From: Candidatus Aenigmatarchaeota archaeon
GTDB lineage: Archaea > Aenigmatarchaeota > Aenigmatarchaeia > QMZP01
Assembly (NCBI GenBank): GCA_043824495.1
Contig: JBDRSV010000024.1
Span: 91,056 to 155,055, forward strand
Reading direction: 5' to 3'
Length of the DNA: 64,000 nucleotides
Positions within the stretch are counted from its first letter, which is position 1; each line of letters starts with the position of its first letter. Positions 1 to 64,000 of this stretch are shown here, in pieces. The translations under genes were made by a program, and so were the position numbers. A model generated the notes under the pieces. That model did not search any database and was not told the origin of the DNA. It worked only from the letters and a program-made list of their open reading frames with translations.

Positions 1-767
1 TTTTCTATCCCAACCACTTTTCTATGCTGGGCGACATCCAAGTAAAAGGCGCCGTAAATGCTATTCCGAAAACGGCTACAGCAGAAATTTGGGTGGCATA
101 TCTCGATTCGAACGGAATCGAAGAGAGACTACGTCCCATCAGATCCGAGCTGAAAAAGGAATTTGCATCAAGCGATTCCAATCTCGCGATCATATTCAGG
201 TCTAGTTCTCGGACTGAGTTTATGGCAGACGAAGTGGCGCATGATGTGATCAATTTTCTCCTGGAGATGCCAGACGGTGTCATTAGCATGTCACTTGATC
301 TGGAGGATGTTCCATACACATCCTCGAATGTTGGAGTCGTGAAAATCGAAAACGACTCTCTGGTTGTGGAAATATTGTCCCGATCCTTCTCTGATGACGA
401 TCTTTCCTGTATGAAAATGGAGATCGATCGCATCTGCCAGAGTCACAGTGCCACTGTAGAGTTCCCTGTAGAATCTTCAGGTTGGGAACCAAACCCTGAC
501 TCATATCTCCTTCAGGTCGCGCAAAAAACATGGGGTGAATGCGTTGGTGAGAATCTCAAACTTGTGGCAGTTCACGCAGGGTTGGAAGCTGGCGCAATTC
601 AAAACCGATGTGAAATCCTGTTTCCTAACAGGATAATGGACGTCATCTCACTTGGCCCCCAAATCGAGAAATCACACACATCAGATGAGAGAGCGTCCAT
701 CACATCCGTCGTCCAACTCTACAATTTCATGAAAGTTTTCGTGCTCGAATTGGTACATGAAAACTGA
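1..767 (+). CDS. pepD: M20-family aminoacyl-histidine dipeptidase (PepD-like), C-terminal part; 5' end outside window
   Basis: Frame is open from nt 3 to the stop at 767. C-terminal HAGLEAGAI...SLGPQIEKSHTSDERASITSV resembles PepD/M20C. Confidence 0.55.
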   Translation, partial: FYPNHFSMLGDIQVKGAVNAIPKTATAEIWVAYLDSNGIEERLRPIRSELKKEFASSDSNLAIIFRSSSRTEFMADEVAHDVINFLLEMPDGVISMSLDLEDVPYTSSNVGVVKIENDSLVVEILSRSFSDDDLSCMKMEIDRICQSHSATVEFPVESSGWEPNPDSYLLQVAQKTWGECVGENLKLVAVHAGLEAGAIQNRCEILFPNRIMDVISLGPQIEKSHTSDERASITSVVQLYNFMKVFVLELVHEN

Positions 768-876
768 TTGAGGTCTGTAGTGAATCACGTAGAAAAAAAG
801 GAACAGAAGAGAATGTTAATTTTTTCAAATCAAGCAGCGAACAACAAAGTTCGCTCAGAAAACTGAGGTGATTTTC

Positions 877-2388
877 ATGACTCAACAGGAAGCCCTCACA
901 AGGCTTACAAAACTCTGGGGAAAGGCTGCACTTCTCGATTCTTGTGGCCAGCTTCTGGGATGGGACGAACGAGTTTACATGCCCAGAAAGGGTGCAAAAC
1001 ATCGCGCAGATCAGCTTGCCATGGTGGCGGGAATGGTGCATGAACTCCAGGTTGATCCCAGAATCGGTGATCTTCTGGGTGCAATCAGCGGAAGTGATCT
1101 GGTTCGCGACCCGAGTTCAGACGCTGACGTCATCGTCCGCGAAATCGGCCGGGCTCACTACCGGCTGGTGAAAATGCCGCAATCGCTGGTCGAAGAGATC
1201 ACGCGCGTCACTACGCTCGCCCAGGGTGCGTGGGGCGAGGCGCGCGCCAACTCCGACTTCAAGTCGTTCAAGCCATGGCTGGAGAAAGTCATCGCACTGA
1301 AGAAGCAGGAAGCCGAAGCCGTCGGGTACAAAGACGATCCATACGATGCCATGCTCGATGTTTACGAGCCGGGCGCAACGGTCACCTCAATCGACGAGAT
1401 CTTCGCCAAGAACCGTGAAGAACTCGTGATGCTCCTCGATAAGATCAAAGGCTCGGGCAAAGGCCCCGACACCACGATCATCACCCGTGAATATCCAATC
1501 GAAGCACAGAAGACATTCGGTCACGAGGGCGCTGCCGCAATCGGTTTCGACTTCGAGCGCGGTCGTCTCGATATCACGACCCACCCCTTTTGCGCCGGCA
1601 TCGGCCCCGGCGATACGCGCATCACCACTCGTTACGATGTCCATCATTTCCCCGGCGCGTTCTTCGGTATACTGCACGAGGCCGGACACGGTATCTACGA
1701 CCAATGTCTGCCCGATGACAAGTTTGGCAGTCCGCTGGGTGAGTATATCTCGCTCGGTATCCACGAGTCGCAGTCGCGCATGTGGGAAAATATGGTCGGA
1801 CGCTCACGCGCCTTCTGGACACGCATGTATCCCAAAGCGCAGAAGGCATTCCCCAAAGCGTTAGGCGATGTTCCGGTTGACGCGTTCTATTGGGCGATCA
1901 ACGACGTCCGTCCGTCGTTCATCCGTGTCGAAGCCGACGAGGCCACTTACAACCTGCACATTCTGCTGCGTTTCGAAATGGAGCGCGCGTTCTTCTCGGG
2001 TGACTTGAAGGTCGATGACATCCCGGGCGCCTGGAACGAGAAATTCAAATCATACTTCGGCATCACCCCGCCCAATGACGCGCAGGGCTGCATGCAGGAC
2101 GTTCACTGGAGCGCGGGACTGGTTGGCTATTTCCCGACCTACGCACTTGGCAATCTCTACTCTGCGCAGTTCTTCGCCAAAGCCAACGAGGATCTCGGCG
2201 ACCTCCACGCCCAATTCGCCAAGGGCGAGTTCGCACCGCTGAAGAAGTGGCTGCAAGACAACATCCACAGCCACGGCCGCCGCTATCTCGCATGCGAGCT
2301 GGTCGAACGTGTCACCGGCAAGCCGCTCGGCTCCGAAGCGGTGATGGCGTACATGAACAAGAAGTTCGGTGAACTCTACGGCTTCTGA
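877..2388 (+). CDS. Carboxypeptidase Taq-type metallocarboxypeptidase (peptidase family M32)
   Basis: HEAGHG (HExxH), HESQSR and DVHWS...GYFPTYALG motifs. GAGG lies 9 nt upstream of ATG 877 (the track ORF starts at GTG 868). Confidence 0.9.
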   Translation: MTQQEALTRLTKLWGKAALLDSCGQLLGWDERVYMPRKGAKHRADQLAMVAGMVHELQVDPRIGDLLGAISGSDLVRDPSSDADVIVREIGRAHYRLVKMPQSLVEEITRVTTLAQGAWGEARANSDFKSFKPWLEKVIALKKQEAEAVGYKDDPYDAMLDVYEPGATVTSIDEIFAKNREELVMLLDKIKGSGKGPDTTIITREYPIEAQKTFGHEGAAAIGFDFERGRLDITTHPFCAGIGPGDTRITTRYDVHHFPGAFFGILHEAGHGIYDQCLPDDKFGSPLGEYISLGIHESQSRMWENMVGRSRAFWTRMYPKAQKAFPKALGDVPVDAFYWAINDVRPSFIRVEADEATYNLHILLRFEMERAFFSGDLKVDDIPGAWNEKFKSYFGITPPNDAQGCMQDVHWSAGLVGYFPTYALGNLYSAQFFAKANEDLGDLHAQFAKGEFAPLKKWLQDNIHSHGRRYLACELVERVTGKPLGSEAVMAYMNKKFGELYGF

Positions 2389-2539
2389 GAAGTACAATAC
2401 ACCGAATAAACCAGAGTCACTAAAACCCGATAACCTTTAATCCCAGTGGCTAGTAGTGTCGGTCGCTGGGCTGTGGTTCGAGGGAGTTCGCCACAAGAGG
2501 CTCGATGTTCAAGGAGACTGGACTCGAAAGGTTGACAAC

Positions 2540-2947
2540 ATGATGAGACGCATGATTTTCTTGTTGCTGTCGCTTCTGCTGGTGATCAGTTGCTCAGACT
2601 CGGATACTTCAGACGGTTTCTTCCCAAGTCTTGACGAGCAGTATGCTCAGGGTCTGGGAATGTCTTCTGACAAACCATTTCAGGGATTTTATGATCTTAG
2701 TAGTGGATGCAAGATCATACCTGGTGGTCATGTCGAAATTTGCTGCAGAATCCAAGGCGGTCTTAGTCTGGCTGTCAAGGACGCAGTGAATCGCTCCGAT
2801 CGACTAAAAATAGAATTCGGTGGTATCGAGAGCGTCTTATTCGAATCTGGTCAGACAGAAGACACCTTGCGATTGACGGCGATTTCCGAAAAACACCGCG
2901 AGAAAAGGTTGTACATTGTGGTGGTGAACAGTGCTGTGGGGACATAG
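2540..2947 (+). CDS. Putative lipoprotein
   Basis: MMRRMIFLLLSLLLVISC is a signal peptide with a lipobox-like Cys. Start chosen at the in-frame ATG 2540. Confidence 0.5.
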   Translation: MMRRMIFLLLSLLLVISCSDSDTSDGFFPSLDEQYAQGLGMSSDKPFQGFYDLSSGCKIIPGGHVEICCRIQGGLSLAVKDAVNRSDRLKIEFGGIESVLFESGQTEDTLRLTAISEKHREKRLYIVVVNSAVGT

Positions 2948-2964
2948 GTTCTCGCCGCGAATCC

Positions 2965-3004
2965 AAACAGGTATTCAAGAAGAGTCAATTCCTTCTGCCT
3001 GTTT
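2965..3004 (+). terminator. Hairpin terminator after the last gene of block I1
   Basis: AAACAGG (2965-2971) pairs with CCTGTTT (2998-3004), with an inner AGAAG/CTTCT pairing, followed by TTTTTAATTT. Confidence 0.55.
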
Positions 3005-3009
3005 TTAAT

Positions 3010-3030
3010 TTGTCTAATTAAAGGGATATA
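3010..3030 (-). repeat. Junction motif copy a (reverse complement TATATCCCTTTAATTAGACAA)
   Basis: Read directly from the sequence. GC-rich block on the left, AT-rich r-protein operon on the right. Confidence 0.9.
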
Positions 3031-3110
3031 GAAAGAAAAAATTAGAAATGTTCAGACATATAAACCTTATAAACTATAATGCTCAATAATTGGTATAATT
3101 CGAAAGGAAA

Positions 3111-3458
3111 ATGACATATATGAAAGCTAAGACAGATATTGGGGTTGGTTTGAAGCCACCTGAGCATAAATGTGAAGAAGAAAACTGTGCATGGCACGGG
3201 AAATTGCCTGTCAGAGGCAGAGTGTTTAGAGGTAGAGTTAGGGCCGCTAAATCTCAGAAAACAGCTATAATCGACTGGGGATTCCATAGATTCGTGCCTA
3301 AATACGAGAGATATGAGAGAAGAAAATCAAGAGTGACTGTTCATAATCCTGGCTGTATGAATGCTAAAGAAGGGGATAATGTTGTAATAGCAGAATGCAG
3401 ACCAATTTCAAAGACAAAGCACTTTGTAATTGTTGGTGTGCAAAAGGAAGGAAAATAA
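3111..3458 (+). CDS. rps17: 30S ribosomal protein S17
   Basis: KCEEENCAWHGKLPVRGRVFRGRV...TVHNPGCMNAKEGDNVVIAECRPISKTK is archaeal S17-like. Operon context. Confidence 0.9.
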   Translation: MTYMKAKTDIGVGLKPPEHKCEEENCAWHGKLPVRGRVFRGRVRAAKSQKTAIIDWGFHRFVPKYERYERRKSRVTVHNPGCMNAKEGDNVVIAECRPISKTKHFVIVGVQKEGK

Positions 3459-3459
3459 T

Positions 3460-3858
3460 ATGAAAGCGATATCAGCCAATATGACAAGGTGTTTGCCTGT
3501 GGGAGCAAGAATTAATTGTGTAGATAATTCAGGAGCAAAAATAATTAGAATAATTTCTGTAAGAGGATTTAAAGGTATACGAAGAACAATTCCTTCAACT
3601 GGTATTGCTGGTTTATTCCAGTGTAAAGTACTCAAAGGAAATGAGAAAGTTCGACATCTGGTTCATAAAGCTGTTATTGTAAGACAAACAAAAGAATTCA
3701 GAAGAGCAGACGGAACAAGAGTGTCATTCGAAGATAATGCAGCTGTATTAGTGGATGACAAAGGGGATCCAAAGGGTAATAGCATCAAGGGTCCTATTGC
3801 AAGGGAAGTTGTTGAGAGATTCCCAACAATTGGTAAGATTGCAAGCACAGTAGTTTAA
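3460..3858 (+). CDS. rpl14: 50S ribosomal protein L14
   Basis: INCVDNSGAKIIRIISV... is L14-like. Start at ATG 3460 just after the S17 stop. Confidence 0.9.
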   Translation: MKAISANMTRCLPVGARINCVDNSGAKIIRIISVRGFKGIRRTIPSTGIAGLFQCKVLKGNEKVRHLVHKAVIVRQTKEFRRADGTRVSFEDNAAVLVDDKGDPKGNSIKGPIAREVVERFPTIGKIASTVV

Positions 3859-4211
3859 TGGTGACTGACATGACAGATAACATAGATTTCAGTGAATTCC
3901 AAAAAGTTAATATAAGAATAGGAACAATTGAAGCAGCTGAGCCTGTTGAGAACACAGAAAAGCTGTTGAGGCTTCAAATAAGTTTAGGCGAAGAGAAGAG
4001 ACAAATTGTTTCTAGTATAGCAAAGGATTTCACACCTGATCAACTCATTGGTAAGCAAATACCAATACTTACCAACCTGGAGCCAAAAAGTTTCAGAGGA
4101 ATTGAAAGTCAGGGTATGATCTTACTGGTCGTAGAGGAACAAGATGGTTCAGAAAAGCTCACATTAATAACGCCTGAAAATAAAGTTCCTACAGGATCTA
4201 CAGTCAGGTAA
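3858..4211 (+). CDS. tRNA-binding domain protein (Trbp111/CsaA/MetRS-C-like)
   Basis: FQKVNIRIGTIEAAEP...KLLRLQISLGEEKRQIVSSI...NLEPKSFRGIESQGMILL matches the OB-fold tRNA-binding domain pattern. Confidence 0.7.
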   Translation: MVTDMTDNIDFSEFQKVNIRIGTIEAAEPVENTEKLLRLQISLGEEKRQIVSSIAKDFTPDQLIGKQIPILTNLEPKSFRGIESQGMILLVVEEQDGSEKLTLITPENKVPTGSTVR

Positions 4212-4216
4212 GAGTA

Positions 4217-4561
4217 ATGTCAAAAAAGAGAACAGTTGCAATATTGGTGGGGATATTAATGTTGTTATTGGTATTCCTGGTCGTACTACCGCTATCATTC
4301 GACTCTTCATTGGGAGCTGACTCATTACCTGATTCAGCTTTTTATGAAATTGAATTAGCAGGTGAGAACATAGCATGTGGTATATCACTTGATAGAAAAG
4401 CATGTTTGCTTGAACTTGCTAATGAAAGAGACCAAGAAGTGGAAGAGTTAAATATAAAACAAAGAAGATTATTCGATGAAGATGAAAAGCAACAGTATGA
4501 ATTGCTCATAATTAAAACTGAAAACGCAGCTTCGAGATTAAGAATCGAGGCACTAAAATAG
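4217..4561 (+). CDS. Hypothetical membrane-anchored protein
   Basis: N-terminal TM helix (VAILVGILMLLLVFLVVLPL) with a charged, coiled-coil-like C-terminus. Confidence 0.5.
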   Translation: MSKKRTVAILVGILMLLLVFLVVLPLSFDSSLGADSLPDSAFYEIELAGENIACGISLDRKACLLELANERDQEVEELNIKQRRLFDEDEKQQYELLIIKTENAASRLRIEALK

Positions 4562-4569
4562 GAGATCAA

Positions 4570-5094
4570 ATGAAACAGACATGGTCTAAAGACTGGTTGA
4601 GTTCAAAACAACCAAGAAAGCAAAGGAAATATAGAGCTAATGCACCGCTCCATATTAGACGTAAGTTTATTTCTGCACACTTGAGTGAAGATTTGAGAAG
4701 ACAATTCAGTAGAAGAGCATTCCCTCTAAGAAAAGGTGATCAAGTAGAAATTATGAGAGGTAGCTTCAGAGGTAAGAAAGGTCAGGTAACTCGAGTAAAC
4801 TTGTCAAAAAGTAAAGTTTACGTTGAAGGTGTAAACGTGAAAAAAGTGGATGGATCTGAAGTTGCAAGAGGAATCCAACCTTCCAACATTAGAATAATCA
4901 GTCTGAACCTTGACGATAAAAAGAGAAGAATCGCTGTAGACAGAACAAGAGACCAGAAAAAATCTGTAAAAGAAACAGTCAAAGAAGTGAAAACAGAAAA
5001 AGAAACAAAACCGGTAGCTAAACCAGATAAATCAAAAGTTCCAGCGAAAGAAGCTAAAACCACTCCTAAAAAATTAACAAAGGAAGGGAAATGA
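4570..5094 (+). CDS. rpl24: 50S ribosomal protein L24 with Lys-rich C-terminal extension
   Basis: KQPRKQRKYRANAPLHIRRKF...KGDQVEIMRGSFRGKKGQV (KOW motif). Operon position. Confidence 0.9.
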   Translation: MKQTWSKDWLSSKQPRKQRKYRANAPLHIRRKFISAHLSEDLRRQFSRRAFPLRKGDQVEIMRGSFRGKKGQVTRVNLSKSKVYVEGVNVKKVDGSEVARGIQPSNIRIISLNLDDKKRRIAVDRTRDQKKSVKETVKEVKTEKETKPVAKPDKSKVPAKEAKTTPKKLTKEGK

Positions 5095-5135
5095 GTTACT
5101 TTATGCTTAAATAGTTAATAATTAAGAGGTTTGAT

Positions 5136-5846
5136 ATGTCACATTTAAAGAGATACGCGATGCCAAGGAACTGGCCAGTTGAGGTCAAGAAGAAAATTTT
5201 TATAGTTAGACCTATGCCTGGGCCTCATGCTATAAATAGATGCATACCTCTAAAAATTCTGATTAAAGATTCTCTAGACTATGCAGATACATCAAGAGAA
5301 GCAAAGAAAATTATCACATCAGGAAAAGTTAAAGTTGATGGTGTGATAAGAAGAGATGTTAAGTTTCCTGTGGGATTGATGGATGTTATAGAATTGCCTG
5401 ATGCAAAGGAAGCTTATAGAGTTGTTCTCAATAGAAGAGGAATAATATTGAAGAAGATAAAATCTGATTCTGATAAGAAATTATGTTTAATCAAAAACAA
5501 AGTGAGTGTTAAAAAAGGACATTTTCAACTAAATCTTCATGACGGTAGAAATATACTCCTAAAAACAGGAGCTGACGCTTACAAAACAGGCGATTCCATT
5601 GTTATCCAACTTTCTGATAATAAAATACTCAAGCACTACAAACTAGAAAAAGGAGTACCAGCTTTCATATACGCAGGAAAGAATATGGGTGTCTCAGGAA
5701 CAATAAAGGAAATCAAAAAGAAGAAAACAATGGTAGAGAAATCTGTTATTATATTTAAGACTGATGAAAAAGAAATGGAAACCCTTAAGGGTTACGTTTT
5801 CCCAGGTTACTTGGATTTGGGTGAATCTGGAAAGGAGAGTAAATGA
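5136..5846 (+). CDS. rps4e: 30S ribosomal protein S4e
   Basis: MSHLKRYAMPRNWPV...GPHA... is S4e-like. Operon position. Confidence 0.9.
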   Translation: MSHLKRYAMPRNWPVEVKKKIFIVRPMPGPHAINRCIPLKILIKDSLDYADTSREAKKIITSGKVKVDGVIRRDVKFPVGLMDVIELPDAKEAYRVVLNRRGIILKKIKSDSDKKLCLIKNKVSVKKGHFQLNLHDGRNILLKTGADAYKTGDSIVIQLSDNKILKHYKLEKGVPAFIYAGKNMGVSGTIKEIKKKKTMVEKSVIIFKTDEKEMETLKGYVFPGYLDLGESGKESK

Positions 5847-6352
5847 CAGAAAACCCAATGAGACAGATAAGAATAGAGAAGGTCACTGTAAACATGGGAG
5901 CAGGTGAAGCCGGAGCTAAGTTAGATAATTCTGTTAAGCTTATTGAAAAATTAACAGGAGCTAAAATTGTTATTACAAAAACACATAAAAGAACCACATT
6001 CGGTGGACCAAAGAAAAAACCTATTGGAGCCAAAACAACTCTAAGAGGTAAAAAAGCTGAAGAATTCTTAGAGCTAATGTTAAAAGCTGTTGAAAATAAA
6101 TTAAGAAAAAAACAATTTGATGTTAATGGAAATTTCTCTTTTGGTATAAAAGAATACATTGATATACCAGGTGTCAAATACGATCCAGATATTGGAATTA
6201 TGGGAATGGATATCTGTGTAACATTACAAAGACCTGGATATAGAGTTAAGAATAGAAAAATAAATCAAAGAAAGATTGGGATGAAACACAACATTAAAAA
6301 AGAGGACTCCATGGAATTCATGAAAACTAGATTTAAGGTAGAGGTAGTTTAG
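5843..6352 (+). CDS. rpl5: 50S ribosomal protein L5
   Basis: NPMRQIRIEKVTVNMGAGEAG...FGIKEYIDIPGVKYDPDIGIMGMD. Confidence 0.9.
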   Translation: MTENPMRQIRIEKVTVNMGAGEAGAKLDNSVKLIEKLTGAKIVITKTHKRTTFGGPKKKPIGAKTTLRGKKAEEFLELMLKAVENKLRKKQFDVNGNFSFGIKEYIDIPGVKYDPDIGIMGMDICVTLQRPGYRVKNRKINQRKIGMKHNIKKEDSMEFMKTRFKVEVV

Positions 6353-6574
6353 ATGTCATTTTTAAAAGTTAGAAAACAGATAGAGAAAAAACCTATCAAG
6401 GTTGCAAGATATGATAAATTTAACAAACCAAAAAAGAGAAAATTCGGAAAAAATATTCATAGATGCGCAAAATGTAACAGAACAGGCGGGATGATAAATA
6501 AGTACGATTTACATTATTGTAGACAGTGCTTCAGAGAACAAGCAGAAAAATTAGGATTTGTAAAATATAGTTAG
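6353..6574 (+). CDS. rps14: 30S ribosomal protein S14 (zinc-binding type)
   Basis: CAKCNRTGGMINKYDLHYCRQCFRE with CxxC...CxxC. Operon position. Confidence 0.85.
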   Translation: MSFLKVRKQIEKKPIKVARYDKFNKPKKRKFGKNIHRCAKCNRTGGMINKYDLHYCRQCFREQAEKLGFVKYS

Positions 6575-6582
6575 GAGTTAAT

Positions 6583-6969
6583 ATGAGACACGATTTAATT
6601 TCAGATGCATTATGCATAATAAAAAACGCAGAATTCATTGGTAAAAAGGAGTGTAAGGTTCCTGTGTCTAAGTTAATTAAAGGTATGTTGACAATCATAA
6701 AAACCAATGAATACATTAAGGATTTCAAGTTAACACATGAAGAGAAAGGAGATTATTTTCATGTTCATCTTGCAGGTAAAATAAATGATTGTAATTCTAT
6801 TAGACCACAATACTCATTCCAAGTAAAAGACGTTGTTAAATGGGAAAAAAGATTCCTTCCAGCAAGAGAGATAGGAATTTTAATTATTACCACATCAAAG
6901 GGCATAATGGATCAAAGACAAGCAGAAAAAGAAAAATCCGGTGGTAGATTACTGGGTTATGTTTACTAG
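6583..6969 (+). CDS. rps8: 30S ribosomal protein S8
   Basis: DLISDALCIIKNAE...ITTSKGIMDQRQAEKEKSGGRLLGYVY. Confidence 0.9.
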   Translation: MRHDLISDALCIIKNAEFIGKKECKVPVSKLIKGMLTIIKTNEYIKDFKLTHEEKGDYFHVHLAGKINDCNSIRPQYSFQVKDVVKWEKRFLPAREIGILIITTSKGIMDQRQAEKEKSGGRLLGYVY

Positions 6970-6977
6970 GTGATTAT

Positions 6978-7241
6978 ATGATAACAAGCAGAGACATTAA
7001 ACATGCAGAAGAGCAAAAAAAATTGTTGATTGGAACAAAAAGTATAGTGAAATCACTAAAAATCGGGGAACTGGAAAGAGTCATTTATGCTTCTAATTGC
7101 CCAGAATCCACATTGAAGGATATAAATTATTATTTAAAATTAACTAAAACTGAAGTGGAATTATTCGATGGAAATTCTTCAAAACTAGGTGAAACCTGCG
7201 GTAAACCCTTTAATATACTTATGATCGCAATAAAGAAGTAG
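6978..7241 (+). CDS. rpl30e: 50S ribosomal protein L30e
   Basis: LLIGTKSIVKSLKIGELERVIYASNCP...GNSSKLGETCGKPFNILMIAIK. Confidence 0.8.
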   Translation: MITSRDIKHAEEQKKLLIGTKSIVKSLKIGELERVIYASNCPESTLKDINYYLKLTKTEVELFDGNSSKLGETCGKPFNILMIAIKK

Positions 7242-7247
7242 ATAAAT

Positions 7248-7652
7248 ATGCCAATAAAACTAGAAACAATGACAATTAGAACTATTGCAACATTTGAAAA
7301 CGTAACGAACGTTCATGCGGTGGATTGCATAATTGCAGACGATTACATGTGTTTTCTTGTTGATCCTGAAAAAGTTGGCTTAGCAATTGGCAAAAACGGA
7401 TCAACAATAAAACAATTAAGAAAAATGTTTAATAAACAAATAAAAGTGTTCGGTTACTACAGAGATCCAGAATCTCTTGTAAAGGGGGTAATACCCGAAG
7501 TAATTGAAATAGAACAAAATAGTGGAGCTTTGGTAGCTACTCTCCCAAGCGGAGAAAAATTATCTATAATAGAGAAAAACAACAAGAATATTAAGATACT
7601 AAAGGAAATATTAAAGAGACATTTTTCCATCAAGACATTAAAACTCAGATAA
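7248..7652 (+). CDS. nusA: Archaeal NusA-like KH-domain protein
   Basis: KVGLAIGKNGSTIKQLRKMF (KH GxxG). Sits in the L30e-NusA-S12-S7 context typical of archaea. Confidence 0.8.
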   Translation: MPIKLETMTIRTIATFENVTNVHAVDCIIADDYMCFLVDPEKVGLAIGKNGSTIKQLRKMFNKQIKVFGYYRDPESLVKGVIPEVIEIEQNSGALVATLPSGEKLSIIEKNNKNIKILKEILKRHFSIKTLKLR

Positions 7653-7657
7653 GATAT

Positions 7658-8287
7658 ATGATTCAAATGAAAATTAAGATAATAAAAAAATCTGGAAATG
7701 ACCTTGAATTCACAGCTGAAAACATCAGTATACCTTTAGCAAATGCACTTAGAAGGATAATGATTTCTGAAGTGCCAACATTATCAGTTGACTGGATTGA
7801 TATTCATAATAATACATCTGTTTTGTTTGATGAGATGATATCTCACAGAATTGGTTTAATTCCAATAAAATTCAACCCTGATAAATTTAACTTTATAGAT
7901 GATTGTAAATGTGAAGGCAAAGGATGTACATTGTGTCAAGCAGTGTTCTCAGTGACCAAGAAAGGTCCATGTATTGTTTATTCGGGGGACATGAAACCTG
8001 CAAACAAAGAAGCAATTTTCACAGATCCTAAATTCCCTATAGTTGAACTTCTAGAAAATCAAGAAATCAAACTAGATGCTATTGCAAGACTTGGAATAGG
8101 ACAAAATCACTCAAAGAATCAAGCAGCTATAGCAGCATATGAATATGATGGTGACGGAAAAGCATTGAAATTTAAATTTAAGATAGAGTCTGTATCAGGT
8201 TTGAAACCTGATTACATTGTTGAAAAAGCAGCACATATATTAGAATTAAAAGCAGCGGAATTTAAGAAGGAAGTCAATAAGATATGA
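7658..8287 (+). CDS. rpoD: DNA-directed RNA polymerase subunit D (Rpo3)
   Basis: IPLANALRRIMISEVPTLSVDWIDIHNNTSVLFDEMISHRIGLIPI, with a Cys cluster CKCEGKGCTLC. Confidence 0.85.
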   Translation: MIQMKIKIIKKSGNDLEFTAENISIPLANALRRIMISEVPTLSVDWIDIHNNTSVLFDEMISHRIGLIPIKFNPDKFNFIDDCKCEGKGCTLCQAVFSVTKKGPCIVYSGDMKPANKEAIFTDPKFPIVELLENQEIKLDAIARLGIGQNHSKNQAAIAAYEYDGDGKALKFKFKIESVSGLKPDYIVEKAAHILELKAAEFKKEVNKI

Positions 8288-8496
8288 GCGCTCAATTGGT
8301 TGTATCCTGGATCCTTGGTAGCATATTCATGCTAGGAGGGGTATGGATAATAACAAACCTCGAGATGAATCTTGGGGTGACCGAGTCCTCTTATATTGTC
8401 GCTCTTATTATAGCATTTATCATGTTCCTTCTAGCTGGTTTCCTATGGATTTCGGTTGCCGTGGGTACAGAAAAACAGCCGCATCACCACCATTAA
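8284..8496 (+). CDS. Small two-TM membrane protein ending in HHHH
   Basis: Two hydrophobic helices. ATGA overlap with the rpoD stop. GC is higher than in neighbouring genes. Confidence 0.4.
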   Translation: MSAQLVVSWILGSIFMLGGVWIITNLEMNLGVTESSYIVALIIAFIMFLLAGFLWISVAVGTEKQPHHHH

Positions 8497-8606
8497 TTCC
8501 GAAATGAGCTATTCCTGCATTTATAAATATTTATATCAATAAGAACCAATATACTCACAAAATCTATATAAATCCTTGAGCTGAATAAGCTCATACAAGT
8601 GATATC

Positions 8607-9029
8607 ATGGGACAATTTGGAGCACGAGAATTAAAGAAAAAGAGGAAAAAGTTTAGATGGAAATCTACAAAACACAAGAGACATCAGCTAAAATTATGGA
8701 AGAAATCACCTCTTAGAGGAGCTCCTATCGGAAAAGGTATAGTTCTTAAGAAGAAGGGTATTGAACAAAAACAGCCACATTCTGGTATTATTAAAGCTGT
8801 CAGAGTACAGATAGTTAAAAACGGTATTAATGTTACAGCATTTGTACCAAAAACAGGTGCAATCAAGCATATAGACGAGCATGACGAAGTAACAATAGAA
8901 GGAATGGGCGGATCTCAGGGTGGAGCTGTCGGTTCTATGCACGGTATCAAGTTTAAGGTTTTCAAGGTGAATAATATTTCTTTGAAAGAAATTCTAAAGG
9001 GGAAAAAACAGAAGTCTAAGGGCGGTTAA
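8607..9029 (+). CDS. rps12: 30S ribosomal protein S12
   Basis: [40 protein letters not shown] is S12-like. Confidence 0.9.
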
Positions 9030-9031
9030 TT

Positions 9032-9622
9032 ATGTCAATATTACTTTTTAATAGATGGGATACGAGCAAAGTTGAAGTCCAAGATCCTAGTCTTAAGAGA
9101 TATGTTAATTTGGAACCTGTTATAGTACCTAGAACTAACGGTAAAATGAGAGGTCAGCACAAATATAAAGTTAATATAGTTGAAAGATTCACAAACAGAC
9201 TCATGGTTAATGGCCATAGAGGAAAAAAACATAAAATCACATCAGGTCATCATGTTGGAAATACAGCAACACTTTTCAATCACATGAAAGCTGCTTTCAC
9301 AGAAATAGAAAACAAGACAAAGAAAGATCCTGTGCAAGTTCTTGTACACGCAATAGAGAATTCTTCAGTAGTTGAAGAGGTTGCTTCTTACAGAATGGGT
9401 GGCATAATGGCTAGAAAAGCTGTTGTAGTGTCTCCTCAGAGAAGGCTAGACCTAGCATTAAGATACCTCACGCAAGGAATCTACAAGAAGAGCTTCAAAA
9501 ACAGGCAACCTCTCTCAAGAGTCATCGCAGATGAGCTCATAGCTGCTGCTAACAACGACACAAAAGTCTTCGCAATCCAAGAGAAAAACAGAATAGAAAG
9601 AGAAGCCGAAGGCGCTAGATAA
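9032..9622 (+). CDS. rps7: 30S ribosomal protein S7
   Basis: NIVERFTNRLMVNGHRGKKHKITSG...VASYRMGG...AIQEKNRIEREAEGAR. Confidence 0.9.
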   Translation: MSILLFNRWDTSKVEVQDPSLKRYVNLEPVIVPRTNGKMRGQHKYKVNIVERFTNRLMVNGHRGKKHKITSGHHVGNTATLFNHMKAAFTEIENKTKKDPVQVLVHAIENSSVVEEVASYRMGGIMARKAVVVSPQRRLDLALRYLTQGIYKKSFKNRQPLSRVIADELIAAANNDTKVFAIQEKNRIEREAEGAR

Positions 9623-9708
9623 TTTTAATGTGCTATTTTTAGTGTCAGTAATTTCGTATAACAGGTAGCTCACACTACTTTTTTCTAAAAATAAAAGAAA
9701 TTGGGTAT

Positions 9709-10134
9709 TTACCCAATGTAATTAGCTTGTCCTGCACCTTGAGGTTTCAAGACTGGGATACCTATTGGTGGTGGTAGCTGTAAATCGTCAGCCATGTAAG
9801 CTATCTTTAGAAGACATCTCCTGAATAAGTGATTCAAGATTTCTATGTTTATTTCTTCTGGTAATTTTTTGTCTTTTTTCCAAGCTTTCATTACTATTGC
9901 TAGTGTTTTTGGAAGATAGATAACTTCTCCGCCTACCTTGATGTCGGCCAAATCAGGTGCATATTTTGTCTCAAACTCGAATGTTACGGACATTCCTTTT
10001 TTGTTAAGTGTTCCGATGTTTACTTCTTTTACACCTATGATTTTTGGTGTTGAGTTTACTTTAATTTCACCCTTAATTGGCTTTGGTTTTTTATTTGCCT
10101 CAAATGAGGTAAATGCGAGTCCTATGATTGGCAT
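9709..10134 (-). CDS. Hypothetical protein
   Basis: 141 aa ORF with backbone composition and no family I can name. A faint SecB-like pattern was not relied on. Confidence 0.45.
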   Translation of the reverse strand: MPIIGLAFTSFEANKKPKPIKGEIKVNSTPKIIGVKEVNIGTLNKKGMSVTFEFETKYAPDLADIKVGGEVIYLPKTLAIVMKAWKKDKKLPEEINIEILNHLFRRCLLKIAYMADDLQLPPPIGIPVLKPQGAGQANYIG

Positions 10135-10248
10135 ACTAATCTCCTTAATATTATGTATACTATTACATATTGTTATTTAAATGCATATTATGCTCTCATT
10201 TACGAATATTTCTTCATATATTTATATTTCCGTACACAAATCTATACT

Positions 10249-10782
10249 ATGAATATTCTCATACCAATGGCAGAGGGCTTTGAGGAAATAGAAGCTATTA
10301 CAGTTATAGATGTTTTCAGGAGAGCTGGAATCAATACTATCAGCGTCGGTCTTCCTGGTACAATGGTCACAGGAGCTCACGGCATCAAAGTTTTTGCTGA
10401 TAAGAGACTTGATGAAGTGAATATAGACGATTTTGATGCTCTTGTTCTTGTTGGTGGAGATCCTGGATACCACAATCTAGGTAAATCACAGAAGATAATA
10501 GAAGCCATCAAGAGGTTTGAAGCAGCAAAGAAACCTGTAGGAGCTATATGTACTGCGCCAGCTATTCTAGGTAAGCTAGGTCTACTAGACGAAAGAAGAG
10601 CAACAATATATCCCGGAATGGAGAGAGAGATACCAAGACCAAGAGGAAACAGAGTCATAGACGATGATAATATAATAACATCACAAGGACCTGGAACAGC
10701 TATGGAATTTGCTATCCAGATTGTGGATAAACTCAAGGGTCCTTCAATAGCGGGTAAGGTAAGAAGGGAACTGGTGGCTTAA
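10249..10782 (+). CDS. DJ-1/PfpI (ThiJ) family protein
   Basis: MNILIPMAEGFEEIEAITVIDVFRRAGI...FDALVLVGG...AICTAP has the nucleophile-elbow Cys. Start moved to ATG 10249. Confidence 0.85.
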   Translation: MNILIPMAEGFEEIEAITVIDVFRRAGINTISVGLPGTMVTGAHGIKVFADKRLDEVNIDDFDALVLVGGDPGYHNLGKSQKIIEAIKRFEAAKKPVGAICTAPAILGKLGLLDERRATIYPGMEREIPRPRGNRVIDDDNIITSQGPGTAMEFAIQIVDKLKGPSIAGKVRRELVA

Positions 10783-11007
10783 ATGAGCGGATTAACTGCA
10801 GCCGAGAAAGAAATTCTAGAAATAATGTCAAAGAGACTTTTAGTAACAACAAGAGAGTTGAACAAATTCTTGAGCTCTGATAAATACAATGGAGGAACTG
10901 ATTTTAGTTTACAGAGACTTGTAGATCAAGGATACTTAGAAAGAGTAGAATCCTTAGGGACAACTGTTGTTGTAACTCAGAAAGGCTTGAGAGCTCTAAA
11001 AGCTTGA
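10783..11007 (+). CDS. Small winged-helix DNA-binding protein
   Basis: 74 aa; LLVTTRELNKFL...LQRLVDQGYLERV is wHTH-like. The start abuts the upstream stop. Confidence 0.5.
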   Translation: MSGLTAAEKEILEIMSKRLLVTTRELNKFLSSDKYNGGTDFSLQRLVDQGYLERVESLGTTVVVTQKGLRALKA

Positions 11008-11070
11008 GTAAAGATCTTTTTATAGTAAAATGACATATATAGAAGTACTTCGATCGAATGATCTTAGAAT

Positions 11071-11234
11071 AGCCCCGTAGTGTAGTGGTCAAAGTTTGAC
11101 AACCTGTGTGCTCGCATGTAGTTGTCTACACGACTAGGCATATCGGGCCTTGGTTTTCGCAACTAAGGATCTGAGCGAGAAATCGCTGTGAAAGAGGATA
11201 CCCGGTGACTGCGGTTCGAATCCGCACGGGGCTA
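11071..11234 (+). tRNA. Intron-containing tRNA, tentatively tRNA-Gln(UUG), with two putative introns (11093-11137 and 11154-11199)
   Basis: The 5' AGCCCCG-TA-GTGT-AGTGGTCAA and 3' TGCGG-TTCGAAT-CCGCA-CGGGGCT-A give acceptor (A1:U72), D and T arms. Removing the two inserts leaves a 73-nt cloverleaf with anticodon loop CCUUGGA. Confidence 0.6.
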
Positions 11235-11266
11235 TCATTTTTATTGTATACTTACAATTATTTCTT

Positions 11267-12952
11267 ATGTATCCACTAGAAAAGTTCAGAGACGATATTA
11301 AATCAGTGATAGCTGAATACAAAAAGATAAAGAAAGATGAAGTTGTTTTAGCAAAACCTCCTCAAGGTATTCCAGCAGATTTAGCCTATCCATGTTTTGG
11401 CTTGGCTAAAAGAGAAAAAAGAGATCCAGTAGAATTTGCTCTCACAACAGTGGAGAAAATAAAACCTAGAGGATTGATATCCAGAATAGAAGCTAATGGT
11501 CCATACATAAACTTCTATGCAGACTGGAGTAAGATGGGAAGCTTAGTTTTGAATGGAATAATAAAAGAAAAAAACGCTTATGGTAAAGGAAAGAAAAAGA
11601 ATAAGATTCTAGTGGAACACACTTCAGCCAATCCAGATGGTCCTTTACATCTAGGTCATTTCAGAAACACTGTTATAGGAGACTCTTTAGCAAGAATATT
11701 ACGATTCTATGGTCATGAAGTAAAAACAGATTTCTATGTAAATGATACAGGAAGACAAATAACTCTAGCTTCTTGGATGTATTTACAAAATGAGCCTAAA
11801 CCTAAAGGTAAGCTAGATTGGTGGGTTTATGACTTGTATTTCAAATGTAACCAGAAATTGAAAACCAATCCAAGTATAGAAAATGAAATAACAGATATGA
11901 TGCTTAAGTTTGAAAATGGAGATAAAGAACTAAGAAAAACACATGAGTTCATAGTTGATCAATGCTTGAAGGGGCATAAAGAAACTCTAGAAAGCATTGG
12001 AATTAAAATCGATAGATTCTCAAAGGAAAGCGAATTCCTATTCACTGGAAAAGTTGATGATGTTTTGAAGAAGATACTCAAAACAAAGGAAGGAAAATCG
12101 TCTGGTAAAAGAGTATGGGTTGACTTGAAACAATTCAAAATAGAAAGAGAATTCACTCTAACAAGATCTGATGGAACAACAATTTATCCAGCAAGAGATT
12201 TGGCATATCATGCAGACAAGTTTGAAAGAGCAGATCAAAACATAAATATTATAGGAACAGATCAGAAATTTTACTTCAAGCAGTTAACATCAACTCTTGG
12301 TTTACTATTTCCAAAGAAAACAGAGAATTATCATGTTTTGTTTTATGAGTTTTTGCTGTTGCCAGAAGGAACAATGTCTACACGTTTAGGTAAATTTATT
12401 TCAGTTGATGAACTTGTAAAGAAATTTACAGAAACTGCAAGAAAAAGTATAGAAATAAAAAATCCAAAATACTCAACTAAATTCAAGGATGATATAGCTA
12501 AGATGGTTGGTATAGGTGCATTGAAGTATGCAATGATAAAAGTTTCGCCTGAGAAAACATATTCTTTCAGTGTGGATGACAGCCTAAATTTCGAAGGTAA
12601 CACGGCACCTTATATTCAATATACTCATGCAAGAGCTTCTTCGATACTTCAGAAAGCTGGTAGTAGCAAACATGTAATCAAGTATATAGGAGAAGAAGAG
12701 AAACAAGTCATGAACAAGTTAATGGAATTCCCATATGCAGTGAAAAGAGCTTCTAAAGAATATAGACCACACATAATAGCTAACTATGCATATGATCTAG
12801 CAACGTCTTTCAATAACTTCTATCACTCGGTTCCTGTACTGAAAGCAGAAAAAGACTTAATAGGAACAAGACTAGCTATAGTAAAAGCTGCTCAGATAGT
12901 TTTGAAAACAAGTCTAGATCTTCTAGGTATAGAAGCACCTGATAAGATGTAG
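11267..12952 (+). CDS. argS: Arginine--tRNA ligase
   Basis: HTSANPDGPLHLGHFRNTVIGD (class I HIGH region typical of ArgRS). 561 aa with a C-terminal anticodon-binding-like region. Confidence 0.9.
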   Translation: MYPLEKFRDDIKSVIAEYKKIKKDEVVLAKPPQGIPADLAYPCFGLAKREKRDPVEFALTTVEKIKPRGLISRIEANGPYINFYADWSKMGSLVLNGIIKEKNAYGKGKKKNKILVEHTSANPDGPLHLGHFRNTVIGDSLARILRFYGHEVKTDFYVNDTGRQITLASWMYLQNEPKPKGKLDWWVYDLYFKCNQKLKTNPSIENEITDMMLKFENGDKELRKTHEFIVDQCLKGHKETLESIGIKIDRFSKESEFLFTGKVDDVLKKILKTKEGKSSGKRVWVDLKQFKIEREFTLTRSDGTTIYPARDLAYHADKFERADQNINIIGTDQKFYFKQLTSTLGLLFPKKTENYHVLFYEFLLLPEGTMSTRLGKFISVDELVKKFTETARKSIEIKNPKYSTKFKDDIAKMVGIGALKYAMIKVSPEKTYSFSVDDSLNFEGNTAPYIQYTHARASSILQKAGSSKHVIKYIGEEEKQVMNKLMEFPYAVKRASKEYRPHIIANYAYDLATSFNNFYHSVPVLKAEKDLIGTRLAIVKAAQIVLKTSLDLLGIEAPDKM

Positions 12953-13083
12953 AGTGATTAAACGGTAAGCATAATCAAGCTAATAGCACTTATTATAATT
13001 ATTTATTTAGTAGTTTCTATTTTCCAATGTTACTGGCCTGCGAGTATGCTTGAAGAAGTCTTATGTATTTATGGTCCACTATT

Positions 13084-13614
13084 CTAGACACTATTCCACA
13101 ATCTCTGAATTAGTTGATTCATTGTAATCTTTTTCTGGAACAGTTCTTTTACATCATTCTTTTCAATCTGCACTCTTATCTGTGCCTTATTCTCTAAATC
13201 ATTCTTATAAGATTCAACTCTTGCAACTAACTCTGGTTTTATCGCTTCATTTTCAGCTTCTACTGCAAATTTTCTTACAAAAGAAGCATCCATAGCTAAA
13301 AGATCATTTGCAATTCGTTCTCTGTAAAGAGACTTAACCATTTTTGTTATTGTAGCTGCTTTTTCTACAGTAGCTGAATCAGATGCTTTCTGTACCACAA
13401 AAGCTTCTACACTCCCTGCACTAACAGGAACAGCTTCTTCTATACCTAAAGTATCTCTGTAAATACTCTCTTTCTGTGCAGATGTTGTAGCTTGATGTTT
13501 TATTACATCAGATGATCTTATGTCTACTAGAGCAAATCTTCCAGAAGCTTGTACAAGAGACATTGATAAAACTAACAAAATTCCAATTATCATCAAAGTT
13601 AATTTATAGTTCAT
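13084..13614 (-). CDS. Hypothetical secreted protein
   Basis: N-terminal signal/TM MNYKLTLMIIGILLVLSMSLVQA. Confidence 0.5.
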   Translation of the reverse strand: MNYKLTLMIIGILLVLSMSLVQASGRFALVDIRSSDVIKHQATTSAQKESIYRDTLGIEEAVPVSAGSVEAFVVQKASDSATVEKAATITKMVKSLYRERIANDLLAMDASFVRKFAVEAENEAIKPELVARVESYKNDLENKAQIRVQIEKNDVKELFQKKITMNQLIQRLWNSV

Positions 13615-14410
13615 TGAACCACTCCGTTAATTTTATTGAGTGTGCTGGATATGTTTTATCCACCACCAATATTTTTTTCTTCTCTAAATTCTTAAGCGCC
13701 GCTGCAAGACTAGATTTTGATATTCCCGATTTCTTTTCCAGTTCACTTCTCCTGATAACTCCTTTATTTTCTACGACTATATTTACAATCTTCTTTTCAT
13801 TCACTGATAATGTTTTTATGACCGATTCCTTTTTGGATAACCCTGGTTTCATTTTGTGTATGATTAATCCAATTCCAATGATTATGATAATACCAATAGC
13901 TGCAAACACGAATATAATTGGGTCGGTAGTCTTTGGTAGTTCCTTTTCAAATGAATATGATATTTCAATTGAGTTTATTCCTGCCCACCGAAGTTCTGTT
14001 ATATCTCCAGTTTGTATGTAAGCTGAAGGATTTGATGAAATTATTTTTGTGTTGTCAGGCATCAAAATAACAATGTTGTTATTTTGTAATCCTGTATCCA
14101 TATTGAATTTCCAGTTACCGTCTGTTTTTGATGTGAGTAGAGATGTTGTGTACAAAACAACAGCTTCTCTAGTTTCTCCAATTGACACTTCTATATAATC
14201 ATCATGCACTAGATGCAACCCGCCTCTTACTAGTACCTCATCCACATCTGCTGGGATTGGTAGACGATAAATACCTGATCCTGTTATTGTTATGCTTACT
14301 AATGTGTTTCCATTATCTTCTATGATTATGTAATATTCGGTTGCTTCTTGCGCATACACTGTCGGTATCAGCGCGAGCAATCCTATCATGATCAGCAATA
14401 CAACTTTCAT
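13604..14410 (-). CDS. Membrane-anchored protein with extracellular domain and C-terminal winged-helix domain
   Basis: Signal peptide, central TM (IIFVFAAIGIIIIIGIGLII), then IVNIVVENKGVIRRSELEKKSGISKSSLAAALKNLEKKKIL (wHTH-like). Confidence 0.55.
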   Translation of the reverse strand: MKVVLLIMIGLLALIPTVYAQEATEYYIIIEDNGNTLVSITITGSGIYRLPIPADVDEVLVRGGLHLVHDDYIEVSIGETREAVVLYTTSLLTSKTDGNWKFNMDTGLQNNNIVILMPDNTKIISSNPSAYIQTGDITELRWAGINSIEISYSFEKELPKTTDPIIFVFAAIGIIIIIGIGLIIHKMKPGLSKKESVIKTLSVNEKKIVNIVVENKGVIRRSELEKKSGISKSSLAAALKNLEKKKILVVDKTYPAHSIKLTEWFNEL

Positions 14411-14475
14411 ACATGAAAGTTAATTTTTGCCTACTTAAATATGACCTGGGGGAAGGGTTCCCCAGGTATATAATT

Positions 14476-15171
14476 TTACCAGTAAAGACCTGGTCCGAAT
14501 GGGCCGATTGGTACTTCTATTGGTTTATTTGGTTTAGGTTGTGGTGTGTTCCACTCTTCAGGGAACCCTGGTCCTATACCACAGTCCCCGCATACTGCTA
14601 TTCGTGGGAATACTTTGTATTCACCGTATGAATAGTCTCCGTAGATATCCATGGCTTTCCAGTGATTTCCACTGTACCAACCAAAGAAGAGCTCATCTTC
14701 ATAGAAGCCAGCGAATTTGTGGTTCTCATAAATTCCCCATACTTTGACTCCATTATTATCTTCACCAACAAAATATCCATTTGCGTATGTTCCCCATATA
14801 ACATTTTCTCCGTCATGTGTCCATAGAATAAATCTATGTGGTCCTGTGTAGTAGGGCATTGTTTCTCCTGTTGTATCAGAAGATCCTGTACTTGGAGCTT
14901 CCATTTTGTCTACTGTAGCTTCGTAACTTGAAGGTATAGAAGCTGTAGCTTCTGTTTTAAACTCTTCTAGCTTATCTGCTACATTCGTTTTCACGATTTC
15001 TATATGCTCTGTGTTCACGCTGTTAGCGAATCCAAATCCCCTCTTCATATCATTCAGTTTCTGAATAAGAGGTTCATAATCCTCGCTTGAAACAGCTTGT
15101 GTTGAGGCAATTCCTAGTGCCAATACTGACACGAAAACAATTGCCATAATATATTTGGTGTCCATTTTCAC
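14476..15171 (-). CDS. Hypothetical secreted protein, Tyr/Gly/Trp-rich repeats
   Basis: Signal peptide MKMDTKYIMAIVFVSVLALGIAS, with repeated GxY/WG motifs. Confidence 0.5.
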   Translation of the reverse strand: MKMDTKYIMAIVFVSVLALGIASTQAVSSEDYEPLIQKLNDMKRGFGFANSVNTEHIEIVKTNVADKLEEFKTEATASIPSSYEATVDKMEAPSTGSSDTTGETMPYYTGPHRFILWTHDGENVIWGTYANGYFVGEDNNGVKVWGIYENHKFAGFYEDELFFGWYSGNHWKAMDIYGDYSYGEYKVFPRIAVCGDCGIGPGFPEEWNTPQPKPNKPIEVPIGPFGPGLYW

Positions 15172-15240
15172 ACCCCCTTGACATCACCAAGGAATGAACA
15201 GGATATAAAGACCATACCGAACAAAAGTGAACAATCATGT

Positions 15241-15264
15241 TATATCCCTCTAATTAGACAATAT
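15241..15264 (+). repeat. Junction motif copy b (TATATCCCTCTAATTAGACAATAT)
   Basis: Read directly from the sequence. AT-rich on the left, GC-richer block I2 on the right. Confidence 0.9.
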
Positions 15265-15267
15265 AAA

Positions 15268-15298
15268 ACAATCAGGTGCCGAGTGCACACCTAATTGT
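15268..15298 (-). terminator. Imperfect hairpin downstream of the last gene of block I2
   Basis: ACAATCAGGTG (15268-15278) pairs with CACCTAATTGT (15288-15298) with one mismatch. On the gene strand it is followed by TTTATATT. Confidence 0.5.
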
Positions 15299-15315
15299 CC
15301 TTGCCAATCCTCTTC

Positions 15316-16422
15316 TCATCTCAGCTTCAAAAACGCTATATGAGGTGCAGGCAGCCACTTGACTAACGATTCAGTCCAAGAGAAAGACCATTTCAGCTTC
15401 TTCTTCATCTCGTGAACCTTCATACATTTCACCGAGACTAGATTCCAGTTCAGGATGCCGAAAGCTGTGCCCAAGAGACCACCGACAAGCATAACGAAGC
15501 CCTGTCCTACAAGATCCATTCCGGCGGAGGAAACGAGAAATTTGTAAGCGAGAAATCCGCCCAAGACTCCGTCAACTGCACACAACACTCTCTGGAAACA
15601 GTGAACCATCTTGATGATGTTCCAGATAAACTGACCGATAAATGTGAGGACCACCGAGATGCACACCAAGACAACGAAAATGACGGTCAGTGCAGTGAGA
15701 ATTGGGTACCAGACAGAAAGTAGAAGCAAACTGAAGAGAATGTATCCCATCGCGTTGAGATACCCGAGTTTTATTTCTCGGCGGTTCTTCTCCTCAAGGA
15801 AATACCTCCTTCTTAACACACCGATGTCGTATTTTTGGTCCGTGTGTCTGCTTATTCCGAGAGCCTCCCCAATACTCTTATAGTTGTACAAAACGTCTTC
15901 CCCGCTAGCGTCTTTCTTATCGACCATCATGAAAGGATAGAAGAACCTTCCGCGATCACGACTTCCAACAAAAGCGAGGAAAGAAAGAACGCCGGAAAAG
16001 ATCACAACACAGGCACCAGAGAGCGCCAACAGAAGAATGCTGCTGAGAGCGAGTTGAAGGATGTTCAGTGTTTCAGCATCTGCGAAAAGACCGGAAAATA
16101 TGTGATGTGCTGGCCACAAGCCGAGCACAAGACTCGGAAAAAGGAACGGGTGTGGCTTCGAGCATAACCAGTCCTTGGCTTTTCCGTAGTTGTCTCTGAT
16201 ATAAAACGGCCAAGTTCCGATATCATCCAACATCTCTCCGAGCATCACTTGGATCGCTTTGGCCACCTCACGGAGGTCGTAACCAAAATAACCAGCTGCT
16301 CCGCCGGCCAGGAAAGCAGCAACCCACATGTACAACTTGTCCGGCATCAGCCACATGGCAGTTGCACAGAACACGATGCCTCCAATGAAGCATCCGATTC
16401 CGATCTTCATCCAATCTTTCAT
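15316..16422 (-). CDS. Hypothetical polytopic membrane protein
   Basis: 368 aa with multiple hydrophobic helices. No family recognised. Confidence 0.6.
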   Translation of the reverse strand: MKDWMKIGIGCFIGGIVFCATAMWLMPDKLYMWVAAFLAGGAAGYFGYDLREVAKAIQVMLGEMLDDIGTWPFYIRDNYGKAKDWLCSKPHPFLFPSLVLGLWPAHHIFSGLFADAETLNILQLALSSILLLALSGACVVIFSGVLSFLAFVGSRDRGRFFYPFMMVDKKDASGEDVLYNYKSIGEALGISRHTDQKYDIGVLRRRYFLEEKNRREIKLGYLNAMGYILFSLLLLSVWYPILTALTVIFVVLVCISVVLTFIGQFIWNIIKMVHCFQRVLCAVDGVLGGFLAYKFLVSSAGMDLVGQGFVMLVGGLLGTAFGILNWNLVSVKCMKVHEMKKKLKWSFSWTESLVKWLPAPHIAFLKLR

Positions 16423-16489
16423 GGCGAAAATCTCCTTCTCGTTGTATTTCTTTGTTTATAGTTATCGTCCTAGAATTAATTCAAAACAA

Positions 16490-17041
16490 TCATATCTGCA
16501 AAGGTTCAAGCAGATACATCAGACTTCGGTCTCGTAATTCTGTCCTCTTATAAGGAGGGAGATCTATGAGACAAAGACTGGAAATACTCACGTGCATGGT
16601 TTGATACTTGGTTTCGTCTGCTTGGTACATTCCCGTAAAGATTATATTATTCAGGACAAACCCGGAAACTACTGTCCAGATCCAGAATGCCATCCATCCA
16701 TCGTACAAGAAGACGCTGGCAATCGCTGAAATGATTGCACCCACTGCGAGAACACCTACCTCAAAGAGAAGCATCGTAAAGATATCTCCCACGGGGTCGT
16801 TTTTGTCCTCTTCCCACCAATCCTCCATGACGAGTTCGTGGATAATCATGTCAATGAGATTCTGCCTGTTCTGCATTTTCTCGTGGTAGGCTATGAAACG
16901 AGTTGGTTGACGAATGTTGTGCCAGATGATCAATCCAATTGGCACCCAGATGACTGCTGTAGTGACAAGCAGCCAGAGAACTACTCTAGTTTCCATGTCC
17001 CCTCCAGGATTGATTGTTAGAAAAAATACTAGTATAATCAC
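16490..17041 (-). CDS. Hypothetical membrane protein
   Basis: 183 aa with about 4 TM helices and a GTG start at 17039-17041. Confidence 0.5.
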   Translation of the reverse strand: MIILVFFLTINPGGDMETRVVLWLLVTTAVIWVPIGLIIWHNIRQPTRFIAYHEKMQNRQNLIDMIIHELVMEDWWEEDKNDPVGDIFTMLLFEVGVLAVGAIISAIASVFLYDGWMAFWIWTVVSGFVLNNIIFTGMYQADETKYQTMHVSISSLCLIDLPPYKRTELRDRSLMYLLEPLQI

Positions 17042-17221
17042 TCTCGTTAATTGACATTTCTGTCTTTCGTTGTCGTAGAGTATTGATTCCTAAATTACAG
17101 ATGATGACTTTACCTCGAACAAGAATCTTGTGCCAGGTGCTAAAAGTTGTCAGCGATGATAAATGTGGAACATGATGCATAGAATTTAACCTAAAATTTT
17201 ATAAACCTATACAAAACCTTT

Positions 17222-17244
17222 TTATACCTCTTAATTGACAATAT
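17222..17244 (+). repeat. Junction motif copy c, divergent (TTATACCTCTTAATTGACAATAT)
   Basis: 18 of 22 positions match copy b in my ungapped alignment. Lies 5 nt upstream of ATG 17250. Confidence 0.65.
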
Positions 17245-17249
17245 ATAGT

Positions 17250-17639
17250 ATGAAGAAAAAAGCAAAGAGGACCACAAAGAAAACAGTGAAAAAACCAGTC
17301 AAGAAAATAAAAATAGAAAAGAGAGTAACACCAAAACCAAAAAAAGAAGAGAAAATTAAATGTCCTTATTGTAAGAGTTCTAGAGTGGTTTGGAGAGGAT
17401 ATAGATACAACGAAAAGACTGACAAGCACTTAAGATTATGTAACAACTGTAAGAGAAAGTTCACAAAAAGAGACGAGTTCTTCCGTATGAGATTCGGTGA
17501 AGAAGAGATAAAAAGAGCTGTGGAATTATACAAGAAAGGTTATTCTTCTGCAGAAGTAGTTCAGAACCTGAAAAGAAATCATGGAATAAAGGTTTCAAGA
17601 TGGACTGTGATCTGTTGGCATAAGAGATACACTAAGTAA
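17250..17639 (+). CDS. Zinc-ribbon plus HTH protein, IS1 InsA-like / transposase N-terminal-domain-like, without a catalytic domain
   Basis: Lys-rich N-terminus, CPYCKS...LCNNCKRKF (CxxC...CxxC), then GYSSAEVVQNLKRNHGIKVSRWTVICWHKRY (HTH-like). AT-rich backbone composition. Confidence 0.6.
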   Translation: MKKKAKRTTKKTVKKPVKKIKIEKRVTPKPKKEEKIKCPYCKSSRVVWRGYRYNEKTDKHLRLCNNCKRKFTKRDEFFRMRFGEEEIKRAVELYKKGYSSAEVVQNLKRNHGIKVSRWTVICWHKRYTK

Positions 17640-17659
17640 TTATTTTTTTTATCAGTTAT

Positions 17660-17681
17660 TATATCCCTTTAAATGGACAAT
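17660..17681 (+). repeat. Junction motif copy d (TATATCCCTTTAAATGGACAAT)
   Basis: Read directly from the sequence. A T-run lies upstream and GC-rich block I3 lies downstream. Confidence 0.9.
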
Positions 17682-17686
17682 GCAAA

Positions 17687-17723
17687 GGGAGAGGTGCAGT
17701 ATTCCACATCTGCACACTCTCCC
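17687..17723 (-). terminator. Imperfect hairpin downstream of the T9SS-domain gene
   Basis: GGGAGAGGTGCAG (17687-17699) pairs with CTGCACACTCTCCC (17710-17723), with mismatches. Confidence 0.5.
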
Positions 17724-17754
17724 ACCACATCACCTTTTCAGGCTTTGCAGATTT

Positions 17755-19629
17755 TTACTTCAGAAGCGTCATCTTTTTGCTTTCCGTCAGGCTGGCCGTT
17801 TGCAACCGATAGAAGTACATACCGGACGCGACGGCCTTACCGTAGCGGTCGGTTCCGTCCCAGCTAACCTGATGTGTTCCTTCGGGCTGGGACCCGTTGA
17901 CGAGAGTGGCAACGTTGCGGCCGAGGATATCAAAGACCTCTAGCTTTACGTCTCCTCCCTGAGTCAACTGATAGGAAATCACGGTTCCGGCGTTGAAGGG
18001 GTTCGGGTAGTTCTGGTTCAAGCTGAATGATGTAGGAACGGCTCCTGTTGTCTTGTACGCGATGTTCAGCGTACCTAATGGAATCCACCCAGCCGGAACT
18101 GTCCGGCTGTTGTTGATCTCGTCAGCTATCGTTTTGGCCAACTCGTGATCGCCGAATGGATCGTCGATCAAGTTGTCGCAGTATGTTACCGCCTGTGACA
18201 CAGTCGCGCCGTCATCGCTAATCACAGCGGTTTGTGCCAGTTTGCCGCTAGCGACATTGAGTAGCAAAGCCATGAGTTGCTGTCTGGCTCGATCAATCAT
18301 GTCAACGCTGCCCTTGAGGTTCAGCAACGTCTTCGCGACTTCGAGCTTGTCTTCACAAAGATCCGACACGGGTGGATCGTACACGACGACCTCGTTCACT
18401 GCGTTCGAGTTGAAGTGGCCCGCGATGAGGTCGAGATAGCTACACAGAGTTGAAGCATCGATTTGCGCGCGGCCATTCCCACCAGTAGCGACGCCGACGT
18501 TGTGTTTCCAGAAGCCGATTGTTCGTTGTTCTCCAGCGTCTGACGGGCATCCCAATTCAAAGTCGATTTGGGCTGTGCCTTCACAATCGAGATCGACGGA
18601 CTGTTCGCTCGGAAATGCCGTATACCCGAGGGGGCCAACAAATGATACCATGTAGCTGGCCTCACCCGGGAGGTTCTCGAAATCGTAGTAACCGGCTTCA
18701 TCAGTCACAGCCGATTCTACAAGTACACCGGTGGCATCGAAGACATCAATCGTGATACCAAGAACAGAGCAGTCAGCACTCAGTGTGCCCTCAATTGCGG
18801 CGAAGCATTCTTCCTCTCCACCTCCGCATGCACACGTTCCATCTTCCACCTCAATGGCGGTGATGGTGTTGTCGTAGGCGTCCTTTGACCAGACGACGGT
18901 CAACGGCGCGAAGTTGATGACGTCGCATTCGAGATCCTCATCCCGACCACCGATCGTCGCGAAGTCACTGAGATACACGCCCGTTGTCTTGTCAATGCGA
19001 ACGATGTTGCCCAGACCATCGCGCCCGATGTAAAGGGTGTTCCCCGTCCCAACAATAACACCACTTATTCGATCCAGTGTATTGCCGGCCGCGTCGGTCG
19101 GATACAACGTTCCCAGATAGGCTCCCGAGCCCGCATCGAAGTGGTCAATGCCCGTTGATACATCATCGGAAACCCAGACACTGTTATCCGTCGCATCAAA
19201 GCCAATGCCGTCGATGAAACAGAAGCCCGGTGTTACCACAGAAAACTGGAAAGTGGCTACGCCGGTGGTGGGATCGATGAGATACACGTTCGCCGGACAT
19301 TCGTTGTCACTGCCTCCCCAGATCATGTTGCGCGTATTGTCCCATGCAATAGCGCCGATCGAAACTGGTGTGCCATCCGGTTTGAAAATGGAAACGAAGC
19401 CGAGATCGGTGCCGAATTTGTCTATCGAGTAGAGAGTTGGGTCGAAAGAGTTGGTGTAGAAAATCACACCATCACATCCAACTGCAACACCGATACCGAC
19501 ACCAGACGAGCTTGGAACAGGAACTGTGACGTTCGTGATGACATCACCGGGAGCTGCCATTGACGTAGCGGTGATAGCGGTGAAGAGGCAGAACACAACA
19601 AGCGCAGTGAAAGCTGTGAGACGCTTCAT
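17755..19629 (-). CDS. Secreted beta-propeller/CarboxypepD_reg-like protein with T9SS (Por) C-terminal sorting domain
   Basis: Signal peptide MKRLTAFTALVVFCLFTAITATSMA. The C-terminal NYPNPFNAGTVISYQL...VFDILGRNVATLV...GMYFYRLQT...KKMTLLK is the classic T9SS CTD pattern. GC-rich. Confidence 0.85.
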   Translation of the reverse strand: MKRLTAFTALVVFCLFTAITATSMAAPGDVITNVTVPVPSSSGVGIGVAVGCDGVIFYTNSFDPTLYSIDKFGTDLGFVSIFKPDGTPVSIGAIAWDNTRNMIWGGSDNECPANVYLIDPTTGVATFQFSVVTPGFCFIDGIGFDATDNSVWVSDDVSTGIDHFDAGSGAYLGTLYPTDAAGNTLDRISGVIVGTGNTLYIGRDGLGNIVRIDKTTGVYLSDFATIGGRDEDLECDVINFAPLTVVWSKDAYDNTITAIEVEDGTCACGGGEEECFAAIEGTLSADCSVLGITIDVFDATGVLVESAVTDEAGYYDFENLPGEASYMVSFVGPLGYTAFPSEQSVDLDCEGTAQIDFELGCPSDAGEQRTIGFWKHNVGVATGGNGRAQIDASTLCSYLDLIAGHFNSNAVNEVVVYDPPVSDLCEDKLEVAKTLLNLKGSVDMIDRARQQLMALLLNVASGKLAQTAVISDDGATVSQAVTYCDNLIDDPFGDHELAKTIADEINNSRTVPAGWIPLGTLNIAYKTTGAVPTSFSLNQNYPNPFNAGTVISYQLTQGGDVKLEVFDILGRNVATLVNGSQPEGTHQVSWDGTDRYGKAVASGMYFYRLQTASLTESKKMTLLK

Positions 19630-20175
19630 GGATTTTTATTCCTTAGGTTGTGAGGGAAATATGACCCTCCGGGTTTGTTTTTCGATTAGTTTCTGATTGT
19701 TTGTCGTTTACCACGTTTCCAAGTTAAGGTCCGCGAATCGCTATTTTCATTGGCATCCTCTCTTTGGGTTAATGTTGTCCGCACAAATTGCGGGATTAAA
19801 AGAAGGAAAGACACAAAAGATAGAGTATGTCTTATGTAGACTGAGAGTAAAATCATTCGAAGAATAAAGCTAATACTATTAAAACAAACATGCATGTTTG
19901 ATGTGTTTCTTTTCATGTTTTTTGTGTTAGCCAATGTACCGTTTCTATGGTTAATTGGATTGATTGAGTTGCAATCAATACAAATTTAAATGATGTTCGA
20001 ATGAGTAGCATGATTTAAATTGTATACAAAAATTGACGTTGATTCATCGTCGTTTTTTTGTGTTTTGGTATTTTTTTTGATTCTAGCTTGTCGCTTTTGT
20101 CAAGTCTTTAACTCAAGTATATAGCTTACAGGTATTTAAATGTTTTCTAACACATTTTTTTTAATTTTCTTTCTT

Positions 20176-20197
20176 TTATCCCTTTAAATAGACATAT
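20176..20197 (+). repeat. Junction motif copy e (TTATCCCTTTAAATAGACATAT)
   Basis: Read directly from the sequence. A T-run lies upstream and GC-rich block I4 lies downstream. Confidence 0.85.
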
Positions 20198-20206
20198 AAA
20201 AAGGCA

Positions 20207-20259
20207 AACGGGCGAAGATTTGGAGCCAAACTCTTCTTGATGTCTCACCTCCGCCCGTT
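20207..20259 (-). terminator. Compound hairpin next to motif copy e
   Basis: AACGGGCG (20207-20214) pairs with CGCCCGTT (20252-20259), with an inner GAAGATTTGG/CCAAACTCTTC stem. On the minus strand it is followed by TGCCTTTTTATAT. Confidence 0.4.
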
Positions 20260-21168
20260 AAATGCCGTTGTCCGGCCTATCAATTTACCCGCCGGTTAGG
20301 TGAGCACATGTGCTCGTGTCCCAGAGGCGCATGTTTTCATGCCCTCCTTTGCCGGGTTCTTACGCGAACGTGCTGCTTGACCGAGATAATGTAGCTGCCA
20401 GATTCCCCACAACCTTGTTATTGGTGGAACCGCGACAGCGGTCGGTCCAGTCCGTATGCATCGTAGCCTCACTTGGTGAAGGACTGCGAATCAAGAGACG
20501 GGGATTCAGAAGAATCCCCGTCTCACGAGTTGACGGTTGGTACGAGATATATCAAAGGAAGTCTTTATGCCATTGGGTGCATTCCGAAACCTTTAGCCTC
20601 GTCCGTCTCCGAGGGATCCTATCAAAGGTTTCATAAAGGAAATTTCATGGACCTCGTTACGATAGGATCGGAGTGGCGTAAAGCCACGGCCAGAACCTCG
20701 AGGTCCCCCAGGATAAGATCACCGTTTGAATATGAGTCAGCGGTGAACGTAAGGGTGCTGGCGATTCTTCTTCGCATTCAAACCCTCCAGGGAACACTTC
20801 GTAATTTGTGTTGTCAGCGGCTGTTTACGAATCGGCGGTGATCGTTTCCACCACGGTACATGTCGGCGTGGTGACAAACGATGAAGAAGCGACTTCAAAA
20901 CGCGCGCGGCCATTGCTCGGCGGCGGCGAATGAGCCCAGGCATTGACGGCGGTCGCGGCGGTATTCATCCAGGAAGCGACCACTGGTGACCCGCGAAGGG
21001 TCGGTAATCGGTTCATAGAGCAAGCTCCATTTCTTCCGATAGGAAAATTCCAATCCACTTTACAAACTCTCGCCTAAACAGAAAGTATTGTCACATAACT
21101 TTCCGTCGCAAAAGAGAATGTGAAGAGGAAACAATTTCGTACACCTCGTCAAGAGATCGTCTCCATTT

Positions 21169-21534
21169 TCACCCTACATGGGCTAGGCGAGAGGATAGAC
21201 CAGTTGCTGATAGAGATGTAGAGGGAACCGTTTTCATCCGAAGATCTCTCCCGTCCCTCAGGGAGTAAGTTGCTCGTCCACCAGGTTCCCATACCAAGGG
21301 AGCTGGCAACTCTGCCATTCTCTCTATCCGACTCTCTGTTGTCATCGCCACTACGGCAACAACTCTTAGCCTATCCGGCGTAGGATTATGAGAGTGTAGA
21401 GCGAATTCCTCGTTCCATGTTTGTTCTGTATCGCTGCCTGTTATGATATCCAATCCTGAAAACGGGATTGGGTCAGCGGTATAAACAATACAGGAACCAT
21501 ATATGAGGTAGCAGAGTGTCATGATTCCCAGCAT
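21169..21534 (-). CDS. Possible small secreted protein
   Basis: AAGGAG lies 5 nt upstream of the ATG, with a hydrophobic N-terminus MLGIMTLCYLIYGSCIVYTA. It is the only ORF in block I4 with a good RBS. Confidence 0.4.
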   Translation of the reverse strand: MLGIMTLCYLIYGSCIVYTADPIPFSGLDIITGSDTEQTWNEEFALHSHNPTPDRLRVVAVVAMTTESRIERMAELPAPLVWEPGGRATYSLRDGRDLRMKTVPSTSLSATGLSSRLAHVG

Positions 21535-23161
21535 GACAACTCCTTACAAGGGCACATGGTTATATGGTAAATGCTCTCTCCGTCAACAAATCGTGCCCTC
21601 TAAGACATGTTTAGGAGAGAAAGGCGACAACTCATGAAGTGTTCTTCAGGTGGACCCGTCATCACTGTTATTGCGTTGACGGCCTTCTCCTTGACCCGGA
21701 CTTAGACGTGTGGCTTTCGGTGTTTTCGCGGCGCGTTTCTGCTGTTTTGGACTACGCTTCTTGTTGCTCGGAAGCCCGTCTCGGGCACCACCGTGACACG
21801 TCATGAAAGACCTCGTTTGTGAGGAGTTCAGTTCAAGCTTGTGCTGGAACTGTTTGGAACGAGGAATTGTTACTCTTTACGGCGAGCGATTGTGTGTCAT
21901 CGTAACTCCTTGACAATGGTTTCCACAAGCTCCAAAATAAAAAAGAGCTGTTGTTTTCAAATTCAGTTGGGAATCTCCTAGCCCGCCCCCAGAACTGACT
22001 AGAGGAGATCCCCAACTTTTGTACAGCGCACCCCGTGCATTGTTTTCAGGGTGGAGGGGCCCGGCGGTCAACTGAGCCCCTCACTGGACGAATCGGTCAC
22101 AGATAACATGTTACGCATTACCGACTCGAAATCTATGCCACGGCAGTAGATGGAAGTGGTCGCATCTACCGCCGGGCTTCACGACGTTGTGCATTTTGTC
22201 GCCTTCAGCCTTACACAACGCCGTTATTTCCCCACCCACAGGGAATTTAATATCGCGGGGCCTCACTCAGGAGACCCCGCTTCCGTTGGGTTTACTACCG
22301 AATTGTTCGGTAGCGTTCTTCCACGACAGACATACGCACATGCGCACGTCTTCATTTCTTTGAGGACCTACTCATCTCCGATTTGAGTAGGTCCTCGGCT
22401 CCCCACAACCCCCCGATCAGCACCGGGAATTTTTTTGAGGGGAAATCTGAGCAGATATCTCAGACTCCCCTCCCGTCAGGTCTACCGACCAGCACTTCCG
22501 GTTGGACGCCGGAAATTCTTTATTAGAAGGGGTTTCCCCTCTCCAAGAAACCCCTTCCTCTTCGGCGTAGCGCGTCTCACGCGCTTTAGTGCATCGATCC
22601 CCACCGATCAGGTAAAACCCTTGGATGGTTCTCTCCCCGAACCCCCACTGAAATATTTTGGAACCCCTCATAGATCCCCGTAATCTCCGAGAGGTTCCGA
22701 CAGCAGCACCATACAAATGGGACTACCGTGACAATCAAAAATACCGGAATCCACCGCGTCAGAAGAGGATTCCGGTATTCTACATCGCTGGTTGTGTTGA
22801 GAGCTTACCCCTTACTGGTCTTAACGAGTATGTTACGTCGGACTTCCTTTCACCAAATATACGGGTCACTACAGAATACCCGATCGATCCGCTTTGTTGT
22901 CTTAATCTCACCAGCGGATAGTGACGCGGTTACAGCCAGCGATTTCGCCTTTATACAACAGGCGTCTCCAAACCAAAATGGAAATTGGAGTTGTTGCTTC
23001 CACACTTCCGGATTTCCCCCTCCGGTAAACTCTAAGGTACTGATAGGTGACCGCTCGTGTTTCTTGTGTTCGCAATTGCCGATTGCATCAAGCTCTTCGT
23101 AGATCTAGATCTGGAAGTAATTAGCAAACGATCACAATAAACAGACAACTGGGAGAAGTCC

Positions 23162-23788
23162 ATTTCTACCAGTACCTGGATTTTCTAACCCTCGGGAGGT
23201 GTGTACAAGCCTAAGCAGAGTTTGTCCTGTTGAATTGGCCCCGAGGGTAAGTGGCCTTCCGGAAGAGAATTGGTGAGGTCCTGTAACAGAACTCTATCTC
23301 ATTCCGGGGTAAAGCTCAAGGCACAGCCAGAAGGAGACGTATTACCTTGAGAAGTTGGTCTCCCGAGTGAAGAAATTCGAGATGTCCCATCGATGAAGGA
23401 CATCTCTTCTCCACTCGGGCTCATTCGTCAGCCTGGAAGGAGAAGTGCAAGAGTTTTCGCGCAATTACTCTCTCTCCTCCCGGGAAATTTATGACCTCCT
23501 GGTCCGAAACTTGTGCCGCGGTAAACCAGAAGGCGTAACTGCTAGGCTATGTGACGGCCACAGCAGTAGGGATCGAATCCAATACACGAAAGACAGCTAA
23601 GACTAACTCTGTCTCGTGTGGTTTACGAGTAAAATTCAGAAATCGATAGTCTTCGGCCTCTTCGAGGGAAACTGCTTAAGCGCTTAATTGCAGCGCGTTA
23701 TGTTTCCTGGTAAGTGACCTGTTCTCTAGGATGTACCGAAGGCTAACTTAGTTAGTCTCGGGAAATTCGCGTGTGATTGGTAGAAATG
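23162..23788. ncRNA. Candidate ~630-nt structured RNA (family unknown, strand undetermined)
   Basis: CATTTCTACCA (23162-23172) is complementary to TGGTAGAAATG (23778-23788). Internal helices include CCCTCGGG/CCCGAGGG and GAGATGTCC/GGACATCTC (23379-23406). No ORF. Confidence 0.35.
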
Positions 23789-23949
23789 AAACATGAAATG
23801 TCCTTATATATAAATGTAATTTAATTACTTAAATAGGTTGATGGATAGCTTTAAAAAGGTACTATTAAAATTATTTTTTTGTGAAGGGATCGATATACCA
23901 AGTGCTTCCAAAAATAAAGAGTAGAAAAAAATAAGAGTGAAAAAAGCAA

Positions 23950-25992
23950 TTAACCAATGAATTCAACCTTTTCAAAACTGCCGTTTTCTTCAAATTTGTC
24001 TAATGTTGATACGAAAATTATTACTTTTTTCTTGTCTTCTTTACAGATTCTAGCTGCTTGTTGTATTACCATGTTCTTGATTCTGTCTGAAGCACATATG
24101 AAATGATTGCTTTGTTTCAAGTCCTGATAAATTAATTCTCTATCATCTGTGTCTTCAACCATTATAGTTAATTCTTTTCCATCGTTCTGTAAATATATTC
24201 TGTTACCTTCTTGTTCACTCTTCCATCCGACTTCATTAAAGGTCTGCATGATACCTGTTAAGTTCAATTCTTTTTTCTGTGTTGAGTTACCAAATTTATT
24301 AGTGAAAACTTTCTCTCCTATATTTGTAAGAAAGTAATAACATAATCTATTCTTCTTAACTTTAGCATCAGCTGAATCAACTAATCCGTTATAAGTTAAG
24401 TTCTCAACCTTTTTCTTGAAAGTTGCTCCTGACATTTTTACATTTGTGTATATCTGAGATGTGTAAGCAGCACTACCATTACCAATGGTTTTCATCATAG
24501 CCCACTCTTGTTCTCCTAAATCCTCAATTGGAAGAGAGTTTATGAATTCTTCTTCCTTTACTGGAGGAGGTGAGTAGCTATCTTCTTTAGCTATTCTGTC
24601 TTTCATGTGCTCTCTGATATCATCATCTACAATAGAGTTCTTAACCAGTTTAGCCTTGTCGAATTTTACAAGGAATGGTTCTGGGAAATTCATAGAGTGT
24701 CTCAAAAGCATGAAACCGTGACCTACTGGCAGTCTTCTTAGATACTTACCTTCTTCTCTAGAATCAAGACCAAGCATGTTTGAAGCGTCTTGAATATCTG
24801 AAGTATGTTTTGTATCCAAACCTAGATTCATGTATATATGAGTAGAAGTATTACCAATTGCTGGATATGAAACTAAAGATGGATGCTGATCTATGTATAT
24901 CATTCCTAATCCTAATTCTCTAATTTCTCTAAATATTAATTCTACAACGGTTTCTGATCCTAATTTGGCAGATTTTTCTCTGTTAAGAACATGATGAGCT
25001 TCTTCCATCACTATACATCCTATGACTTCTTCTTTTCCGCCTTCTACGAGTAACCAATCTCTTATCCACTGTAGAATTATTTCTATGATAAAGCTCTTAT
25101 CATTAACATCAAGAGCATCTAATTCTAGAATTGTTACCTTTCCTTTCTTGAAGAAATCAGATGGTTTTATACCTTCTACACAGTCGAATATATGACCTGT
25201 GTCTTTGAAGCATAATGACTCTAATGGTCTTTCAGCTGTTGCTAACCAGTTTCTTTCTCTTGTTGGCAGCTTACCTTCTGCATATTCTGCTAAGTAATCT
25301 TTAAGGTCAAACAGTGTTGGATTTTTCTTTTCCTTGAAAACTCCATCTAAAGCTTTCAAGATTACGTGTCTTCCACCACCGAGTAACCAGTAAGAATGAT
25401 CGAATATTGAAGAGAACTCTTTCATCCACTGTGTTTGACTAATTCCTTTAGGACCTTTCAGTGGATTGAATTTGAAAGGAGCTACGCCTCTTCCGATTGT
25501 GTAAATATCTATTTTGTCTTTAATTTTAGTTGATAGTAAATCTTTATAATTTCTCTTAGAGAAATCAAATATCAAAACAGGAATATCCTTTTCTGCTAAT
25601 TCTTCAATTAAGTTATATGAAATATTTGTTTTACCATAACCAGATGAACCAAATATTCCTATATGTGTAAGTAAGTTTTTCTCTTCTAGCATGATTGGAT
25701 ATAAACCCTTTCTTCCGTATAAAACATCACCTAATCTAATTGTTCCTTTAGCTGCTGCTTCTTGGCTAGGAGGTTCCATTAGTACTGTATCTCTTAGATC
25801 TTCATCAGCAGAAACTGCGGCTTTTATAACATCAAGTAGTTCGAAGATTCTTTGTCTTACATCTTCGTTTCCAACTAAGTAAGCTTTACTTAATCTCAAA
25901 GCTTTGTCTTTACCCAAGATTGGAGTAAGCTTCTTAATTTCATCTGCAATTAGTTTTTCTTGAATATTAATCATTTGTACCACCCAAATCAT
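23950..25992 (-). CDS. HerA/DUF87-type P-loop ATPase with C-terminal winged-helix-like region
   Basis: Walker A GIFGSSGYGKTN and Walker B-like GCIVMEEAHHV. 680 aa. Confidence 0.7.
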   Translation of the reverse strand: MIWVVQMINIQEKLIADEIKKLTPILGKDKALRLSKAYLVGNEDVRQRIFELLDVIKAAVSADEDLRDTVLMEPPSQEAAAKGTIRLGDVLYGRKGLYPIMLEEKNLLTHIGIFGSSGYGKTNISYNLIEELAEKDIPVLIFDFSKRNYKDLLSTKIKDKIDIYTIGRGVAPFKFNPLKGPKGISQTQWMKEFSSIFDHSYWLLGGGRHVILKALDGVFKEKKNPTLFDLKDYLAEYAEGKLPTRERNWLATAERPLESLCFKDTGHIFDCVEGIKPSDFFKKGKVTILELDALDVNDKSFIIEIILQWIRDWLLVEGGKEEVIGCIVMEEAHHVLNREKSAKLGSETVVELIFREIRELGLGMIYIDQHPSLVSYPAIGNTSTHIYMNLGLDTKHTSDIQDASNMLGLDSREEGKYLRRLPVGHGFMLLRHSMNFPEPFLVKFDKAKLVKNSIVDDDIREHMKDRIAKEDSYSPPPVKEEEFINSLPIEDLGEQEWAMMKTIGNGSAAYTSQIYTNVKMSGATFKKKVENLTYNGLVDSADAKVKKNRLCYYFLTNIGEKVFTNKFGNSTQKKELNLTGIMQTFNEVGWKSEQEGNRIYLQNDGKELTIMVEDTDDRELIYQDLKQSNHFICASDRIKNMVIQQAARICKEDKKKVIIFVSTLDKFEENGSFEKVEFIG

Positions 25993-26515
25993 TAAAGATC
26001 TTTAAGATCTTATTTTCTGTTTGTAGTTGTTCCAGGAGCTCTCTTAGCTCTGTTTTTAATTCTAATCCATCTCTCCAAAAAAGAATATTTTCTTGTCTTT
26101 TTTCTTTTCTGAGAATAGAAACATCAAGTTTGAAATTTCTCTTTTCATCGATGTCTGTGATATGATTCATCATATCGTCTTTTTCTTCGATGTCTTCTTC
26201 AATTTCTTTTAAGAATGTTTTGTGGAGAACTTCTCTTTCTTTCATAGTGTTTTCAATTTCACTAACTCTTATTTGCAAGAATTCTACTTTATCGAATAAG
26301 CTTCCAATAACTAGAGGATCATCTCTTTTTAGAGCAGTGAGTTTACTTTCTTCAAATCTTGGCATTGATCTTTTCTTAATAATTTGAACTTCTCTAACTT
26401 CGGGTTCATCTAGATCAATCTCATCATGTCTAATTAAAGACTCACGTCTTCTCTTTTTTGTAATGTCTTCATACTCGTCAAGAGTTTTATAATAGGGTTC
26501 CATTAATCTGTCCAT
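25967..26515 (-). CDS. Coiled-coil protein, overlaps the start of the ATPase gene
   Basis: 182 aa, highly charged with a heptad-like E/K/L-rich sequence. Confidence 0.5.
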   Translation of the reverse strand: MDRLMEPYYKTLDEYEDITKKRRRESLIRHDEIDLDEPEVREVQIIKKRSMPRFEESKLTALKRDDPLVIGSLFDKVEFLQIRVSEIENTMKEREVLHKTFLKEIEEDIEEKDDMMNHITDIDEKRNFKLDVSILRKEKRQENILFWRDGLELKTELRELLEQLQTENKILKIFNDLGGTND

Positions 26516-27342
26516 AATAATTACCTCGAGTGACCATTTGTCACTATCTGATAGTTAAAATATGTATAAAGGGTTTATAAAGCTTTCGGTTAGCTTGCAG
26601 TGTGCTGTTTTTGAGCGTAAAAATCGTGTACGAAAGACAATTTTCTTGGGTTTCCATGACTTTTGTGCCAACGAAAGACATATTCTGTCTTTAGTAAGAG
26701 AGTTAATAAAGATTTCTGTCTCGCGCCTTATAAAGGATCCGAATTGGATATTTTATATAGTAATTAATTACTATTGTAGAGATCTTTATTTACTTAAGTC
26801 TTTACATAAATAATTCTCAAATACTTTTTGTCTTTGCTAAAGTTTAATGCAGATTTTCCTCGAAACTTTTGTGGAAATTCTTGAAATCAAATGTCTTCTA
26901 GTTTTGCTAGAGCTTTTGAAGACATGGAAACTCTCATAAAACCCCAACCGAAAAGTATTTAAACCCTTTGACTATAATTTCACTATAGATTAGTGACAAC
27001 AAATTAAGAAATGTCTGAGTTATGTGTGGTGTCAAATCCTACATAACTATCTTTACAATCTACGCAACTTTGAATAAAAAGAATTTCGGGTTAAACTCGC
27101 AATTCTAAACTCAGAGAAATTGAGTGCACAGGAATTTAGGCGCGGCCTAAAATCCCCATAAGAAATCCAAAAAAATGACACGCTTTGTGTCAAAAAATGT
27201 GATTTGAGGGGGTTTGATTTCCTTAGCTCTGAGTATCTACTTTTCGAAAACCACGAAGACTCGCGTAACAATTCTAAGCAATAAATATAGTGAAATTCCA
27301 GACTTCTGTAGACTTTCGCTGTCTGACATAGAAATTAACAAG

Positions 27343-27353
27343 TTGACAATAAA
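27343..27353 (+). promoter_or_regulatory. TTGACAATAAAC box (sigma70 -35-like), first of three copies
   Basis: The same box recurs at 29367 (CTGACAATAAAC) and 30278 (TTGACAATTAAC), each 35-55 nt upstream of a start codon. Confidence 0.4.
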
Positions 27354-27377
27354 CGGAAACTTCTGGGAGGGATTGTC

Positions 27378-27740
27378 ATGAGAAATATCATGAGCTGTGT
27401 TTTCCTGCTGCTCACATTATTCCTGGTGAGTTGTGCGAAAAGTGGTCCGGAGCTGGGGAGTGATATCCGGATCAGTGGAACAATCGTCGACATGAGCGAA
27501 GGAGGTAGTAGGGATTTCCTGATCCAGTCCGGAGGAAAACTCTACCATTTCGGTACTCGACTGCAATTTAAATGGAGTAAACTTCGTGCGGGACATTACG
27601 TCACCGTGGATGGGAAGTTTGGGGGACCGTGCGAGGAAGCCTCAATGTTCAGACGCTACATGTACGACGACGAAGGGAACTTCATCAAGTCCCTCGAGGT
27701 CTATGACATCATCCATGTTTCGAACGTGGAGAGGCAGTGA
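27378..27740 (+). CDS. Putative lipoprotein
   Basis: MRNIMSCVFLLLTLFLVSCAKSG (lipobox LVSC), with GGGAGGG upstream. Confidence 0.6.
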   Translation: MRNIMSCVFLLLTLFLVSCAKSGPELGSDIRISGTIVDMSEGGSRDFLIQSGGKLYHFGTRLQFKWSKLRAGHYVTVDGKFGGPCEEASMFRRYMYDDEGNFIKSLEVYDIIHVSNVERQ

Positions 27741-28098
27741 TCCCACTGAGTTCATCCAATTCATCGGGTGGACCCAGATGAGATTATTGTCTAAAGGCTA
27801 AATCAGCAGGCCTTGAATTGTTGGTAGGGATCATTGGAAGATTCCCAAAAACATGGCAAGGAGGGCAACATGTCGCAGGGAACCAAAAACACCAAAGACA
27901 CAGGAACAAGAGCGTTTCTGGTTATCGACGGAACTACAGGAGACCTCATTCCTGTGAAAGCATCGTCTGGACGAAAAGCTGAGCAAATCGCCGGCAGCGT
28001 AACCAGACAATCCCGCAAATAAAATTACCCACTGTGAATTCCCCAGGAGTATCATCCGCCCGGAAGATACTCTGTTCTCCCCCATACTACCATAGGCC

Positions 28099-28138
28099 AC
28101 ACGGAGCTCATCAGGTTTTCACTTGGTGGGCTCCAGTG
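28099..28138 (+). promoter_or_regulatory. Conserved intergenic hairpin element, copy 1
   Basis: CACGGAGCTCAT...GGTGGGCTCCAGTG. Shares the GAGCTCAT / GGTGGGC core with copies 2 and 3 but has a different, still complementary, outer stem. Confidence 0.45.
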
Positions 28139-28240
28139 AGATCTTTGGTGGTTAACGTTCCATAACCGTTTCATTCACAACCTTTTGCCGACCTTGTCTG
28201 CATTGCAGCTCAAGGAAGTGTGTAAAGGAAGGAGAGTGTC

Positions 28241-28942
28241 ATGTTATTGCATGTAACAGTAATAAGCCGCGGAGACAGAACAACGATCGATGTTCCCAGA
28301 ACAGAATTCAACTGGGATACCAATCAATGTCGCGTAGTTGAAGGTGCAGAGGAAGCTGAAAGAAATCTCGGGGTGGCGGAGAATCTCGAAATCCGTAAAC
28401 CCGCGGCTTACCAGGGACCCTATTTATACTGTATTGTAGAGGTGGGGTTCGAGGAAATTTGTTTTCCCCCGACTTTCCTCAAGTGGATCGAGAATGTTCC
28501 CGAGGATGAGAAAAGAGCCATCCTTATCGTTCCCACCAAAACCATCCGAAAGGCCGATGATAGTCACTATATGGGATCTATAGATCGTTATAGGTATTAT
28601 CCTCATGGTGAAGTCTTCCTGATTGGTCGCAGAATCATCGTGAGGAACATCTACCTATCACCTGATAACATCAAGATGGTGGTGGATAAAATCCTTGCCC
28701 GACTGAGTGACGGCCTGTTCCTCCGGTTGGCCTTTGAGTTTCTCCAGGCTACGCCGATCAGTGACAATCCTACGGTGACTGGAGAACATATCACCATGTT
28801 GGATAATCTCTTCACGGGGACGCGTTCCCTTCGGAGAGGAGATTCAACTCGTCGCGAACGGTTCAATCATGTTCGGGCCGTGATTGGACATATGGCCAAA
28901 CACGGGATAGTTCTGTCTGGCAAGATCGAACCCGTGAAGTAA
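28241..28942 (+). CDS. Hypothetical protein
   Basis: 233 aa with AAGGAAGGAGAG upstream. No family recognised. Confidence 0.6.
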   Translation: MLLHVTVISRGDRTTIDVPRTEFNWDTNQCRVVEGAEEAERNLGVAENLEIRKPAAYQGPYLYCIVEVGFEEICFPPTFLKWIENVPEDEKRAILIVPTKTIRKADDSHYMGSIDRYRYYPHGEVFLIGRRIIVRNIYLSPDNIKMVVDKILARLSDGLFLRLAFEFLQATPISDNPTVTGEHITMLDNLFTGTRSLRRGDSTRRERFNHVRAVIGHMAKHGIVLSGKIEPVK

Positions 28943-28995
28943 TCAACGGCTTGGAAACCAAGTCAAATCAACGACAATGAAAGTTGAGGTGTAAT

Positions 28996-29316
28996 ATGAA
29001 TAGGCGAATACAGAGTATGATTGTGATGACTGCGACTTTGATAGCTGTTGCAGTCTTTCTCCAAGTCTCACAGCTTCACGCGGCACATTTGATGGCAACC
29101 GCAATTGCAATTGCGGTTGTGGTGATGATCGTTGTTAACATGGGAAGAGTTCCCAACACTCGGCAGAAGTTTCGGAACTTCTCTGTCGGAGCCGTTTTCG
29201 GGAGCATCTTCCTGTGGGAGTTGTTCAAGGTTACGTTCTTGAATCACCCTGCGGCTCTTTGGAGTGTGGTTGTACTCGGAGCTGCGGCAGTCTCATTTCT
29301 GACGTTCCGCCGGTAG
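28996..29316 (+). CDS. Hypothetical membrane protein
   Basis: Three hydrophobic helices. GAGGTG lies 4-5 nt upstream of ATG 28996. Confidence 0.55.
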   Translation: MNRRIQSMIVMTATLIAVAVFLQVSQLHAAHLMATAIAIAVVVMIVVNMGRVPNTRQKFRNFSVGAVFGSIFLWELFKVTFLNHPAALWSVVVLGAAAVSFLTFRR

Positions 29317-29330
29317 TACTGAAGTTCACC

Positions 29331-29361
29331 GGGGATCCCGATCAATCTGGTTGGGATCCCC
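29331..29361 (+). terminator. Hairpin terminator (GGGGATCCC...GGGATCCCC)
   Basis: 9 bp perfect stem. A homologous copy lies at 30241-30273. Confidence 0.6.
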
Positions 29362-29414
29362 TCAACCTGACAATAAACTGTTGTTAAATGTTCCATTACA
29401 CCAAGGAGGGCGCA

Positions 29415-30233
29415 ATGCGTCACCAACGTTTCATCACCACAGTACTGGCACTCATGTTCTTGACTGTGCCGGCAATGTTCAGCAGTGCGGTTCTGGCCGA
29501 TCCGATTTCATCCGGAGACGGTCAAATGTATGTGGTCCAACAGGGAGATTGGTTGACGCGGCCGATCATCCCGACACTCTACTCGGATGTGTTGAAGCCA
29601 GGCGACTTGAAGAGTGCTCTCTGGATCGCTGACATCTTCGATACACTCAACATTAACATCACCCACCGCGACAAAATTCGGGCGTATGATACCATCATGG
29701 CGCCGTCATTCGCGGCGTTGAAGAAGTACAAACATCTCGCACCCGCCGACGTGGTCATCAACCTGTTCGCCACGTATGATATCGCGTCCATGGAACTTGT
29801 GGACGCCGAGTTTGTAAGAAAGCGCATCGAGGACTTTGAGGGTACTTACTGGTACAAAAATCGAGCCGCGTGGGCCCGAATTTTCGGAGTCGGTAATGGC
29901 ACGTATGTCTGCGGTGACACCGTGATGCCGTTCTCATGGTTCATGAGCTGCAATACGGACGGTAATACGGGAATGACTATCTCCATCTCCATGGACGAAG
30001 GAGATCTCACCGCAGTTCGCAAGGTTCCAGGTACACGTAACGGATTCTGGGGAGCCAGTCGTGACAATAAGTTCACATACGTGGGCTTCGGCAACGACTG
30101 GATCGATCGTTGCGACTGGAATGACGAGACCGAGAGCTGGGACATTCCACCAGTTCTGAATGAGATCGTCGGAACTCTCAACAACTTTCCATTCGTCCAG
30201 TATATGACCGTCGTCGCGTACGAACTGGAATAG
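29415..30233 (+). CDS. Hypothetical secreted protein (paralog of 30334..31659)
   Basis: Signal peptide MRHQRFITTVLALMFLTVPAMFSSAVLA, with AAGGAGGG upstream. The C-terminal half aligns with the next gene. Confidence 0.65.
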   Translation: MRHQRFITTVLALMFLTVPAMFSSAVLADPISSGDGQMYVVQQGDWLTRPIIPTLYSDVLKPGDLKSALWIADIFDTLNINITHRDKIRAYDTIMAPSFAALKKYKHLAPADVVINLFATYDIASMELVDAEFVRKRIEDFEGTYWYKNRAAWARIFGVGNGTYVCGDTVMPFSWFMSCNTDGNTGMTISISMDEGDLTAVRKVPGTRNGFWGASRDNKFTYVGFGNDWIDRCDWNDETESWDIPPVLNEIVGTLNNFPFVQYMTVVAYELE

Positions 30234-30240
30234 TTGTTAC

Positions 30241-30273
30241 AGGGGATCCTGACCAATTCGGTTGGGATCCCTT
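30241..30273 (+). terminator. Hairpin terminator, duplicate of 29331-29361
   Basis: AGGGGATCC...GGATCCCTT, followed by the same CAACTTGACAAT box. Confidence 0.55.
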
Positions 30274-30333
30274 CAACTTGACAATTAACGTAACATGTTA
30301 ACAATGAATACCAACAGAGAAGGAGAAAGTCAA

Positions 30334-31659
30334 ATGTGTAACATCATCATCCGTACCATCGTGGCACTGGCACTCATGGTTCTGATCGTGCCGGCCATCA
30401 CCAACATCGCAATTGCGGACGGAACGCCGTGTGGTCTCACCGTAGGTAATGGCAACGACATCGATCGCGACTTCGTTGCATTCCTCAACAAAGAAGGAAT
30501 CAGATGGTTAACAATCGAGGAATTCGTTGAGTGCTACTCCCAACTGATCGGTCCAGGTAGTACCATGTTGAGCACCACTCGGGGATATGGCTGGGGATAT
30601 ATTGACGTTCCTTTCAAGTTTGGCGATTCGGTCGCGTCTATAGTGAACATGGAGATCATGCCAGGCGTCCGGATCAATATGGCTTGGGATCAAGCGGTCA
30701 TCTTCTACAAATATGCGAATAATCATGGAATGCATATTCTGAAGAAGACGGAGAATGACCGTGAGGTTCCGGCCTGGAGCGGCTTGATTGATGAAGCTAC
30801 GGTGCGTCAACATGTCAACGGCTTCGAAGTGTCCGCGCAGATTCCGAGTGATGTTCTGGAATCGGATGTTGCGATTATCCGGATGCGAGATTTAAAGGAC
30901 GCCTACTTGGCCGAGAACACCGACGTTATCGAGTCTTACCTCATCGAGAAGTTTGACCTCGACGACGATTCCGAGCCGTATTCTGACAATCGGCCAAATA
31001 TATTTCATCGCAGTGGCGAAGTCTTACTGGACTCGGAGATGTTCTTCGTGTATGAAGGTCTGGAAATTCTCAATCTCATCATCAATGATCGGTGGATTGG
31101 TGTACGATTCCCCGGATCGACCTATATCCACTTCATCAACATCGGACCGAGAAAAGTCCACGACTTGAATGCCAACTTCGTCGAGACGAAAACTCCGAAC
31201 AACACCGGCGGTCAGATCAGTATCCCGCAGGATGTGATCGAAAAGATGACGTGGATCGATTCCGTCTATTCGGATAGGATGTCCCCGAATCCGATGTTAG
31301 GTTTCGGAAACGGTGAGTACCTGGCGAGCTCTGGGATCGTTTCGTTCGCGTGGGTTGCCTGGACCAACACCGATGGCAACCTCCAGTTCTATCTCAATGT
31401 TCTCCTTAACATTGATCATCAGGTGACGATCGAGACTGTGTCTCACTACGGTGGGCCTGATGTTTGGAGGGCGTGGAGTCCGAATCAGACCTGCACAGAG
31501 GTGGAGACTGGAAACGGCTGGTGTTATATTCACTGTTCCCAGTCGGAAAGTGGACCTCGAATCTGCGACTATAGACAAGCCTTGGACGATGCAGTCGCGG
31601 CGTTCAATGGCATCGATTTCTTCACGAACATGAAGGTGATCATGTACACGGTGAAGTAA
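30334..31659 (+). CDS. Hypothetical secreted protein (paralog of 29415..30233)
   Basis: Signal peptide MCNIIIRTIVALALMVLIVPAITNIAIA. GFGNGEYLASSGIVSFAWVAWTNTDGN aligns with GVGNGTYVCGDTVMPFSWFMSCNTDGN in the previous gene. Confidence 0.65.
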   Translation: MCNIIIRTIVALALMVLIVPAITNIAIADGTPCGLTVGNGNDIDRDFVAFLNKEGIRWLTIEEFVECYSQLIGPGSTMLSTTRGYGWGYIDVPFKFGDSVASIVNMEIMPGVRINMAWDQAVIFYKYANNHGMHILKKTENDREVPAWSGLIDEATVRQHVNGFEVSAQIPSDVLESDVAIIRMRDLKDAYLAENTDVIESYLIEKFDLDDDSEPYSDNRPNIFHRSGEVLLDSEMFFVYEGLEILNLIINDRWIGVRFPGSTYIHFINIGPRKVHDLNANFVETKTPNNTGGQISIPQDVIEKMTWIDSVYSDRMSPNPMLGFGNGEYLASSGIVSFAWVAWTNTDGNLQFYLNVLLNIDHQVTIETVSHYGGPDVWRAWSPNQTCTEVETGNGWCYIHCSQSESGPRICDYRQALDDAVAAFNGIDFFTNMKVIMYTVK

Positions 31660-31947
31660 AGCCGAACGCCACGAATTACTAATCCGCTCTTCTTCCCAAA
31701 GAAGTGTGGCTAGTGTGAAAGGAGTATGGGAAGGTTCCACAGTAGTAGCATCAACGGCAAAAAGTAAAAGACAAAAAAATGAAGGCCAAACCCGAGGAGG
31801 AACTCGAAGTGAAGACGAAACGAAGGTCATGCCAATATCCCATTTCGCCCATGATGGCGACTCATATTCTCATAGTCTGACCGGCCGCCGGCGACGCCAC
31901 GGGCCTCTTATATAGTTAGCGGGGCCCATCGCCAATGCAGTCAAAAT

Positions 31948-31975
31948 CCCGGGTAGGCTTCAACCCCTACCCGGG
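31948..31975 (+). terminator. Hairpin terminator CCCGGGTAGG...CCTACCCGGG
   Basis: 10 bp perfect stem. Confidence 0.6.
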
Positions 31976-31976
31976 G

Positions 31977-32028
31977 TTCCAAATGAGCTCATCTAGTTCA
32001 GATATTTTCTAGGTGGGCCCATTTGGAA
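31977..32028 (+). promoter_or_regulatory. Conserved intergenic hairpin element, copy 2
   Basis: TTCCAAATGAGCTCAT...AGGTGGGCCCATTTGGAA. Confidence 0.45.
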
Positions 32029-32092
32029 TTGTAAATGATTGTTGACTGTTCAATGAGCGTTCCGAAAGGAACATTGCAAGGAGATTTTTATC

Positions 32093-32557
32093 ATGACACA
32101 GCAGATGACATCAGTACCAGATGGTTGGGGCGGAGCAGGTGGCGACAGTCTCGGCACAGATGCACTCGAGCTTCTGAAGAAAATGGGATTCGACAATGCA
32201 ATGGGACAAGCGTTGCTCGGCAGCTTTAATCCACAGGGTTTCGTGGATGCGCTTCTCACGTTCCGACCGTTCCCGGTTGGCGGAGTCTCTCCCGAAGCTC
32301 GGAACGAGAGCAGAGAAGCTCAGTGGATTTATCTCACATGGATCTTCACCAGTCGGCAGAGAGCCTCCTTTCCCGTCGAAGGGGTGAGTGGCCTTGCTGA
32401 CTTCGTGGATATTGTCCGGAAAGCACAGAGCGATGCGGACGCGAACGAACATGCAGTTCGAATCTTGTCCAGGTTTGGGTGTGTCGATCTCCTCGTTGGT
32501 GAAGGTCGGACCTTCTTGCACACGAAAGCCATCGATTTCGCTAATTCCCAAACGTAA
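32093..32557 (+). CDS. Hypothetical protein
   Basis: 154 aa with AAGGAGA upstream. Confidence 0.55.
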   Translation: MTQQMTSVPDGWGGAGGDSLGTDALELLKKMGFDNAMGQALLGSFNPQGFVDALLTFRPFPVGGVSPEARNESREAQWIYLTWIFTSRQRASFPVEGVSGLADFVDIVRKAQSDADANEHAVRILSRFGCVDLLVGEGRTFLHTKAIDFANSQT

Positions 32558-32579
32558 GTCCGCGACATCACCAACCAAT

Positions 32580-32612
32580 CCCGGGAACAAGACAGTTCAA
32601 TCTGTTCCCGGG
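32580..32612 (+). terminator. Hairpin terminator CCCGGGAACA...TGTTCCCGGG
   Basis: 10 bp perfect stem. Confidence 0.6.
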
Positions 32613-32665
32613 TTCCAAATGAGTTCATGTGGTTTGATTTCTTGACTAGGTGGGCTCATTTGGAA
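32613..32665 (+). promoter_or_regulatory. Conserved intergenic hairpin element, copy 3
   Basis: TTCCAAATGAGTTCAT...(TTGACT)AGGTGGGCTCATTTGGAA, with an 11 bp outer stem. Confidence 0.45.
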
Positions 32666-32757
32666 TTGAGTTGTAGTAGAACCATAACCCATTCACGACC
32701 TTTTGTCGACCCTGTCTGATATCAGTTCAGGGAAGAATCTAAAGGAAGGAGAATTCA

Positions 32758-34749
32758 ATGCATTCACTCCAAGAAGTAAAAGAACACATCAAGACAACGA
32801 TGTGCAAAGCGGTTCAAGTGAATCGCTGGATGATGTGGATCGCGCTCGTCGTCATATGTATTGTGGCGATTGAGTTGTTCGTTTGGTTGCCTTCACTGCC
32901 AGAAGAGGCGCAAGACGTCCTTTCCCCATTCATAGAAGGTGGAAACAGGAATGCAGGCACGTTATTACTCCACTTCTTCTGTTTCATGGGTGCATTGGTG
33001 TCTATCTTCTTCAAAATCTTCGGTCCGATCACAAGATCTTATGATAATACACTTTTCTGGGAACTCCATCTGGGTGGAACAAAAAGGATCGGATTCCGCC
33101 TGGGTGACTGGCCTACTGGTGTGTTCATTGAAGCGGCAGACGTTCTCAGTGATTTACCAGCGAATGTCAGGAAAAGAATTCCGTGCACCCAGTATGCTGT
33201 TTCTCGAATTAAAAGCGTAACGGAATTCGACGACAGCGGTAGAGCCATCGTCCCACGGGATGAGAGTGTGTCTTCTGTGAGATTCGCCACAGTGGATGAT
33301 GGTCGACCGGGAACGCTCGACTTGGATAGGGTGTTCTCCTGGGCGCATAAGTACATCCGAGGCTATTATATCTGCCTGGCCTTTACATGTCTGTTCCTGG
33401 CTTGGCCGGTGATAACCGGCTACTCGATCGCGAGCTTCATGCACGACCTCCCGGTCCAGATCCACGACATCGCTGTTGACCCATCTCAGAATTCGACGAA
33501 AGTAATCGTCAGTTCTGATCGCAATGTCCGGTATGACTCAAGAATCGAGGTTGCAGATGACTGTGTCTGCTCCCGATTCATTCTGAACATATACCCGGCA
33601 AAGTGTGATTTCCTGGAGGAGATCTTTGCCAGTGACTATGTAATGAGAGGGTATTATGGGGCTCGAACCAACACCGGGCAGCTCTCCGAAGCAACTGGAT
33701 GGAATGGTGTCAGGCAAATCAACATCAGACAAGTTGGTGACACCATCAAGATTGTACTCGGCCTGAAAGATATGGTTGAGTACGCAATGAGTCGCTCGTC
33801 AGAGCACGGCACAAAGGATCTGGTCGTTGGTCTGGACACGCCAGTCGAGTCCAAACAGACATCGGGCGAATATTGGACCGCGAACAAGTTCGCAGATCAG
33901 TACGAAGTTCCTGACAACAATGCCCGTCGCGAGTCATCGTGTGGTGAATGGAAGTCGTTCGTCAGATTTGTATCTGCGGATAGTAACAACGTATACTTCT
34001 CTGCCAGATACGGTGGAGTGTACAGAGTGGATATGAATGGATGGATTGACACGATCGTCCCAAACAACGAGGTTGATTACTACCACACGCCAGTGAGTAG
34101 CGGTAATAAACTCGCTGGCATCCATGATGGGAATGATCTCTGTATTGTGGATATGGATACCAGAAAGGTCAAGAACGTCACCCATGGACAAATATGGGAC
34201 GTCGATTGGGTCTCGGACACCGGACTCGTGTTCTGGAGAGATCTTGATGGTGTCTGTTACTACTCCCTCTCTGCGGACTCGTCTTGGTCTTTGAACAAAA
34301 AGGCCAAATTCCCATCTGTGTGTGGGGATAAGATATTCTACCTCACACACTTACGCACCCATCGGGATGAGTGGGATTCCACACTAATCTGGGAGATGAG
34401 CCTTGACGGGTCTTCCAGAACCGTAGCTAGGTTGAAGGGAGGCTACTCACACCTGAGTATGTCTTCGGACTGCTCAATTGCAGTTCTGAAAGAGCCGTAT
34501 AGTTCTGACCGCACGTGGGTCAATAGAATCAAAACATTCTCCTTCAACGACTGCATTATGACAACACTGACGGAGTGTGGTGAGTCTCCAAGGATCACTA
34601 CAGACAATCGAATTGTTTATGTCAAGTTGTATCCTGTGGAGGGGCGTGGGGATTTCAACTCGAACTCAGAAGTCCGGATCATGGATCTGGACGGCAGAAA
34701 CGACACCTTGATTGTCAACAGAGAGGAACTCCGGAAGTTTCCGATGTAA
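32758..34749 (+). CDS. Membrane-anchored protein with C-terminal TolB-like beta-propeller region
   Basis: N-terminal TM helices. The C-terminal half has repeated short beta-strand/Asp-Gly motifs resembling PD40/WD40-like repeats (weak). Confidence 0.6.
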   Translation: MHSLQEVKEHIKTTMCKAVQVNRWMMWIALVVICIVAIELFVWLPSLPEEAQDVLSPFIEGGNRNAGTLLLHFFCFMGALVSIFFKIFGPITRSYDNTLFWELHLGGTKRIGFRLGDWPTGVFIEAADVLSDLPANVRKRIPCTQYAVSRIKSVTEFDDSGRAIVPRDESVSSVRFATVDDGRPGTLDLDRVFSWAHKYIRGYYICLAFTCLFLAWPVITGYSIASFMHDLPVQIHDIAVDPSQNSTKVIVSSDRNVRYDSRIEVADDCVCSRFILNIYPAKCDFLEEIFASDYVMRGYYGARTNTGQLSEATGWNGVRQINIRQVGDTIKIVLGLKDMVEYAMSRSSEHGTKDLVVGLDTPVESKQTSGEYWTANKFADQYEVPDNNARRESSCGEWKSFVRFVSADSNNVYFSARYGGVYRVDMNGWIDTIVPNNEVDYYHTPVSSGNKLAGIHDGNDLCIVDMDTRKVKNVTHGQIWDVDWVSDTGLVFWRDLDGVCYYSLSADSSWSLNKKAKFPSVCGDKIFYLTHLRTHRDEWDSTLIWEMSLDGSSRTVARLKGGYSHLSMSSDCSIAVLKEPYSSDRTWVNRIKTFSFNDCIMTTLTECGESPRITTDNRIVYVKLYPVEGRGDFNSNSEVRIMDLDGRNDTLIVNREELRKFPM

Positions 34750-34830
34750 GCGTGTAGTTATCATTCACACCCCGCCTGGATTCAATTCCAGGCGGGGTTG
34801 ATCATGAAATAAAGAGAAGGGGAGTGTACC

Positions 34831-35835
34831 ATGATAAAAATGTTTGGTAAACTGCTCTGCGGAGTTGCCATGGTTGTAGGCGGGTTGATCGCAGTGCTAG
34901 CGACGATCACTTTCTTCGCAGTCATTGGGAACATGGTAATCGATACTTACAAAATTGGCATGCATTTCTCTCCGTTGTTACCGACAGCCTTCATCAGCCT
35001 TTGGGTCGCCGCCGTCATGCTTTGGATTACCACCCTCGGCGCGAAAGGCCTCGGATGGTCGGTATCATGCCATTTGAAATTCAACATCGGTTACGGTTCC
35101 ATGCTGCTGGGAATCGTCGGCGTAATTGTGATCCTGGGATACTACACATATCTCTTCACCTTTGCTGACATCCCAGGACAACTGGTTGTCCTCAGTATTG
35201 ACGGTATGGAGACGTTCAGTCGGGTGGAAGTTCGTCTCATGAAAATCATGGATTTGGTGCCTCTACTATTCGCATCCATTTGCACCGGATTCACCGGACT
35301 GGCTCTCTGGTGGGGACGAATACAATCAATCCGGTTTCCGTTCTCCCGTTGGTTCGGAATCGCTGTCGCGATGATTCTTGTTATTGTCATGGCAGTGCCT
35401 GTTCTTGGTCAGGCCGATTCCACAGGCTTCACTGAGGCCAAGACCCATCTTTGTGGGATGCAGATGAATTATGCTGAATATTTCGGTGAGTTGTTCGCGG
35501 CGCGTTTCGCATCCCGGGAACTTGATATCAATATCTTCGATGCCGATGAAGAGTGGATGTGGAGAATGGTTGATTCAACATTCTACCGAAGGGATACACT
35601 CTTTGCTGTCAGAGACGGGTTCTCGTCGGTATTTAATATGGCCGAAGAGAAGGCCGAGCTTGTGGCCGCGACTGATCTGGCGAGAATTGTCGGGAAAATC
35701 AGGGGAATCCCGGAAGGTGAACGCGTTCCTTTAAGGTATTGTTTCCGTGGGGGACAGTTCATCAAGAAAGATACAAACAGAGGTTACCATGCGGTTGTAG
35801 TGCAGATTCTTCCGCTGTCTGAGAATCTGGAGTGA
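34831..35835 (+). CDS. Hypothetical polytopic membrane protein with cytoplasmic C-terminal domain
   Basis: 334 aa with about 6 TM helices, and GGGGAG upstream. Confidence 0.6.
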   Translation: MIKMFGKLLCGVAMVVGGLIAVLATITFFAVIGNMVIDTYKIGMHFSPLLPTAFISLWVAAVMLWITTLGAKGLGWSVSCHLKFNIGYGSMLLGIVGVIVILGYYTYLFTFADIPGQLVVLSIDGMETFSRVEVRLMKIMDLVPLLFASICTGFTGLALWWGRIQSIRFPFSRWFGIAVAMILVIVMAVPVLGQADSTGFTEAKTHLCGMQMNYAEYFGELFAARFASRELDINIFDADEEWMWRMVDSTFYRRDTLFAVRDGFSSVFNMAEEKAELVAATDLARIVGKIRGIPEGERVPLRYCFRGGQFIKKDTNRGYHAVVVQILPLSENLE

Positions 35836-35973
35836 AACCAACATTATCCTTTCAACATTTGATGGAGGACGGGTCATGAAACTAGTCTTAAATCGTAGGC
35901 ATCTTATAGATCCCGCCAGTGTCATTGGGCCACGCGTGAACTGGTTGTTCTCCTGAATGGCCAAGAGGTTCAG

Positions 35974-36222
35974 GTGCGTCCTATCGACCAGACGATAATT
36001 CTGATCGGACGCGATCCGGAATGTGACGTAATACTCGATAATCGCGCCGTCGACTTCTTCCATGCTCACATTGATTTCGGCGAGAATTTTGTAGTAATTG
36101 ACAACGTGTCACTCAACGGCACGTTTGTCAACGGAGAAAAGGTCGAGAAAGCGGTTCTCCGTCCTGGTGATGTGATCACAATAGCCAGGTATGAGATTCA
36201 CATCCGGTCCCTCCGGAAGTAG
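35974..36222 (+). CDS. FHA-domain protein (start uncertain; domain extends upstream of the annotated GTG)
   Basis: IILIGRDPECDVILDNRAVDFFHAHI...NVSLNGTFVNGEKV...PGDVITIARYEIHI is FHA-like. The frame is open back to 35899. Confidence 0.65.
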   Translation: MRPIDQTIILIGRDPECDVILDNRAVDFFHAHIDFGENFVVIDNVSLNGTFVNGEKVEKAVLRPGDVITIARYEIHIRSLRK

Positions 36223-36250
36223 ACGACGCGATGGTAGTCTTGTTCCAATT

Positions 36251-36279
36251 CCGTACAGGTGTTTACAAAATCTGTGCGG
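36251..36279 (+). terminator. Imperfect hairpin after the last gene of block I5
   Basis: CCGTACAG (36251-36258) pairs with CTGTGCGG (36272-36279) with one mismatch, followed by GATTTGTATT. Confidence 0.45.
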
Positions 36280-36286
36280 GATTTGT

Positions 36287-36308
36287 ATTGTCTAATTAAA
36301 GGGATATA
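36287..36308 (-). repeat. Junction motif copy f (reverse complement TATATCCCTTTAATTAGACAAT)
   Basis: Read directly from the sequence. GC-rich block on the left, AT-rich DNA on the right. Confidence 0.9.
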
Positions 36309-36316
36309 AGAGTTAA
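36308..36316. repeat. 9 bp target-site duplication AAGAGTTAA (left)
   Basis: Identical 9-mer at 45467-45475, each directly abutting a terminal inverted repeat. Confidence 0.85.
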
Positions 36317-36332
36317 GGCTTTGCACAAAAAC
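36317..36332 (+). repeat. Left terminal inverted repeat
   Basis: GGCTTTGCACAAAAAC is the exact reverse complement of 45451-45466. Confidence 0.9.
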
Positions 36333-36390
36333 TCTGTTTTACACAAAAACTGTGCTTAGCCTAAAAAATTCAAGAAAAAGGAGGTGAAGC

Positions 36391-36609
36391 GTGAAAAAGG
36401 TTAAAAGTTGGAAATCTAAAGATAATAATATGATGATTACTCCAAGATTAGTGTTAATGTTCATTTTTGGACTTATTGCTATTTATGGTCTTTTTGCTGC
36501 TCTTAGTCCAGAAAGGTATATAATTCCTCTAGTTTCAGGTGAATTTGCACAAATTATTGGGTTTATTATATTTATCATAGCAGGTTATTTTTTTGTTAGG
36601 TTTAGATAA
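36391..36609 (+). CDS. Small membrane protein
   Basis: Two TM helices, a GTG start and GGAGGTG upstream. Confidence 0.45.
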   Translation: MKKVKSWKSKDNNMMITPRLVLMFIFGLIAIYGLFAALSPERYIIPLVSGEFAQIIGFIIFIIAGYFFVRFR

Positions 36610-36610
36610 T

Positions 36611-36874
36611 ATGGACAAAATACAACTTAAAAAGAATAAGATAGATCTGGAAGCTAGATATATAATGCAAGAAAGAAATGCTATTTTATTGGCCCTCCCT
36701 GCTTTACCATTAACTTCTTTTAACTTGGGTTTGTTTGTAGGTCAACTTGATCCATTAGTCTCTGCATTCATTGCTTTGGTTGTTTTTGAATATCTTTATT
36801 TTATTAAGCTTCATTTTGATCGAAAATTAAAGGATAAAATAAAAGAAATTGATGATCTGATGAGAATTACCTAA
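36611..36874 (+). CDS. Small membrane protein
   Basis: ATG 36611 follows the previous stop. Two hydrophobic helices. Confidence 0.45.
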   Translation: MDKIQLKKNKIDLEARYIMQERNAILLALPALPLTSFNLGLFVGQLDPLVSAFIALVVFEYLYFIKLHFDRKLKDKIKEIDDLMRIT

Positions 36875-36935
36875 GGCGAATTCTGACCAAAAACCCTTGC
36901 ATTGATTTATATTCCTTTCCAACTAATTCTTTCCT

Positions 36936-37589
36936 ATGACAAAACCAATCGCACTATCGGCAAGTAGCATAAGACTTTTCCTAGAGTGCCCTCGATGCTT
37001 CTGGCTGCATATAAACAAGAAGGTAAGAAGGCCTTCGGGAGCTTTCCCATCGTTGCCAGCGGGTATGGACAAGATACTCAAGATACACTTTGATGAGTAC
37101 AGGGAGAAAGGCAAGATACCAAAAGAGCTAGAAGGCAAATTCAGCGGCAAGCTTTTTGGTGATACAGAAATATTGGGTGTGTGGCGTAACAACAGAAAAG
37201 GGCTAAGACATACAGACAAAAAGAGTGGCATTATTCTCATGGGAGCGTTAGATGACCTCTTTGTCACCAATAATGGACAGTTTGCACCATTGGACTTCAA
37301 AACAAGAGGCTATCCCCTCAAGGAAGACACACATGAACACTATCAGCACCAGATGGACATTTACTCATATCTTCTAGAAAAGAACAACATGAAGACTGCA
37401 GGCTATGCAATACTCATATTCTACCATCCGAAACGTGTTACAAGCACATGCAATGTTGAGTTTAATGCAGACCCTTTGAAGGTGAAGACCAGCATAAAGG
37501 ACGGTGAGAAGATATTTTTGGATGCTGTAAAATGCCTTTCGGGGAAAGAGCCCAATCCTGGCAAGGACTGTGGGTTTTGTAGATGGTGA
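36936..37589 (+). CDS. PD-(D/E)xK nuclease, Cas4/RecB-like with Cys cluster
   Basis: N-terminal ECPRCFW, central LDFKTRGY, and C-terminal C...CGFCRW cysteines as in Fe-S Cas4/AddB-type nucleases. No CRISPR array or other cas genes nearby. Confidence 0.55.
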   Translation: MTKPIALSASSIRLFLECPRCFWLHINKKVRRPSGAFPSLPAGMDKILKIHFDEYREKGKIPKELEGKFSGKLFGDTEILGVWRNNRKGLRHTDKKSGIILMGALDDLFVTNNGQFAPLDFKTRGYPLKEDTHEHYQHQMDIYSYLLEKNNMKTAGYAILIFYHPKRVTSTCNVEFNADPLKVKTSIKDGEKIFLDAVKCLSGKEPNPGKDCGFCRW

Positions 37590-37696
37590 TTCAAATCTAT
37601 TTTCAGTGTCAAACAAACCTATTTAAATAAAACAGACCACTTTCTATTGGAACTAATTAAATATATACCAACTGAAACCAATAATTAATAGTTCAT

Positions 37697-38329
37697 ATGC
37701 TTATGGACGAACGAAAACCAGAAATAAAAATTGTAGATAGGTCATTCTTACTTTACCTTCTATCGAAGGCCCAAGAAGCTAAAGCAGAATTAGGTAGAAC
37801 CTTATTACAGAAATTTGTTTTCGCTACTGAGGTTACTACGAAAGGAAAGGGTGGTGGAGGGCTAAATTATTATATTTATAAATGGAAACATGGTCCATTT
37901 AGCAAAGAGCTTGCACAAGATAGAGAAGTTCTTCTAAAAAACAATTTAATAACAGATAGTAATGAACTTACAAAAGAAGGGCATAAAATATTATCATATA
38001 TTAATCCCATTGTTGATAAAGATTCGGAATCTAAAGCCGTAATAAGTGTAATAACTAAAACTCTTTCTGGGAGAAGCTTGTCTCATATATTAGAAATTAT
38101 TTATAAGTCCGATTTTGATCTCCCAAATGGGAAAAGAATGAAAATAAAGACAATACCAGAGGGGACTCCAATGATTTTCAGATCGGAAGAACGAGATGTT
38201 AAAAACAGATCTCTCTTCACAGAATCTACGATAGAAACACTGGCCATAATGATGAATAAGGAAAAACATTCTTCTCTTAAGAAAGCCATGTCAATGCCGA
38301 TGATAGGAGAATTCAAATATGATATATGA
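37697..38329 (+). CDS. Panacea (DUF4065/SocA)-like putative antitoxin
   Basis: LLQKFVFATEV...YIYKWKHGPFSKEL resembles the KLQKLLY...W.YGP pattern. 4 bp overlap with the next ORF. Confidence 0.4.
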   Translation: MLMDERKPEIKIVDRSFLLYLLSKAQEAKAELGRTLLQKFVFATEVTTKGKGGGGLNYYIYKWKHGPFSKELAQDREVLLKNNLITDSNELTKEGHKILSYINPIVDKDSESKAVISVITKTLSGRSLSHILEIIYKSDFDLPNGKRMKIKTIPEGTPMIFRSEERDVKNRSLFTESTIETLAIMMNKEKHSSLKKAMSMPMIGEFKYDI

Positions 38330-38724
38330 TAAAAAAAAGATTTCTTGAAACTAGCGGATTTCGTGAATTCTTCCAAAGTTTGAGCGATTTCGACAAAAAA
38401 AATGTTAAAAAAATTATAGAAAAAATAAGAGAACGTGTGGAGTATAATATACTTAAACCAGATAGTTTTCTTCGCTATGAGTTTGCAGGCACGCGGAAAG
38501 AAAGAAGAGAAAGACTTAGAGTATTCTATCGCGTGTGTGAGGAATGCCGAAGACTAGGTCATGATAAAATCGAAGGCAGATGTCACGATTGCCCAAGAGA
38601 AGACGATATCATTTGTCTTATATGGGGAGACGATATTCGAGACGATGAAACATATAAAGATAAAACAATGCTTGACAGACCAGGAGCTAAAATAGATAAG
38701 AGGTCAAATGAATTCTGTGAATGA
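38326..38724 (+). CDS. RelE/ParE-like putative toxin with an inserted CxxC...CxxC zinc-ribbon
   Basis: F..FFQSL...KKIIEKIRE...LRVFYRV...IICLIWGDDIRDDETY follows the RelE/ParE pattern, with a CEECRRLGHDKIEGRCHDC insert. Confidence 0.4.
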   Translation: MIKKRFLETSGFREFFQSLSDFDKKNVKKIIEKIRERVEYNILKPDSFLRYEFAGTRKERRERLRVFYRVCEECRRLGHDKIEGRCHDCPREDDIICLIWGDDIRDDETYKDKTMLDRPGAKIDKRSNEFCE

Positions 38725-38761
38725 ATTAATTTTTTATTTTACGGCGATTTTGGCCTAAAAC

Positions 38762-38995
38762 CTATCTATCAACAGTCTCTACCCACGGCGCTTTTCTCTC
38801 AGGCAGTTTACTTCCTTTGATCACTATCTTGAATTTTAGTGGATTAGTAATATGCTTTCTGAATTCGTCTTTCCTCATTTCTGTCAAGTGTCTGACTATC
38901 TCAACAACATTGAGTCTGTATTCTTCGCTGAATCCTTCTTTTGGTGGTTTAGGGTCCTTTATTCTAATGTCTTTTAGAATTATATCTACCATCAT
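38762..38995 (-). CDS. Hypothetical small protein (last gene of the R-M operon)
   Basis: 77 aa, co-directional with and close to the two upstream genes. Confidence 0.4.
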   Translation of the reverse strand: MMVDIILKDIRIKDPKPPKEGFSEEYRLNVVEIVRHLTEMRKDEFRKHITNPLKFKIVIKGSKLPERKAPWVETVDR

Positions 38996-39018
38996 TATAT
39001 TTGGAGCAAAGAAATAAA

Positions 39019-39324
39019 TTAGCTTTCAATTCGCGTGGGGAGCCCCGATTCTCTGAGGCGTTTTATACGTTCCTCATGAGTCATTTTACCTGTGCCTCTT
39101 TCTATAGAGTCCTTTATTTCTGTTTTAGATGCTTTGCATTCAGGACATTTGGTATGGACATCGAGCTTTTCTGGATGATATTTTGGTATCAATTTACTTC
39201 TTCCTGCAGCATGAGCTCTCCCTTCGCTATACCAATCAAGTGTTTTGGTAATATCAATATCCGCCTTTTTACAGAATGGGCACCTGATACTTTCTCTTGT
39301 AAATTCAGGTTTTGATCTTGTCAT
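39019..39324 (-). CDS. Zinc-ribbon protein
   Basis: CPFCKK...CPECK. Starts 6 nt after the R-M gene stop. Confidence 0.5.
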   Translation of the reverse strand: MTRSKPEFTRESIRCPFCKKADIDITKTLDWYSEGRAHAAGRSKLIPKYHPEKLDVHTKCPECKASKTEIKDSIERGTGKMTHEERIKRLRESGLPTRIES

Positions 39325-39329
39325 ATATC

Positions 39330-42056
39330 TTATATTTTCTCTATTATTTTCTTCTCTTCTTCTGTTATCCCGTATATTCTATATATATATGAATCTATTT
39401 CTTTGTCAATTCTTTGTATCTCATTTTCTATATGTACTCTTCTATCCGTTTTTTTGTCACCTATCTCATTTAAACTGTTATTCATAGAAATTATTTTATC
39501 AACTAAGTTAATGACATCTTTCTCTGTTTCTTTACTAACTAGTTTAATAGGAAATTTCTTCGTATTAGCAATTAGTATTTTTTGGAATAGCCTTTTTGAA
39601 GGATCTAAATATTTCTCTTTATGGTAAAAAGTCATTAGCTTTGAGTTTAAAATTGCTAGAATATATTTAATTTGATCAGAACTACCGTTCTTGGGTATTA
39701 TATTAAATCCTATTTGTGTGTTATATAACTCCTTTTCGGTATATCCAGCGTATATTTTTGGAGGTTTACCACTGATAATCTGTCTCACGACTATACGAGG
39801 TTTTAAGAAAAATCTCTGTTCTCTGGGAGCGCCTAGCCATTTCCCATAACTAATATATTCTGTTTGGTTCCATTTTATACCATATCTTATAATGCCTGCT
39901 CCAGATAAGAGGGGTTTGAAAGTTTCATTCTTTTTTGTTTCTGAATGAAAAACTTTATTTTTTATTTGATCTTGTGTATGACCTTTGTATTTATCATAAG
40001 GTGTTAATCCTAGCGAGAAATCGCACAAATCTATCAAAGGTTTTGTACCTTCTTCAATCTTTTTAATTATTTTACTTATAGTAGGATTTCGAGATATATT
40101 GATAATGTTATCACGACTCCAGTCTAGTTGATTAAATGTTGTGTATGTATTGCAATTTTCTTTGTCTATGAAACTTATCTTTTCTTCACTAGGATAAATC
40201 AAAAGTTCACATTTAGTACTTTTTGTTGGCTTCTTTTTTTGGTATATGAGTATTATGGTCTCTACTTTAGCCTTCTCAAAAACATTATCAGGAAGTCTCA
40301 CAATCTTTTTAAGAGTCGCTTCGTTTAATAGTAATTTTCTTATTTTTGAATATGATTGATTATATAGGATTGAATTCGGTATAATAAAACCGAAGTATCC
40401 TCCATTCTTTAGTAGACGGAAAGATTTTTCAACAAAAACTGAGTACAGATTCATTCTATTTTCTACTGTTTCATATGCCGAAAATAAATATTTAACAATT
40501 AGAGGATCTAGCTGTTTTATATCTACATACGGTGGATTACCAATTATAATATCAAAGGAACCTCCTTCAAAATCGTCTATCCATTTAAAAGAGTCTAATC
40601 CAGCAACCTCTTCAGCATCTATTAAACTGTTTCCATGACATATATGAGTATCAATCTCTGTGGGTAGTTTTCTTCCCTTTTCTGCAGCCTTCAGTAATAA
40701 ATTCAGTTTTGTTATTTCTACTGCTTTATTGTCTAAGTCCACACCGTAAAAGTTATTCTTAAGCATGTGTGTTTTAACTGAATAAATTCCCTGATAATCT
40801 AATCTCATTTGTTTTGCTTCTGGTTTTTGCATCATACTATTCAACAAATGATCAAAAGACTTTATTAAGAATGAACCAGAACCACACGCAGGGTCTAATA
40901 TTTTAATTTCTAATGGCTTCGTTTTTTTATCTGTTATTAACTCTCCTAAAGTGTTTCTAATAATATAATCTACTACATAAGTCGGTGTGTAATAAATGCC
41001 TTGTTCCTTTCTATGTAGTCTCGAATCTCTTAATTGAGCTTTCCCTGATTTCTTTTGATCAAGAATTAGACCCAAGTATTGCTCATAAACTTGACCTAGA
41101 ACATCAGCATCTATCCAGTCAAAATTATAAATGTATGTTTTGTCTTTCGATTCGTATAAATAATAAATTAAATTTTTAATTATAGATCCGTTGATATTGA
41201 TTGTATCACAATCATTATCTCTCGATATAGCAAACAAACCACTGTTATATACATCATCATATGTTTTGAATATTTCCTTCAGTTTTGTGTAAGCTTTACT
41301 ATCATGTAGGTGTTTTATATCGCTAAGTATAACACCATCAGGATTTATGTTTATGTCTTCACAGCGTCGAATAAATATAAGTCTGTCTAGAATTCTCTGG
41401 ACTATATCATCCTTCTCATCAATAGAATACTTTTTTGCATAGGTTTTCTCAATGTCGCTAGCAATTAAACTTCTTATAAGCATCAAATCATTAAGCAGGG
41501 TTTTATCGATAGAAACCCTTTTCTTCAATCTACCTTCATCTTCAGCTTTTTTAAGGATAATATTTTCTTCAAAACTGTTTTTTGATAAGAAAAGCAAATC
41601 TTCAAAGCTGTTGATATAATCTTCTGGGGTATTGAAAACTCGGAATTTATTTCTTATAGAATTTTCTTCCTCTACACAAAATATTCTTGTTTCTTCAAAG
41701 TTGGTTGATACTGCAAAAGGTACTCTCTTTGATAGTGCATATGATATTACTTGTTTATCCGCTTCTCTATCTAAAGATACACCAACCTTTTTGACTTCAA
41801 GAAAGAAAACAGTTCTGCCATTAATCTTAAAGGCGTAATCTGCGCGTCCTCTTTGACTTCCTCTATGTGCTTGAGACTGTTTATCAAAATCATTTCGCTC
41901 CCAACCAAGCAACTGAAAAAGAGGTTCAATTAATCTAGTTTCTGTATCAGCTTCTGACAGTTTTTTATATGATTCTTTGTCAGCGTTGAATTCGTTAATT
42001 AATTTTTGAATTTCCTCCTTAATGATCTCTTTATCCATATAATTAGAATGAAACAA
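39330..42056 (-). CDS. Type IIG restriction-modification enzyme (N-terminal PD-(D/E)xK nuclease fused to gamma-class N6-adenine methyltransferase and target-recognition region)
   Basis: GRADYAF...FFLEVKK (D...ExK), LDPACGSGSFL (motif I) and IIGNPPYV (motif IV NPPY). 908 aa. Confidence 0.8.
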   Translation of the reverse strand: MFHSNYMDKEIIKEEIQKLINEFNADKESYKKLSEADTETRLIEPLFQLLGWERNDFDKQSQAHRGSQRGRADYAFKINGRTVFFLEVKKVGVSLDREADKQVISYALSKRVPFAVSTNFEETRIFCVEEENSIRNKFRVFNTPEDYINSFEDLLFLSKNSFEENIILKKAEDEGRLKKRVSIDKTLLNDLMLIRSLIASDIEKTYAKKYSIDEKDDIVQRILDRLIFIRRCEDININPDGVILSDIKHLHDSKAYTKLKEIFKTYDDVYNSGLFAISRDNDCDTININGSIIKNLIYYLYESKDKTYIYNFDWIDADVLGQVYEQYLGLILDQKKSGKAQLRDSRLHRKEQGIYYTPTYVVDYIIRNTLGELITDKKTKPLEIKILDPACGSGSFLIKSFDHLLNSMMQKPEAKQMRLDYQGIYSVKTHMLKNNFYGVDLDNKAVEITKLNLLLKAAEKGRKLPTEIDTHICHGNSLIDAEEVAGLDSFKWIDDFEGGSFDIIIGNPPYVDIKQLDPLIVKYLFSAYETVENRMNLYSVFVEKSFRLLKNGGYFGFIIPNSILYNQSYSKIRKLLLNEATLKKIVRLPDNVFEKAKVETIILIYQKKKPTKSTKCELLIYPSEEKISFIDKENCNTYTTFNQLDWSRDNIINISRNPTISKIIKKIEEGTKPLIDLCDFSLGLTPYDKYKGHTQDQIKNKVFHSETKKNETFKPLLSGAGIIRYGIKWNQTEYISYGKWLGAPREQRFFLKPRIVVRQIISGKPPKIYAGYTEKELYNTQIGFNIIPKNGSSDQIKYILAILNSKLMTFYHKEKYLDPSKRLFQKILIANTKKFPIKLVSKETEKDVINLVDKIISMNNSLNEIGDKKTDRRVHIENEIQRIDKEIDSYIYRIYGITEEEKKIIEKI

Positions 42057-42193
42057 ATTCTAATAAGCTTTATCTTCACCAATAATTTCTGTTTCTCCTT
42101 TTCTGCCGCTGTACAAGTTCTGGTTCAGTGCGGTTCAACTTAGTTCAACTGAACTGTAGAAAACTTTATAAGCCCTATAAACAAGGATAATGT

Positions 42194-43213
42194 ATGCAAA
42201 AAAAATATTCAGCAGATTGGCTTGAAAAAGCTGAGATTGTGAAAAGAAAAATAAAGGACCTACAACTGGATCCAGAAAATGTTAGGTTTAGCCATATACC
42301 ACAAATTCATAAGAGCACAAAAAACATAGAAGAAATAATGAAGGAGGATGACGGCATCTTTGACCTTTATGATCAAATACTTTCTTCAAATGGTATTATA
42401 GAGCCTATTGTAATTGATTCAAATAATATGGTCATCGAGGGTAATCGAAGATTAACTTGTTTGAGGCTCTTGGATGACCAGGCAAAAAAAGGAGAATTAG
42501 ATGATGAAGGCATATCTAGAACCCAGTTTGAAGAGGTGCAATGCAGACTCTTGCCTAAAATAGATGACGAAACAAGGGATCTTTTCCTTGCAACAATACA
42601 TGTGAAAGGCAAGAAGCCTTGGAAAAGATTTAATAAAGCCAAGCATATATACAGGCTTAACAGAATGCACAAAATAAGTTATGACGAAATAGCAAGACTT
42701 CTTGGGATGGGAAAAGCCACCGTCCAGAGAAATGTTTCTGTTTATGTGGAGGTCAGTAAATATCACACAAGATTCTCTGACGATAAAGAATGGTTTAAGA
42801 AATTCATGCTCTATGAGCAGTTTTTTATGAGAAAAGATTTAAGAGATTTTAGAGAAGATCAAGAAAACATAAACATTTTTGCTAAATGGGTTTATTCTGG
42901 AAAATTTCAAAATCATAAAGATATTAGAAGATTATATGAAGTCCTAAATGATGAGGACTCAAAAAATGAATTTGAAAAGACAAATATGGAGAACGCCATA
43001 AAAACATTGGAAACCAAGAATCCTGAGCTCGTAGACGCTGACTTTAAGAAAATAAACGACACTATAAGTGTTTTACAAGAAATTTCAAGAGCTAAGCTCA
43101 ATGATATTGTCTCAAACCCAGAGAAAATAAAACTATTAAATTCGCTTGAGCATGAACTGAAAAACTTACTGATTGATATAGAAAGCAGAAAAGACAGCTT
43201 AAGGAAAAAATAA
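42194..43213 (+). CDS. ParB/sulfiredoxin-domain (ParB-like nuclease) protein
   Basis: LDPENVRF...IVIDSNNMVIEGNRRLTCLRLL (GxRR motif). Divergent from the R-M gene. Confidence 0.65.
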   Translation: MQKKYSADWLEKAEIVKRKIKDLQLDPENVRFSHIPQIHKSTKNIEEIMKEDDGIFDLYDQILSSNGIIEPIVIDSNNMVIEGNRRLTCLRLLDDQAKKGELDDEGISRTQFEEVQCRLLPKIDDETRDLFLATIHVKGKKPWKRFNKAKHIYRLNRMHKISYDEIARLLGMGKATVQRNVSVYVEVSKYHTRFSDDKEWFKKFMLYEQFFMRKDLRDFREDQENINIFAKWVYSGKFQNHKDIRRLYEVLNDEDSKNEFEKTNMENAIKTLETKNPELVDADFKKINDTISVLQEISRAKLNDIVSNPEKIKLLNSLEHELKNLLIDIESRKDSLRKK

Positions 43214-43214
43214 T

Positions 43215-43301
43215 GACCAGGGTGGTGGAAGGGGCGACTGACGGGTGGCCCTCCATAACTTCCTTTGTCAGGAAGCGAACACGGTAAAACGTGCCCTGGT
43301 C
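43215..43301 (+). ncRNA. GC-rich 87-nt multi-helix element (unknown RNA or DNA structure; strand assumed)
   Basis: GACCAGGG (43215-43222) pairs with CCCTGGTC (43294-43301). Inner hairpins are GGA-GGG/CCC-TCC, CTTCC-TTTGTCA-GGAAG and CACG-GTAAAA-CGTG. It stands out in AT-rich surroundings. Confidence 0.4.
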
Positions 43302-43371
43302 TTCATAATCTTAATGTTTGATTAATATTTATATGTTATTTATATATTCTTTTTCTATCTTATTAACTAAT

Positions 43372-43590
43372 CTATAGTTTCCAATAAGTAACTCCACCTC
43401 TGGTTTTACCTCTAGATAAGTACCCGCGTTTAAATAATCTCTTAAGTGTTTTATCTGCACTATGCCAACTCATTTTCGTTCTTTTCGCTATCTTATTTGT
43501 TGTTATGGGTCTCTGGGTTCTTCTAAGAAGATTAAGTATAGCAGATTCCTTTGGACTGAATCTTGAATGTCCGTTTACCATTTTAATCAC
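43372..43590 (-). CDS. Small winged-helix DNA-binding protein
   Basis: ILNLLRRTQRPITTNKIAKRTKMSWHSADKTLKRLFKRGYL is wHTH-like. Confidence 0.5.
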   Translation of the reverse strand: MIKMVNGHSRFSPKESAILNLLRRTQRPITTNKIAKRTKMSWHSADKTLKRLFKRGYLSRGKTRGGVTYWKL

Positions 43591-43849
43591 GCCTTATCAA
43601 CTTGAAGCTGACTTTAATATCTTTCTTGTCCTTAAGTGGAATTGGAGTTTCTACAGTATACTCTAAAAGATCTTCTTCAGAGAATTTTATTGCATCCGAT
43701 ATCTCTCTTGGAAACCTCACGAAAAACAAGTCTCGTGAGTCCTTGCTTATTTTTGCTGATTTTGTTATAATCTCTTTATCATATGGGAGCTCTTTTTCCA
43801 GTGATCTCTTTTTTTCAGGTTTTTCCCATTGTATGTTTTTTCTTCCCAT
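43583..43849 (-). CDS. Hypothetical small protein, overlaps the downstream wHTH gene by 8 nt
   Basis: 88 aa, in a two-gene cassette arrangement. Confidence 0.4.
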   Translation of the reverse strand: MGRKNIQWEKPEKKRSLEKELPYDKEIITKSAKISKDSRDLFFVRFPREISDAIKFSEEDLLEYTVETPIPLKDKKDIKVSFKLIRRD

Positions 43850-44027
43850 ACTTAATATATTGCATGTGTTCTTTATAAAAGTTATGGTGTATTTTTAAAG
43901 CTTTGTATGCAAAATGCAAACCTTTATAAGGATAAACATTCTAAATTACATATGTAACTTACAAACTCATAAAATATAAGGAGGTGATAACGAGACTGGC
44001 GATAAGGTATAACTTCGCCAGTCTCTC

Positions 44028-45038
44028 ATGCTTATGAAAACGAAACAACTTACTTTAGATCGAGACTGGAGCCAATATAACTTGGCCCAAACACAGGAGA
44101 AACTTCTATTCATGAGAATACTGAGTGATGCCGTTAATTCCATGAATATAGAATATACATACAAAGGCAACGGAAGACCAAGCATAGGCATAGAGGACAT
44201 GATAAAAGTCCTCGTGATAAAGGTTTTCAACGGCTTCTCGCAGAGGAGGACAATACCAGATTTGTATATGGCTAAAGGTTTAGGCTACATACCTGAAGTC
44301 CCACACTTCAATTCCATAAGCAACTACTTCAACAGCACTGAATTGACTTATTATCTTGAGCAGCTCTACAGGATATTGGCTATGCCATTCATTCCTATAG
44401 AACAGTACTTTGCTATCGATTCTACTGGTTTTGGTAAATACAATACCAATTGGACTGCCAGCAAATATAAAAACGCAAGCATGAGAAGCTTCAACAAGCT
44501 GCATATAATATGCGGAGTGCGGACAAACATAATTGTGATAGCTAAAGTGACAGATGCACACCAACACGATTCTCTTCAGTTTCCTAAGATGCTTAAGGAG
44601 ACATGCAAAATATTCACAGTAAAAGAGATCTCTGCAGACAAAGGATATCTAGCACTCTATAATGTGAATGCAGCTAAAGAATTAGGCGTAGTACCCTACA
44701 TAATGCCCAAGAAGAACACAAAGTTATATTCCAAAAAGAGATGGGTGGATGGAGAGGCATGGGATAGAATGGTACTCATGTGGAGACATAAAGAGGAAGA
44801 ATTCAGAAAACACTACCATCTGAGATCGAATGTTGAGAGCAGCTTCTCAATGATGAAGAGGAAGTTTCTTCCTTTCATAAGGAGTAAGAACCCTATTGCA
44901 CAGAAGAATGAAATTCTGGCTAAGGTTGCTTGTCACAATATATCCGTTCTTGTCCACTCAATCTTTGAATTGGGTTTAAACATAGATTTTAAAAATATAG
45001 ATTCAACAGATGAAAGGAGGGAATATTATGACGCCTGA
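44028..45038 (+). CDS. DDE transposase, IS4/IS5 superfamily (DDE_Tnp_1-like)
   Basis: FAIDSTGF, ISADKGY and the Y-x2-R-x3-E-x6-K signature (YHLRSNVESSFSMMK). Confidence 0.85.
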   Translation: MLMKTKQLTLDRDWSQYNLAQTQEKLLFMRILSDAVNSMNIEYTYKGNGRPSIGIEDMIKVLVIKVFNGFSQRRTIPDLYMAKGLGYIPEVPHFNSISNYFNSTELTYYLEQLYRILAMPFIPIEQYFAIDSTGFGKYNTNWTASKYKNASMRSFNKLHIICGVRTNIIVIAKVTDAHQHDSLQFPKMLKETCKIFTVKEISADKGYLALYNVNAAKELGVVPYIMPKKNTKLYSKKRWVDGEAWDRMVLMWRHKEEEFRKHYHLRSNVESSFSMMKRKFLPFIRSKNPIAQKNEILAKVACHNISVLVHSIFELGLNIDFKNIDSTDERREYYDA

Positions 45039-45444
45039 AGAAGGGATGAAAATATTAAACCAGTATCTAAGTGATATGAATAAATTAAGGGAGAAAAGAT
45101 ATTATGAGGGTAAAGATGAATTAAACTTACTTGATAGAAAAATAAAAACTTTCATAAATAGAGTTTTCCCAGATTATGAAGAAAGGCAGAAAGACTATTA
45201 TAGAACTGTACATGCTTGGTTTATTGCTACAATGCATGAAGAGACAGAAGAAGAAAAACAAACGGATTACATGAATCAAATAAGAAAAATGACACTATTT
45301 GTCAATACTTTGTTGGATGAATTACAAGTTTTTGGGTTGGCATCAGAAAAATTTGGACCAACAAAAACTGAGACAGAAAAAGAAATAAGCGGTGGAATTC
45401 CAGGCATTCTAAAAGGTAAATACAAACGAACTAAAAGCGAATAG
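45010..45444 (+). CDS. Hypothetical protein inside the transposon right end
   Basis: 144 aa. Overlaps the transposase 3' end and ends 6 nt before the right TIR. Confidence 0.45.
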   Translation: MKGGNIMTPEEGMKILNQYLSDMNKLREKRYYEGKDELNLLDRKIKTFINRVFPDYEERQKDYYRTVHAWFIATMHEETEEEKQTDYMNQIRKMTLFVNTLLDELQVFGLASEKFGPTKTETEKEISGGIPGILKGKYKRTKSE

Positions 45445-45450
45445 TAAAAG

Positions 45451-45466
45451 GTTTTTGTGCAAAGCC
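45451..45466 (-). repeat. Right terminal inverted repeat
   Basis: GTTTTTGTGCAAAGCC. Confidence 0.9.
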
Positions 45467-45475
45467 AAGAGTTAA
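45467..45475. repeat. 9 bp target-site duplication AAGAGTTAA (right)
   Basis: Identical to 36308-36316. Confidence 0.85.
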
Positions 45476-45513
45476 ACATAAACTATAAATAAAAGAAGAT
45501 ACAAGAAGTCCAC

Positions 45514-46281
45514 ATGGAACCAATTATATGTTTTGGGCAACAGCCTAATGGAATATTTCCTAAGAATTTCTTTGTGGCTAAGATAGATTCAGCTAGAAAG
45601 CTTCAGCGGGAAATTGGTGGAAAAATAATATGGTTCTGTCACGATTCAGATCATGATCACAGAGAAACAAAAACAAGAATAGAATCTAATATGCATAAAG
45701 AAGGTTTTGTTGATCTTAACTTCTCGATTAAGAACAAAACCCAAAGGAAATATACTCCTTTATACCTAAAAGAAATAACTCCGGAATGGAAAGAAGAAAC
45801 AAGAAAAATTCTAGAAAGAATTGTTTCACTAGAATTGCTTATAATATTCTATTCTGTGAATGAAACAAGAGTAGCGGATTTCTGTATAGAGATGTATAAG
45901 AGAATGGGATTACTTGATGGTATAGATATTGTAAGAAGTAGTGATCCTAGGTTTAGAGAAGAAGCAGAGAAGCCAGAAGAAGAATTCATAGATGTGGAAT
46001 ATGATGGAGAAATAGTAAGAGCTAGGTGTATGAAAGATGGGTTATATTTACATGAAGGCGGAGATAGTTACAAGAAGATGGCGGATATGTGTGATTATTC
46101 AAAGAAACAAGTCTCCGCTGCTAGAGATTCTAGGTTTCCCTGGATGCAATCTGTAATTAAAGCAACTCATTATGTGTATGGAATGTCAGAGAAAGAATAT
46201 ATAAAGAAACAACAAATAGAGATGGTTCCTAGAGATGAAATAGATAAGAAAGATTTTGCATTTATTCAATTACTTAAATAA
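45514..46281 (+). CDS. Hypothetical protein
   Basis: 255 aa with backbone composition. No family recognised. Confidence 0.5.
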   Translation: MEPIICFGQQPNGIFPKNFFVAKIDSARKLQREIGGKIIWFCHDSDHDHRETKTRIESNMHKEGFVDLNFSIKNKTQRKYTPLYLKEITPEWKEETRKILERIVSLELLIIFYSVNETRVADFCIEMYKRMGLLDGIDIVRSSDPRFREEAEKPEEEFIDVEYDGEIVRARCMKDGLYLHEGGDSYKKMADMCDYSKKQVSAARDSRFPWMQSVIKATHYVYGMSEKEYIKKQQIEMVPRDEIDKKDFAFIQLLK

Positions 46282-46944
46282 ATCTAAATTAAGTTCTAGT
46301 GGTCTATCAACTATGAAGGATTCTCCATATTTAGAACCAATTAGACTACCTACACTTTGTCTATAGAAGCTTAGTCTATCTACAACACCTTCTGTTTGTG
46401 ATTTGTGACAATTTGCTAATTCTTTCCATTTCTCAAAATAGTCTGTTACATCACATACTAGATTAGGTTCTAGATGTCTTGGAATCATGTAATAAATTAC
46501 ATGTGGAACAAAATGATGATCATGGTCTAATTTGATATTCTTGAATTTAGCTAATCTCAGTGCATGTTTCACTATATTTCCTGTAGTGAAATGATCAGAG
46601 TGAGCTACTCCATCGTGATGCCCTGCATTGTTCTCATAATATGGAGCAAATACAATATCTGGTTTATGCTTTCTAATAACGGAAGCTATTTTTTCTCTAC
46701 TTTTATAATTGTCTTCTATTTGACAATCTTTGAAACCGAGGAATTCGAAAGAAGCTCCTGCGAATTTAGCAGCTTCCTCAACCTCTTTTTCTCGTATTTC
46801 AGGAGAACCCTTTGTCCCTGCTTCACCCTTGGTTAGTACAGCTAAGCTAACCTTGAAACCCTGGTCTACTAGCTTGAGTAGGGTCCCACCCATAGCAAAT
46901 TCTACATCGTCTGGATGAGCACCAAAAATTAGAACGCTTTTCAT
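46270..46944 (-). CDS. PIG-L/LmbE family N-acetylglucosaminyl deacetylase
   Basis: LIFGAHPDDVEFAMGGT (AHPDD motif) and HSDH. Confidence 0.8.
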   Translation of the reverse strand: MKSVLIFGAHPDDVEFAMGGTLLKLVDQGFKVSLAVLTKGEAGTKGSPEIREKEVEEAAKFAGASFEFLGFKDCQIEDNYKSREKIASVIRKHKPDIVFAPYYENNAGHHDGVAHSDHFTTGNIVKHALRLAKFKNIKLDHDHHFVPHVIYYMIPRHLEPNLVCDVTDYFEKWKELANCHKSQTEGVVDRLSFYRQSVGSLIGSKYGESFIVDRPLELNLDLFK

Positions 46945-47034
46945 GTGTATTTGTTCTCGTCTGAGTTTATATGCGTTTTTGTATAGAATATAGTGGCATA
47001 GATAGATTCAATAACTTTTGTTACTAATGAAAAT

Positions 47035-49560
47035 TTATTTTATGATATGAATTGCAACTGATTTTTCATATCCTTTTATGAAATCTTCTACCATGTCTCT
47101 TGCTGTAGTGTCTGAATGTTGTATTGGTGGATGCTTCATGAAATAAGCTGATGGACCTTCTAAGTAGCCTCCGATACCTCTATCTTTTGCTATTTTTGCA
47201 CAGCGAATACCATCTATTACTACACCAGCAGAATTTGGAGAATCTTCTACAGAAAGTCTGAGTTCTAAATTAAGAGGAACATCTCCGAATTTTCTTCCTT
47301 CCATTCTAATGAAACAAATCTTGTTATCTTTCTGCCATGGAACATAATCACTTGGTCCAATATGAATATTTTCTGGTTCTAGTGGTATTGGTAATTGAGA
47401 CTGAACAGCTTCTGTCTTGCTGATTTTTTTGCTCTTGAGTCTTGATCTCTCAAGCATGTTTAGGAAATCTGTGTTATGAACTAATATGTTTGAACAAATA
47501 AACCGTTCAAATGGTTTTGTGCTTATGTCATAAACATACACATCTTTTAATTTTATTTTTCTAATGTTTTTTATCTTAAGGAAGCGAGTATCGCCTGTAC
47601 ATAATTGTTTAATTTTTTCTCTTTCAAACTCACTTTTAACTTTATCCAATTGAGAAAGAACTATATGAGTTCTAATTGATCCGTGTTTGTACCACGTTGT
47701 TGATTTTATTTTCCATTTTTTCAAAAGTTTTATATTTGGTATTCGATGTGTTCCATAACGTTTTAATTTATTATTAGTATTGAGCATTGCCTTTTTCTTG
47801 TAATCTTGTAAAAATCCTACTTTATTTATGAACAATTCCATATCAATTTTTGATGATATTAATCCATGCCAAGCATACCCTAGTTTGCTGTTATATGCAG
47901 TTCTAGTGCTACTATATCTTTCCTTGAAAATTGTTGAATTTATTCCTAATCTCAAAAACAATGTCTGTATATCATTCAAAAGGTCACGAGAAACAGATGT
48001 CCATCTTATCTGTTTTCCTGTAACACCACCATCACCACTTAAATAACCTCTTAAAACTAATGATATTTGTCTATCTGATAAATTAAAAATCCATTCTGGT
48101 ATCCGTTTTGTATAAGCATTTCCCCCTAAACCAATAGCTAACTTAAATATTTTAGACAATATTTTTGAATGAATCCTTACACTAATACCGTCATTTCTAA
48201 CGCTATATCCAATATTAAATCTATCTGTTAAACTATCTATAAGGTACATACACTCAGGTTCAGCACCGCATGCAATTTCTATATTAGATGAACCTTCTCT
48301 ATCATAATTACCATCTGCAATCCATAAACCAACCAACTGTAAAAGATCATCTGTAATTGGGAATTTAACAGGAATTTTTATTTCAGGATGACCACGGACA
48401 TTTATATGACCGTCTGATACACCATCAACTAATAATTTATTACTATATGGACTTAGATCTATACTTTCAATTTCTTCTGATTTAGCATGTGGTAACACTC
48501 TAGGAACAGCAATATACGTTTCATTTCCTTTTAGTATTTTTACAGGGATTTCATTTAATATACCGTCATCGCTTAATGTAAAGACATTATGATCCCCTGT
48601 GATTTTTATTGTCCTACCTTCTTCGGTAGTTATTTCATAAATAGGTTCAGATACCTTATGTCGTATTAGTGCATTTATATCTGATAGGACAACGTTATAA
48701 TTATCATTTATAGTAAAACATCGCATATTTTCATTAATTTCTTTCATAATTACAATGTCTTTTCCATCAGATCTTTTCTTACCATAAAGCTCCAAATAAG
48801 AGTCTATCAAATCTCCAATTTTAACCCGCTTTAATTGATTGTTTATAACTACAGGAACCTCCTGATCTCCTGTTACACTGTTCCCCCCAGTATTCAATTG
48901 ATATGTCCTATCAATCTTTATTCCTCTATCAGAGAATAACTTTGTTAAAACTCTATGTGTAATTGTTGCACCTAATTGACTCTTAATATCATCACCAATA
49001 ATAGGAATTCCTTTTTCCTTGAACTTATCACCCCATTCAGGATTTGATGCAATGAAAACAGGCATACAGTTAATGAATCCAACACCTGCATCTAAACAAG
49101 CTTGTGCATAGAACTTAGTTGCTTCTTCACTTCCAACAGGCATGTAATTAATTAGCACATCAGCCTGACTATCCTTCAACACTTGAACAACATCCACATT
49201 TTTTTTCCCTGATTTTTTAAATCTATTATCTTCAGGATAATTATTCATATGATCTGCTACACCATCTAACACAGGTCCCATCTGAACTTCCACTCCAATG
49301 TGAGGAACATCCTTATAAAATATAGTAGTGTTGTTAGGCTTTGCGAATATTGCTTCCGACAAATCTTTATCTACCTTTCTCTCATCAATATCAAAAGCAG
49401 CTACTGGTTTAATATCAGATATTTTATATTCACCTAGAATATTATGCATTAGACCTGATACTGGTTTACTAGAATCTACATCTTTGTAATAGAATAATCC
49501 CTGAACAAGACTAGAACAACAATTACCAACTCCAGCAAATGCAACCTTTATTTCTGTCAT
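47035..49560 (-). CDS. myo-Inositol-1-phosphate synthase interrupted by an in-frame intein
   Basis: Exteins (227 + 145 aa): [16 protein letters not shown]...YQLNTGGN | [23 protein letters not shown]... are typical of archaeal-type MIPS. Confidence 0.85.
47473..48879 (-). mobile_element. Intein (469 aa) with LAGLIDADG homing-endonuclease domain
   Basis: Begins with Ser (SVTGDQ...) and ends ...ILVHN, followed by Thr+1. [12 protein letters not shown] and [11 protein letters not shown] are LAGLIDADG-type blocks. Confidence 0.8.
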
Positions 49561-49626
49561 GTTTTACACCTGTAAAATAGTTGGTCAAGAAAGTATATAT
49601 ACTTTACGTGTGTAAATTATTCAATA

Positions 49627-49938
49627 ATGAAACCTTTAGAGAGACTAGAGAAATTGAATACAAGTGATTGTTTGTGGGTCTACATTCTTAGTATACTGAA
49701 TAAGACTCCTATGCATGCATATGCGGTAAGAAAAGAAGTGGAAAAAAGGTTTGGTTTTACACCAGGAAATGTGACATCTTACAAGGTTTTATATTTACTC
49801 AAAAGAAATGGTTATGTAAGTAAGAGTAAATATGGTAGAACAATTGTATACGACATAACTACAGATGGAAAGAAAGAACTGAAAAAAGCAGCAGGCTTCT
49901 ACAGAAGTCTTGCTCAAAAGCTTGAGGCGAGAAAATGA
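49627..49938 (+). CDS. PadR-family transcriptional regulator
   Basis: PMHAYAVRKEVEKRFGFTPGNVTSYKVLYLLKRNGYV. Confidence 0.75.
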   Translation: MKPLERLEKLNTSDCLWVYILSILNKTPMHAYAVRKEVEKRFGFTPGNVTSYKVLYLLKRNGYVSKSKYGRTIVYDITTDGKKELKKAAGFYRSLAQKLEARK

Positions 49939-50525
49939 CACTGTATAAGAAAAGAAAAAAATTCGATTCACATTCAAAAAAACTAGGATCGTTTTTCTCT
50001 AAGTTTGGTCTATCTCCAAATCAGTGGACTATGGTTGGTTTTATTCCAGCCATAATAACTGCTTATTTTCTGTATGTAGGAAGCTTGTCTCTAGCTGCTT
50101 TATTCTTCATAATTACTATAGTAGTTGATGTGATAGATGGTTCTGTTGCAAGACATATGGGAAAATCAACTAAACTAGGAGCATATTTGGACACTGTGGT
50201 TGATAGATATGTAGAACTCATAATCATCATAGGATTGCTATTCGTATCAATGCCTGTTATACTTCTACCCATGTATGCATGGATCTTCTTGTTCTTATTC
50301 GGATCAATGATGACTACGTATGTAAAAGCAGCTGCAGTTGAAAAGGGTTTAACTACAAAGGAAATCAAAGGTGGACTGCTTGAAAGAACAGATAGAATGG
50401 TTATTCTGCTGATTGGACTTCTTTTGGGTATAGTTAATCCATTATATTTGAGTTATGTTATTATCTTGTTAGCAATACTCACAAACATTTCTGCTTTACA
50501 AAGATTTTCTATTGCAACGAGTTAA
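49935..50525 (+). CDS. CDP-alcohol phosphatidyltransferase (candidate archaetidylinositol-phosphate synthase by context)
   Basis: DVIDGSVARHMGKSTKLGAYLDTVVDR matches D-x2-DG-x2-AR...G-x3-D-x3-D. Polytopic membrane protein next to MIPS. Confidence 0.75.
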   Translation: MTLYKKRKKFDSHSKKLGSFFSKFGLSPNQWTMVGFIPAIITAYFLYVGSLSLAALFFIITIVVDVIDGSVARHMGKSTKLGAYLDTVVDRYVELIIIIGLLFVSMPVILLPMYAWIFLFLFGSMMTTYVKAAAVEKGLTTKEIKGGLLERTDRMVILLIGLLLGIVNPLYLSYVIILLAILTNISALQRFSIATS

Positions 50526-50563
50526 GGATAAATTATTTAAACAGGAACATACATCTTGTTCTC

Positions 50564-50827
50564 ATGACAGATTTAGATCTCAGTGATTATTTAGTAGCTA
50601 GAACATACTTAACGGAATTTCCTGAAGATCCTACACATGAGGATATAGGGACACTTATTCAGCTGGCAGATTCTCATGACCATTTCGTGATAAGAGAAAG
50701 AGCTTATGATATCTTAGGCAGACTTGGATATCCTACTGAGTTACATGTAGCTGCAGTTGATCCTCATCTTGTTGTAAGAAAAACTGGAAATAGATGGTTG
50801 AATGAGTGGAAAGTGTTATATGTCTAG
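50564..50827 (+). CDS. Hypothetical protein
   Basis: 87 aa ORF. Confidence 0.35.
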   Translation: MTDLDLSDYLVARTYLTEFPEDPTHEDIGTLIQLADSHDHFVIRERAYDILGRLGYPTELHVAAVDPHLVVRKTGNRWLNEWKVLYV

Positions 50828-50857
50828 ATATTTAAACCCCTTTTCTATAGTCCTACT

Positions 50858-52045
50858 ATGAGTCAATTCTCAAACATAGAAGATGCTATACATGATGTAA
50901 AACAAGGAAAACCTATCATAGTTGTAGATGATGAACACAGGGAAAATGAGGGAGATTTAATTGTTGCTGCAGAAAAAGCCACTCCAGAAAATATTAATTT
51001 CATGGCTAAATTTGGAAGGGGTTTAATTTGTACTCCTATTACCAGAGAAAGAGCATCAGAACTTGGTTTAGATTTAATGGCTAGAACAACAGATAGACAT
51101 GGTACTGCTTTTACTGTTTCAATAGATCACAAAGATACAACAACAGGAATATCTGCCACTGAAAGATCACTTACAATACAAAAAATTATAGACGAGAATT
51201 CTAAAAAAGAAGATTTTTATCAACCTGGTCATGTGTTTCCTTTAATCAGCCTAAAAGGTGGAGTGCTACATAGAGCAGGTCATACAGAAGCTACTGTAGA
51301 CTTAGCTGTTCTAGCTGGTTTGAAACCAGCTGGTGTTTGTTGTGAAATAATGAAAGAAGATGGAGAAATGGCAAGACTCCCTGATTTATTAGAATTTGCT
51401 AAAACACATGAATTGAAAATCATAACAATAGCTGATTTAATTCAGTATAGAACAAAGAAAGACAAGCTCATAGAAAGAATCACAGAAATCAAGATGCCAA
51501 TAAAATATGGAGAATTCAGAGCATTTGGTTACAAAGACAAAGTGTATGGTGAAGAATTTTTGGTTCTAGTAAAAGGTGAAATTAAAGATAATGTTCTAGT
51601 TAGAGTGCATTCAGGGTGTGTTACAGGTGATATTTTCGGTTCTAAAAGATGTGATTGTGGTCCTCAGTTAGATGCAGCTTTGAAACAAATTTCAGAAGCT
51701 GGCAATGGTGTTTTACTATACATACAACATCACGAAGGAAGAGGAATTGGTTTGCTAAATAAACTAAAAGCTTACGAGCTTCAGGATCAAGGTCATGATA
51801 CAGTGGAAGCAAATGAGAAATTAGGATTCAAACCAGATTTGAGAGATTATGGTTTAGGAGCTCAAGTTCTTGTTGATCTAGGACTGAAAAAGATACGATT
51901 ACTTACAAATAATCCAACAAAAATAGTCGGTTTAGAAGGATATGGACTCGAGATAACAGAGAGAGTTCCTCTCAAAACAGTACCAAATGAATACAACCAT
52001 AAATACCTAGAAACTAAGAAAGAGAAGATGGGTCACGAGTTATAG
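50858..52045 (+). CDS. ribBA: Bifunctional 3,4-dihydroxy-2-butanone-4-phosphate synthase / GTP cyclohydrolase II
   Basis: [18 protein letters not shown] (RibB) and [24 protein letters not shown]...[14 protein letters not shown] (RibA). Confidence 0.9.
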
Positions 52046-52144
52046 CTACTTTTGAACGTATTTAAGTCAAAAAGCTTATAAATCCTATATAAATAATACA
52101 AACCTAAGGGATGAAATCCCTCTTATGGGATGGAGGTAAAAAAT

Positions 52145-52516
52145 ATGGCAAAACCAAGTTTTGTAACATTCGATGTTCCTGCAGATGTAGTAAATAAAAT
52201 ATATGAGGCACTTTCCCTAGCAAACACTACAGGTAAGATAAGAAGAGGAGTAAACGAAGCAACAAAAGCAATAGAAAGAGGAAGCGCAAAGTTTATTGTT
52301 ATTGCAGAAGATGTAACTCCTGAAGAAGTAATCATGCACTTACCGTTGTTATGTAAGGAAAAGAAAATACCTTATGCATTTGTTCCTACAAAAGCAGAAT
52401 TGGGAAAAGCATCAGGAATAGATGTTCCAACATCTTCATTAGCTGTGCTTGAAGAAGGCGATTCTAAGAAAATCTTCGCAGAAGTTAAAGCTAAATTAGA
52501 TGCTTTGATCAAGTGA
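52145..52516 (+). CDS. rpl7ae: 50S ribosomal protein L7Ae
   Basis: TGKIRRGVNEATKAIERGSAKFIVIAEDVTPEEV...IPYAFVPTKAELGKA. Confidence 0.9.
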   Translation: MAKPSFVTFDVPADVVNKIYEALSLANTTGKIRRGVNEATKAIERGSAKFIVIAEDVTPEEVIMHLPLLCKEKKIPYAFVPTKAELGKASGIDVPTSSLAVLEEGDSKKIFAEVKAKLDALIK

Positions 52517-52521
52517 TTGTT

Positions 52522-52722
52522 ATGGTAGTATCAGCAGAAGTAGTTCAAGTCGCAGGTAAATTGGGCGTCAAAGGCGTAAGCAGAGTTAGATGTAAGGTTC
52601 TTGACGGTCGTGATAAGGACAAAATAGTCACAAGAAACGTTTCAGGTCCTATCAGAAAAGGCGATATTATACTATTAAAAGACACCTCAATGGATAGCGT
52701 GTCTTCACTTCAGAAGAGATAG
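52522..52722 (+). CDS. rps28e: 30S ribosomal protein S28e
   Basis: AEVVQVAGKLGVKGVSRVRCKVLDGRDKDKIVTRNVSGPIRKGDIILL. Confidence 0.85.
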   Translation: MVVSAEVVQVAGKLGVKGVSRVRCKVLDGRDKDKIVTRNVSGPIRKGDIILLKDTSMDSVSSLQKR

Positions 52723-52824
52723 ATTCTCTGACTTCTGATAATAAATTCCTTCTTATTAGAAAGAATATCTTTGGATGAGAGGGGGGACTAAACGCTCCTC
52801 GAGGGTTCATATGTCCTACCTATA

Positions 52825-52920
52825 GGCAAAATAGAGCATGTGGGGCACGTAAAAGACGCTCCTATAAGAGAAACCCTAGAAGAAACTGGTATAACTCCCT
52901 TATTTGAGCAAGTTTGGTAG
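52825..52920 (+). pseudogene. Nudix-box-like remnant (short fragment, no intact ORF)
   Basis: Translates to GKIEHVGHVKDAPIRETLEETGITP, close to G-x5-E-x7-REUxEExGU but with Gly at the first Glu. An in-frame stop lies immediately upstream. Confidence 0.3.
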
Positions 52921-52952
52921 GGTCATTTCAGATATTCTTGAAAAGGATAAAT

Positions 52953-53366
52953 ATGAAATTATGTAGTGCTTGTTTGCTTGGAGTTAAGTGTAGATACAAT
53001 GGGAAAGATAAAGCAGACGAAAAAATACTAGAACTATCCAAGAAAGAAGAATTGATACCCGTTTGTCCAGAACAACTTGGTGGATTATCTACTCCTAGAG
53101 AGCCAGCTGAACGGAAGGGAGACAGAATGATAACAATATCAGGTAAAGATGTTACTGAAAATTTTGAAAGGGGAGCTGAAGAGACACTCAGAATAGCCAA
53201 AATGATGGGAGTGAAAGAGGCCATATTAAAACAAAAAAGTCCTTCTTGTGGATGTGGAAAAGTTTATGATGGAACATTCACTGGAAAAATAATTAAAGAG
53301 GATGGTATAACGGCATCTTTATTGAAAAGGAATGGTATTAAAGTGATGTCTGAAGAGGATTTATGA
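52953..53366 (+). CDS. DUF523-family protein
   Basis: MKLCSACLLGVKCRYNGKDK...SPSCGCGKVYDG. Confidence 0.7.
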   Translation: MKLCSACLLGVKCRYNGKDKADEKILELSKKEELIPVCPEQLGGLSTPREPAERKGDRMITISGKDVTENFERGAEETLRIAKMMGVKEAILKQKSPSCGCGKVYDGTFTGKIIKEDGITASLLKRNGIKVMSEEDL

Positions 53367-53427
53367 TAAGTCCCTTCATGTAAACTATATAAATACCCAG
53401 GACAAATAAAACCAGATAGGTGATCAC

Positions 53428-53595
53428 ATGAAGTGTAGTTTTTGTGGTGAAGCAATAAAAGAAGGAACTGGAAAGATGTTTGTTAGAACTGATGCTAGAG
53501 TTTTTCATTTCTGCGGTTCTAAGTGCCAGAAAAACCAGAGAATGGGTAGAGTAGGAAAGAACCTAAAGTGGACTAGTAAGTTCGAGAAGGGTTAA
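53428..53595 (+). CDS. rpl24e: 50S ribosomal protein L24e (55 aa, below the ORF-track cutoff)
   Basis: My translation is MKCSFCGEAIKEGTGKMFVRTDARVFHFCGSKCQKNQRMGRVGKNLKWTSKFEKG. Expected partner of L7Ae-S28e. Confidence 0.85.
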   Translation: MKCSFCGEAIKEGTGKMFVRTDARVFHFCGSKCQKNQRMGRVGKNLKWTSKFEKG

Positions 53596-53601
53596 TTTTG
53601 T

Positions 53602-53793
53602 ATGAGAAAATATACTCTTACTTTCAGAGATGATCCAACATTTCTACTAGAAGAATCCGGTGTTGATGTTCTAGCTAATATGACAAAACCACCTGTACGA
53701 TTTTATCCATCAGGTGATATTAGAAATGACCTTCCTGACTCAAGAGATTTTCTGCTTCAGATGCTTAGAGATCGTGGTTACGGGGACAGGTAA
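53602..53793 (+). CDS. Hypothetical small protein
   Basis: 63 aa ORF. Confidence 0.35.
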   Translation: MRKYTLTFRDDPTFLLEESGVDVLANMTKPPVRFYPSGDIRNDLPDSRDFLLQMLRDRGYGDR

Positions 53794-54543
53794 CTAAACA
53801 GATTCAATAAACTCTTTTTCTAAGAAGTGTAATTCACCAGGAATGAGTATTACTGATGGTGTTGTTTTGATATTTTTAGTTATCAATTCTTTTGCTTTAC
53901 CTGAAACTATTTGTTGTTCTCCACCAATTTGATAAACACCTATAACAAGAGTTTCTTCTGTTATTACGTCTTGTTTCTTTTCTTTTTCCATGTCTATGAG
54001 AATTTCTAACCCTTCTTTGACTGTCATGTATCTGTTTTCTTCTGATTTTACATCAAGCAAAACAAGTGTGTGTAGGCCATTTTTCTTGTTTTTCTGAATT
54101 GTTTCATAACAACTTGTAGGTTTGTAATTATCTTGTGGATAAGCTATAGTTGTGGTGGCTCCGAATTTGTATGGTTGTAAACCACTTTCTCCTATAGCTG
54201 AGTAAATACTAGAACCATGAATTACTTGAGTTTCAATTCCTGCTTTCTTTGCATCAAGAATAATAGATGTGTGTGTAGTTGCTACTAGAGCATCTCCACC
54301 TACTAGAATTCCTACGTTCTTTTCTTTTGCTTCCTTCAGAATTGTTTCAATACCCTCTTCTAAATCACTTCTTTTGATCTCTTTTACTGGTTTTCCTATT
54401 AGCTTATTTAGTTTCTTCTCGTCTATATTCATTCTGGTTGTGTATAGTTCCAAGTAAAGAATGTCACATTTCTGAGCTGTTTCTAAAGCTCTGATACTCA
54501 TATCTTTCTCATCATACAATCCAAGTGAAATTAAGTATAACAT
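53794..54543 (-). CDS. dphB: Diphthine synthase
   Basis: MLYLISLGLYDEKDMSIRALETAQKCDILYLELYT... is a tetrapyrrole-methylase-fold Dph5 pattern. Confidence 0.85.
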   Translation of the reverse strand: MLYLISLGLYDEKDMSIRALETAQKCDILYLELYTTRMNIDEKKLNKLIGKPVKEIKRSDLEEGIETILKEAKEKNVGILVGGDALVATTHTSIILDAKKAGIETQVIHGSSIYSAIGESGLQPYKFGATTTIAYPQDNYKPTSCYETIQKNKKNGLHTLVLLDVKSEENRYMTVKEGLEILIDMEKEKKQDVITEETLVIGVYQIGGEQQIVSGKAKELITKNIKTTPSVILIPGELHFLEKEFIESV

Positions 54544-54642
54544 ATTTATCCCATCTGAGCAAGCAATCCCTTTCTTCTTACTCTCTTAAATGAATAGTAG
54601 TATAACGGTATTTAAAGAATAAGTTTTACCTGTTTAAATGTT

Positions 54643-55014
54643 TCATGTATAAAGTGGTTTTAGATCATCTACAGGATACACACCAAGAGTTTTAATGTAG
54701 GTTCTAGTTCCTTTTAGTGAATAAGCGTGTCTGATGTGGACACCCAATCTTCTTTTAAATCCACCAAGTGTCGACTCTGCGCTAACTAGTTTATCAGAAA
54801 ATTCATCTAGATCATATTCTGTTCCAAATGAAGCCAAATCGTCTCTTAATCTCCTACTTCTCTCTCTAGATGATATATTTATTTCTGCTGGATTTGTGTA
54901 ATCTATTCCATGTTTTCCACAGAAATCGGATATCTGGGTAAGTGTAAGAAGATCATCCAGAAGAACTCCACTAGCTTCTCTTAGAAAAGCTGCTGTGTTA
55001 TCGTTATTTGCCAT
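54643..55014 (-). CDS. Hypothetical protein
   Basis: Start moved to the internal ATG (MANNDNTAAF...) to avoid overlap with the upstream gene. Confidence 0.4.
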   Translation of the reverse strand: MANNDNTAAFLREASGVLLDDLLTLTQISDFCGKHGIDYTNPAEINISSRERSRRLRDDLASFGTEYDLDEFSDKLVSAESTLGGFKRRLGVHIRHAYSLKGTRTYIKTLGVYPVDDLKPLYT

Positions 55015-55055
55015 ACGGAGTAATAATAAGAAATAATTTAAATAAGTTTTCCATG

Positions 55056-55337
55056 CTAAACAGAACCTATAATGATTAGAGCTACTACGATAACCAAAGC
55101 TAGCATAAGCATAAATATCTGTTTCCATGAACTGAAAAAGAATTTTGCCATGAAGAATAATATTATCAGTATTAGTACACCGGCTAGAATAGTTCCTTCT
55201 ATACCTATGTTACTAACAGGGTTGAGAGAACCCATTAATTCTAGAAATAGACCAAAGATACCACTCAGTGTACTCATAGTGTTCCCTATAACAAGTTGTA
55301 TCATTTCAAGTATCACAATCAATGGAGCATCTGCCAT
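55056..55337 (-). CDS. Small membrane protein
   Basis: Three hydrophobic helices. Confidence 0.45.
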   Translation of the reverse strand: MADAPLIVILEMIQLVIGNTMSTLSGIFGLFLELMGSLNPVSNIGIEGTILAGVLILIILFFMAKFFFSSWKQIFMLMLALVIVVALIIIGSV

Positions 55338-55362
55338 TGATTAATAATTAGTCTGAGTGCAT

Positions 55363-56547
55363 TTATTTCTTTGTGAGGATCTCAACTATGTCTCCATCCT
55401 TGAGCTCGTACTCTGCACCCACTTTCTTACGATCTGTCTTCATTCCACCTATGAATTTATCTGCTAAATCTGTGTGGATTTTTCCAGCGAACTGTTTCAA
55501 ATGAGTTCCTCTAGGAACTAAATGTACGTCTGGTAGAACATTTCCATCTTTATCTGTCATTTTACCTATGTTTGTAACTGGATAAACAGCTATCATATCG
55601 AGTGTTTCAAAAACAGTATGATTCAATATATTTTGTATACCAGTAGATTCATATTTAACAAGAATTTTTTCTTTTATGAACTCTAAAGCTGAGATTTGTT
55701 TTGGTGTTAGTCTATGCGCAACAACTATCTCAAAGTCTTTATCTCCTGGATTATATTTGATGAAACCATGCTCATTAGCTTCTCTTAAAGCTAGTTCACA
55801 CTCGGCTGTACATGGAATTATATGTTTATGTTTATCATGTAAAAGTTTGAAATTCTTCTGACCATCCTCTGTATCTATTTTATTTCCTGCTATCACAATA
55901 GGTTTGTTTCTTTTTCTTAGCTCACTTACTAAATGTATTAAATGATCTTCTTTTGTGTGCACTTCTATGTCTAATTTCTTAACTTCGTCTCTAACAGTTT
56001 CATAATCTAATTGTAAACCTGACAATTGTTCGTAAATTAAATCTTCTAGTTTTGCATCAGTTGTTTCAGCTTTTTTAGAGAGTTGTTTCCAGTTGTTTTT
56101 TAATATTTGAAACATCCAATAATCTATTTCTCTAGGTAAGAAATGGATATCTTCTTCAGGATCATGCGAACCTGCTTTTACAGGATTACCTTCCCCGTCT
56201 GTTCCTCCAGATAGATCAACTACATGAATTAGTCCTGATGCTGTCATAATGTCTGTTAGAAATTGATTACCTAAACCCTTTCCCTTATGTGCATCCGGAA
56301 CAAGTCCTGCTATGTCTATAAGTCTGACTGGTATGTATCTAATTCCGTCAATACATTTAGAATTCTTAGGCTTGCAAGTAACTCCTTGTGTCTTACAAGG
56401 ACATTCTGCTGTTACGTAAGCAACACCTTGGTTAGGTTTGATTGTTGTGAATATTCTGTTGCTTATTTCTATGTCTATCAGAGTAGCTGCTTTGAAGAAT
56501 GTTGATTTACCTGTGTTTGATTTACCTACAACCCCTATTTGGATCAT
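55363..56547 (-). CDS. Obg-like GTPase/ATPase (YchF/Drg-type) with C-terminal TGS-like domain
   Basis: GVVGKSNTGKSTFF (G1), DIAGLV (G3), AGNKID (G4) and a C-terminal ...LKDGDIVEI. Confidence 0.8.
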   Translation of the reverse strand: MIQIGVVGKSNTGKSTFFKAATLIDIEISNRIFTTIKPNQGVAYVTAECPCKTQGVTCKPKNSKCIDGIRYIPVRLIDIAGLVPDAHKGKGLGNQFLTDIMTASGLIHVVDLSGGTDGEGNPVKAGSHDPEEDIHFLPREIDYWMFQILKNNWKQLSKKAETTDAKLEDLIYEQLSGLQLDYETVRDEVKKLDIEVHTKEDHLIHLVSELRKRNKPIVIAGNKIDTEDGQKNFKLLHDKHKHIIPCTAECELALREANEHGFIKYNPGDKDFEIVVAHRLTPKQISALEFIKEKILVKYESTGIQNILNHTVFETLDMIAVYPVTNIGKMTDKDGNVLPDVHLVPRGTHLKQFAGKIHTDLADKFIGGMKTDRKKVGAEYELKDGDIVEILTKK

Positions 56548-56582
56548 ATGATATATTTATTTAGTAAATTTAAAAACGATTC

Positions 56583-56951
56583 ATGGGCTTCAATTCCGGT
56601 AACCAGTTCAGAATTGCAGGTATACTTTTGATATTGGAAACTATAGCTCTTCTATATTTCTCTATCGTTCCGTATGCATCTATAGACACTGGGATAGAAG
56701 CATTGCGCCTCGGAGACTTCGAACACTTGATGGCTTATCTCATCTATGCTCTTTTAGCTGAGCGAGTATTAAGTCAGACAAAATTCAAGAAGCATAGAGT
56801 TATACTAGCATTCTTAATTGCAGCAGCTTTTGGTGGAATAAATGAGGTTATACAATCTTTCATTCCTTTGAGAGAAGCAGATATGATTGATTTAGCCTTT
56901 GATACTGTTGGTTCTGTCATCGGTAGCTTTTTGCTTGGTCTTAAGAAATGA
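56583..56951 (+). CDS. VanZ-like membrane protein
   Basis: GGINEVIQSFIPLREADMIDLAFDTVGSVIGS. Confidence 0.65.
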   Translation: MGFNSGNQFRIAGILLILETIALLYFSIVPYASIDTGIEALRLGDFEHLMAYLIYALLAERVLSQTKFKKHRVILAFLIAAAFGGINEVIQSFIPLREADMIDLAFDTVGSVIGSFLLGLKK

Positions 56952-56966
56952 TTTTTTATAACCTTC

Positions 56967-56990
56967 TATATCCCTTTAAATAGACAATAT
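56967..56990 (+). repeat. Junction motif copy g (TATATCCCTTTAAATAGACAATAT)
   Basis: Read directly from the sequence. VanZ stop plus a T-run on the left, GC-rich block I6 on the right. Confidence 0.9.
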
Positions 56991-56991
56991 A

Positions 56992-57032
56992 AAGGGGAAA
57001 GTGTGATTGGTGGTCACACTTTTTCTCCCCTT
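56992..57032 (-). terminator. Hairpin downstream of the last gene of block I6
   Basis: AAGGGGAAAGTGTGA (56992-57006) pairs with TCACACTTTTTCTCCCCTT (57014-57032), with bulges. Confidence 0.55.
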
Positions 57033-57063
57033 GTAGCACCCGGAGAAGCTGCTCGCGTTGCAG

Positions 57064-57528
57064 TTAATCGTCGAGGTCGAGATCCTGAATGGGACCGTCT
57101 GCGGGATCGATCGCCTTGTCGGTACATGTGAACTCATTGCCGTGACCCTCACCGAAGTTGGCTCGGGCCGTGATCTGGAACGTGCCGTCTGTTGACGCCG
57201 CGGGGACAATTGTGGTAGGCGAAGTAACCGCGAAGAACATTGTGTCCTTGGACCCACTGGCAGGAGCAGGTTTGAACTCGATCGTTGTGTCGCTGTCGCC
57301 ATAGTCGAAGCGGGCAGCGGGAGCCAATGAGCGAGTTAAACTGCTACTGCGAAAGGCTTCAATGCCTCCGGACAAACCGAGGTCGATAGCCTTGTCCCTG
57401 GCGATCTTCTCGATTGTTGTGCTTCTTACGTCTACTTTTACATCATTCAGAACTGTGTCCCCGAACTTCAGGTTGATTTTAATGCTGTCGGCCACGATAC
57501 CCCTCCGTTTCTGCGTGATCAATGTCAC
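57064..57528 (-). CDS. Hypothetical acidic protein
   Basis: 154 aa, ends ...DLDLDD. No signal peptide seen. Confidence 0.55.
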   Translation of the reverse strand: MTLITQKRRGIVADSIKINLKFGDTVLNDVKVDVRSTTIEKIARDKAIDLGLSGGIEAFRSSSLTRSLAPAARFDYGDSDTTIEFKPAPASGSKDTMFFAVTSPTTIVPAASTDGTFQITARANFGEGHGNEFTCTDKAIDPADGPIQDLDLDD

Positions 57529-57536
57529 GTCTGTGA

Positions 57537-58082
57537 TTAGTCCTTCTCAGCCTTCTGAAGTTTCAGACAAATGGTCTCACCGTCAGTTGCGTGGTCGTAG
57601 TCAAATGTAGTCGCAAATTTGGCGCTCCCGATCTTGATTCGAGCGTGAATCTGACACTTCTTGGGAATACTCGGGAGAGTTATCTCCCCACGAATGATCG
57701 TAGAGCCGCCTTCAGTGTCCTCATCATCTATCTTGAAGTAGACGATGGTCCCATTCGGAGTTGCGATACAGTCATCGCCGTGGCATACTTCGGCTTTGAC
57801 GGTGACTGAAGCACGAACAAAGTCGAGATCGAAATCGGTGTTCCCATCAGCCGTGTCATAATCCAGACGTGCTTCGTACAACTCGCCGTCGATTGTTACG
57901 AATGCTTCAAGCGATCCAGCCGCGAGGACGCCCATTAAGACGATGATACCGTTTTCTTTCACGGTGGCACGATTTTCTTCGCTTGCGTCGCCTGCGTCAT
58001 TACCAAATAATACTGAGATGCCTTTTGGTATTAGCTCAGTATCTTCGTAATAGGCGGTCAGTTGAAGTGTCGTTTTATCCAT
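57537..58082 (-). CDS. Hypothetical acidic beta-rich protein
   Basis: 181 aa. AAGGAGGG-type RBS upstream (the reverse complement of 58090-58100 contains GGAGGG). Confidence 0.55.
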   Translation of the reverse strand: MDKTTLQLTAYYEDTELIPKGISVLFGNDAGDASEENRATVKENGIIVLMGVLAAGSLEAFVTIDGELYEARLDYDTADGNTDFDLDFVRASVTVKAEVCHGDDCIATPNGTIVYFKIDDEDTEGGSTIIRGEITLPSIPKKCQIHARIKIGSAKFATTFDYDHATDGETICLKLQKAEKD

Positions 58083-58127
58083 TTATCCTTTGCCCTCCTT
58101 GTATGGTTTGCCTGTTCCATATAGGCG

Positions 58128-59030
58128 TTATAAACTGACTGTCACAAGAATGTGGTGTGACTTGTCCCCATATTCACTTTGGCGCATTGGCAAGAGCATT
58201 ACTCTACCAATCTTGCCTCCTATATAGTACCAGGAGGATTTAACACCGAACTCGTATCCGCCTCCGAGAAGAAGGAGGTATTTCCCATGCTGCCAGGCAA
58301 ACGCCTTGTCAGCACCGATTCCAACATTTCCGGATTTCGTATCACCGAAGGTCTCAAAGCCCAGGCCGTGGAAGAGGCCAACAGAACTAGAGAAGACCCA
58401 TTTACCCTTTCTGAAGTTCTGGTAGGCATCGAATCGTGTAGCTTGAATTCTTGCAGATCTCAGAAAACCGAGAACTGATGATTCTTTGTGATTAAGTTTC
58501 CATTCAAACCTGGTTCCAAAGTCCAAGTCCCACATGTTCTGGGATGGTTCGGTGATCCATATGGGACCGCCAGGAATGTACTCGGTTCCGGGAGCAATGA
58601 AATTGACAGTTCTCGTTCTCACCCAGATTCTTCGAGCCCCGATAGCAAGTCGAAATTTTCCAGGAAGAACTCCGAGAGCAAACCGAATATTCGTCGTTGT
58701 GGCGATTTTTTGGAAGTCGGTCTGTGCAGGTGGTACGCCTTCTGATTGAGTGTAACCACCGAGACCCATTAGAGTAAAGCTAGTCTCGGTACCCAGTGGG
58801 CGGAGAAGGAACGGGAGCTTGTACGAGGCTCCAGATTCTATTACCCAGAAATCTGTCCGCGAACCATACATCCCGTCTGTTGGGGTCTTGAGAATGTAGG
58901 TGAAGACTGACGAGTTGTCGTAAATTGGTGGTGGTTTGGCATCCACTTTCACCGGAGACACTACCACCACAAACAGTGTCACTGCTGCGATGATGTTACG
59001 CATCGAGACCCTCGCGATAACTTTATGCAT
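58128..59030 (-). CDS. Signal-peptide protein with alternating beta-strand pattern (outer-membrane beta-barrel-like)
   Basis: N-terminal hydrophobic signal (NIIAAVTLFVVVVSPVKVDA), with an aromatic/Gly-rich alternating pattern throughout. Confidence 0.5.
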   Translation of the reverse strand: MHKVIARVSMRNIIAAVTLFVVVVSPVKVDAKPPPIYDNSSVFTYILKTPTDGMYGSRTDFWVIESGASYKLPFLLRPLGTETSFTLMGLGGYTQSEGVPPAQTDFQKIATTTNIRFALGVLPGKFRLAIGARRIWVRTRTVNFIAPGTEYIPGGPIWITEPSQNMWDLDFGTRFEWKLNHKESSVLGFLRSARIQATRFDAYQNFRKGKWVFSSSVGLFHGLGFETFGDTKSGNVGIGADKAFAWQHGKYLLLLGGGYEFGVKSSWYYIGGKIGRVMLLPMRQSEYGDKSHHILVTVSL

Positions 59031-59263
59031 CGAAACCCCCTTGGCTGAACGCCGTGACCGAGTCTATAGAAATCTCTCTACTTCTATCTCAACACGAAAG
59101 ACGATTTACTTGACTTTCGTGATTAAGTGGTTACCTAAATACAAATACCAGCACTGAGATGAGATTAATCTTCTCAGATAAATGCTGGGTTAAAGGTGTG
59201 TTTAGTTGAAAAACATGAATATAGAGGATTCTTGATAATAAACTTTTAAAAAGTAGGTGAACC

Positions 59264-60091
59264 TTAAAATAGGCCGAATTTCTTCTTTTTGAACTGTTTA
59301 TAGAATTCTGTCTGAGTTTTGATGGTAAATGTTTGTGTTATTGAGATTCCCAATAACATTATTATTGCTCCTATTATTATGCTAACAGATCCTGATTGTA
59401 ATGCTTTGAATAGTTCTGCTTCACTTCCGCCCATCATTGCGGCTGGTCCCAATGCTAGTGCAATTGCTCCTAATAATGGTAATGAGAATATGAATAATAT
59501 TACCAACACAAGAAGTGTGATTATTATCCAAATTAAAATTACACGAAGAGGACTCTTTGTGACTATGTGGTAAGAGTCTTTTAGGGAATTGAGTATTCCA
59601 TTCTTCTTAATGACTAATGACTGTAAGCTGAAGAAGAACAGTATTGAGATTATTACAGATACTATGGTTGATAGAACAGGACCAGCAAATGGTATTGCTC
59701 CGGCTATGGTACTGAAAATCATTGATATTATTGATATTAGTATAACCAAACCTAAACCTGGTAAGAATTTAGAGTAACCAACACTCCAGCTCTTACTCAC
59801 TTCCTTTTCTTTATCGCTCTGATGTATAAGAGCTATTGTTAAGTATAGATTTAGTAATGTCCATACAGCAAACAAGAACACAAGTGAGACGATGAATCCA
59901 CCTAAACTAAACAGAGCAAGTGGGTTTATAGCAGCTTCAGTTATCACAGATAATATTGATTCTAAATTAGTTGCTGCGAGACCAAATGCTACTAAGAAGA
60001 ATACTAAATGGAGTATGAAAAATGGTAACCATCTTCGAGGTGAAAACCCGAATTTGAATCCCTTCTCCAATGCATCTCCATAATTGAGCAT
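59264..60091 (-). CDS. Polytopic membrane protein
   Basis: 275 aa with about 6-7 TM helices. AT-rich backbone. Confidence 0.6.
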   Translation of the reverse strand: MLNYGDALEKGFKFGFSPRRWLPFFILHLVFFLVAFGLAATNLESILSVITEAAINPLALFSLGGFIVSLVFLFAVWTLLNLYLTIALIHQSDKEKEVSKSWSVGYSKFLPGLGLVILISIISMIFSTIAGAIPFAGPVLSTIVSVIISILFFFSLQSLVIKKNGILNSLKDSYHIVTKSPLRVILIWIIITLLVLVILFIFSLPLLGAIALALGPAAMMGGSEAELFKALQSGSVSIIIGAIIMLLGISITQTFTIKTQTEFYKQFKKKKFGLF

Positions 60092-60105
60092 AATTATACT
60101 TTACC

Positions 60106-60441
60106 TTACTTTCTTATAAACATTGATTTTCGCTTATCTATTATTATAATGTAACCTATTATTGCAAAGAATAGCATAACCAATGTATATGGGAATAGTA
60201 TTCCGGTTATGAAAAACAGATAACCTATAAATCCCCCAACAATAGCGAATATGACAACTGTCCACCCATAAAAATTCCCATCAGATGGCATTACAGCTTC
60301 AATTAAAACTAATAGACCGACAACGAAAACTATAGAACTTATGAATAAATCGAGAGCGCCAAATACACCTGAAAAAAGTAAAGCCCCAGCAACAAATCCC
60401 TTTGCTGCACTCTTGGGATGAAAAAATGGTTGTTCAATCAT
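60106..60441 (-). CDS. Small membrane protein (start uncertain)
   Basis: Three TM helices. The track ORF extends to 60513 but would then overlap the upstream gene. Confidence 0.45.
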   Translation of the reverse strand: MIEQPFFHPKSAAKGFVAGALLFSGVFGALDLFISSIVFVVGLLVLIEAVMPSDGNFYGWTVVIFAIVGGFIGYLFFITGILFPYTLVMLFFAIIGYIIIIDKRKSMFIRK

Positions 60442-60445
60442 ATAC

Positions 60446-60961
60446 CTATCCATAAACCCCATGTGAAGTTGGTGTGTCTGTCTTTTCAATAGCAAAATAA
60501 TCTTTGATTCCATTTCTGTAATTGAGTATTAAATTTCTACACTTTGCTATGTAACCTTGTCTAACTCTATCGTAAAACAAATAGGAATACATGTACCATA
60601 TAGGTTTTAAGATAATACTTTTGCCACCAAAACTTGTTCTAATAGCGCCTTGTAGTTGTAAACTAAAATCTCCAGATTTGTCTTTTTTTGATGTGTGCCC
60701 TTGAACTTTTATTTTTATGTAAGCATCAGAATGTCTACTGAGTTTTACTCTCACCCACCATTTAGAGAAAAAAGAAGTTGGATCACTTGAAACGTCCCAA
60801 TTAAGTTGTGTTTGAGCAGTACCTGAGGAACTCACGTGGAAAAATGGCTTTAGACTTCCCGATATTCTTTTAACAACATCAAATGAATTTGGACCTTGGT
60901 ATTTAACATAGCTAAATCTGTCTGGTGCAAGACAGTCATCTTGAATTTGCAACTTTCCCAT
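60446..60961 (-). CDS. Hypothetical protein, paralog of 60969..61508
   Basis: Shared pattern: ...QGPNSFDVV / VGPNVIKLY, WWVRVKL / RWWIHKD, LQGAIRTSF / IRGLLRTEY. Confidence 0.55.
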   Translation of the reverse strand: MGKLQIQDDCLAPDRFSYVKYQGPNSFDVVKRISGSLKPFFHVSSSGTAQTQLNWDVSSDPTSFFSKWWVRVKLSRHSDAYIKIKVQGHTSKKDKSGDFSLQLQGAIRTSFGGKSIILKPIWYMYSYLFYDRVRQGYIAKCRNLILNYRNGIKDYFAIEKTDTPTSHGVYG

Positions 60962-60968
60962 AATTACC

Positions 60969-61508
60969 TCAGCTCGTTTCTACTTTAACATCTTCTGAGT
61001 TCTTGTTTAATTCCTCGAAGAATTCTCTCATTTTTCTTTGTAAATAAACAGTCATGTGTCTACAGTCTTCTGCATACTCTTCTCTTTTTCCGTGATAGAA
61101 TAATCTATGCCAAAGAGTTCTCATCATTTCGTAAAATAATGTTCTTTGCCATATTGTATCTTGTGGATATTCTGTTCTTAATAGGCCCCTGATATCTATT
61201 TTTGCATTCCCCGTCTTCTCATTTCCTTGTGCAGATAGGTCTATTCTAACAAAAAGATATGTGTTCAAATCCATATCTTTGTGTATCCACCATCGTACCT
61301 TTATCTTATCTCCCTCTTTACCTTTTCCGTAAGAATAATCAGTTTCTTGTATATCGCTATCAGCGACTTTGAATATATTTTTCATGCCTTCGTATAGGCC
61401 GTTATAGAGCTTGATTACGTTCGGACCAACAAACTTCATTGTTATTCCACCTGGCTCTTCCTCAAAGCAATTGTCCTCCATAACTAACTTTGTTCTTGCA
61501 AAAACCAT
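60969..61508 (-). CDS. Hypothetical protein, paralog of 60446..60961
   Basis: See the paralog entry. 179 aa. Confidence 0.55.
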   Translation of the reverse strand: MVFARTKLVMEDNCFEEEPGGITMKFVGPNVIKLYNGLYEGMKNIFKVADSDIQETDYSYGKGKEGDKIKVRWWIHKDMDLNTYLFVRIDLSAQGNEKTGNAKIDIRGLLRTEYPQDTIWQRTLFYEMMRTLWHRLFYHGKREEYAEDCRHMTVYLQRKMREFFEELNKNSEDVKVETS

Positions 61509-61532
61509 TAAATCACCAACTTATGTATTTAT

Positions 61533-61742
61533 TTGTCTCTAGGAAATAAATATAAGTATAGGTGTTCTATGTTTGGATTGATAGGTATCATTGTAGGAAT
61601 TCTAATGTTCCTTATTGGAGTATTTTTATTTTTCTTTTTTCCGTCGAATGCGTCTCATCAGTCAAGTAGTTTCGCTCTAACGGGTATTTTAATAGGACTC
61701 TTGTTAATGATTATAGGTGCAGTTTTAATATTTTTACCGTAG
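61533..61742 (+). CDS. Small two-TM membrane protein
   Basis: GIIVGILMFLIGVFLFFFF and ALTGILIGLLLMIIGAVLIFL. Confidence 0.45.
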   Translation: MSLGNKYKYRCSMFGLIGIIVGILMFLIGVFLFFFFPSNASHQSSSFALTGILIGLLLMIIGAVLIFLP

Positions 61743-61749
61743 GTGAATT

Positions 61750-63300
61750 ATGGGATTAATAATAGATGACTTTAGGGATTGGGCAATGGAGTCAGGACCT
61801 TTGACAGGCACAGCTGTATGTGGATCTCCTTTCGAAATGCAGATAATTTTAGATTATACAGGACTTAGGGGAAGCGGTTCTAACATATATTATTCTCTAA
61901 TATACCAAGCACCTAAATGGAACTTCAAGGTCAAAAAAGTAGACGAATGGATAGAAGTTACACCAGCTTTTGCTGATTATTATAATATAACTATTGCACA
62001 AAAGCAAAAGATAGAGGGTGCAATTAAATCTGGGTTAGCTTCTGCTTCCCAATCTGTTGCTGATTATGAACTACTTGCTCACGATGCAAGAAGATATAGA
62101 GAAATAATAGATTATTTCAAGGAGGGTCAAAAAGACGATCATGTTCTACGTTCTCTGTTCCTTGACAGAGTGGATGTGTATACAGGAGATAATTACTCTC
62201 TTGTTACAATGGCTAAGAGGTGGCCAACAATAATAACTGATTTCATAAGAATGGAGAGTGCTTGGACGAATCCAGACATAATTCCGGAGGATAAGCAAGT
62301 TAAGCTCATAATGAATAATCTTGATGTTTCTCAAGCTGAAGCTACTATTCTGAAAACAAAGAATCAGCTGTTCAGAAAGTGGAAAGTAATGTTTTTCCCT
62401 GTTGTTAAGGATAGATATGCAAGAATACAGGCCATGGTTGAAGCAAGAAGAAAATCAATTGACGAATACAAGAACTGGCTTAAACCGTATGTGGCTAAAT
62501 ACAGAATGATAAGAGAGAAAACCGAATTAAATCCAAAAGAATATGTTTCAAATGCTTATATGACTCCTGGTTTTGGTCAATCCCAAGCATCTACAGGAGT
62601 AAGATTATGGTTCTTTAAAGTGTTCCCTCCAGAACAAATGGGTAAATCAGAATCAGTTAGAAGTGACGGAAAATTCATGATAAATCCTTATGATGACTTA
62701 GTCAAAGAGTGGAAAAAGAAAATAGAAGAAAAGTATGGCGTTGAAATAACAGATGACGAAGTAAAAAAACTCCTCAAAGAAAAATCATCAGGAGACAATC
62801 CTGAAATGGATCCTGGTGAGATATATTATATTCTAATAGACCTGAATATAGAACTTGCTCTAACCAAAACACCTCCTCCACAAGGGTCAGAACAAGACAA
62901 TTTGATGTTTAAACCTGTGAGAGCATGGGTAATGTCTCAGAATGTTTTGTTAATTCATTTACTTGAAATATATGCAATAGAGAAAAGTTTTGATAAATAT
63001 GTAAATGAGATGGTTGGAGCTCCTAGTATAGAAAAAAATATTCTAGAAAATATAGAAAAGGAGTTTGAGGAGCCTAAAACAGAGAAAATGACAGGATTGA
63101 AAAACGCTGGAAGAAAGATCAATAGAGCTGGAAGAATATTTAGGAAGGGTGGAGAAAAGATATTTTACGTGTTTGTAAAGAAAGGTCCATATGAAACCGT
63201 TTTCGAGGAAAGAGTATCAAAGATGTATATGCGTGGTGCTGGTGGACAGTATGGTAGGGTAATAGGCTTCATACAACAAAAAATGGGCGTTGGTAATTAG
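61750..63300 (+). CDS. Hypothetical protein (516 aa)
   Basis: Long ORF with backbone composition. No family recognised. Confidence 0.6.
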   Translation: MGLIIDDFRDWAMESGPLTGTAVCGSPFEMQIILDYTGLRGSGSNIYYSLIYQAPKWNFKVKKVDEWIEVTPAFADYYNITIAQKQKIEGAIKSGLASASQSVADYELLAHDARRYREIIDYFKEGQKDDHVLRSLFLDRVDVYTGDNYSLVTMAKRWPTIITDFIRMESAWTNPDIIPEDKQVKLIMNNLDVSQAEATILKTKNQLFRKWKVMFFPVVKDRYARIQAMVEARRKSIDEYKNWLKPYVAKYRMIREKTELNPKEYVSNAYMTPGFGQSQASTGVRLWFFKVFPPEQMGKSESVRSDGKFMINPYDDLVKEWKKKIEEKYGVEITDDEVKKLLKEKSSGDNPEMDPGEIYYILIDLNIELALTKTPPPQGSEQDNLMFKPVRAWVMSQNVLLIHLLEIYAIEKSFDKYVNEMVGAPSIEKNILENIEKEFEEPKTEKMTGLKNAGRKINRAGRIFRKGGEKIFYVFVKKGPYETVFEERVSKMYMRGAGGQYGRVIGFIQQKMGVGN

Positions 63301-63408
63301 TTTAGAATTTTCTTTTCGTAGTGGTTTATATAAACTGAAATCAATATACATTCAGCTATTGGTATAAACTTTATAAACTAATAATTTGTTTATCAAACAG
63401 TGATTTGG

Positions 63409-64000
63409 ATGGCTAAAAATAAAAAAATAACTAAGAGAGCAGTTAAGAAATCGGTTAAGAAAACAGCTGAAAAGCCAGCTAAGACTGCCAAATCAAAATC
63501 TAAACCTACTCCTAAGACCAAGAAACTAACACCAGAACAAGAAGCAAAAGAGCTTGATGATGAAAAGCTAGAAAGAATAGATCTTCTAAAGAAATTCACA
63601 AAGGATGTTTTGAAAGAGTATGGTCAGCTAATTAGAGCTATAGTATTATTTGGTTCTACTGCTAGAGGCGGGTTCAAGAAGCACTCTGATATTGATATTT
63701 TTGTTATAGTTGATGATACAAGAGAGAAAATCACTCCTATGCTTAGAGATAAACTAGAAGACGATTTAGACAAAATAGCTAAGAGCTGCTCAAAGAAAAT
63801 GTCTGTGCAGCAACCTTACATGCTCACTGAATTCTGGAGACTTGTGAGAGAAGGTCATCCAATTGTTTTCAATTTCATAAGAGAAGGAGTTCCCGTATTT
63901 GACAGAGACATGTTTTTACCTATCAAGAGATTACTTCAAATAGGAGAGATAAAGCCGTCTCAAGAAGCTGTTGAGAAATTTATTGAGAGAGGACCTAAGA
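63409..64000 (+). CDS. Nucleotidyltransferase-domain (Pol-beta superfamily) protein with Lys-rich N-terminus; 3' end outside window
   Basis: My translation from ATG 63409 is open to the window end. AIVLFGSTARGGFKKHSDIDIFVIVDD matches GS-x-ArG...SDiDi. Confidence 0.65.
   Translation, partial: MAKNKKITKRAVKKSVKKTAEKPAKTAKSKSKPTPKTKKLTPEQEAKELDDEKLERIDLLKKFTKDVLKEYGQLIRAIVLFGSTARGGFKKHSDIDIFVIVDDTREKITPMLRDKLEDDLDKIAKSCSKKMSVQQPYMLTEFWRLVREGHPIVFNFIREGVPVFDRDMFLPIKRLLQIGEIKPSQEAVEKFIERGPK

Follow-up and report, generated by a model that had tools for sequence, protein, structure and literature searches.

A GC-rich peptidase block within an Aenigmatarchaeota ribosomal-protein cluster, probably one of at least seven acquired cassettes closed by a common 27-nt motif

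In the ribosomal-protein gene cluster of an Aenigmatarchaeota (DPANN) archaeon, the GC-rich peptidase block upstream of S17 (block A) is probably a real, lineage-specific insertion, one of at least seven horizontally acquired GC-rich cassettes that are closed by the same 27-mer. The stretch analysed here (the window) is a 64,000-nucleotide chromosome piece of a metagenome-assembled genome (MAG) whose backbone has a GC content of 0.34. GC-rich blocks make up 33% of this 64 kb. Two-state GC segmentation separates positions 1-2959 (GC 0.52) from 2960-15272 (~0.35), with sharp edges, and the GC3 of block genes is 0.50-0.70 compared with 0.21-0.32 for backbone genes. The acquisitions are likely to be recent. 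The sequence evidence for the locus comes from one sequencing run, SRR26275509, at contig level.

A preliminary description of the window proposed that a bacterial-type block replaces the upstream half of the archaeal superoperon, and suggested a search for the upstream ribosomal genes. These were found in place: Logan contig SRR26275509_25775, identical to the window across all 16,969 shared nt, reads L2-S19-L22-S3-L29-SUI1-Rpp29-(methyltransferase)-PepD-M32-lipoprotein-motif-S17-L14. The genes from L2 to Rpp29 lie intact just left of the window edge, co-linear with S17 on one strand, and Rpp29 ends 5,001 nt before S17; the appearance of replacement is thus an artefact of that edge. Downstream, the cluster continues as S17-L14-(tRNA-binding protein, 114-aa protein)-L24-S4e-L5-S14-S8-L7Ae-NusA-RpoD-S12-S7. 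Some 5 kb, comprising block A (~3.9 kb) and the methyltransferase gene, is therefore inserted at the Rpp29/S17 junction, and the cluster flanks are intact on both sides. The methyltransferase gene, which lies between Rpp29 and PepD on the opposite strand and has host composition, looks older at this junction than block A.

In each of the 38 related metagenome loci whose upstream sequence extends for at least 1.5 kb, S3-(L29)-SUI1/Rpp29 is found directly 5' of S17, and peptidase genes occur upstream of S17 in none of them. The closest relatives have the derived S8-L7Ae-NusA-S12-S7 order in common with the host and lack block A; the closest of all has a 130-nt AT-rich spacer at Rpp29/S17. At this place, two related contigs that probably represent one population have an unrelated gene of the HAD family on the opposite strand. 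The Rpp29/S17 junction hence behaves as a unit boundary in the lineage and as a repeated insertion point. Relatives with Rpp29 or SUI1 directly before S17 had been put forward as grounds for rejecting the insertion, yet that arrangement represents the ancestral state and not an artefact. The block does break up a string whose genes adjoin one another in all the relatives examined, as had been said, but the surprise at a break in so conserved a string was overstated, since Rpp29/S17 was already a unit boundary.

The components listed beforehand, namely GC-rich PepD, M32 and lipobox genes, a hairpin terminator, a first motif copy (copy a) and an S17 open reading frame starting 80 nt further on, at 3111, are all present (Table 1); 3111 is an alternative to the start chosen by the gene caller. 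The full PepD-type dipeptidase has 523 aa, starts 805 nt left of the window (locus L016, 2614-4185) and has an N-terminus resembling a signal peptide. It matches TIGR01893 (beta-Ala-His dipeptidase, which is also its NCBI name) over residues 46-514 with 377 bits against a cutoff of 343.75; the match to Pfam M20 by itself is weak. Its gene has a GC content of 0.46-0.48 and a GC3 of 0.50. The closest non-self match is a 43% identical paralogue in a different GC-rich block (block G) of the same 171,815-nt contig, and identity to all sequences outside the host genome is at most 37%, so great a divergence that the protein appears not to be assignable to bacteria. The unameliorated GC3 of the blocks needs either very recent transfer or a force maintaining it, yet the two paralogues are just 43% identical.

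The M32 carboxypeptidase matches PF02074 with E 3e-178 (593.8 bits against a cutoff of 25.1) over profile positions 2-489 of 489. This family is defined by a HEXXH zinc site plus HES, DXRXT, HPF and IRXXAD motifs, and the translation contains HEAGH, IHESQ, DTRIT, THPF and IRVEADE. It shares 72-84% identity with a set of proteins in which almost all named members are bacteria, chiefly Zixibacteria; in the best 120 matches, the self-match aside, the organism names are all bacterial and mainly Zixibacteria. Its GC3 is 0.70, compared with 0.72 and 0.77 for the two closest homologue genes checked, and a homologue at 74% identity lies on a contig of GC 0.59 next to nuo and AlaRS genes. Judged by these matches, the ancestry of M32 is bacterial and Zixibacteria-like. 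The third protein begins, by inspection, with MMRRM-IFLLLSLLL-VISC, that is, a charged n-region, a hydrophobic h-region and then a [LVI][ASTVI][GAS]C lipobox; the gene caller prefers a GTG at 2456, giving 163 aa. It matches no Pfam or NCBIfam family, and among 1.84 billion representatives searched only itself was retrieved. The label "bacterial-type" consequently holds for M32 and not for the too-divergent PepD or the orphan lipoprotein. GC3 within the block is uneven (0.50, 0.70 and 0.52), and the AT-rich spacer between PepD and M32 suggests that block A is itself a mosaic.

Table 1. Features of block A, the S17 junction and the motif copies in the window.
Feature	Position	Strand	Basis or remark
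PepD-type M20 dipeptidase, 3' part (254 codons; ORF 3-767)	1..767	+	TIGR01893
Intra-block PepD/M32 spacer, AT-rich, GC 0.36	768..876	.	composition
M32 (Taq-type) carboxypeptidase, 503 aa, intact	877..2388	+	PF02074
Small lipobox protein, 135 aa from ATG	2540..2947	+	starts MMRRMIFLLLSLLLVISC
Terminator-like hairpin AAACAGG...CCTGTTT running into T-run	~2965..3004	+	folding
Motif copy a, TTTAATTTGTCTAATTAAAGGGATATA, 27 nt, closes block A	3004..3030	+	
Spacer, GC 0.24, TATA-like boxes ATATAAAC and TTATAAAC, GGA-type ribosome-binding site	3031..3119	+	
Ribosomal protein S17, 112 aa	3120..3458	+	gene caller ATG at 3120
Motif copy b, closes block B (15273-17008; two membrane-protein genes, minus strand)	15241..15267	-	
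Motif copy c, closes block C (17687-19673)	17660..17686	-	
Motif copy d, closes block D (20203-23775)	20175..20201	-	
Motif copy e, closes block E (27404-36261; ~9 genes)	36282..36308	+	
Motif copy f, closes block F (56994-59064; three genes, minus strand)	56967..56993	-	

The motif TTGTCTAATTAAAGGGATATA, at 3010-3030, is one of six copies in the window, where none is expected by chance. All seven blocks (the six in the window and block G) finish in a hairpin followed by TTTATATTGTCTAATTAAAGGGATATA, with the motif at the 3' edge in gene orientation; the hairpin is stable at each of the six window copies and at block G. Where an open reading frame precedes, the motif lies 53-79 nt after its stop codon (61 nt for copy a, after the lipoprotein). 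At the 5' ends of the blocks, no copy occurs at up to 9 mismatches of 27 and no target-site duplication was seen, and the native intergenic regions of the 64 kb hold no motif. Copies b-d make up a direct array (three to four sites, 15241-20201), and the others are solitary, in both orientations. Symmetry holds for the outer TTATAT/ATATAA and for the central TAATTA but not between the inner arms, TGTC and CCCT.

The other blocks carry varied cargo. The product of block C is a secreted protein of 624 aa that carries a T9SS-type sorting domain at its C-terminus. Block D has no coding sequence and a high degree of structure, and most genes of block E are without a Pfam family, the one gene searched being an orphan. 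Block G consists of the PepD paralogue alone, GC-rich and finishing in a hairpin and ATTGTCTATTTAACGGGATATA. Several block proteins thus show envelope features of the bacterial FCB group (the T9SS sorting domain, lipoboxes), for which an archaeal use is not obvious. The cassette and motif layout seen seven times in this genome recurs once in an unrelated Aenigmatarchaeota MAG from another sample, BS750m-G24, where a gene of GC 0.46-0.50 in a genome of GC 0.35 is followed by the same motif.

Could the blocks be pieces of a GC-rich bacterial genome stitched into an archaeal contig through short common sequences during assembly or binning? The sharp GC steps, the Zixibacteria-type affinity of M32, the bacterial envelope features of the cargo, a 21-27-nt motif at one edge of every block and the dependence on a single run would all be expected of such a chimera. 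The question, raised in the preliminary description, was a worthwhile one and settles for insertion: a contig from a second assembler crosses both junctions of block A. Two Logan contigs, broken once at 17094-17112 of the window (a point in favour of a chimera), hold every junction of A, C, D, E and F and, for block B, the one at the 3' (motif) end, with no mismatches to the window and no gaps, which makes a chimera unlikely. Exact repeats common to motif copies reach at most 21 nt, and none is common to the 5' edges, which leaves an assembler no basis for a cross-over; the Logan k-mer is 31, above that repeat length. Furthermore, block A is bordered on both sides by halves of one archaeal operon, its uneven GC3 is unexpected from a single co-assembled donor, most of the cargo consists of orphans or of very divergent genes, unlike that of a typical co-occurring bacterium, and the same architecture appears in a MAG from another sample. 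The motif occurs in archaeal MAGs and is missing from those contigs with M32 homologues that were examined; one of these contigs (in four overlapping copies) has a clearly bacterial gene context. No alternative contig with the same S17 was found. Taken together, we regard a chimera as very improbable.

As an inserted cassette, block A forms a self-contained transcription unit of foreign composition, with an AT-rich region, a TATA-like box and a leader of ~200 nt upstream of PepD, then three genes, the first for a putatively secreted dipeptidase, the terminator and the 27-nt motif. Its products probably serve to scavenge amino acids from peptides. Aenigmarchaeota are reported to have no amino-acid biosynthesis and to depend on a large number of peptidases (Li et al., 2021, PMC8407114), and peptide scavenging would suit such a lineage. 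The terminator would halt read-through into S17, in which case S17-L14 would have to be driven from the 116 nt between hairpin and S17. The promoter may be the motif itself or the TATA-like boxes after it, and 3031-3119 is a candidate new promoter and leader for S17-L14.

What, then, is the motif? It may be an outward-facing archaeal promoter or insulator, cassette-borne or native, that restarts transcription past an inserted terminator, blocks persisting only where the signal rescues downstream expression. It is AT-rich with TATA-like boxes (TTTATAT, TAATTAAA), and native start codons with ribosome-binding sites follow copies a, b and e at a distance of 69-82 nt; with three of six copies so placed, a promoter role is a live alternative to recombination. 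A copy in locus L001 lies 41 nt upstream of a Zn-ribbon gene, and a weak copy adjoins the block B leader directly on its 5' side. However, copies c and f and the copy in locus L014 point into convergent genes from their 3' ends, the nearest start codon after copy d is 546 nt away, and the tight spacing is to the upstream stop codon and to nothing downstream. Since native intergenic regions are without it, the motif is not the general promoter of the lineage. We consider a transcription signal a possible but rather unlikely reading. In the likeliest reading, the 27-mer marks the 3' boundary of mobile or captured cassettes that form one family, be it as a recombination site or as a cassette-borne element, and it may take part in integration. 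With neither a 5' motif or duplication nor a recombinase gene among the called genes of the window, the proposed capture has a single defined end. At least seven foreign cassettes with a common 27-base tag may point to an undescribed gene-capture mechanism.

The same 3' ends could arise if foreign transcripts that end at their own terminators were reverse-transcribed and integrated beside a 27-mer. Each of the seven blocks closes in a hairpin of terminator type directly adjoining the T-rich beginning of the motif, their 5' ends are undefined, cargo units resemble whole operon transcripts, and block D, in the same orientation, holds 3.5 kb of non-coding, highly structured, RNA-like sequence. 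This RNA route is wholly inferential, however: the T-run belongs to the conserved motif and not demonstrably to the cargo, a separate origin is needed for the promoter and leader modules, rich in AT, that precede the blocks, and the called genes, which cover nearly all of the window, include no reverse transcriptase, recombinase or integrase. It seems extremely unlikely.

Among known systems, archaeal integrons, documented in lineages including Aenigmatarchaeota, whose attC sites are reported to have restricted diversity, and proposed as a cross-domain transfer route (Ghaly et al., 2022, PMC9668308), are alike in the 3' hairpin site co-oriented with the ORF, in the foreign composition and, for copies b-d only, in the short direct arrays, and cross-domain transfer is suggested here too. 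The blocks could then be gene cassettes, each hairpin and motif an attC of an integrase-less cluster (CALIN). Differently from integrons, inspection of the six aligned and folded copies revealed no RYYYAAC/GTTRRRY (R''/R') core pair around the hairpins, conservation is confined to the 27-nt block outside the stem and does not involve the stem ends, several cassettes measure 4-9 kb and hold more than one gene together with promoters and long leaders of their own, and the copies, in both orientations, are spread across a distance of more than 54 kb. Neither an IntI gene nor any tyrosine-recombinase Pfam family occurs among the called genes, which cover nearly all of the window (up to ~44,750 and from ~48,130) and the 5 kb upstream. 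An integron origin is accordingly judged highly unlikely.

Xer-dependent elements include IMEX, which use dif, and the pdif modules of Acinetobacter plasmids. These resemble the present case in a site of ~28 bp with partial dyad symmetry and an AT-rich centre (TTATAT...TAATTA...ATATAA), in unrelated cargo modules bounded by site copies and in tandem accumulation at one place. Here each block has a single good site, symmetry is lacking between the inner arms, many copies lie on one chromosome and no Xer gene was identified; a pdif-type module with sites at both ends was rejected because no 5' copy exists at up to 9/27 mismatches. IS6/IS26 translocatable units also form cargo arrays parted by a repeated element, and a gene for an IS6/IS1-type transposase N-terminus (Zn-ribbon and helix-turn-helix; ORF 17250-17639) lies between two motif copies; a homologue in another archaeal MAG adjoins a motif copy too. 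That ORF matches positions 2-52 of 202 of the IS6 model only, and an IS6 element was rejected since a DDE domain, an IS-length repeat, terminal inverted repeats and 8-bp target duplications are all lacking. The motif does not fit canonical integron attC sites, dif or IS6 ends.

The insertion point recalls the natural break between S10-like and spc-like units, falling precisely at Rpp29/S17, where relatives have a spacer or other genes. The junction here differs in holding 5 kb that include a terminator, so that the cluster halves are no longer co-transcribable. Finally, bacterial genes and genomic islands have been laterally acquired in DPANN archaea (Castelle et al., 2021, PMC8204110; Li et al., 2021, PMC8407114). 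The blocks are alike in their atypical composition, in their small symbiotic archaeal host, in the bacterial ancestry of at least one gene (M32) and in accessory functions that are mostly secreted or membrane-bound, the peptidases fitting the reported peptide recycling. They differ from such islands in that most of the cargo consists of orphans or extremely divergent genes and is not recognisably bacterial, and in that they occupy one third of 64 kb, each closed by the same 27-nt element.

The upstream half of the ribosomal protein operon lies intact just left of the window edge. This flank was reached by an exact-protein look-up with S8, which led to a 22,374-nt Logan contig (SRR26275509_25775, hereafter L016) from run SRR26275509. 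The contig is identical to the window at all 16,969 common bases and provides 5.3 kb more on the left. With the start of the Logan contig reached by a second look-up, the gene order reads (L23?)-L2-S19-L22-S3-L29-SUI1-Rpp29, a methyltransferase, and then PepD-M32-lipoprotein-S17-L14. The methyltransferase is a class I enzyme encoded on the opposite strand at the Rpp29-S17 junction (L016 1648-2325, GC 0.35). From the end of Rpp29 to S17 there are 5,001 nt, and the GC-rich part of this interval covers roughly 3.9 kb (~L016 2450-6380). The preliminary description had the peptidase genes replacing the upstream half of the operon, which is wrong, since L2 to Rpp29 are in place; it suggested that the upstream genes be sought elsewhere, and L2-S19-L22-S3-L29 were found close by, on the same contig. 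Because these genes precede the PepD, M32 and lipoprotein genes (block A), the latter are an insertion between two intact halves, and the apparent replacement is an effect of the window edge.

A metagenome scan with S17 as query gave 78 related loci, 38 of which have at least 1.5 kb of upstream sequence. In all 38, S3-(L29)-SUI1/Rpp29 lies directly 5' of S17, and none of them has a peptidase gene. In nearly all loci with Rpp29 and S17 both detected, at most ~130 nt separate the two genes; the nearest relative has a 130-nt AT-rich spacer there. The closest relatives (58-66% S17 identity) have the derived order S8-L7Ae-NusA-(RpoD)-S12-S7 in common with this genome; they are of the same lineage, and block A is nevertheless missing from them. 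The S8 to S7 fusion (6978-9622 in the window; also in the compared loci L017, L019 and L024-L026) stands where L6 to SecY are usual and, being shared with the closest relatives, is a lineage trait. Between L14 and L24, a gene for a tRNA-binding domain (MetRS C-terminal/CsaA-like) and a 114-aa orphan gene, both within 3858-4561, were found only in this genome. A look-up for an empty-site variant, with the same S17 and block A absent, found no second contig.

The loci L024 (6042-6671) and L025, probably from one population, carry an unrelated opposite-strand gene for a HAD-family hydrolase between Rpp29 and S17. The opposite-strand gene at this position therefore differs among relatives, which points to the junction as a recurrent insertion spot. 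The surprise expressed earlier at a break in so conserved a gene string was overstated: because the junction already acts as a boundary in relatives, the insertion is less disruptive than had been supposed. The apparent loss of half a conserved operon becomes a clean, dated insertion of ~5 kb, absent from the relatives examined.

The features described earlier for positions 1-3111 (peptidases, lipobox, terminator, motif and S17) were correct and were all found again. The PepD-type M20 dipeptidase is represented in the window by its last 254 codons; the full protein has 523 aa and scores 377 bits against NCBIfam TIGR01893 (cutoff 343.75). The M32 carboxypeptidase is complete (PF02074, E 3e-178), with HEAGH, HESQ, DTRIT, HPF and IRVEAD motifs in its translation, and the small third protein begins MMRRMIFLLLSLLLVISC, a lipobox. 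A TAG stop codon (2945-2947) is followed by a hairpin (AAACAGG...CCTGTTT) with a T-run directly after it and by motif copy a (core at 3010-3030). A spacer of 80-89 nt (GC 0.24) then leads to S17, with an ORF open from 3111 and ATG 3120 chosen by the gene caller. GC3 is 0.50 in PepD, 0.70 in M32 and 0.52 in the lipoprotein gene; the M32 value resembles those of the two closest homologue genes checked (0.72 and 0.77) and is remote from the backbone range (0.21-0.32). Given this unevenness and the low GC (0.36) of the PepD-M32 spacer, block A is itself a mosaic and not a slice from one donor genome.

The M32 protein has a self-hit of 100% identity in a Candidatus Aenigmatarchaeota MAG, encoded on a contig of 171,815 nt, and the next-best matches have 84%, 81% and 74% identity. 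Among the best 120 matches, all organism names except that of the self-hit are bacterial, mostly Zixibacteria (at most 72% identity), and the 74% homologue has nuo and AlaRS genes as neighbours on a contig of GC 0.59. For PepD the closest non-self match, a paralogue with 43% identity, comes from this 171.8-kb contig as well, all others reaching at most 37%, and the lipoprotein had no homologue among 1.84 billion representatives. A secreted dipeptidase and a carboxypeptidase may together serve peptide scavenging, which fits the reported lack of amino-acid biosynthesis in Aenigmarchaeota and their dependence on peptidases (PMC8407114).

A two-state GC segmentation of the window distinguished a backbone of GC 0.30-0.35 from six blocks of GC 0.47-0.53, which jointly occupy 33% of the 64 kb.

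GC-rich blocks of the window, with their limits.
Feature	Position (nt)	Genes	Basis
Block A	1-2959	three, plus strand	GC segmentation
Block B	15273-17008		GC segmentation
Block C	17687-19673		GC segmentation
Block D	20203-23775		GC segmentation
Block E	27404-36261		GC segmentation
Block F	56994-59064		GC segmentation

The window has no tRNA genes, either as integration targets or as cargo, and no Rfam match at gathering thresholds; on the compared contig L101, Rfam gave just two sub-threshold matches, at chance level. Block E (8.9 kb) holds about nine same-strand genes, most without a Pfam family, with internal repeats 5' of genes (28206/32723, 29328/30239, 31971/32607) and, at the end, a small gene with an FHA domain. 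For its largest protein (663 aa), a word-seeded search among 5.8 billion proteins gave no match but the protein itself. Two cargo proteins have a bacterial flavour: a 624-aa secreted protein with a T9SS-type C-terminal sorting domain (Por_Secre_tail/FlgD_ig), encoded at 17755-19629 (minus strand), and one of 300 aa, encoded at 58128-59030 (minus strand), which has a signal peptide but falls into no Pfam or NCBIfam family. At 47035-49560 (minus strand), a myo-inositol-1-phosphate synthase gene is split by an intein that includes a LAGLIDADG homing-endonuclease domain.

Block D extends over 3.5 kb (GC 0.50), and its longest ORF, whatever the frame, does not exceed 142 codons. Its 3-base periodicity score is 1.3, whereas individual coding genes that were tested scored 14-29; decayed coding sequence is ruled out by this lack of periodicity and by 35-59 stop codons per frame. 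Nothing in Rfam matched the block even at E<=1. Four ~900-nt pieces of the minus strand gave folding z-scores of -9.6, -6.4, -4.9 and -2.3 against shuffled controls, and in the one piece for which both strands were folded, the minus strand was favoured by ~80 kcal/mol. At its 3' end the block has a hairpin and motif copy d, as in the coding cassettes. Block D is a candidate for a very large structured RNA.

The element that closes the blocks is conserved over ~27 nt (TTTATATTGTCTAATTAAAGGGATATA). Six copies (a-f, for blocks A-F) were observed in the window, with none expected by chance, and each of them lies at the 3' boundary of its GC-rich block and has the same orientation as the genes there. 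The motif follows the preceding ORF at 53-79 nt, and a stable hairpin lies directly 5' of each copy, the hairpin sequences being unrelated to one another. Outside the window, a paralogue of PepD on a separate Logan contig of the same genome forms a single-gene block of GC 0.48 (block G), which closes with a hairpin and ATTGTCTATTTAACGGGATATA and is a seventh case.

The 5' edges of the blocks show no common motif and no target duplication. The 5' regions of blocks B and G are 82% identical over 140 nt, and the region before PepD in block A resembles them marginally (nhmmer E 8e-4); this type of module is not present in blocks C-F. The module is AT-rich, ~140 nt long and contains a GAACAAG...CTTGTTC hairpin (17061-17199, minus strand; 177-314 in L101; 4226-4430 in the compared contig L100). 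A consensus structure from the three 5'-module sequences gave no information. In blocks A, B and G alike, the module comes after a TATA-like box that lies ~200 nt before the start codon, and it may supply some cassettes with a common promoter and leader.

Motif copies b and e (15240-15267 and 36282-36309) form a 28-nt inverted pair, 93% complementary, around 21 kb, with no target duplication seen at the pair. They enclose blocks B-E, a Zn-ribbon gene and a low-GC gene for a HerA/DUF87-type ATPase (23950-25992), which has a weak match to T4SS coupling protein. The stretch between the two copies could be one large composite element.

Could these junctions have been created by the assembler? The locus data all come from one run, and the Logan contigs break once, at 17094-17112 within the block B leader, in the 5' module. 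However, two Logan contigs equal the window exactly at the junctions of blocks A, C, D, E and F and at the 3' (motif) junction of block B. The longest exact repeat between motif copies is 21 nt, and the 5' edges are without any repeat; Logan k-mers are 31 nt, longer than the 21-nt motif repeat. Furthermore, two halves of one archaeal operon bracket block A, orphans and very divergent sequences make up much of the cargo, unlike contamination from a co-occurring bacterium, and the same architecture occurs again in another sample. A chimeric assembly is thus very improbable. A repeat shared by blocks B and G was considered as the cause of the Logan break and was not established, the longest exact shared stretch being ~18 nt. 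The preliminary description had left insertion and chimera as alternatives: judged on assembled contigs from one run, real insertion of a foreign block is strongly favoured. A sharp GC step with bacterial-looking genes in a DPANN contig need not imply misassembly.

In a genome-collection scan, an exact 19-mer pattern of the motif had 14 matches, about the chance expectation. The six archaeal matches, two of them in named Aenigmatarchaeota, have a hairpin just 5' of the motif; because only these six show the hairpin context, the bacterial matches were discounted. In MAG BS750m-G24 (GC 0.35), a gene of GC 0.46-0.50 is followed by the motif, which is also present in archaeal MAGs of GC 0.51-0.62. 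Given its presence in the latter, the motif would seem to be a feature of the archaeal lineage rather than of bacterial donors. No copy was found in the M32-homologue contigs examined, one of which has a clearly bacterial gene context, in the 78 S17-related metagenome loci of DPANN type at up to 4 mismatches, or in viral contigs. When the blocks were compared at the DNA level with the other archaeal motif loci, the motif was the only shared sequence. In L009, a locus of an archaeal MAG of GC 0.58, motif and hairpin lie within a 1.7-kb ORF-poor insert (3624-5348) that parts the pyruvate dehydrogenase E1-beta gene from the E2 gene; here too, an insertion with non-coding cargo may have split an operon.

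Many bacterial-type genes are found in DPANN archaea. Taken by itself, block A is a neat but ordinary example of a gene block acquired horizontally at an operon boundary. Its value for follow-up lies in its membership of a family of seven identically tagged cassettes, one with a 3.5-kb non-coding cargo of extreme predicted structure. Foreign sequence makes up one third of the 64 kb, every foreign unit carries the same short end-tag, and the tag is seen again in other Aenigmatarchaeota MAGs of very different GC content. Should it be the mark of a recombination or capture mechanism, the way in which genes cross between domains into these symbionts could be tested directly. The cargo, with its secreted peptidases, its envelope proteins and a giant structured RNA, may hint at what such organisms obtain from their neighbours.

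How would such a unit work within an operon? The foreign unit between Rpp29 and S17 is self-contained and closes with a terminator-like hairpin and T-run. Read-through from the upstream operon half would end there, and S17-L14 would be restarted from the 116 nt after the hairpin, either by the motif or by TATA-like boxes at ~3058-3075. Promoter or insulator activity of the 27-mer would suit three of the six copies in the window; the remaining three do not fit.

A gene for a Zn-ribbon and helix-turn-helix (HTH) protein (17250-17639, plus strand, low GC, without a DDE domain) is flanked by a weak motif copy (17221-17247) and copy c. The protein is similar to the IS1/IS1595 zinc domain and to the N-terminal ~55 residues of the IS6 transposase model, and no related solved structures were found. 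A 44%-identical homologue in an unrelated archaeal MAG (L001 1478-1891) begins 41 nt past a motif copy. The position of the gene beside motif copies in two MAGs is suggestive, nothing more; the protein could bind the motif.

A tentative and rather unlikely reading is that Aenigmatarchaeota possess an undescribed cassette capture of their own, in which chromosomal foreign transcription units each end with a variable hairpin and the 27-nt element, block A, in the ribosomal-protein cluster, being one of them. Bacterial genes, orphan envelope proteins and a 3.5-kb, highly structured non-coding RNA would be among the captured cargo. The capture enzyme would lie outside the integron, Xer and DDE systems known so far, and the IS6-like Zn-ribbon/HTH protein might act as site-binding factor.

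Among known systems, integrons are documented in archaea (PMC9668308). Like attC, the 27-mer is placed where a cassette-borne site would be. In contrast, its copies are without core and inverse-core sequences, the blocks are multigene units with their own leaders, and no integrase gene is encoded in the window. The 27-mer shares partial dyad symmetry with dif, whereas it occurs at only one end of each block. The likeness to IS6 is that a protein with a Zn-ribbon and HTH of IS6/IS1 type, lacking the catalytic domain, is encoded between two copies of the motif.

What the first reader, a model, noticed from the sequence alone, without database searches (positions are those of the whole stretch)
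2948..57063. Each coding block ends exactly one hairpin past a stop codon, with its genes facing the motif tail-first
In all five coding blocks the motif lies downstream (3') of the block's last gene. The gaps are 62 nt (stop 2947 to motif 3010), 51 nt (15264 to 15316), 73 nt (17681 to 17755), 64 nt (36222 to 36287) and 73 nt (56990 to 57064). Each gap holds one imperfect GC hairpin (2965-3004, 15268-15298, 17687-17723, 36251-36279, 56992-57032). On the gene strand the hairpin runs into the T-rich start of the motif (TTTATATTGTCTA...). Random fragment joins would not repeatedly break just after a terminator or keep one gene polarity. With five blocks, identical relative polarity has roughly a 1 in 16 chance, so this is suggestive only. 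The opposite edges of the blocks share no motif that I could see, so the structure is one-ended.
Basis: seen in the sequence. Interest (0 to 1): 0.75.

Follow-up and report, generated by a model that had tools for sequence, protein, structure and literature searches.

The report
Transposon-end motif caps captured foreign operons
In this tiny symbiotic-type archaeon, whole foreign (at least partly bacterial) operons sit in the chromosome, each joined by its terminator end to one conserved 21-27-base site that resembles an IS6/IS26 transposon end, which suggests an undescribed, polar way of capturing genes across domains.

Summary
The window is a low-GC Aenigmatarchaeota (DPANN) chromosome. About a third of it is high-GC inserts.

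- **Motif.** Six strong copies of TTGTCYAWTTARAGGGATATA occur where about zero are expected. A seventh, degenerate copy also exists.
- **Position.** Each strong copy lies at one edge of a high-GC block, 6-14 nt after a GC hairpin. The block's genes point at it.
- **Other lineages.** The same hairpin/T-run/motif module recurs in at least 10 other uncultured archaeal lineages, sometimes as same-orientation arrays.
- **Real insertions.** Block A splits the canonical Rpp29-S17 ribosomal operon. One relative has an empty site there with no motif.
- **Whole units.** Blocks are complete transcription units with an intact first gene and all genes co-directional.
- **Origin.** Block C1 encodes a Zixibacteria-like T9SS protein.

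New finding: the motif matches the terminal repeat of an archaeal IS6-family element at 14 of 17 positions. A conserved host gene at 17250-17639 encodes only the Zn-ribbon+HTH DNA-binding module of IS6 transposases. Motif copies flank that gene.

Best reading: an IS6-derived site works as a polar capture or boundary site for foreign operons. The joining mechanism is inferred, not shown. RNA-mediated capture, attC-like recombination and a regulatory role remain open.

The parts
3010..3030 (+). Motif copy m1 (TTGTCTAATTAAAGGGATATA). It is the 3' boundary of block A and lies about 90 nt upstream of the S17 gene.
15241..15261 (-). Motif copy m2, the 3' boundary of block B.
17221..17247 (-). Degenerate motif copy m7. 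On the + strand it reads as the leaderless core promoter of the Zn-ribbon-HTH gene (TTTATACCTCTTAATTGACAATATATA, then gtATG). It is conserved in relative L013.
17250..17639 (+). Gene for a stand-alone Zn-ribbon + HTH protein. It equals the N-terminal DNA-binding module of archaeal IS6-family transposases and has no DDE domain. It is a conserved host gene between ArgRS and DUF87, and it is flanked by m7 and m3.
17660..17680 (-). Motif copy m3, the 3' boundary of block C1. This copy, directly after the Zn-ribbon-HTH stop codon, is conserved in relatives L013 and L016.
20175..20195 (-). Motif copy m4 (3 mismatches), the 3' boundary of the non-coding block C2.
36288..36308 (+). Motif copy m5, the 3' boundary of block D.
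56967..56987 (-). Motif copy m6, the 3' boundary of block E.
2972..3003 (+). Terminator-like hairpin of block A (AAACAGG...CCTGTTT), followed by a T-run.
15265..15301 (-). Terminator-like hairpin of block B.
17687..17723 (-). Terminator-like hairpin of block C1 (-31 kcal/mol region, z -5.2).
20207..20259 (-). Hairpin next to m4, at the end of block C2.
36247..36283 (+). Terminator-like hairpin of block D.
56992..57032 (-). Terminator-like hairpin of block E.
1..3009 (+). Block A, high GC. It encodes an M20-like peptidase, an M32 carboxypeptidase and a 163-aa protein. It starts about 930 nt left of the window. It is an insertion between Rpp29 and S17 of the ribosomal protein operon.
15262..17150 (-). 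Block B, with two co-directional genes at 15316-16422 and 16490-17005. It is absent from relative L013.
17681..19800 (-). Block C1, with one gene at 17755-19629. The gene encodes a T9SS-sorting-domain protein whose nearest named relatives are from Zixibacteria.
20196..23780 (-). Block C2: high GC, ORF-poor, with no Rfam match. It is more structured on the minus strand.
27000..36287 (+). Block D, with nine co-directional genes (27378-36222) that have almost no Pfam matches. The last gene's protein resembles an FHA domain by eye only (no family search was run on it).
56988..59180 (-). Block E, with three co-directional genes (57064-59030).
26538..26999 (.). MITE-like element with 54-nt inverted ends (TTGTCAC...AAAGGGTTTATAAAG), at the left edge of block D. 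The ends look like an expanded version of the motif. The interior holds two ACGAAAGACA words.

Best explanation
The motif is a conserved protein-binding site descended from the terminal inverted repeat of an IS6/IS26-family insertion sequence. Its likely reader is the small Zn-ribbon+HTH protein encoded at 17250-17639. That protein is the N-terminal DNA-binding module of an IS6 transposase, kept as a single-copy host gene without the catalytic domain. The gene is itself flanked by two motif copies, and one of them forms its own promoter.

The high-GC blocks are complete foreign transcription units, at least one of them bacterial. Each is joined by its 3' end to the outer (TTGTC) tip of such a site. 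The hairpin would be the foreign operon's own intrinsic terminator. The junction falls 6-14 nt after the stem, at the end of the T-tract.

I propose that the site acts as a polar landing pad or cassette boundary. A transposase-type joining at the repeat tip would place foreign units next to a resident repeat. This resembles the end-targeted, cointegrate-forming reactions of IS26, with the catalytic transposase supplied in trans or since lost. Repeated joining would build same-orientation arrays such as 15241-20195 and L010.

**Shown:** the anatomy, the polarity, the insertion status of the blocks, and the resemblance to the IS6 end. Homology of the protein to IS6 transposases is also shown.
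**Inferred:** binding of the protein to the motif, the joining chemistry, and that the hairpins are native terminators of the donors.
For: **Motif and position**
- Six copies occur where 0 are expected, and each lies at a GC step.
- The invariant 20-nt core has a sharp edge after ATATA across 22 copies from at least 10 lineages of 37-62% GC.
- A hairpin ends 6-14 nt upstream of the core.

**Link to the IS6 family**
- The Zn-ribbon-HTH protein gives consistent sub-threshold IS6 and IS1 transposase N-terminal hits in five family members.
- A profile search finds stand-alone forms of 95-130 aa. It also finds many proteins of 266-315 aa that carry this module at the N-terminus.
- Seven of the ten larger hits scanned carry DDE_Tnp_IS240 (six full-length, one partial); three do not. 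Identity is 30-55% in tblastn, mostly 35-45%.
- The full-length element L022 has ends GGACACTGTTAAGTTAA and GGACATTGTTCAATTAA(AGCG). The motif segment ATTGTCTAATTAAAGGG matches the second at 14 of 17 positions. The best motif-HMM hit in L022-L024 falls exactly on that end. L025 shows a similar left end.
- The IS6 review gives cTGTt as the conserved repeat core and describes direct-repeat IS arrays (PMC7986276).

**Gene and motif are coupled**
- Motif copies lie next to the gene in five lineages: the window, L013, L016, L010 and L001.

**Landing-pad behaviour**
- The gene and m3 are conserved in relatives. The DNA beyond the motif tip is non-homologous in the window, L013 and L016. The far flank (DUF87) is conserved.

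**Blocks are insertions**
- The Rpp29-S17 spacer is empty and motif-free in L020. It is filled in the window and in L019, and the motif has opposite orientations in those two.

**Arrays**
- Same-orientation copies form arrays in the window, L010 and L019.

**Foreign origin**
- The C1 protein is closest to Zixibacteria T9SS proteins, at 45-62% identity.
Against: - No DDE transposase of the IS6 family is present in the window or in the relatives' loci.
- The motif lacks the GG tip of IS6 ends.
- No 8-bp target duplication was found.
- Copies are solo rather than paired inverted ends. Blocks A, D and E have no second copy.
- IS26-type reactions would leave full IS copies, and none are seen.
- By homology the foreign DNA lies outside the repeat tip. 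Yet in the Rpp29-S17 spacer the motif appears to have arrived with the insert.
- IS6 chemistry does not explain why the foreign partner always ends at a terminator, or why it begins upstream of an intact first gene.
- The repeat similarity rests on two elements and 17 positions of AT-rich sequence.
Confidence: 0.4

Rival explanations
1. RNA-mediated capture. Terminated foreign transcripts are reverse-transcribed and joined at the motif, for example by priming from a nick at the motif tip. Each insert would then run from about the transcript start to the terminator's U-tract.
For: - The junction lies 6-14 nt (mode 7-9) after the hairpin stem. By my own knowledge, that is where intrinsic termination releases RNA.
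- All ~18 genes of the five coding blocks are co-directional and point at the motif.
- Every block begins 50-260 nt upstream of an intact first gene, and no partial gene lies at either end.
- No second repeat or target duplication is needed.
- Conservation of the T-rich positions before TGTC is graded, which would fit a microhomology overlap.
- Reverse transcriptases, mostly of the DGR type, are common in DPANN archaea (PMC8632793).
- The ORF-free block C2 folds better on the strand that points at the motif: z -4.3 against -1.8.
Against: - No reverse transcriptase was found among the window ORFs that were scanned.
- Bacterial mRNA would have to be present inside the archaeal cell.
- No 5'-truncated copy was seen, although these are typical of target-primed retro-insertion.
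- Blocks B and C1 are flanked by motif copies.
- The 50-260-nt leaders could include donor promoters, which a transcript would not carry.
Confidence: 0.15
2. Integron-like cassettes. Gene(s), hairpin and motif form a mobile cassette whose 3' site plays the role of attC. A site-specific recombinase encoded elsewhere would move the cassettes.
For: - Cassette genes are co-oriented, with the recombination-site-like element at their 3' end.
- Same-orientation arrays occur: L010 has five copies about 1 kb apart, and the window and L019 also have arrays.
- The motif appears in either orientation in the Rpp29-S17 spacer and is absent from the empty site.
- The hairpin has a conserved structure but a variable sequence.
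- Integrons are known in Archaea (PMC9668308).
Against: - No integrase is found in the window or the loci.
- No R''/R' core (RYYYAAC...GTTRRRY) is present, and the conserved motif does not pair with sequence upstream of the hairpin.
- Cassettes are scattered and up to 9.3 kb with nine genes.
- No identical cassette was seen in two contexts.
- Bacterial genomes lack the motif, so how a cassette would acquire it is unexplained.
Confidence: 0.15
3. A host regulatory element. The motif would be a promoter, an insulator or a terminator-associated roadblock bound by the Zn-ribbon-HTH protein, spread like REP sequences. Foreign DNA would survive only where such a site shields the host from it, or where the site silences it by antisense transcription.
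For: - Read on the other strand, the motif has this archaeon's own core-promoter form: TTTATAT-CC with the start codon about 24 nt later.
- The predicted start falls at the junction.
- The Zn-ribbon-HTH gene's own promoter is such a copy, and it is conserved in L013.
- T- or A-runs lie on both sides of the motif.
- In L002 two copies face each other between convergent genes, inside a uniformly 58% GC contig.
- In L010 a motif follows a tRNA-like 3' end.
Against: - In the window, 6 of 6 strong copies abut foreign blocks. None follows any of the roughly 50 host genes.
- A 21-of-21 match across genomes of 37-62% GC is far beyond normal promoter conservation.
- Selection alone does not give a 6-14-nt spacing to the hairpin.
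- As a promoter it would drive only antisense, non-coding RNA.
Confidence: 0.15
4. An assembly or binning chimera. Bacterial and archaeal fragments would be falsely joined at a shared repeat.
For: - Sharp GC steps occur at the junctions.
- A bacterial-type T9SS gene sits in an archaeal contig.
- The Logan assembly breaks at 17094-17112.
Against: - Two assemblers give the same joins.
- The repeat is shorter than Logan's k-mer.
- Only one end of each block has the repeat.
- The same architecture appears in other samples and assemblies: L005, L010, L013, L016 and L019.
- Bacterial genomes do not carry the motif.
Confidence: 0.03

Closest known systems
IS6/IS26-family insertion sequences and their pseudo-compound or translocatable-unit arrays
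   Same: - The DNA-binding module of the adjacent protein is homologous to the N-terminus of IS6 transposases.
- The motif resembles an IS6-type terminal repeat, with the TGT core and AATTAAAG (PMC7986276).
- Foreign segments are separated by same-orientation repeats.
- Foreign DNA abuts the repeat tip exactly.
   Different: - There is no DDE domain and no full IS copy.
- Ends are solo rather than paired inverted ends.
- The tip is TT, not GG.
- There is no 8-bp duplication.
- The captured DNA is always a whole operon joined by its terminator end, which IS26 does not do.
Integron gene cassettes with attC sites, including archaeal integrons (Ghaly et al. 2022, PMC9668308)
   Same: - Co-oriented cassettes carry a structured element at the 3' end of the gene.
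- The hairpin has variable sequence next to a conserved core.
- Arrays occur.
- The system would be a platform for cross-domain gene recruitment.
   Different: - There is no IntI and no attC core sites.
- Loci are dispersed.
- Cassettes hold several genes and have their own leaders.
- The conserved part is a 21-nt non-palindromic, transposon-end-like sequence.
REP sequences and their RAYT domesticated transposases (from my own knowledge)
   Same: - A single-copy, host-conserved transposase derivative is flanked by copies of a short extragenic repeat.
- The repeat is dispersed just past the 3' ends of genes, next to hairpins.
   Different: - RAYTs keep their HUH catalytic domain, whereas this protein has only the DNA-binding part.
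- REPs are themselves palindromes. Here the hairpins are unrelated in sequence.
- REPs follow native genes, whereas these copies mark foreign blocks.
One-ended transposition (Tn3 family) and rolling-circle capture (IS91, ISCR, Helitrons) (from my own knowledge)
   Same: One conserved end and one variable end. A hairpin lies close to the conserved terminus (Helitron 3' ends). Neighbouring genes are captured.
   Different: - The captured DNA lies on the outer side of the repeat, not the inner side.
- There is no HUH or Tn3-type transposase.
- Hairpins differ in every copy.
- The variable ends are not random: they sit at operon starts.
Processed retrocopies made by target-primed reverse transcription (from my own knowledge)
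   Same: Inserts correspond to transcripts. The 3' end lies at the RNA 3' end and has a fixed polarity relative to the target. The far end is variable.
   Different: Inserts are polycistronic, up to 9.3 kb. No reverse transcriptase was found here. There are no 5' truncations and no poly(A). The RNA would be of foreign origin.

Membership tests
IS6/IS26-family insertion sequence | Transposase with a DDE_Tnp_IS240 catalytic domain | tested here: not met
   The 129-aa protein matches only positions 2-52 of the IS6 model and 1-81 of the IS1 model. tblastn with six full-length IS6 transposases aligns only residues 1-121 in the window and in relatives. No IS240 DDE domain is found in any window ORF scanned.
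IS6/IS26-family insertion sequence | Short (15-20 bp) inverted terminal repeats with GG tips and a cTGTt core (PMC7986276) | tested here: inconclusive
   The motif matches the right end of L022 at 14 of 17 positions and keeps the TGT core. The tip positions are TT, not GG. Copies are solo, except for a facing pair in L002.
IS6/IS26-family insertion sequence | 8-bp direct target duplication | tested here: not met
   Only block D shows an 8-mer (AGAGTTAA) at offset 0. That is not more than chance over eight cases.
IS6/IS26-family insertion sequence | Arrays of directly oriented copies separating foreign segments | tested here: met
   In the window, m2, m7, m3 and m4 are all on the minus strand. 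L010 has five copies on one strand. L019 has two.
Integron / attC cassette array | IntI tyrosine recombinase next to the array | tested here: not met
   The 52 window ORFs scanned give no integrase match. None is called in L010, L013, L016 or L019.
Integron / attC cassette array | attC with paired R''/L'' and L'/R' sites and a GTTRRRY core | tested here: not met
   No GTTRRRY lies at the junctions. The conserved motif has no complementary partner upstream of the hairpin. This was checked by eye only, not with an attC covariance model.
Integron / attC cassette array | Co-oriented cassettes with the site at the 3' end of the gene | tested here: met
   The adjacent gene is tail-first in 12 of 13 informative junctions.
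REP / RAYT system | HUH (Y1) transposase-like gene flanked by REPs | tested here: not met
   The flanked gene is an IS6-type Zn-ribbon+HTH module, not an HUH protein.
REP / RAYT system | The repeat itself is an imperfect palindrome | tested here: not met
   The conserved 20-nt core is not self-complementary. The hairpins beside it share no sequence.
Bacterial-type intrinsic terminator (the hairpins) | GC-rich stem-loop followed by a T-tract shortly after a stop codon | tested here: met
   Stems have 7-15 pairs. Five of six window copies have z of -3.0 to -5.2. A TTT run follows the stem. The hairpins lie 51-73 nt after stop codons. Termination activity itself was not tested.
Target-primed retro-insertion (processed retrocopy) | Reverse transcriptase encoded in the genome | not testable with these tools
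   No reverse transcriptase was found in the window ORFs that were scanned. The rest of the 171,815-bp contig and of the MAG could not be read.
Target-primed retro-insertion (processed retrocopy) | Insert ends at the RNA 3' end, with frequent 5' truncation | tested here: inconclusive
   The 3' ends fit, at 6-14 nt after the stem. No 5'-truncated insert was seen in five blocks.

The most novel reading that the evidence does not exclude
An archaeal system that captures whole foreign operons as copies of terminated transcripts. Each insert would run from about the transcript start to the terminator's U-tract. It would be joined, in one polarity, to an IS6-derived site that doubles as a host promoter. 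The system would work across the bacteria-archaea boundary. It would also show directly how 'gene plus 3' site' cassettes can arise, which is the unsolved origin problem of integron cassettes.
Probability: 0.12. Interest if true: 0.95.

Novelty: new variant of a known kind. Interest (0 to 1): 0.75.

Why it matters
DPANN archaea have tiny genomes, yet about a third of this 64-kb stretch is foreign. Even the core ribosomal protein operon is split by an insert.

A fixed, conserved junction site points to a dedicated, polar route for taking up whole operons across domains. The site is tied to a domesticated transposase DNA-binding domain and always faces the terminator end of an intact foreign transcription unit. 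Ordinary illegitimate recombination would not give this pattern.

If the site is a capture platform, it would be a new platform for cross-domain gene recruitment in Archaea, alongside the integrons already reported there. It would also make testable how genes acquire a 3' recombination site. In addition, it would give a practical sequence tag for finding recent horizontal transfers in uncultured archaea.

Tried and rejected
- **Known RNA families and tRNAs.** None were found in the window, in block C2, or in the variable regions of relatives. tRNAs were found only in L004 and L010.
- **Viral origin.** The motif and the Zn-ribbon-HTH family are absent from IMG/VR contigs.
- **Population variants with empty sites.** Exact-protein look-ups returned only the same organisation. 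One look-up failed because of a wrong start codon.
- **A second copy of the motif at the far ends of A, D and E.** A motif HMM found none.
- **Target-site duplications.** An exact k-mer search over eight inserts gave nothing beyond chance.
- **Shared sequence among the AT-rich left-end segments.** Only the ACGAAAGAC(A) word is shared.
- **Homology among the variable DNA next to the Zn-ribbon-HTH motif.** None was found between the window, L013 and L016. No CRISPR-like repeats are present.
- **C2 as decayed genes.** Stop-free segments look non-protein-like by eye. Three C2 ORFs have no Pfam hit.
- **Sigma-70 promoter and simple terminator scan.** It was uninformative. It caught one of the three junction hairpins in the scanned 1-20,000 region (block B), because its loop limit is 8 nt.
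- **Donor identification.** Plasmid searches for blocks A and D gave no close match.
- **Solved structures.** No meaningful match was found for the Zn-ribbon-HTH family.
- **dif/Xer sites, resolvase res sites and DNA uptake sequences.** I considered these from memory and dropped them. The motif has no matching second half-site, is not unique per genome, and is not spread over native genes.

Full report
**What the window is.** The backbone is about 33% GC. It carries an archaeal ribosomal protein operon (S17, L14, L24, S4e, L5, S14, S8 and so on), ArgRS, YchF and similar genes. NCBI names the exact proteins as 'MAG: Candidatus Aenigmatarchaeota archaeon', on a 171,815-bp contig. Six stretches of 44-58% GC interrupt the backbone:

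| Block | Coordinates |
|---|---|
| A | 1-3009 (starts left of the window) |
| B | 15262 to about 17150 |
| C1 | 17681 to about 19800 |
| C2 | 20196 to about 23780 |
| D | about 27000 to 36287 |
| E | 56988 to about 59180 |

Together these make up about a third of the window.

**Checking the observation.** The core motif TTGTCTAATTAAAGGGATATA, allowing up to 3 mismatches, occurs six times against 0.00 expected. The copies are at 3010(+), 15241(-), 17660(-), 20175(-), 36288(+) and 56967(-). A degenerate seventh copy lies at 17221-17247(-). Each strong copy sits exactly at a GC step. On the motif's own strand the high-GC DNA is always on the 5' side.

The 70 nt before each copy fold into a GC hairpin. 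Energies are -15 to -31 kcal/mol, and z-scores are -3.0 to -5.2 for five of six copies.

**Not an artefact.** A Logan assembly of run SRR26275509 gives two contigs that together reproduce every motif-side junction. One is 22.4 kb and ends near window 17112. The other is 48 kb and starts near 17094. The two contigs only overlap at 17094-17112, so the link across that point rests on the deposited MAG contig alone. The repeat is shorter than Logan's k of 31. Only one end of each block carries the repeat.

**The module elsewhere.** An exact degenerate scan of one genome for each of 185,579 species found five matches. Four are in uncultured archaea, two of them labelled Aenigmatarchaeota. One is in a Methylophilaceae bacterium, in a different context. 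By my own estimate, about two matches are expected by chance. The JGI metagenome scan found four more.

In nearly all of these a GC hairpin and a T-run precede the motif. Three loci stand out:
- **L005**, a 37% GC Aenigmatarchaeota genome, has a single 51% GC gene that ends in hairpin plus motif.
- **L002** has two copies facing each other 14 nt apart, each preceded by its own hairpin.
- **L010** has five same-strand copies about 1 kb apart.

Across 22 copies the 20-nt core TGTCTAnTTAAAGGGATATA is almost invariant. Conservation stops abruptly after ATATA. On the other side it fades through a T-rich stretch (TTTnnAT) into the hairpin. The stem ends 6-14 nt before TGTC in most copies, and most often 7-9 nt. 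The neighbouring gene is tail-first in 12 of 13 informative cases. The exception, L001, has no hairpin.

**The blocks are true insertions and whole units.** Upstream of the window, the Logan contig shows L29, SUI1 and Rpp29. Next come a low-GC methyltransferase on the minus strand, block A (M20-like peptidase, M32 peptidase, a 163-aa protein), the hairpin and the motif. Then come S17 and L14. In other Aenigmatarchaeota the Rpp29-S17 spacer varies:
- In L020 it is 130 nt with no motif.
- In L021 it is 500 nt with no motif.
- In L019 it is 2.1 kb. The motif lies in the opposite orientation, 10 nt after the Rpp29 stop, followed by a hairpin and three small minus-strand genes that point at it.

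So the motif is not an ancestral site in that spacer. It arrived there, with or before the cargo, in either orientation.

Relative L013 (about 68% nucleotide identity) has ArgRS directly followed by the Zn-ribbon-HTH gene. It lacks window 12953-17249, which holds three low-GC genes, m2 and block B.

The GC step at the far end of blocks A, B, C1, D and E lies 50-260 nt upstream of an intact first gene. There are no partial genes at either end. All of the roughly 18 genes in the five coding blocks are co-directional. Random break points would rarely give this. By my rough estimate, about one random break in ten falls in a suitable intergenic position, which gives about 1e-5 for five blocks.

The C1 protein carries T9SS sorting, FlgD-Ig and SdrD domains. 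Its best named relatives are Zixibacteria proteins, at 45-62% identity. At least this block is therefore bacterial in origin, and no close donor is on record.

**The key new lead.** The ORF at 17250-17639 lies between two motif copies. It encodes a Zn-ribbon plus HTH protein. Homologues of about 95 aa sit next to motif copies in L001, L010, L013 and L016. In L013 and L016 the gene is syntenic between ArgRS and DUF87, so it is a conserved host gene.

The links to the IS6 family are these:
- NCBIfam gives consistent sub-threshold matches to the N-terminus of IS6 and IS1 transposases in all five members tested.
- A profile search of 1.84 billion representative proteins finds 131 relatives at E up to 1e-10. 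Many are stand-alone proteins of 95-130 aa. Many others are proteins of 266-315 aa with the module at the N-terminus.
- Seven of the ten larger hits scanned carry DDE_Tnp_IS240, six full-length and one partial. Three carry no IS240 domain: a 208-aa protein, a 534-aa protein and a 460-aa polysaccharide-synthesis enzyme.
- tblastn identities to the window gene and its relatives are 30-55%, mostly 35-45%. No DDE remnant follows.
- One full-length element, L022-L024, has ends GGACACTGTTAAGTTAA and GGACATTGTTCAATTAA(AGCG). The motif segment ATTGTCTAATTAAAGGG matches the second at 14 of 17 positions. The best motif-HMM hit in each of the three contigs falls exactly on that end. A second element, L025, starts ATATTGTTCTCTAATCGGG.
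- The IS6 review gives GG tips and a cTGTt core as the family signature. It also describes arrays of directly repeated copies around foreign segments (PMC7986276).

The motif therefore looks like an IS6-type end without the GG tip. Its 'outer' side is the TTGTC side, where the foreign DNA sits. Its 'inner' side faces the Zn-ribbon-HTH gene in all five lineages.

**A second reading of the same sequence.** Host genes in the window commonly have TTTATAT(A/T)CC about 24 nt before the start codon, which implies leaderless mRNAs. Read on the other strand, the motif has the same form: tTATATCCCTTTAAATAGACAATATAAA. The predicted start falls within about 3 nt of the junction.

The Zn-ribbon-HTH gene's own promoter is such a copy: TTTATACCTCTTAATTGACAATATATA, then gtATG. 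It is conserved in L013. This fits a transposase-derived repressor bound to an end-derived operator. It also means each copy could fire antisense into its block.

**Landing-pad evidence.** At the Zn-ribbon-HTH locus the gene, the motif after its stop codon and the far flank (DUF87 and a 182-aa gene) are conserved in the window, L013 and L016. The DNA between the motif tip and DUF87 differs:
- 6.2 kb in the window (C1, m4, C2),
- 2.3 kb in L013,
- 2.5 kb in L016.

No similarity is detectable among the three. L013 has a hairpin 30 nt from the motif, and L016 has one directly beside it. A resident copy therefore collects different DNA at its tip in different lineages.

**Most likely mechanism.** I commit, at about 0.4, to this reading. 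The motif is an IS6-derived binding site for the Zn-ribbon-HTH protein. It serves as a polar boundary or landing pad at which foreign transcription units are joined by their terminator end. The joining would be a transposase-type reaction at the repeat tip, with the catalytic protein acting in trans or since lost.
- **Shown:** the anatomy, the polarity, the insertion status, and the resemblance of the repeat to an IS6 end. Homology of the protein to IS6 transposases is also shown.
- **Inferred:** binding of the protein to the motif, the joining chemistry, and that the hairpins are native terminators of the donors.
- **Weak points:**
  - There is no DDE gene.
  - There is no GG tip.
  - There is no 8-bp duplication.
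  - Copies are solo.
  - IS6 chemistry gives no reason for operon-precise cargo.

**Rivals.**
1. *RNA-mediated capture of terminated transcripts (0.15).* This explains the 7-9-nt spacing, the co-directional genes, the operon-precise ends and the single conserved end better than any DNA model. It lacks a reverse transcriptase here and a source of bacterial RNA inside the cell.
2. *attC-like cassettes moved by an unseen recombinase (0.15).* This fits the arrays and the two orientations of the motif. No integrase and no attC core are found.
3. *A host promoter, roadblock or REP-like element, with survival of shielded or silenced inserts (0.15).* This fits the promoter form. It does not fit the 6-of-6 association with foreign DNA, nor the exact spacing.
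4. *Assembly chimera (0.03).* This is largely refuted above.

**Comparison with known systems.** The feature works most like IS26-type arrays and integron cassette arrays. It echoes REP/RAYT in having a domesticated transposase gene flanked by its repeats. It fails defining features of each: no DDE domain, GG tips or duplication; no IntI or attC; no HUH protein or palindromic repeat. I found nothing like it in four full-text literature searches. I file it as a new variant of transposon-derived capture systems. There is a minority chance that it is something categorically new.

**Unexplained.**
- The word ACGAAAGAC(A) occurs five times against 0.5 expected. All five lie at the far ends of blocks B, C2, D (twice) and E, usually inside small inverted repeats. 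The word is almost absent from 174 kb of related loci.
- Block C2 and the variable DNA of L013 and L016 have almost no ORFs and no Rfam match. C2 folds better on the strand that points at the motif: z -4.3 against -1.8.

Noticed in passing
window 17062-17070(-), 23586-23594(+), 26630-26638(+), 26671-26679(+), 59094-59102(+): The word ACGAAAGAC(A) occurs 5 times against 0.5 expected. Every copy lies near the far (5') end of a high-GC block, mostly inside short inverted repeats (for example CACGAAAGAC...GACTTTCGTG). It is nearly absent from 174 kb of related loci. It may be a second, genome-specific end signature or an operator.
   Followed up: partly
window 20196-23780; L013 10324-12613; L016 10343-12830: All three lineages have 2.3-3.6 kb of almost ORF-free DNA between the Zn-ribbon-HTH gene and DUF87. 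The three stretches are mutually non-homologous and have no Rfam match. Window 23150-23750 folds with z -4.3 on the minus strand against -1.8 on the plus strand. This may be a large structured RNA or decayed captured DNA.
   Followed up: partly
window 26538-26999: A 462-nt MITE-like element has 54-nt inverted ends (TTGTCACTATCTGATAG...AAAGGGTTTATAAAG, 74% complementary) at the left edge of block D. The ends look like an expanded version of the motif and contain promoter-like TATTTAAACCC.
   Followed up: partly
window 17094-17112: The independent Logan assembly breaks into two contigs exactly at the far end of block B. This suggests a branch in the read graph, possibly alleles with and without the insert.
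   Followed up: no
L018 3381-8270; L019 3910-6000; L020 9871-10000; L021 9500-10000: The Rpp29-S17 spacer of the ribosomal protein operon is a recurrent insertion hot spot in Aenigmatarchaeota. Its length is 130 nt, 500 nt, 2.1 kb and 4.9 kb in four lineages.
   Followed up: yes
window 47035-49560(-): The myo-inositol-1-phosphate synthase gene carries an intein with a LAGLIDADG endonuclease domain. Relative L013 has the gene without the roughly 1.4-kb insert.
   Followed up: no
window 36309-47035: This low-GC stretch is absent from relative L013. It holds a PD-(D/E)XK nuclease (36936-37589), a type IIG restriction-modification enzyme (39330-42056) and an IS4/IS5-type DDE transposase (44028-45038). 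It looks like a defence or mobile island adjoining block D.
   Followed up: no
window, upstream of many host genes (e.g. 10249, 36936, 50858, 15171, 17250): Host genes show TTTATAT(A/T)CC about 24 nt before the start codon and no Shine-Dalgarno sequence, which implies leaderless mRNAs. Genes in the high-GC blocks have strong GGAGG-type ribosome-binding sites.
   Followed up: partly
window 29328-29378 and 30239-30289: A 51-nt repeat (84% identity) holds a GGGGATCCC...GGGATCCCC hairpin followed by CTGACAATAAAC. It lies in two intergenic spacers inside block D, and a similar TTGACAATAAAC precedes the block's first gene.
   Followed up: no
L010 about 5510-5590 (minus strand), just before motif copy 2: A tRNA-like 3' end (GGGGTTCAAGTCCCCTCCCCCGCA followed by TTTTTT) directly precedes a motif copy, but ARAGORN calls no tRNA there. 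Two tRNA genes lie in another cassette of the same array.
   Followed up: no

What the first reader, a model, noticed from the sequence alone, without database searches (positions are those of the whole stretch)
3010..56990. One ~22-24 bp motif marks every AT-rich/GC-rich junction and always reads into the GC-rich block
Copies of TATATCCCTTTAAWTAGACAAT lie at 3010-3030(-), 15241-15264(+), 17222-17244(+, most divergent), 17660-17681(+), 20176-20197(+), 36287-36308(-) and 56967-56990(+). By eye I found no convincing copy away from a compositional boundary. On the 5' side of each copy the DNA is AT-rich and archaeal-type, in four copies (a, d, e, g) with a T-run 10-20 nt upstream. Immediately 3' of each copy except copy c (which is followed by an AT-rich ORF), a GC-richer bacterial-type block begins. 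There are two sequence subtypes: TAATTAG (3010, 15241, 36287) and TAAATRG (17660, 20176, 56967). The blocks are unrelated to each other and encode no integrase or recombinase. A short sequence shared by all junctions of unrelated foreign blocks is what an attachment or target site, a one-sided element end, or a dedicated capture site would look like. It is also what a repeat-mediated assembly chimera would look like.
Basis: seen in the sequence. Interest (0 to 1): 0.9.

Follow-up and report, generated by a model that had tools for sequence, protein, structure and literature searches.

The report
Solo transposon ends flank captured bacterial DNA
The repeated 22-base motif is the leftover end of an IS6-family jumping gene in a tiny DPANN archaeon, and each copy sits exactly where a block of recently acquired bacterial DNA ends, which suggests how such archaea may take up genes from bacteria.

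Summary
There are six strong copies and one weak copy of TATATCCCTTTAAWTAGACAAT and no others in 64 kb. Each strong copy lies at an AT-rich/GC-rich step in the same orientation.

The backbone is an Aenigmatarchaeota (DPANN) chromosome at 34% GC. The 46-52% GC blocks are bacterial-type DNA. The M32 peptidase in block A is 72-84% identical in protein, and 82.7% in DNA, to bacterial genes, several labelled Zixibacteria.

The motif matches the terminal inverted repeat of a complete IS6-family insertion sequence found in other contigs. That element has the end GGATACTGTCCAATTAAAGGGATAT, a Zn-ribbon-HTH ORF, a DDE_Tnp_IS240 ORF and a 7-8 bp target duplication. The window holds only solo ends that lack the GG tip. 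It also holds a standalone gene (17250-17639) homologous to the transposase's N-terminal DNA-binding domain, with a motif copy on each side.

The outer tip of every strong copy abuts the T-tract of a hairpin terminator that closes a block. In the five coding blocks all genes run in one direction. At the Zn-ribbon locus the copies form a direct array of four here and six in one relative.

A chimera is unlikely, because a k=31 assembly spans every junction.

I infer IS6/IS26-like end-joining to foreign DNA. The catalyst and the order of events are not shown.

The parts
3009..3030 (-). Copy a, a solo IS6-type inverted repeat. Its outer tip faces block A. Its inner side faces the S17-L14-L24-S4e ribosomal operon, which starts near 3120.
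   Evidence: 20/20 nt at 95% identity to the IS left end in L069; synteny
15241..15262 (+). Copy b. Its outer tip faces block B. Its inner side faces three AT-rich genes that read away from it (14476-15171, 13604-14410, 13084-13614, all on the minus strand).
17221..17242 (+). Copy c, a divergent variant that forms the promoter of the Zn-ribbon-HTH gene. TTTTTATA lies 22-23 nt before the ATG at 17250. The same variant occurs in L090 and L100.
17250..17639 (+). Standalone Zn-ribbon + HTH protein of 129 aa. It is homologous to the N-terminal DNA-binding domain of IS6-family (DDE_Tnp_IS240) transposases and has no DDE domain.
17660..17681 (+). Copy d, 21 nt after the stop codon of the Zn-ribbon gene. 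Its outer tip faces block C. The same position is occupied in L090, L093, L085 and L100.
20175..20196 (+). Copy e. Its outer tip faces the non-coding block D.
36287..36308 (-). Copy f. Its outer tip faces block E. Its inner side faces a possible short SD-led GTG ORF near 36393 (seen only in the flank sequence) and the Cas4-like gene at 36936-37589.
56967..56988 (+). Copy g. Its outer tip faces block F. On its inner side the VanZ-like gene (56583-56951) converges on it.
2965..3004 (+). Terminator-type hairpin plus T-tract that ends block A, directly before copy a.
15265..15301 (-). Terminator-type hairpin plus T-tract that ends block B.
17687..17723 (-). Terminator-type hairpin that ends block C (the 70 nt before the repeat fold at -33 kcal/mol).
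20207..20259 (-). Hairpin plus T-tract at the repeat-proximal end of block D.
36247..36283 (+). Terminator-type hairpin that ends block E.
56992..57032 (-). Terminator-type hairpin that ends block F.
1..3008 (+). Block A. It continues about 0.93 kb to the left of the window and is about 3.9 kb in all. It carries an M20 peptidase, an M32 carboxypeptidase and a 163-aa lipoprotein-like gene. It lies in the gap between Rpp29 and S17 of the archaeal r-protein operon, after an AT-rich methyltransferase gene.
15263..17100 (-). Block B, with two membrane-protein genes (368 and 183 aa). The far boundary is approximate.
17682..19800 (-). Block C, a 624-aa secreted protein with a type IX secretion C-terminal sorting domain. 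The far boundary is approximate.
20197..23790 (.). Block D, 3.6 kb at GC 0.50. It is non-coding and rich in hairpins. Its position corresponds to the gene-free stretch between the Zn-ribbon gene and HerA in relatives.
27000..36286 (+). Block E, eight co-directional genes with no Pfam family above the curated cutoff and no PHROGs or NCBIfam hit among those scanned. The 663-aa protein has no homologue in the search of 5.8 billion sequences. The far boundary is approximate.
56989..59250 (-). Block F, three to four co-directional genes including a 300-aa protein with a signal peptide. The far boundary is approximate.
23950..26515 (-). HerA-like ATPase (DUF87, 680 aa) and an overlapping 182-aa gene. 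These are conserved neighbours that bound the variable region on its far side. Their role is unknown.

Best explanation
**What it is (shown).** The motif is a relic of the terminal inverted repeat of an archaeal IS6-family insertion sequence. This is the left-end type, which carries a TATA box. The window holds seven solo copies that lack the GG tip. It also holds a standalone gene for the transposase's N-terminal Zn-ribbon-HTH DNA-binding domain, and copies c and d flank that gene.

**How the copies sit (shown).** In every strong copy the outer tip of the repeat is joined, within 2-9 T-rich bases, to the hairpin of an intrinsic-terminator-like structure. That structure closes a block of recently acquired, un-ameliorated bacterial-type DNA. 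Block A is most similar to genes labelled Zixibacteria. The five coding blocks each carry co-directional genes. The sixth block (D) is non-coding.

**How the junctions arose (inferred).** The junctions were probably made by IS6/IS26-type chemistry acting on a single repeat end. That could be replicon fusion into foreign DNA, insertion of a circular 'end plus passenger' unit next to a resident end, or end-mediated adjacent deletion. In each case the preferred target would be the T-tract after a hairpin. This would explain four things:
- the orientation is fixed;
- each block has only one motif;
- each coding block looks like a whole transcription unit;
- at the Zn-ribbon locus the copies form direct arrays of end, passenger, end, passenger.

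**What the copies do now (inferred).** Whatever its origin, each copy probably works as a small boundary module. Terminators face it from both sides. Its TATA box can start transcription of the gene on the inner side. An example is the S17 ribosomal operon, which block A has cut off from its upstream genes. The Zn-ribbon-HTH protein probably binds the motif. That binding, and the identity of the catalyst, are not shown.
For: **Link to IS6.**
- L069 holds a 1,010-bp element with the left end GGATACTGTCCAATTAAAGGGATAT and a right end ending in ACAGTATCC. It has a 100-aa Zn-ribbon-HTH ORF, a 203-aa ORF that hits DDE_Tnp_IS240 (32.4 bits, cutoff 27) and a 7-8 bp duplication TTTGGAC(G).
- A second copy is in L077. 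Left ends occur in L046 and L078, with flanks that diverge exactly after GGATAC.
- Window copies d, f and a match positions 7-28 of that end at 95%.
- The end fits the published IS6 signature of GG tips, cTGTt and caaa, and 8-bp repeats (PMC7986276).

**The Zn-ribbon gene.**
- The 129-aa protein has 519 relatives at E<=1e-3. Many are 280-315 aa long with the match at the N-terminus followed by DDE_Tnp_IS240.
- It is 42% identical to the L069 transposase ORF.
- The motif flanks this gene on both sides in the window, L090, L093 and L100. It lies next to the gene in L001, L024, L069, L077 and L078.

**Junction geometry.**
- All six strong copies have a hairpin ending 2-9 nt from the repeat. The 70 nt before each fold at -17 to -33 kcal/mol, against a block mean of -16.
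- All genes in the five coding blocks are co-directional, with their 3' ends at the motif.
- In 37 copies from 25 sources the outer flank is GC-richer in 31 and more folded.

**Arrays and small derivatives.**
- Copies b, c, d and e are direct repeats.
- L085 has six direct copies immediately after its Zn-ribbon gene.
- Two-end mini elements of about 55-60 nt occur in L030 and L042.

**Hotspot.** The flanking genes are conserved (ArgRS-ZnR and HerA in the window and L090; ZnR and HerA in L093). The DNA at the outer tip is different, and cannot be aligned, in the window, L090 and L093.

**Foreign origin.** The M32 gene is 82.7% identical in DNA to a bacterial contig, and its 74%-identical homologue sits among bacterial complex I genes. 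Block A splits the conserved gap between Rpp29 and S17.

**Promoter capacity.** The TATA box lies 20-21 nt before leaderless start codons in L020, L024 and L093.
Against: - No DDE catalytic domain or remnant of one exists in the window. I could not search the rest of the genome for one.
- The window copies lack the GG tip that IS6 ends carry, so they may no longer be substrates for a transposase.
- Blocks A, E and F show no second repeat at their far ends. Classical IS6 replicon fusion would leave two full IS copies.
- IS6 elements are not known to prefer terminators as targets.
- Some passengers in the L085 array are native tRNA genes. The motif therefore follows transcription units in general, not only foreign ones.
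- In L001 the motif precedes a gene in the sense direction, with no hairpin.
- The order of events is unresolved. The repeat may have been there first, may have arrived with the block, or may have inserted later.
- The L069-type IS loci were found with the motif pattern itself. Their similarity to the motif inside those 18-19 bases is therefore by construction. The independent support is the position at the IS tip, the extra flanking bases and the homologous protein.
Confidence: 0.55

Rival explanations
1. **Secondary insertion.** The foreign blocks entered by some unrelated route. The repeat, as a miniature or one-ended derivative of the IS moved in trans, later inserted into the hairpin plus T-tract targets. 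In this AT-rich genome only bacterial-type terminators offer such targets. The motif would then mark the blocks but would not have brought them in.
For: - A full IS copy in L077 also lies 10 nt from a hairpin.
- Two-end mini elements lie between convergent gene ends in L030 and L042.
- Native tRNA genes lie within array segments in L085.
- GC-rich terminator hairpins were seen only at the block ends, not after the backbone genes whose 3' flanks I read.
Against: - The foreign DNA stops exactly at the terminator in 6 of 6 cases. Native AT-rich DNA begins directly on the inner side of the repeat. A simple insertion into an existing block would leave foreign DNA on both sides unless a deletion came with it.
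- The copies are single ends and lack GG tips, which makes them poor substrates for ordinary transposition.
Confidence: 0.2
2. **Regulatory boundary element only.** The motif is an exapted binding site of the Zn-ribbon-HTH protein that overlaps a TATA box. It acts as a promoter, operator and insulator, and is kept after transcription units by selection. Its presence beside foreign blocks would reflect the need to insulate native genes and restart their transcription. It would not reflect any recombination role.
For: - The TATA box is at the right distance from leaderless start codons in both orientations (L020, L024, L093).
- The regulator's own promoter is a variant of the motif (copy c).
- T-runs or hairpin plus T-tract face the motif from both sides.
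- Copy a is placed where it could restart the S17 operon after block A.
Against: - Selection alone does not explain how near-identical 22-30-nt units reached many unrelated sites, always with the same polarity relative to the foreign DNA.
- Copies d and g lie between convergent genes, where there is nothing to drive.
- No BRE-like purine run lies beside the TATA box.
Confidence: 0.15
3. **Dedicated capture platform.** The Zn-ribbon protein and its site act as an integron-like locus with an unknown recombinase, perhaps involving the conserved HerA-like ATPase and its 182-aa partner. It would capture hairpin-ended nucleic acid. That could be single-stranded DNA, or cDNA of terminated bacterial transcripts. 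Either would explain why every coding block is a whole co-directional transcription unit ending a few T's after its terminator stem.
For: - Direct arrays begin at the Zn-ribbon gene (window b-e; six copies in L085).
- The content at the outer tip is hypervariable while the flanking genes are conserved.
- The coding blocks run from about 100-400 nt upstream of the first gene to a trimmed T-tract after the terminator stem.
- In the window, the cassette nearest the Zn-ribbon gene (C) is intact while the next one (D) is non-coding.
Against: - No integrase, reverse transcriptase or other recombinase was found among the window ORFs scanned.
- The conserved sequence lies on one side of the hairpin only, unlike attC.
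- Copies a, f and g are scattered, not in the array.
- Nothing shows that this archaeon has access to bacterial RNA.
Confidence: 0.08
4. **Assembly chimera.** Archaeal and bacterial contigs were joined at a shared short repeat.
For: - The blocks have bacterial composition and homology, and share a repeat at one end.
- The one break in the Logan assembly lies at the edge of a block (17094-17112).
Against: - The shared repeat is 22-28 nt, shorter than k=31. Two Logan contigs are nonetheless 100% identical to the window across all seven motif sites.
- The far end of each block has no repeat.
- Archaeal gene order resumes after each block, as in relative L090.
- The same junction type appears in independent metagenomes such as L047, L037 and L085.
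Confidence: 0.02

Closest known systems
IS6/IS26-family insertion sequences (Varani et al. 2021, PMC7986276)
   Same: - The repeat carries GG...CTGT...AA(A) in the full-length relative.
- The full-length relative makes a 7-8 bp target duplication.
- Its transposase has a DDE_Tnp_IS240 domain and an N-terminal Zn-finger plus HTH domain.
- Miniature derivatives exist.
- The ends carry promoter elements that drive neighbouring genes.
   Different: - The window has no transposase catalytic domain.
- The repeats are single, mostly in direct orientation, and lack the GG tip.
- The DNA-binding domain survives as a separate gene. Its synteny is conserved, so it appears to be vertically inherited.
IS26 translocatable units and pseudo-compound transposon arrays
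   Same: - Unrelated passenger segments each abut the outer tip of a directly repeated element.
- New units are preferentially placed next to a resident copy, which gives arrays of element, passenger, element, passenger.
   Different: - The repeated unit here is about 26-30 bp, not a whole 0.8-kb IS.
- The coding passengers are whole transcription units that end at a terminator.
- The scattered copies (a, f, g) have a repeat at one end only.
Integrons, including those reported in Archaea (Ghaly et al. 2022, PMC9668308)
   Same: - Cassettes are co-oriented.
- Each is followed by a hairpin-containing site.
- They are stacked beside a conserved gene.
- The system would be a route for cross-domain gene recruitment.
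   Different: - There is no IntI tyrosine recombinase.
- There are no R/L boxes on both arms of the hairpin.
- The hairpins are ordinary terminators with unrelated sequences.
- Cassettes can hold up to eight genes.
One-ended transposition (Tn3 family) and one-ended rolling-circle elements (IS91/ISCR). Cited from my own knowledge, not tested here.
   Same: There is a single conserved end at one junction and a variable other junction.
   Different: - No HUH or Tn3-type transposase is present.
- The conserved end here faces the foreign DNA with its outer tip, not its inner side.
Terminator-targeting elements such as class C group II introns. Cited from my own knowledge, not tested here.
   Same: The junction lies directly after an intrinsic terminator's stem and T-tract.
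   Different: There is no intron RNA (no Rfam hit at E<=1 in 19600-24000, none at gathering score in the rest of the window) and no reverse transcriptase.

Membership tests
IS6/IS26-family insertion sequence | Encodes a DDE transposase of the IS240/IS6 type | tested here: not met
   A tblastn search with six DDE-containing relatives and the L069 DDE ORF finds only the N-terminal domain, at 17361-17636, and no DDE remnant in the window. The full-length relative in L069 does have one.
IS6/IS26-family insertion sequence | N-terminal HTH DNA-binding domain (with a zinc finger in some clades) cognate to the ends | tested here: met
   The protein at 17250-17639 aligns to residues about 2-100 of 280-315-aa proteins that carry DDE_Tnp_IS240. 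It is 42% identical to the L069 IS ORF. Actual binding to the motif was not tested.
IS6/IS26-family insertion sequence | Two short terminal repeats in inverted orientation bounding the element | tested here: not met
   The window copies are solo. Copies b, c, d and e are direct repeats, and no partner lies at the far ends of blocks. The feature is met in L069 and L077.
IS6/IS26-family insertion sequence | GG at the tips with internal cTGTt and caaa motifs | tested here: inconclusive
   The L069 end GGATACTGTCCAATTAAAGGG fits. The window copies keep (A/G)TA(T/C)-TGTC-TAWTTAAA but have T's where the GG should be.
IS6/IS26-family insertion sequence | 8-bp direct target duplication | not testable with these tools
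   Solo ends have no second flank to compare. The L069 full copy has TTTGGAC(G) on both sides.
Integron | IntI tyrosine recombinase next to the array | tested here: not met
   No integrase or recombinase domain was found in the 60 window ORFs scanned against Pfam.
Integron | attC sites: imperfect palindromes with conserved core sites on both arms | tested here: not met
   The conserved sequence lies only on one side of the hairpin. The hairpin sequences are unrelated to one another, and no GTTRRRY core is present. No attC covariance model was available.
Integron | Array of co-oriented cassettes, each followed by the site | tested here: inconclusive
   Copies b-e in the window and six direct copies in L085 form arrays. 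Copies a, f and g are scattered.
Archaeal TATA-type promoter | An 8-nt TATA box about 20-23 nt before the start of transcription | tested here: met
   TTTAAATA or TAATTAAA lies 20-21 nt before leaderless start codons in L020, L024 and L093. Copy c has TTTTTATA 22-23 nt before the ATG. Only sequence spacing was examined, and no transcript data exist.
Archaeal TATA-type promoter | Purine-rich BRE directly upstream that sets the direction | tested here: not met
   The flanks are TATATCCC on one side and ATTGTC on the other. The direction is therefore ambiguous.
Intrinsic (hairpin plus T-tract) terminator at block ends | GC-rich stem-loop followed by a T-run, downstream of a stop codon on the gene strand | tested here: met
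   Met in all six strong copies. A bacterial relative of the M32 gene has the same kind of terminator.
Repeat-mediated assembly chimera | A shared repeat at least as long as the assembler's k at the junctions, and no independent support | tested here: not met
   The repeat is 22-28 nt. The k=31 Logan contigs span all motif sites at 100% identity. Read-level coverage could not be tested.

The most novel reading that the evidence does not exclude
Aenigmatarchaeota may carry a domesticated, IS6-derived gene-capture locus. It would consist of a standalone Zn-ribbon-HTH protein and its roughly 26-nt site, and would work like an integron without an integrase. Whole foreign transcription units, including bacterial ones, would be joined by their terminator hairpin and T-tract to the outer tip of the site. 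They would stack in direct arrays and be seeded elsewhere in the chromosome. The fact that the coding blocks run from the 5' leader to a trimmed terminator leaves room for a single-stranded DNA or RNA/cDNA intermediate.
Probability: 0.2. Interest if true: 0.85.

Novelty: new variant of a known kind. Interest (0 to 1): 0.6.

Why it matters
DPANN archaea have tiny genomes yet carry many bacterial genes. How those genes get in is largely unknown. This window holds six un-ameliorated GC-rich blocks in 64 kb of an Aenigmatarchaeota chromosome. One of them sits inside the core ribosomal-protein operon. Each ends at the same transposon-derived site.

If the site takes part in acquisition, it gives a concrete and testable route for bacteria-to-archaea gene transfer. 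It would also be a prokaryotic case of a transposase DNA-binding domain and its scattered ends being reused as a genome-wide boundary and promoter system.

Even on the most modest reading, the motif is a practical marker for recent foreign DNA in these genomes.

Tried and rejected
1. **GC-rich blocks as rRNA, tRNA or other structured RNA genes of an AT-rich archaeon.** Rfam finds nothing at gathering score in the window and nothing at E<=1 in 19600-24000. ARAGORN finds no tRNA. Five blocks are clearly coding.
2. **The motif as the organism's general promoter consensus.** PWM and nhmmer scans find no weaker copies at other genes.
3. **Viral or plasmid origin.** The ten block proteins scanned have no PHROGs or NCBIfam hits. 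The motif occurs once in 2.9 million viral contigs, which I take as chance. Block D has no match in plasmids or phages.
4. **A hidden integrase, reverse transcriptase or DDE remnant.** None was found.
5. **A second, degenerate repeat at the 5' end of each block.** None was found. A by-eye partial match at 17041-17058 did not score.
6. **Block D as a decayed pseudogene or as a homologue of the gene-free stretch in relatives.** It shows no codon periodicity and no alignable similarity. It remains unexplained.
7. **Strain variants that differ just after the motif.** L100/L101 and L102/L103 turned out to be identical sequences with different gene calls.
8. **Empty-site comparison for copy a.** The nearest M32 relatives are all in bacterial contexts without the motif.
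9. **TIRs of a 40%-identical full-length IS6 relative (L105/L106).** They show the IS6 GG..CTGTT signature but were too distant to compare with the motif.
10. **Chance matches in the collection scans.** The Sphingobacterium family and the L055-type family are coding sequences and were set aside.

Full report
**1.

A search for TATATCCCTTTAAWTAGACAAT with up to three mismatches finds six copies, where shuffled sequence gives none. They lie at 3009-3030(-), 15241-15262(+), 17660-17681(+), 20175-20196(+), 36287-36308(-) and 56967-56988(+). A position weight matrix adds only the divergent copy c at 17221-17242(+) and nothing else above 12 bits. A gapped profile search adds nothing convincing.

The window alternates between a 34% GC backbone and six blocks of 46-52% GC. 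Each strong copy touches a block on its 3' side.

**2. Backbone and blocks**

The backbone is an archaeal chromosome. It carries S17, L14, L24, S4e, L5, S8, RNA polymerase subunit D and ArgRS. NCBI labels the contig as a Candidatus Aenigmatarchaeota MAG of 171,815 bp.

The blocks are bacterial in type. Their genes have Shine-Dalgarno sites and signal peptides with lipoboxes. One 624-aa protein has a type IX secretion sorting domain.

| Evidence on block A's M32 carboxypeptidase | Result |
|---|---|
| Protein identity to the nearest homologues, several labelled Zixibacteria | 72-84% |
| DNA identity to a 58% GC contig | 82.7% |
| Context of the 74%-identical homologue | among bacterial complex I genes |

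Block A is about 3.9 kb (M20 peptidase, M32 peptidase, a lipoprotein-like gene). It sits in the gap between Rpp29 and S17 of the ribosomal-protein operon. The blocks are unrelated to one another. The largest protein of block E has no homologue in the search of 5.8 billion sequences.

**3.

In the five coding blocks all genes run one way. That direction is opposite to the motif's 'reading' direction. On the gene strand the order is:

- stop codon;
- GC-rich hairpin;
- 2-9 T-rich bases;
- (A/G)TA(T/C)TGTCTAWTTAAAGGGATATA;
- AT-rich backbone.

The motif therefore follows an intrinsic-terminator-like structure at the 3' end of each block.

**4. Not a chimera**

Two contigs of an independent k=31 Logan assembly of run SRR26275509 are 100% identical to the window across all seven motif sites. 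They break only at 17094-17112. The repeat is shorter than k. The far ends of the blocks share no repeat. Archaeal gene order resumes after each block as in the relative L090. I could not test read coverage.

**5. The motif is a lineage-wide element**

Exact-pattern scans of GTDB genomes and JGI metagenomes returned chance hits in bacterial coding sequence. They also returned a clear excess in Aenigmatarchaeota and 'uncultured archaeon' contigs, including genomes of 51-58% GC.

In 37 non-redundant archaeal copies:

| Measure | Outer flank | Inner flank | Test |
|---|---|---|---|
| GC content | richer in 31 of 37 copies, +7 points on average | | p=2e-5 |
| Folding energy of 55 nt | -13.1 kcal/mol | -6.3 kcal/mol | p=1e-5 |

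On the outer side there is usually the 3' end of a convergent gene. On the inner side there is either a gene start or a gene end. L047 shows a clean single-gene example at a different chromosomal site in a related genome.

**6. Identity of the motif**

The AT-rich ORF after copy c (17250-17639) is a Zn-ribbon plus HTH protein. Its homologues lie next to the motif in many of the fetched loci.

An exhaustive profile search finds 519 relatives at E<=1e-3. Many are 280-315 aa long, with the match at the N-terminus followed by a DDE_Tnp_IS240 (IS6-family) catalytic domain.

In L069 the motif is part of the left end of a complete element of about 1.0 kb:

- left end: GGATACTGTCCAATTAAAGGGATAT;
- right end: an imperfect inverted copy ending in ACAGTATCC;
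- ORFs: a Zn-ribbon-HTH ORF and a DDE_Tnp_IS240 ORF;
- target duplication: TTTGGAC(G).

L077 holds a second copy. In L046 and L078 the flanks diverge exactly at the GGATAC tip.

These features fit the published IS6 definition: 8-bp repeats, GG tips, cTGTt and caaa motifs, known miniature derivatives and promoter-bearing ends (PMC7986276). Window copies d, f and a match positions 7-28 of that end at 95%.

The window itself has no DDE domain or remnant of one. Its copies have T's where the GG tips should be. They are solo, tip-degenerate ends.

**7. The Zn-ribbon locus**

The motif flanks the Zn-ribbon gene on both sides in the window (c and d), L090, L093 and L100.

The order ArgRS, Zn-ribbon gene, motif, variable gene-free DNA, HerA-like ATPase, 182-aa gene is shared by the window and L090. 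L093 shares the part from the Zn-ribbon gene to HerA. The DNA at the motif's outer tip differs in each and cannot be aligned.

In the window this locus holds a direct array:

- copy b, then block B;
- copy c, then the Zn-ribbon gene;
- copy d, then block C;
- copy e, then block D.

The relative L085 has six direct copies immediately after its Zn-ribbon gene. They separate segments of 0.7-1.1 kb, and one segment contains tRNA genes. L030 and L042 carry two ends back to back, a mini-element of about 55-60 nt.

**8. Promoter capacity**

The centre of the motif is a canonical archaeal TATA box.

- It lies 20-21 nt before leaderless start codons in L024 and L093 (forward direction) and in L020 (reverse direction).
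- Copy c uses a shifted TTTTTATA 22-23 nt before the ATG.
- Copy a is placed where it could restart the S17 operon after block A.
- Copies d and g lie between convergent genes, so a promoter role cannot explain every copy.

**9. Interpretation**

Shown:

- The motif is derived from an IS6-family end.
- A cognate DNA-binding domain survives as a conserved standalone gene.
- The outer tip of each strong copy is fused to the terminator at one end of a block of foreign DNA, always with the same polarity.

Inferred: the junctions were made by IS6/IS26-like end chemistry with a preference for T-tracts after hairpins. The route could be replicon fusion, insertion of a circular 'end plus passenger' unit next to a resident end, or end-mediated adjacent deletion. 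The IS26 literature describes arrays of unrelated passengers, each abutting directly repeated IS copies, and preferential insertion beside a resident copy.

Points against this reading:

- no catalytic transposase in the window;
- no GG tips;
- no second repeat at the far ends of blocks A, E and F;
- native tRNA genes among the L085 array segments.

The rivals are set out separately: later insertion of the repeat into terminators, a purely regulatory boundary element, a dedicated integron-like or RNA-based capture system, and a chimera.

**10. Verdict**

The finding is real and biologically meaningful. 'Chimera' can be set aside. An attachment site in the sense of site-specific recombination is not supported.

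I rate it as a new variant of a known kind: IS6/IS26-type passenger capture, here reduced to solo ends plus a standalone DNA-binding domain, at bacteria-to-DPANN transfer junctions. The 3.6-kb non-coding block D and its positional counterparts in relatives remain unexplained.

Noticed in passing
window 20197-23790 (block D); L090 10322-12614; L093 10334-12830: A 2.1-3.6 kb gene-free, hairpin-rich stretch always lies between the motif after the Zn-ribbon gene and the HerA-like gene. In the window it has GC 0.50, no codon periodicity, no Rfam hit and no plasmid or phage match. The stretches in the three genomes cannot be aligned. It could be a long non-coding RNA or old captured DNA.
   Followed up: partly
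window 29328-29378 and 30239-30289 (inside block E): A 51-nt intergenic repeat consists of a GGGGATCC...GGGATCCCC hairpin followed by TCAACYTGACAATWAAC. Its tail resembles the motif (nhmmer E=0.21). It lies in the opposite orientation to copy f. This may be chance or a bacterial REP-like element.
   Followed up: partly
window 17094-17112: This is the only break between the two Logan k=31 contigs. It lies between the 5' end of block B and copy c. It could be a graph branch caused by strain heterogeneity at this hotspot.
   Followed up: no
window 47035-49560 (-): The myo-inositol-1-phosphate synthase gene is interrupted by an intein with a LAGLIDADG endonuclease domain. The orthologue in relative L090 is 360 aa and lacks the intein.
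   Followed up: partly
window 36936-37589 (+): A solo Cas4-like PD-(D/E)XK nuclease gene lies just inside copy f. No CRISPR array or other cas genes were seen in the window.
   Followed up: no
window 39330-42056 (-), 42194-43213 (+), 44028-45038 (+): The AT-rich island between block E and the inositol synthase gene holds three things of note. These are a type IIG restriction-modification enzyme (Eco57I/MmeI-like), a protein matching the candidate defence family PDC-M38A, and an unrelated DDE_Tnp_1 transposase. The relative L090 has only 3 kb here.
   Followed up: no
L085 2333-6257: Six direct motif copies (2333, 3270, 3304, 4327, 5480, 6236) follow the Zn-ribbon gene of a 51% GC relative. Each is followed by (T/C)(A/G)CAAAA(A)(A) and then a hairpin. 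One segment contains two tRNA genes.
   Followed up: partly
L069 8166-9171; L077 649-1657: Complete IS6-family insertion sequences of about 1.0 kb occur in AT-rich (about 32% GC) contigs that I take to be DPANN-like. The transposase is split into a Zn-ribbon-HTH ORF and a DDE ORF. This may reflect a frameshift or a disrupted gene.
   Followed up: partly
window 13084-15171 (-): Three AT-rich genes for secreted or membrane proteins, together with block B, separate ArgRS from the Zn-ribbon gene. In relatives L090 and L085 those two genes are directly adjacent. This AT-rich segment is therefore also an insertion, sitting on the inner side of copy b.
   Followed up: partly
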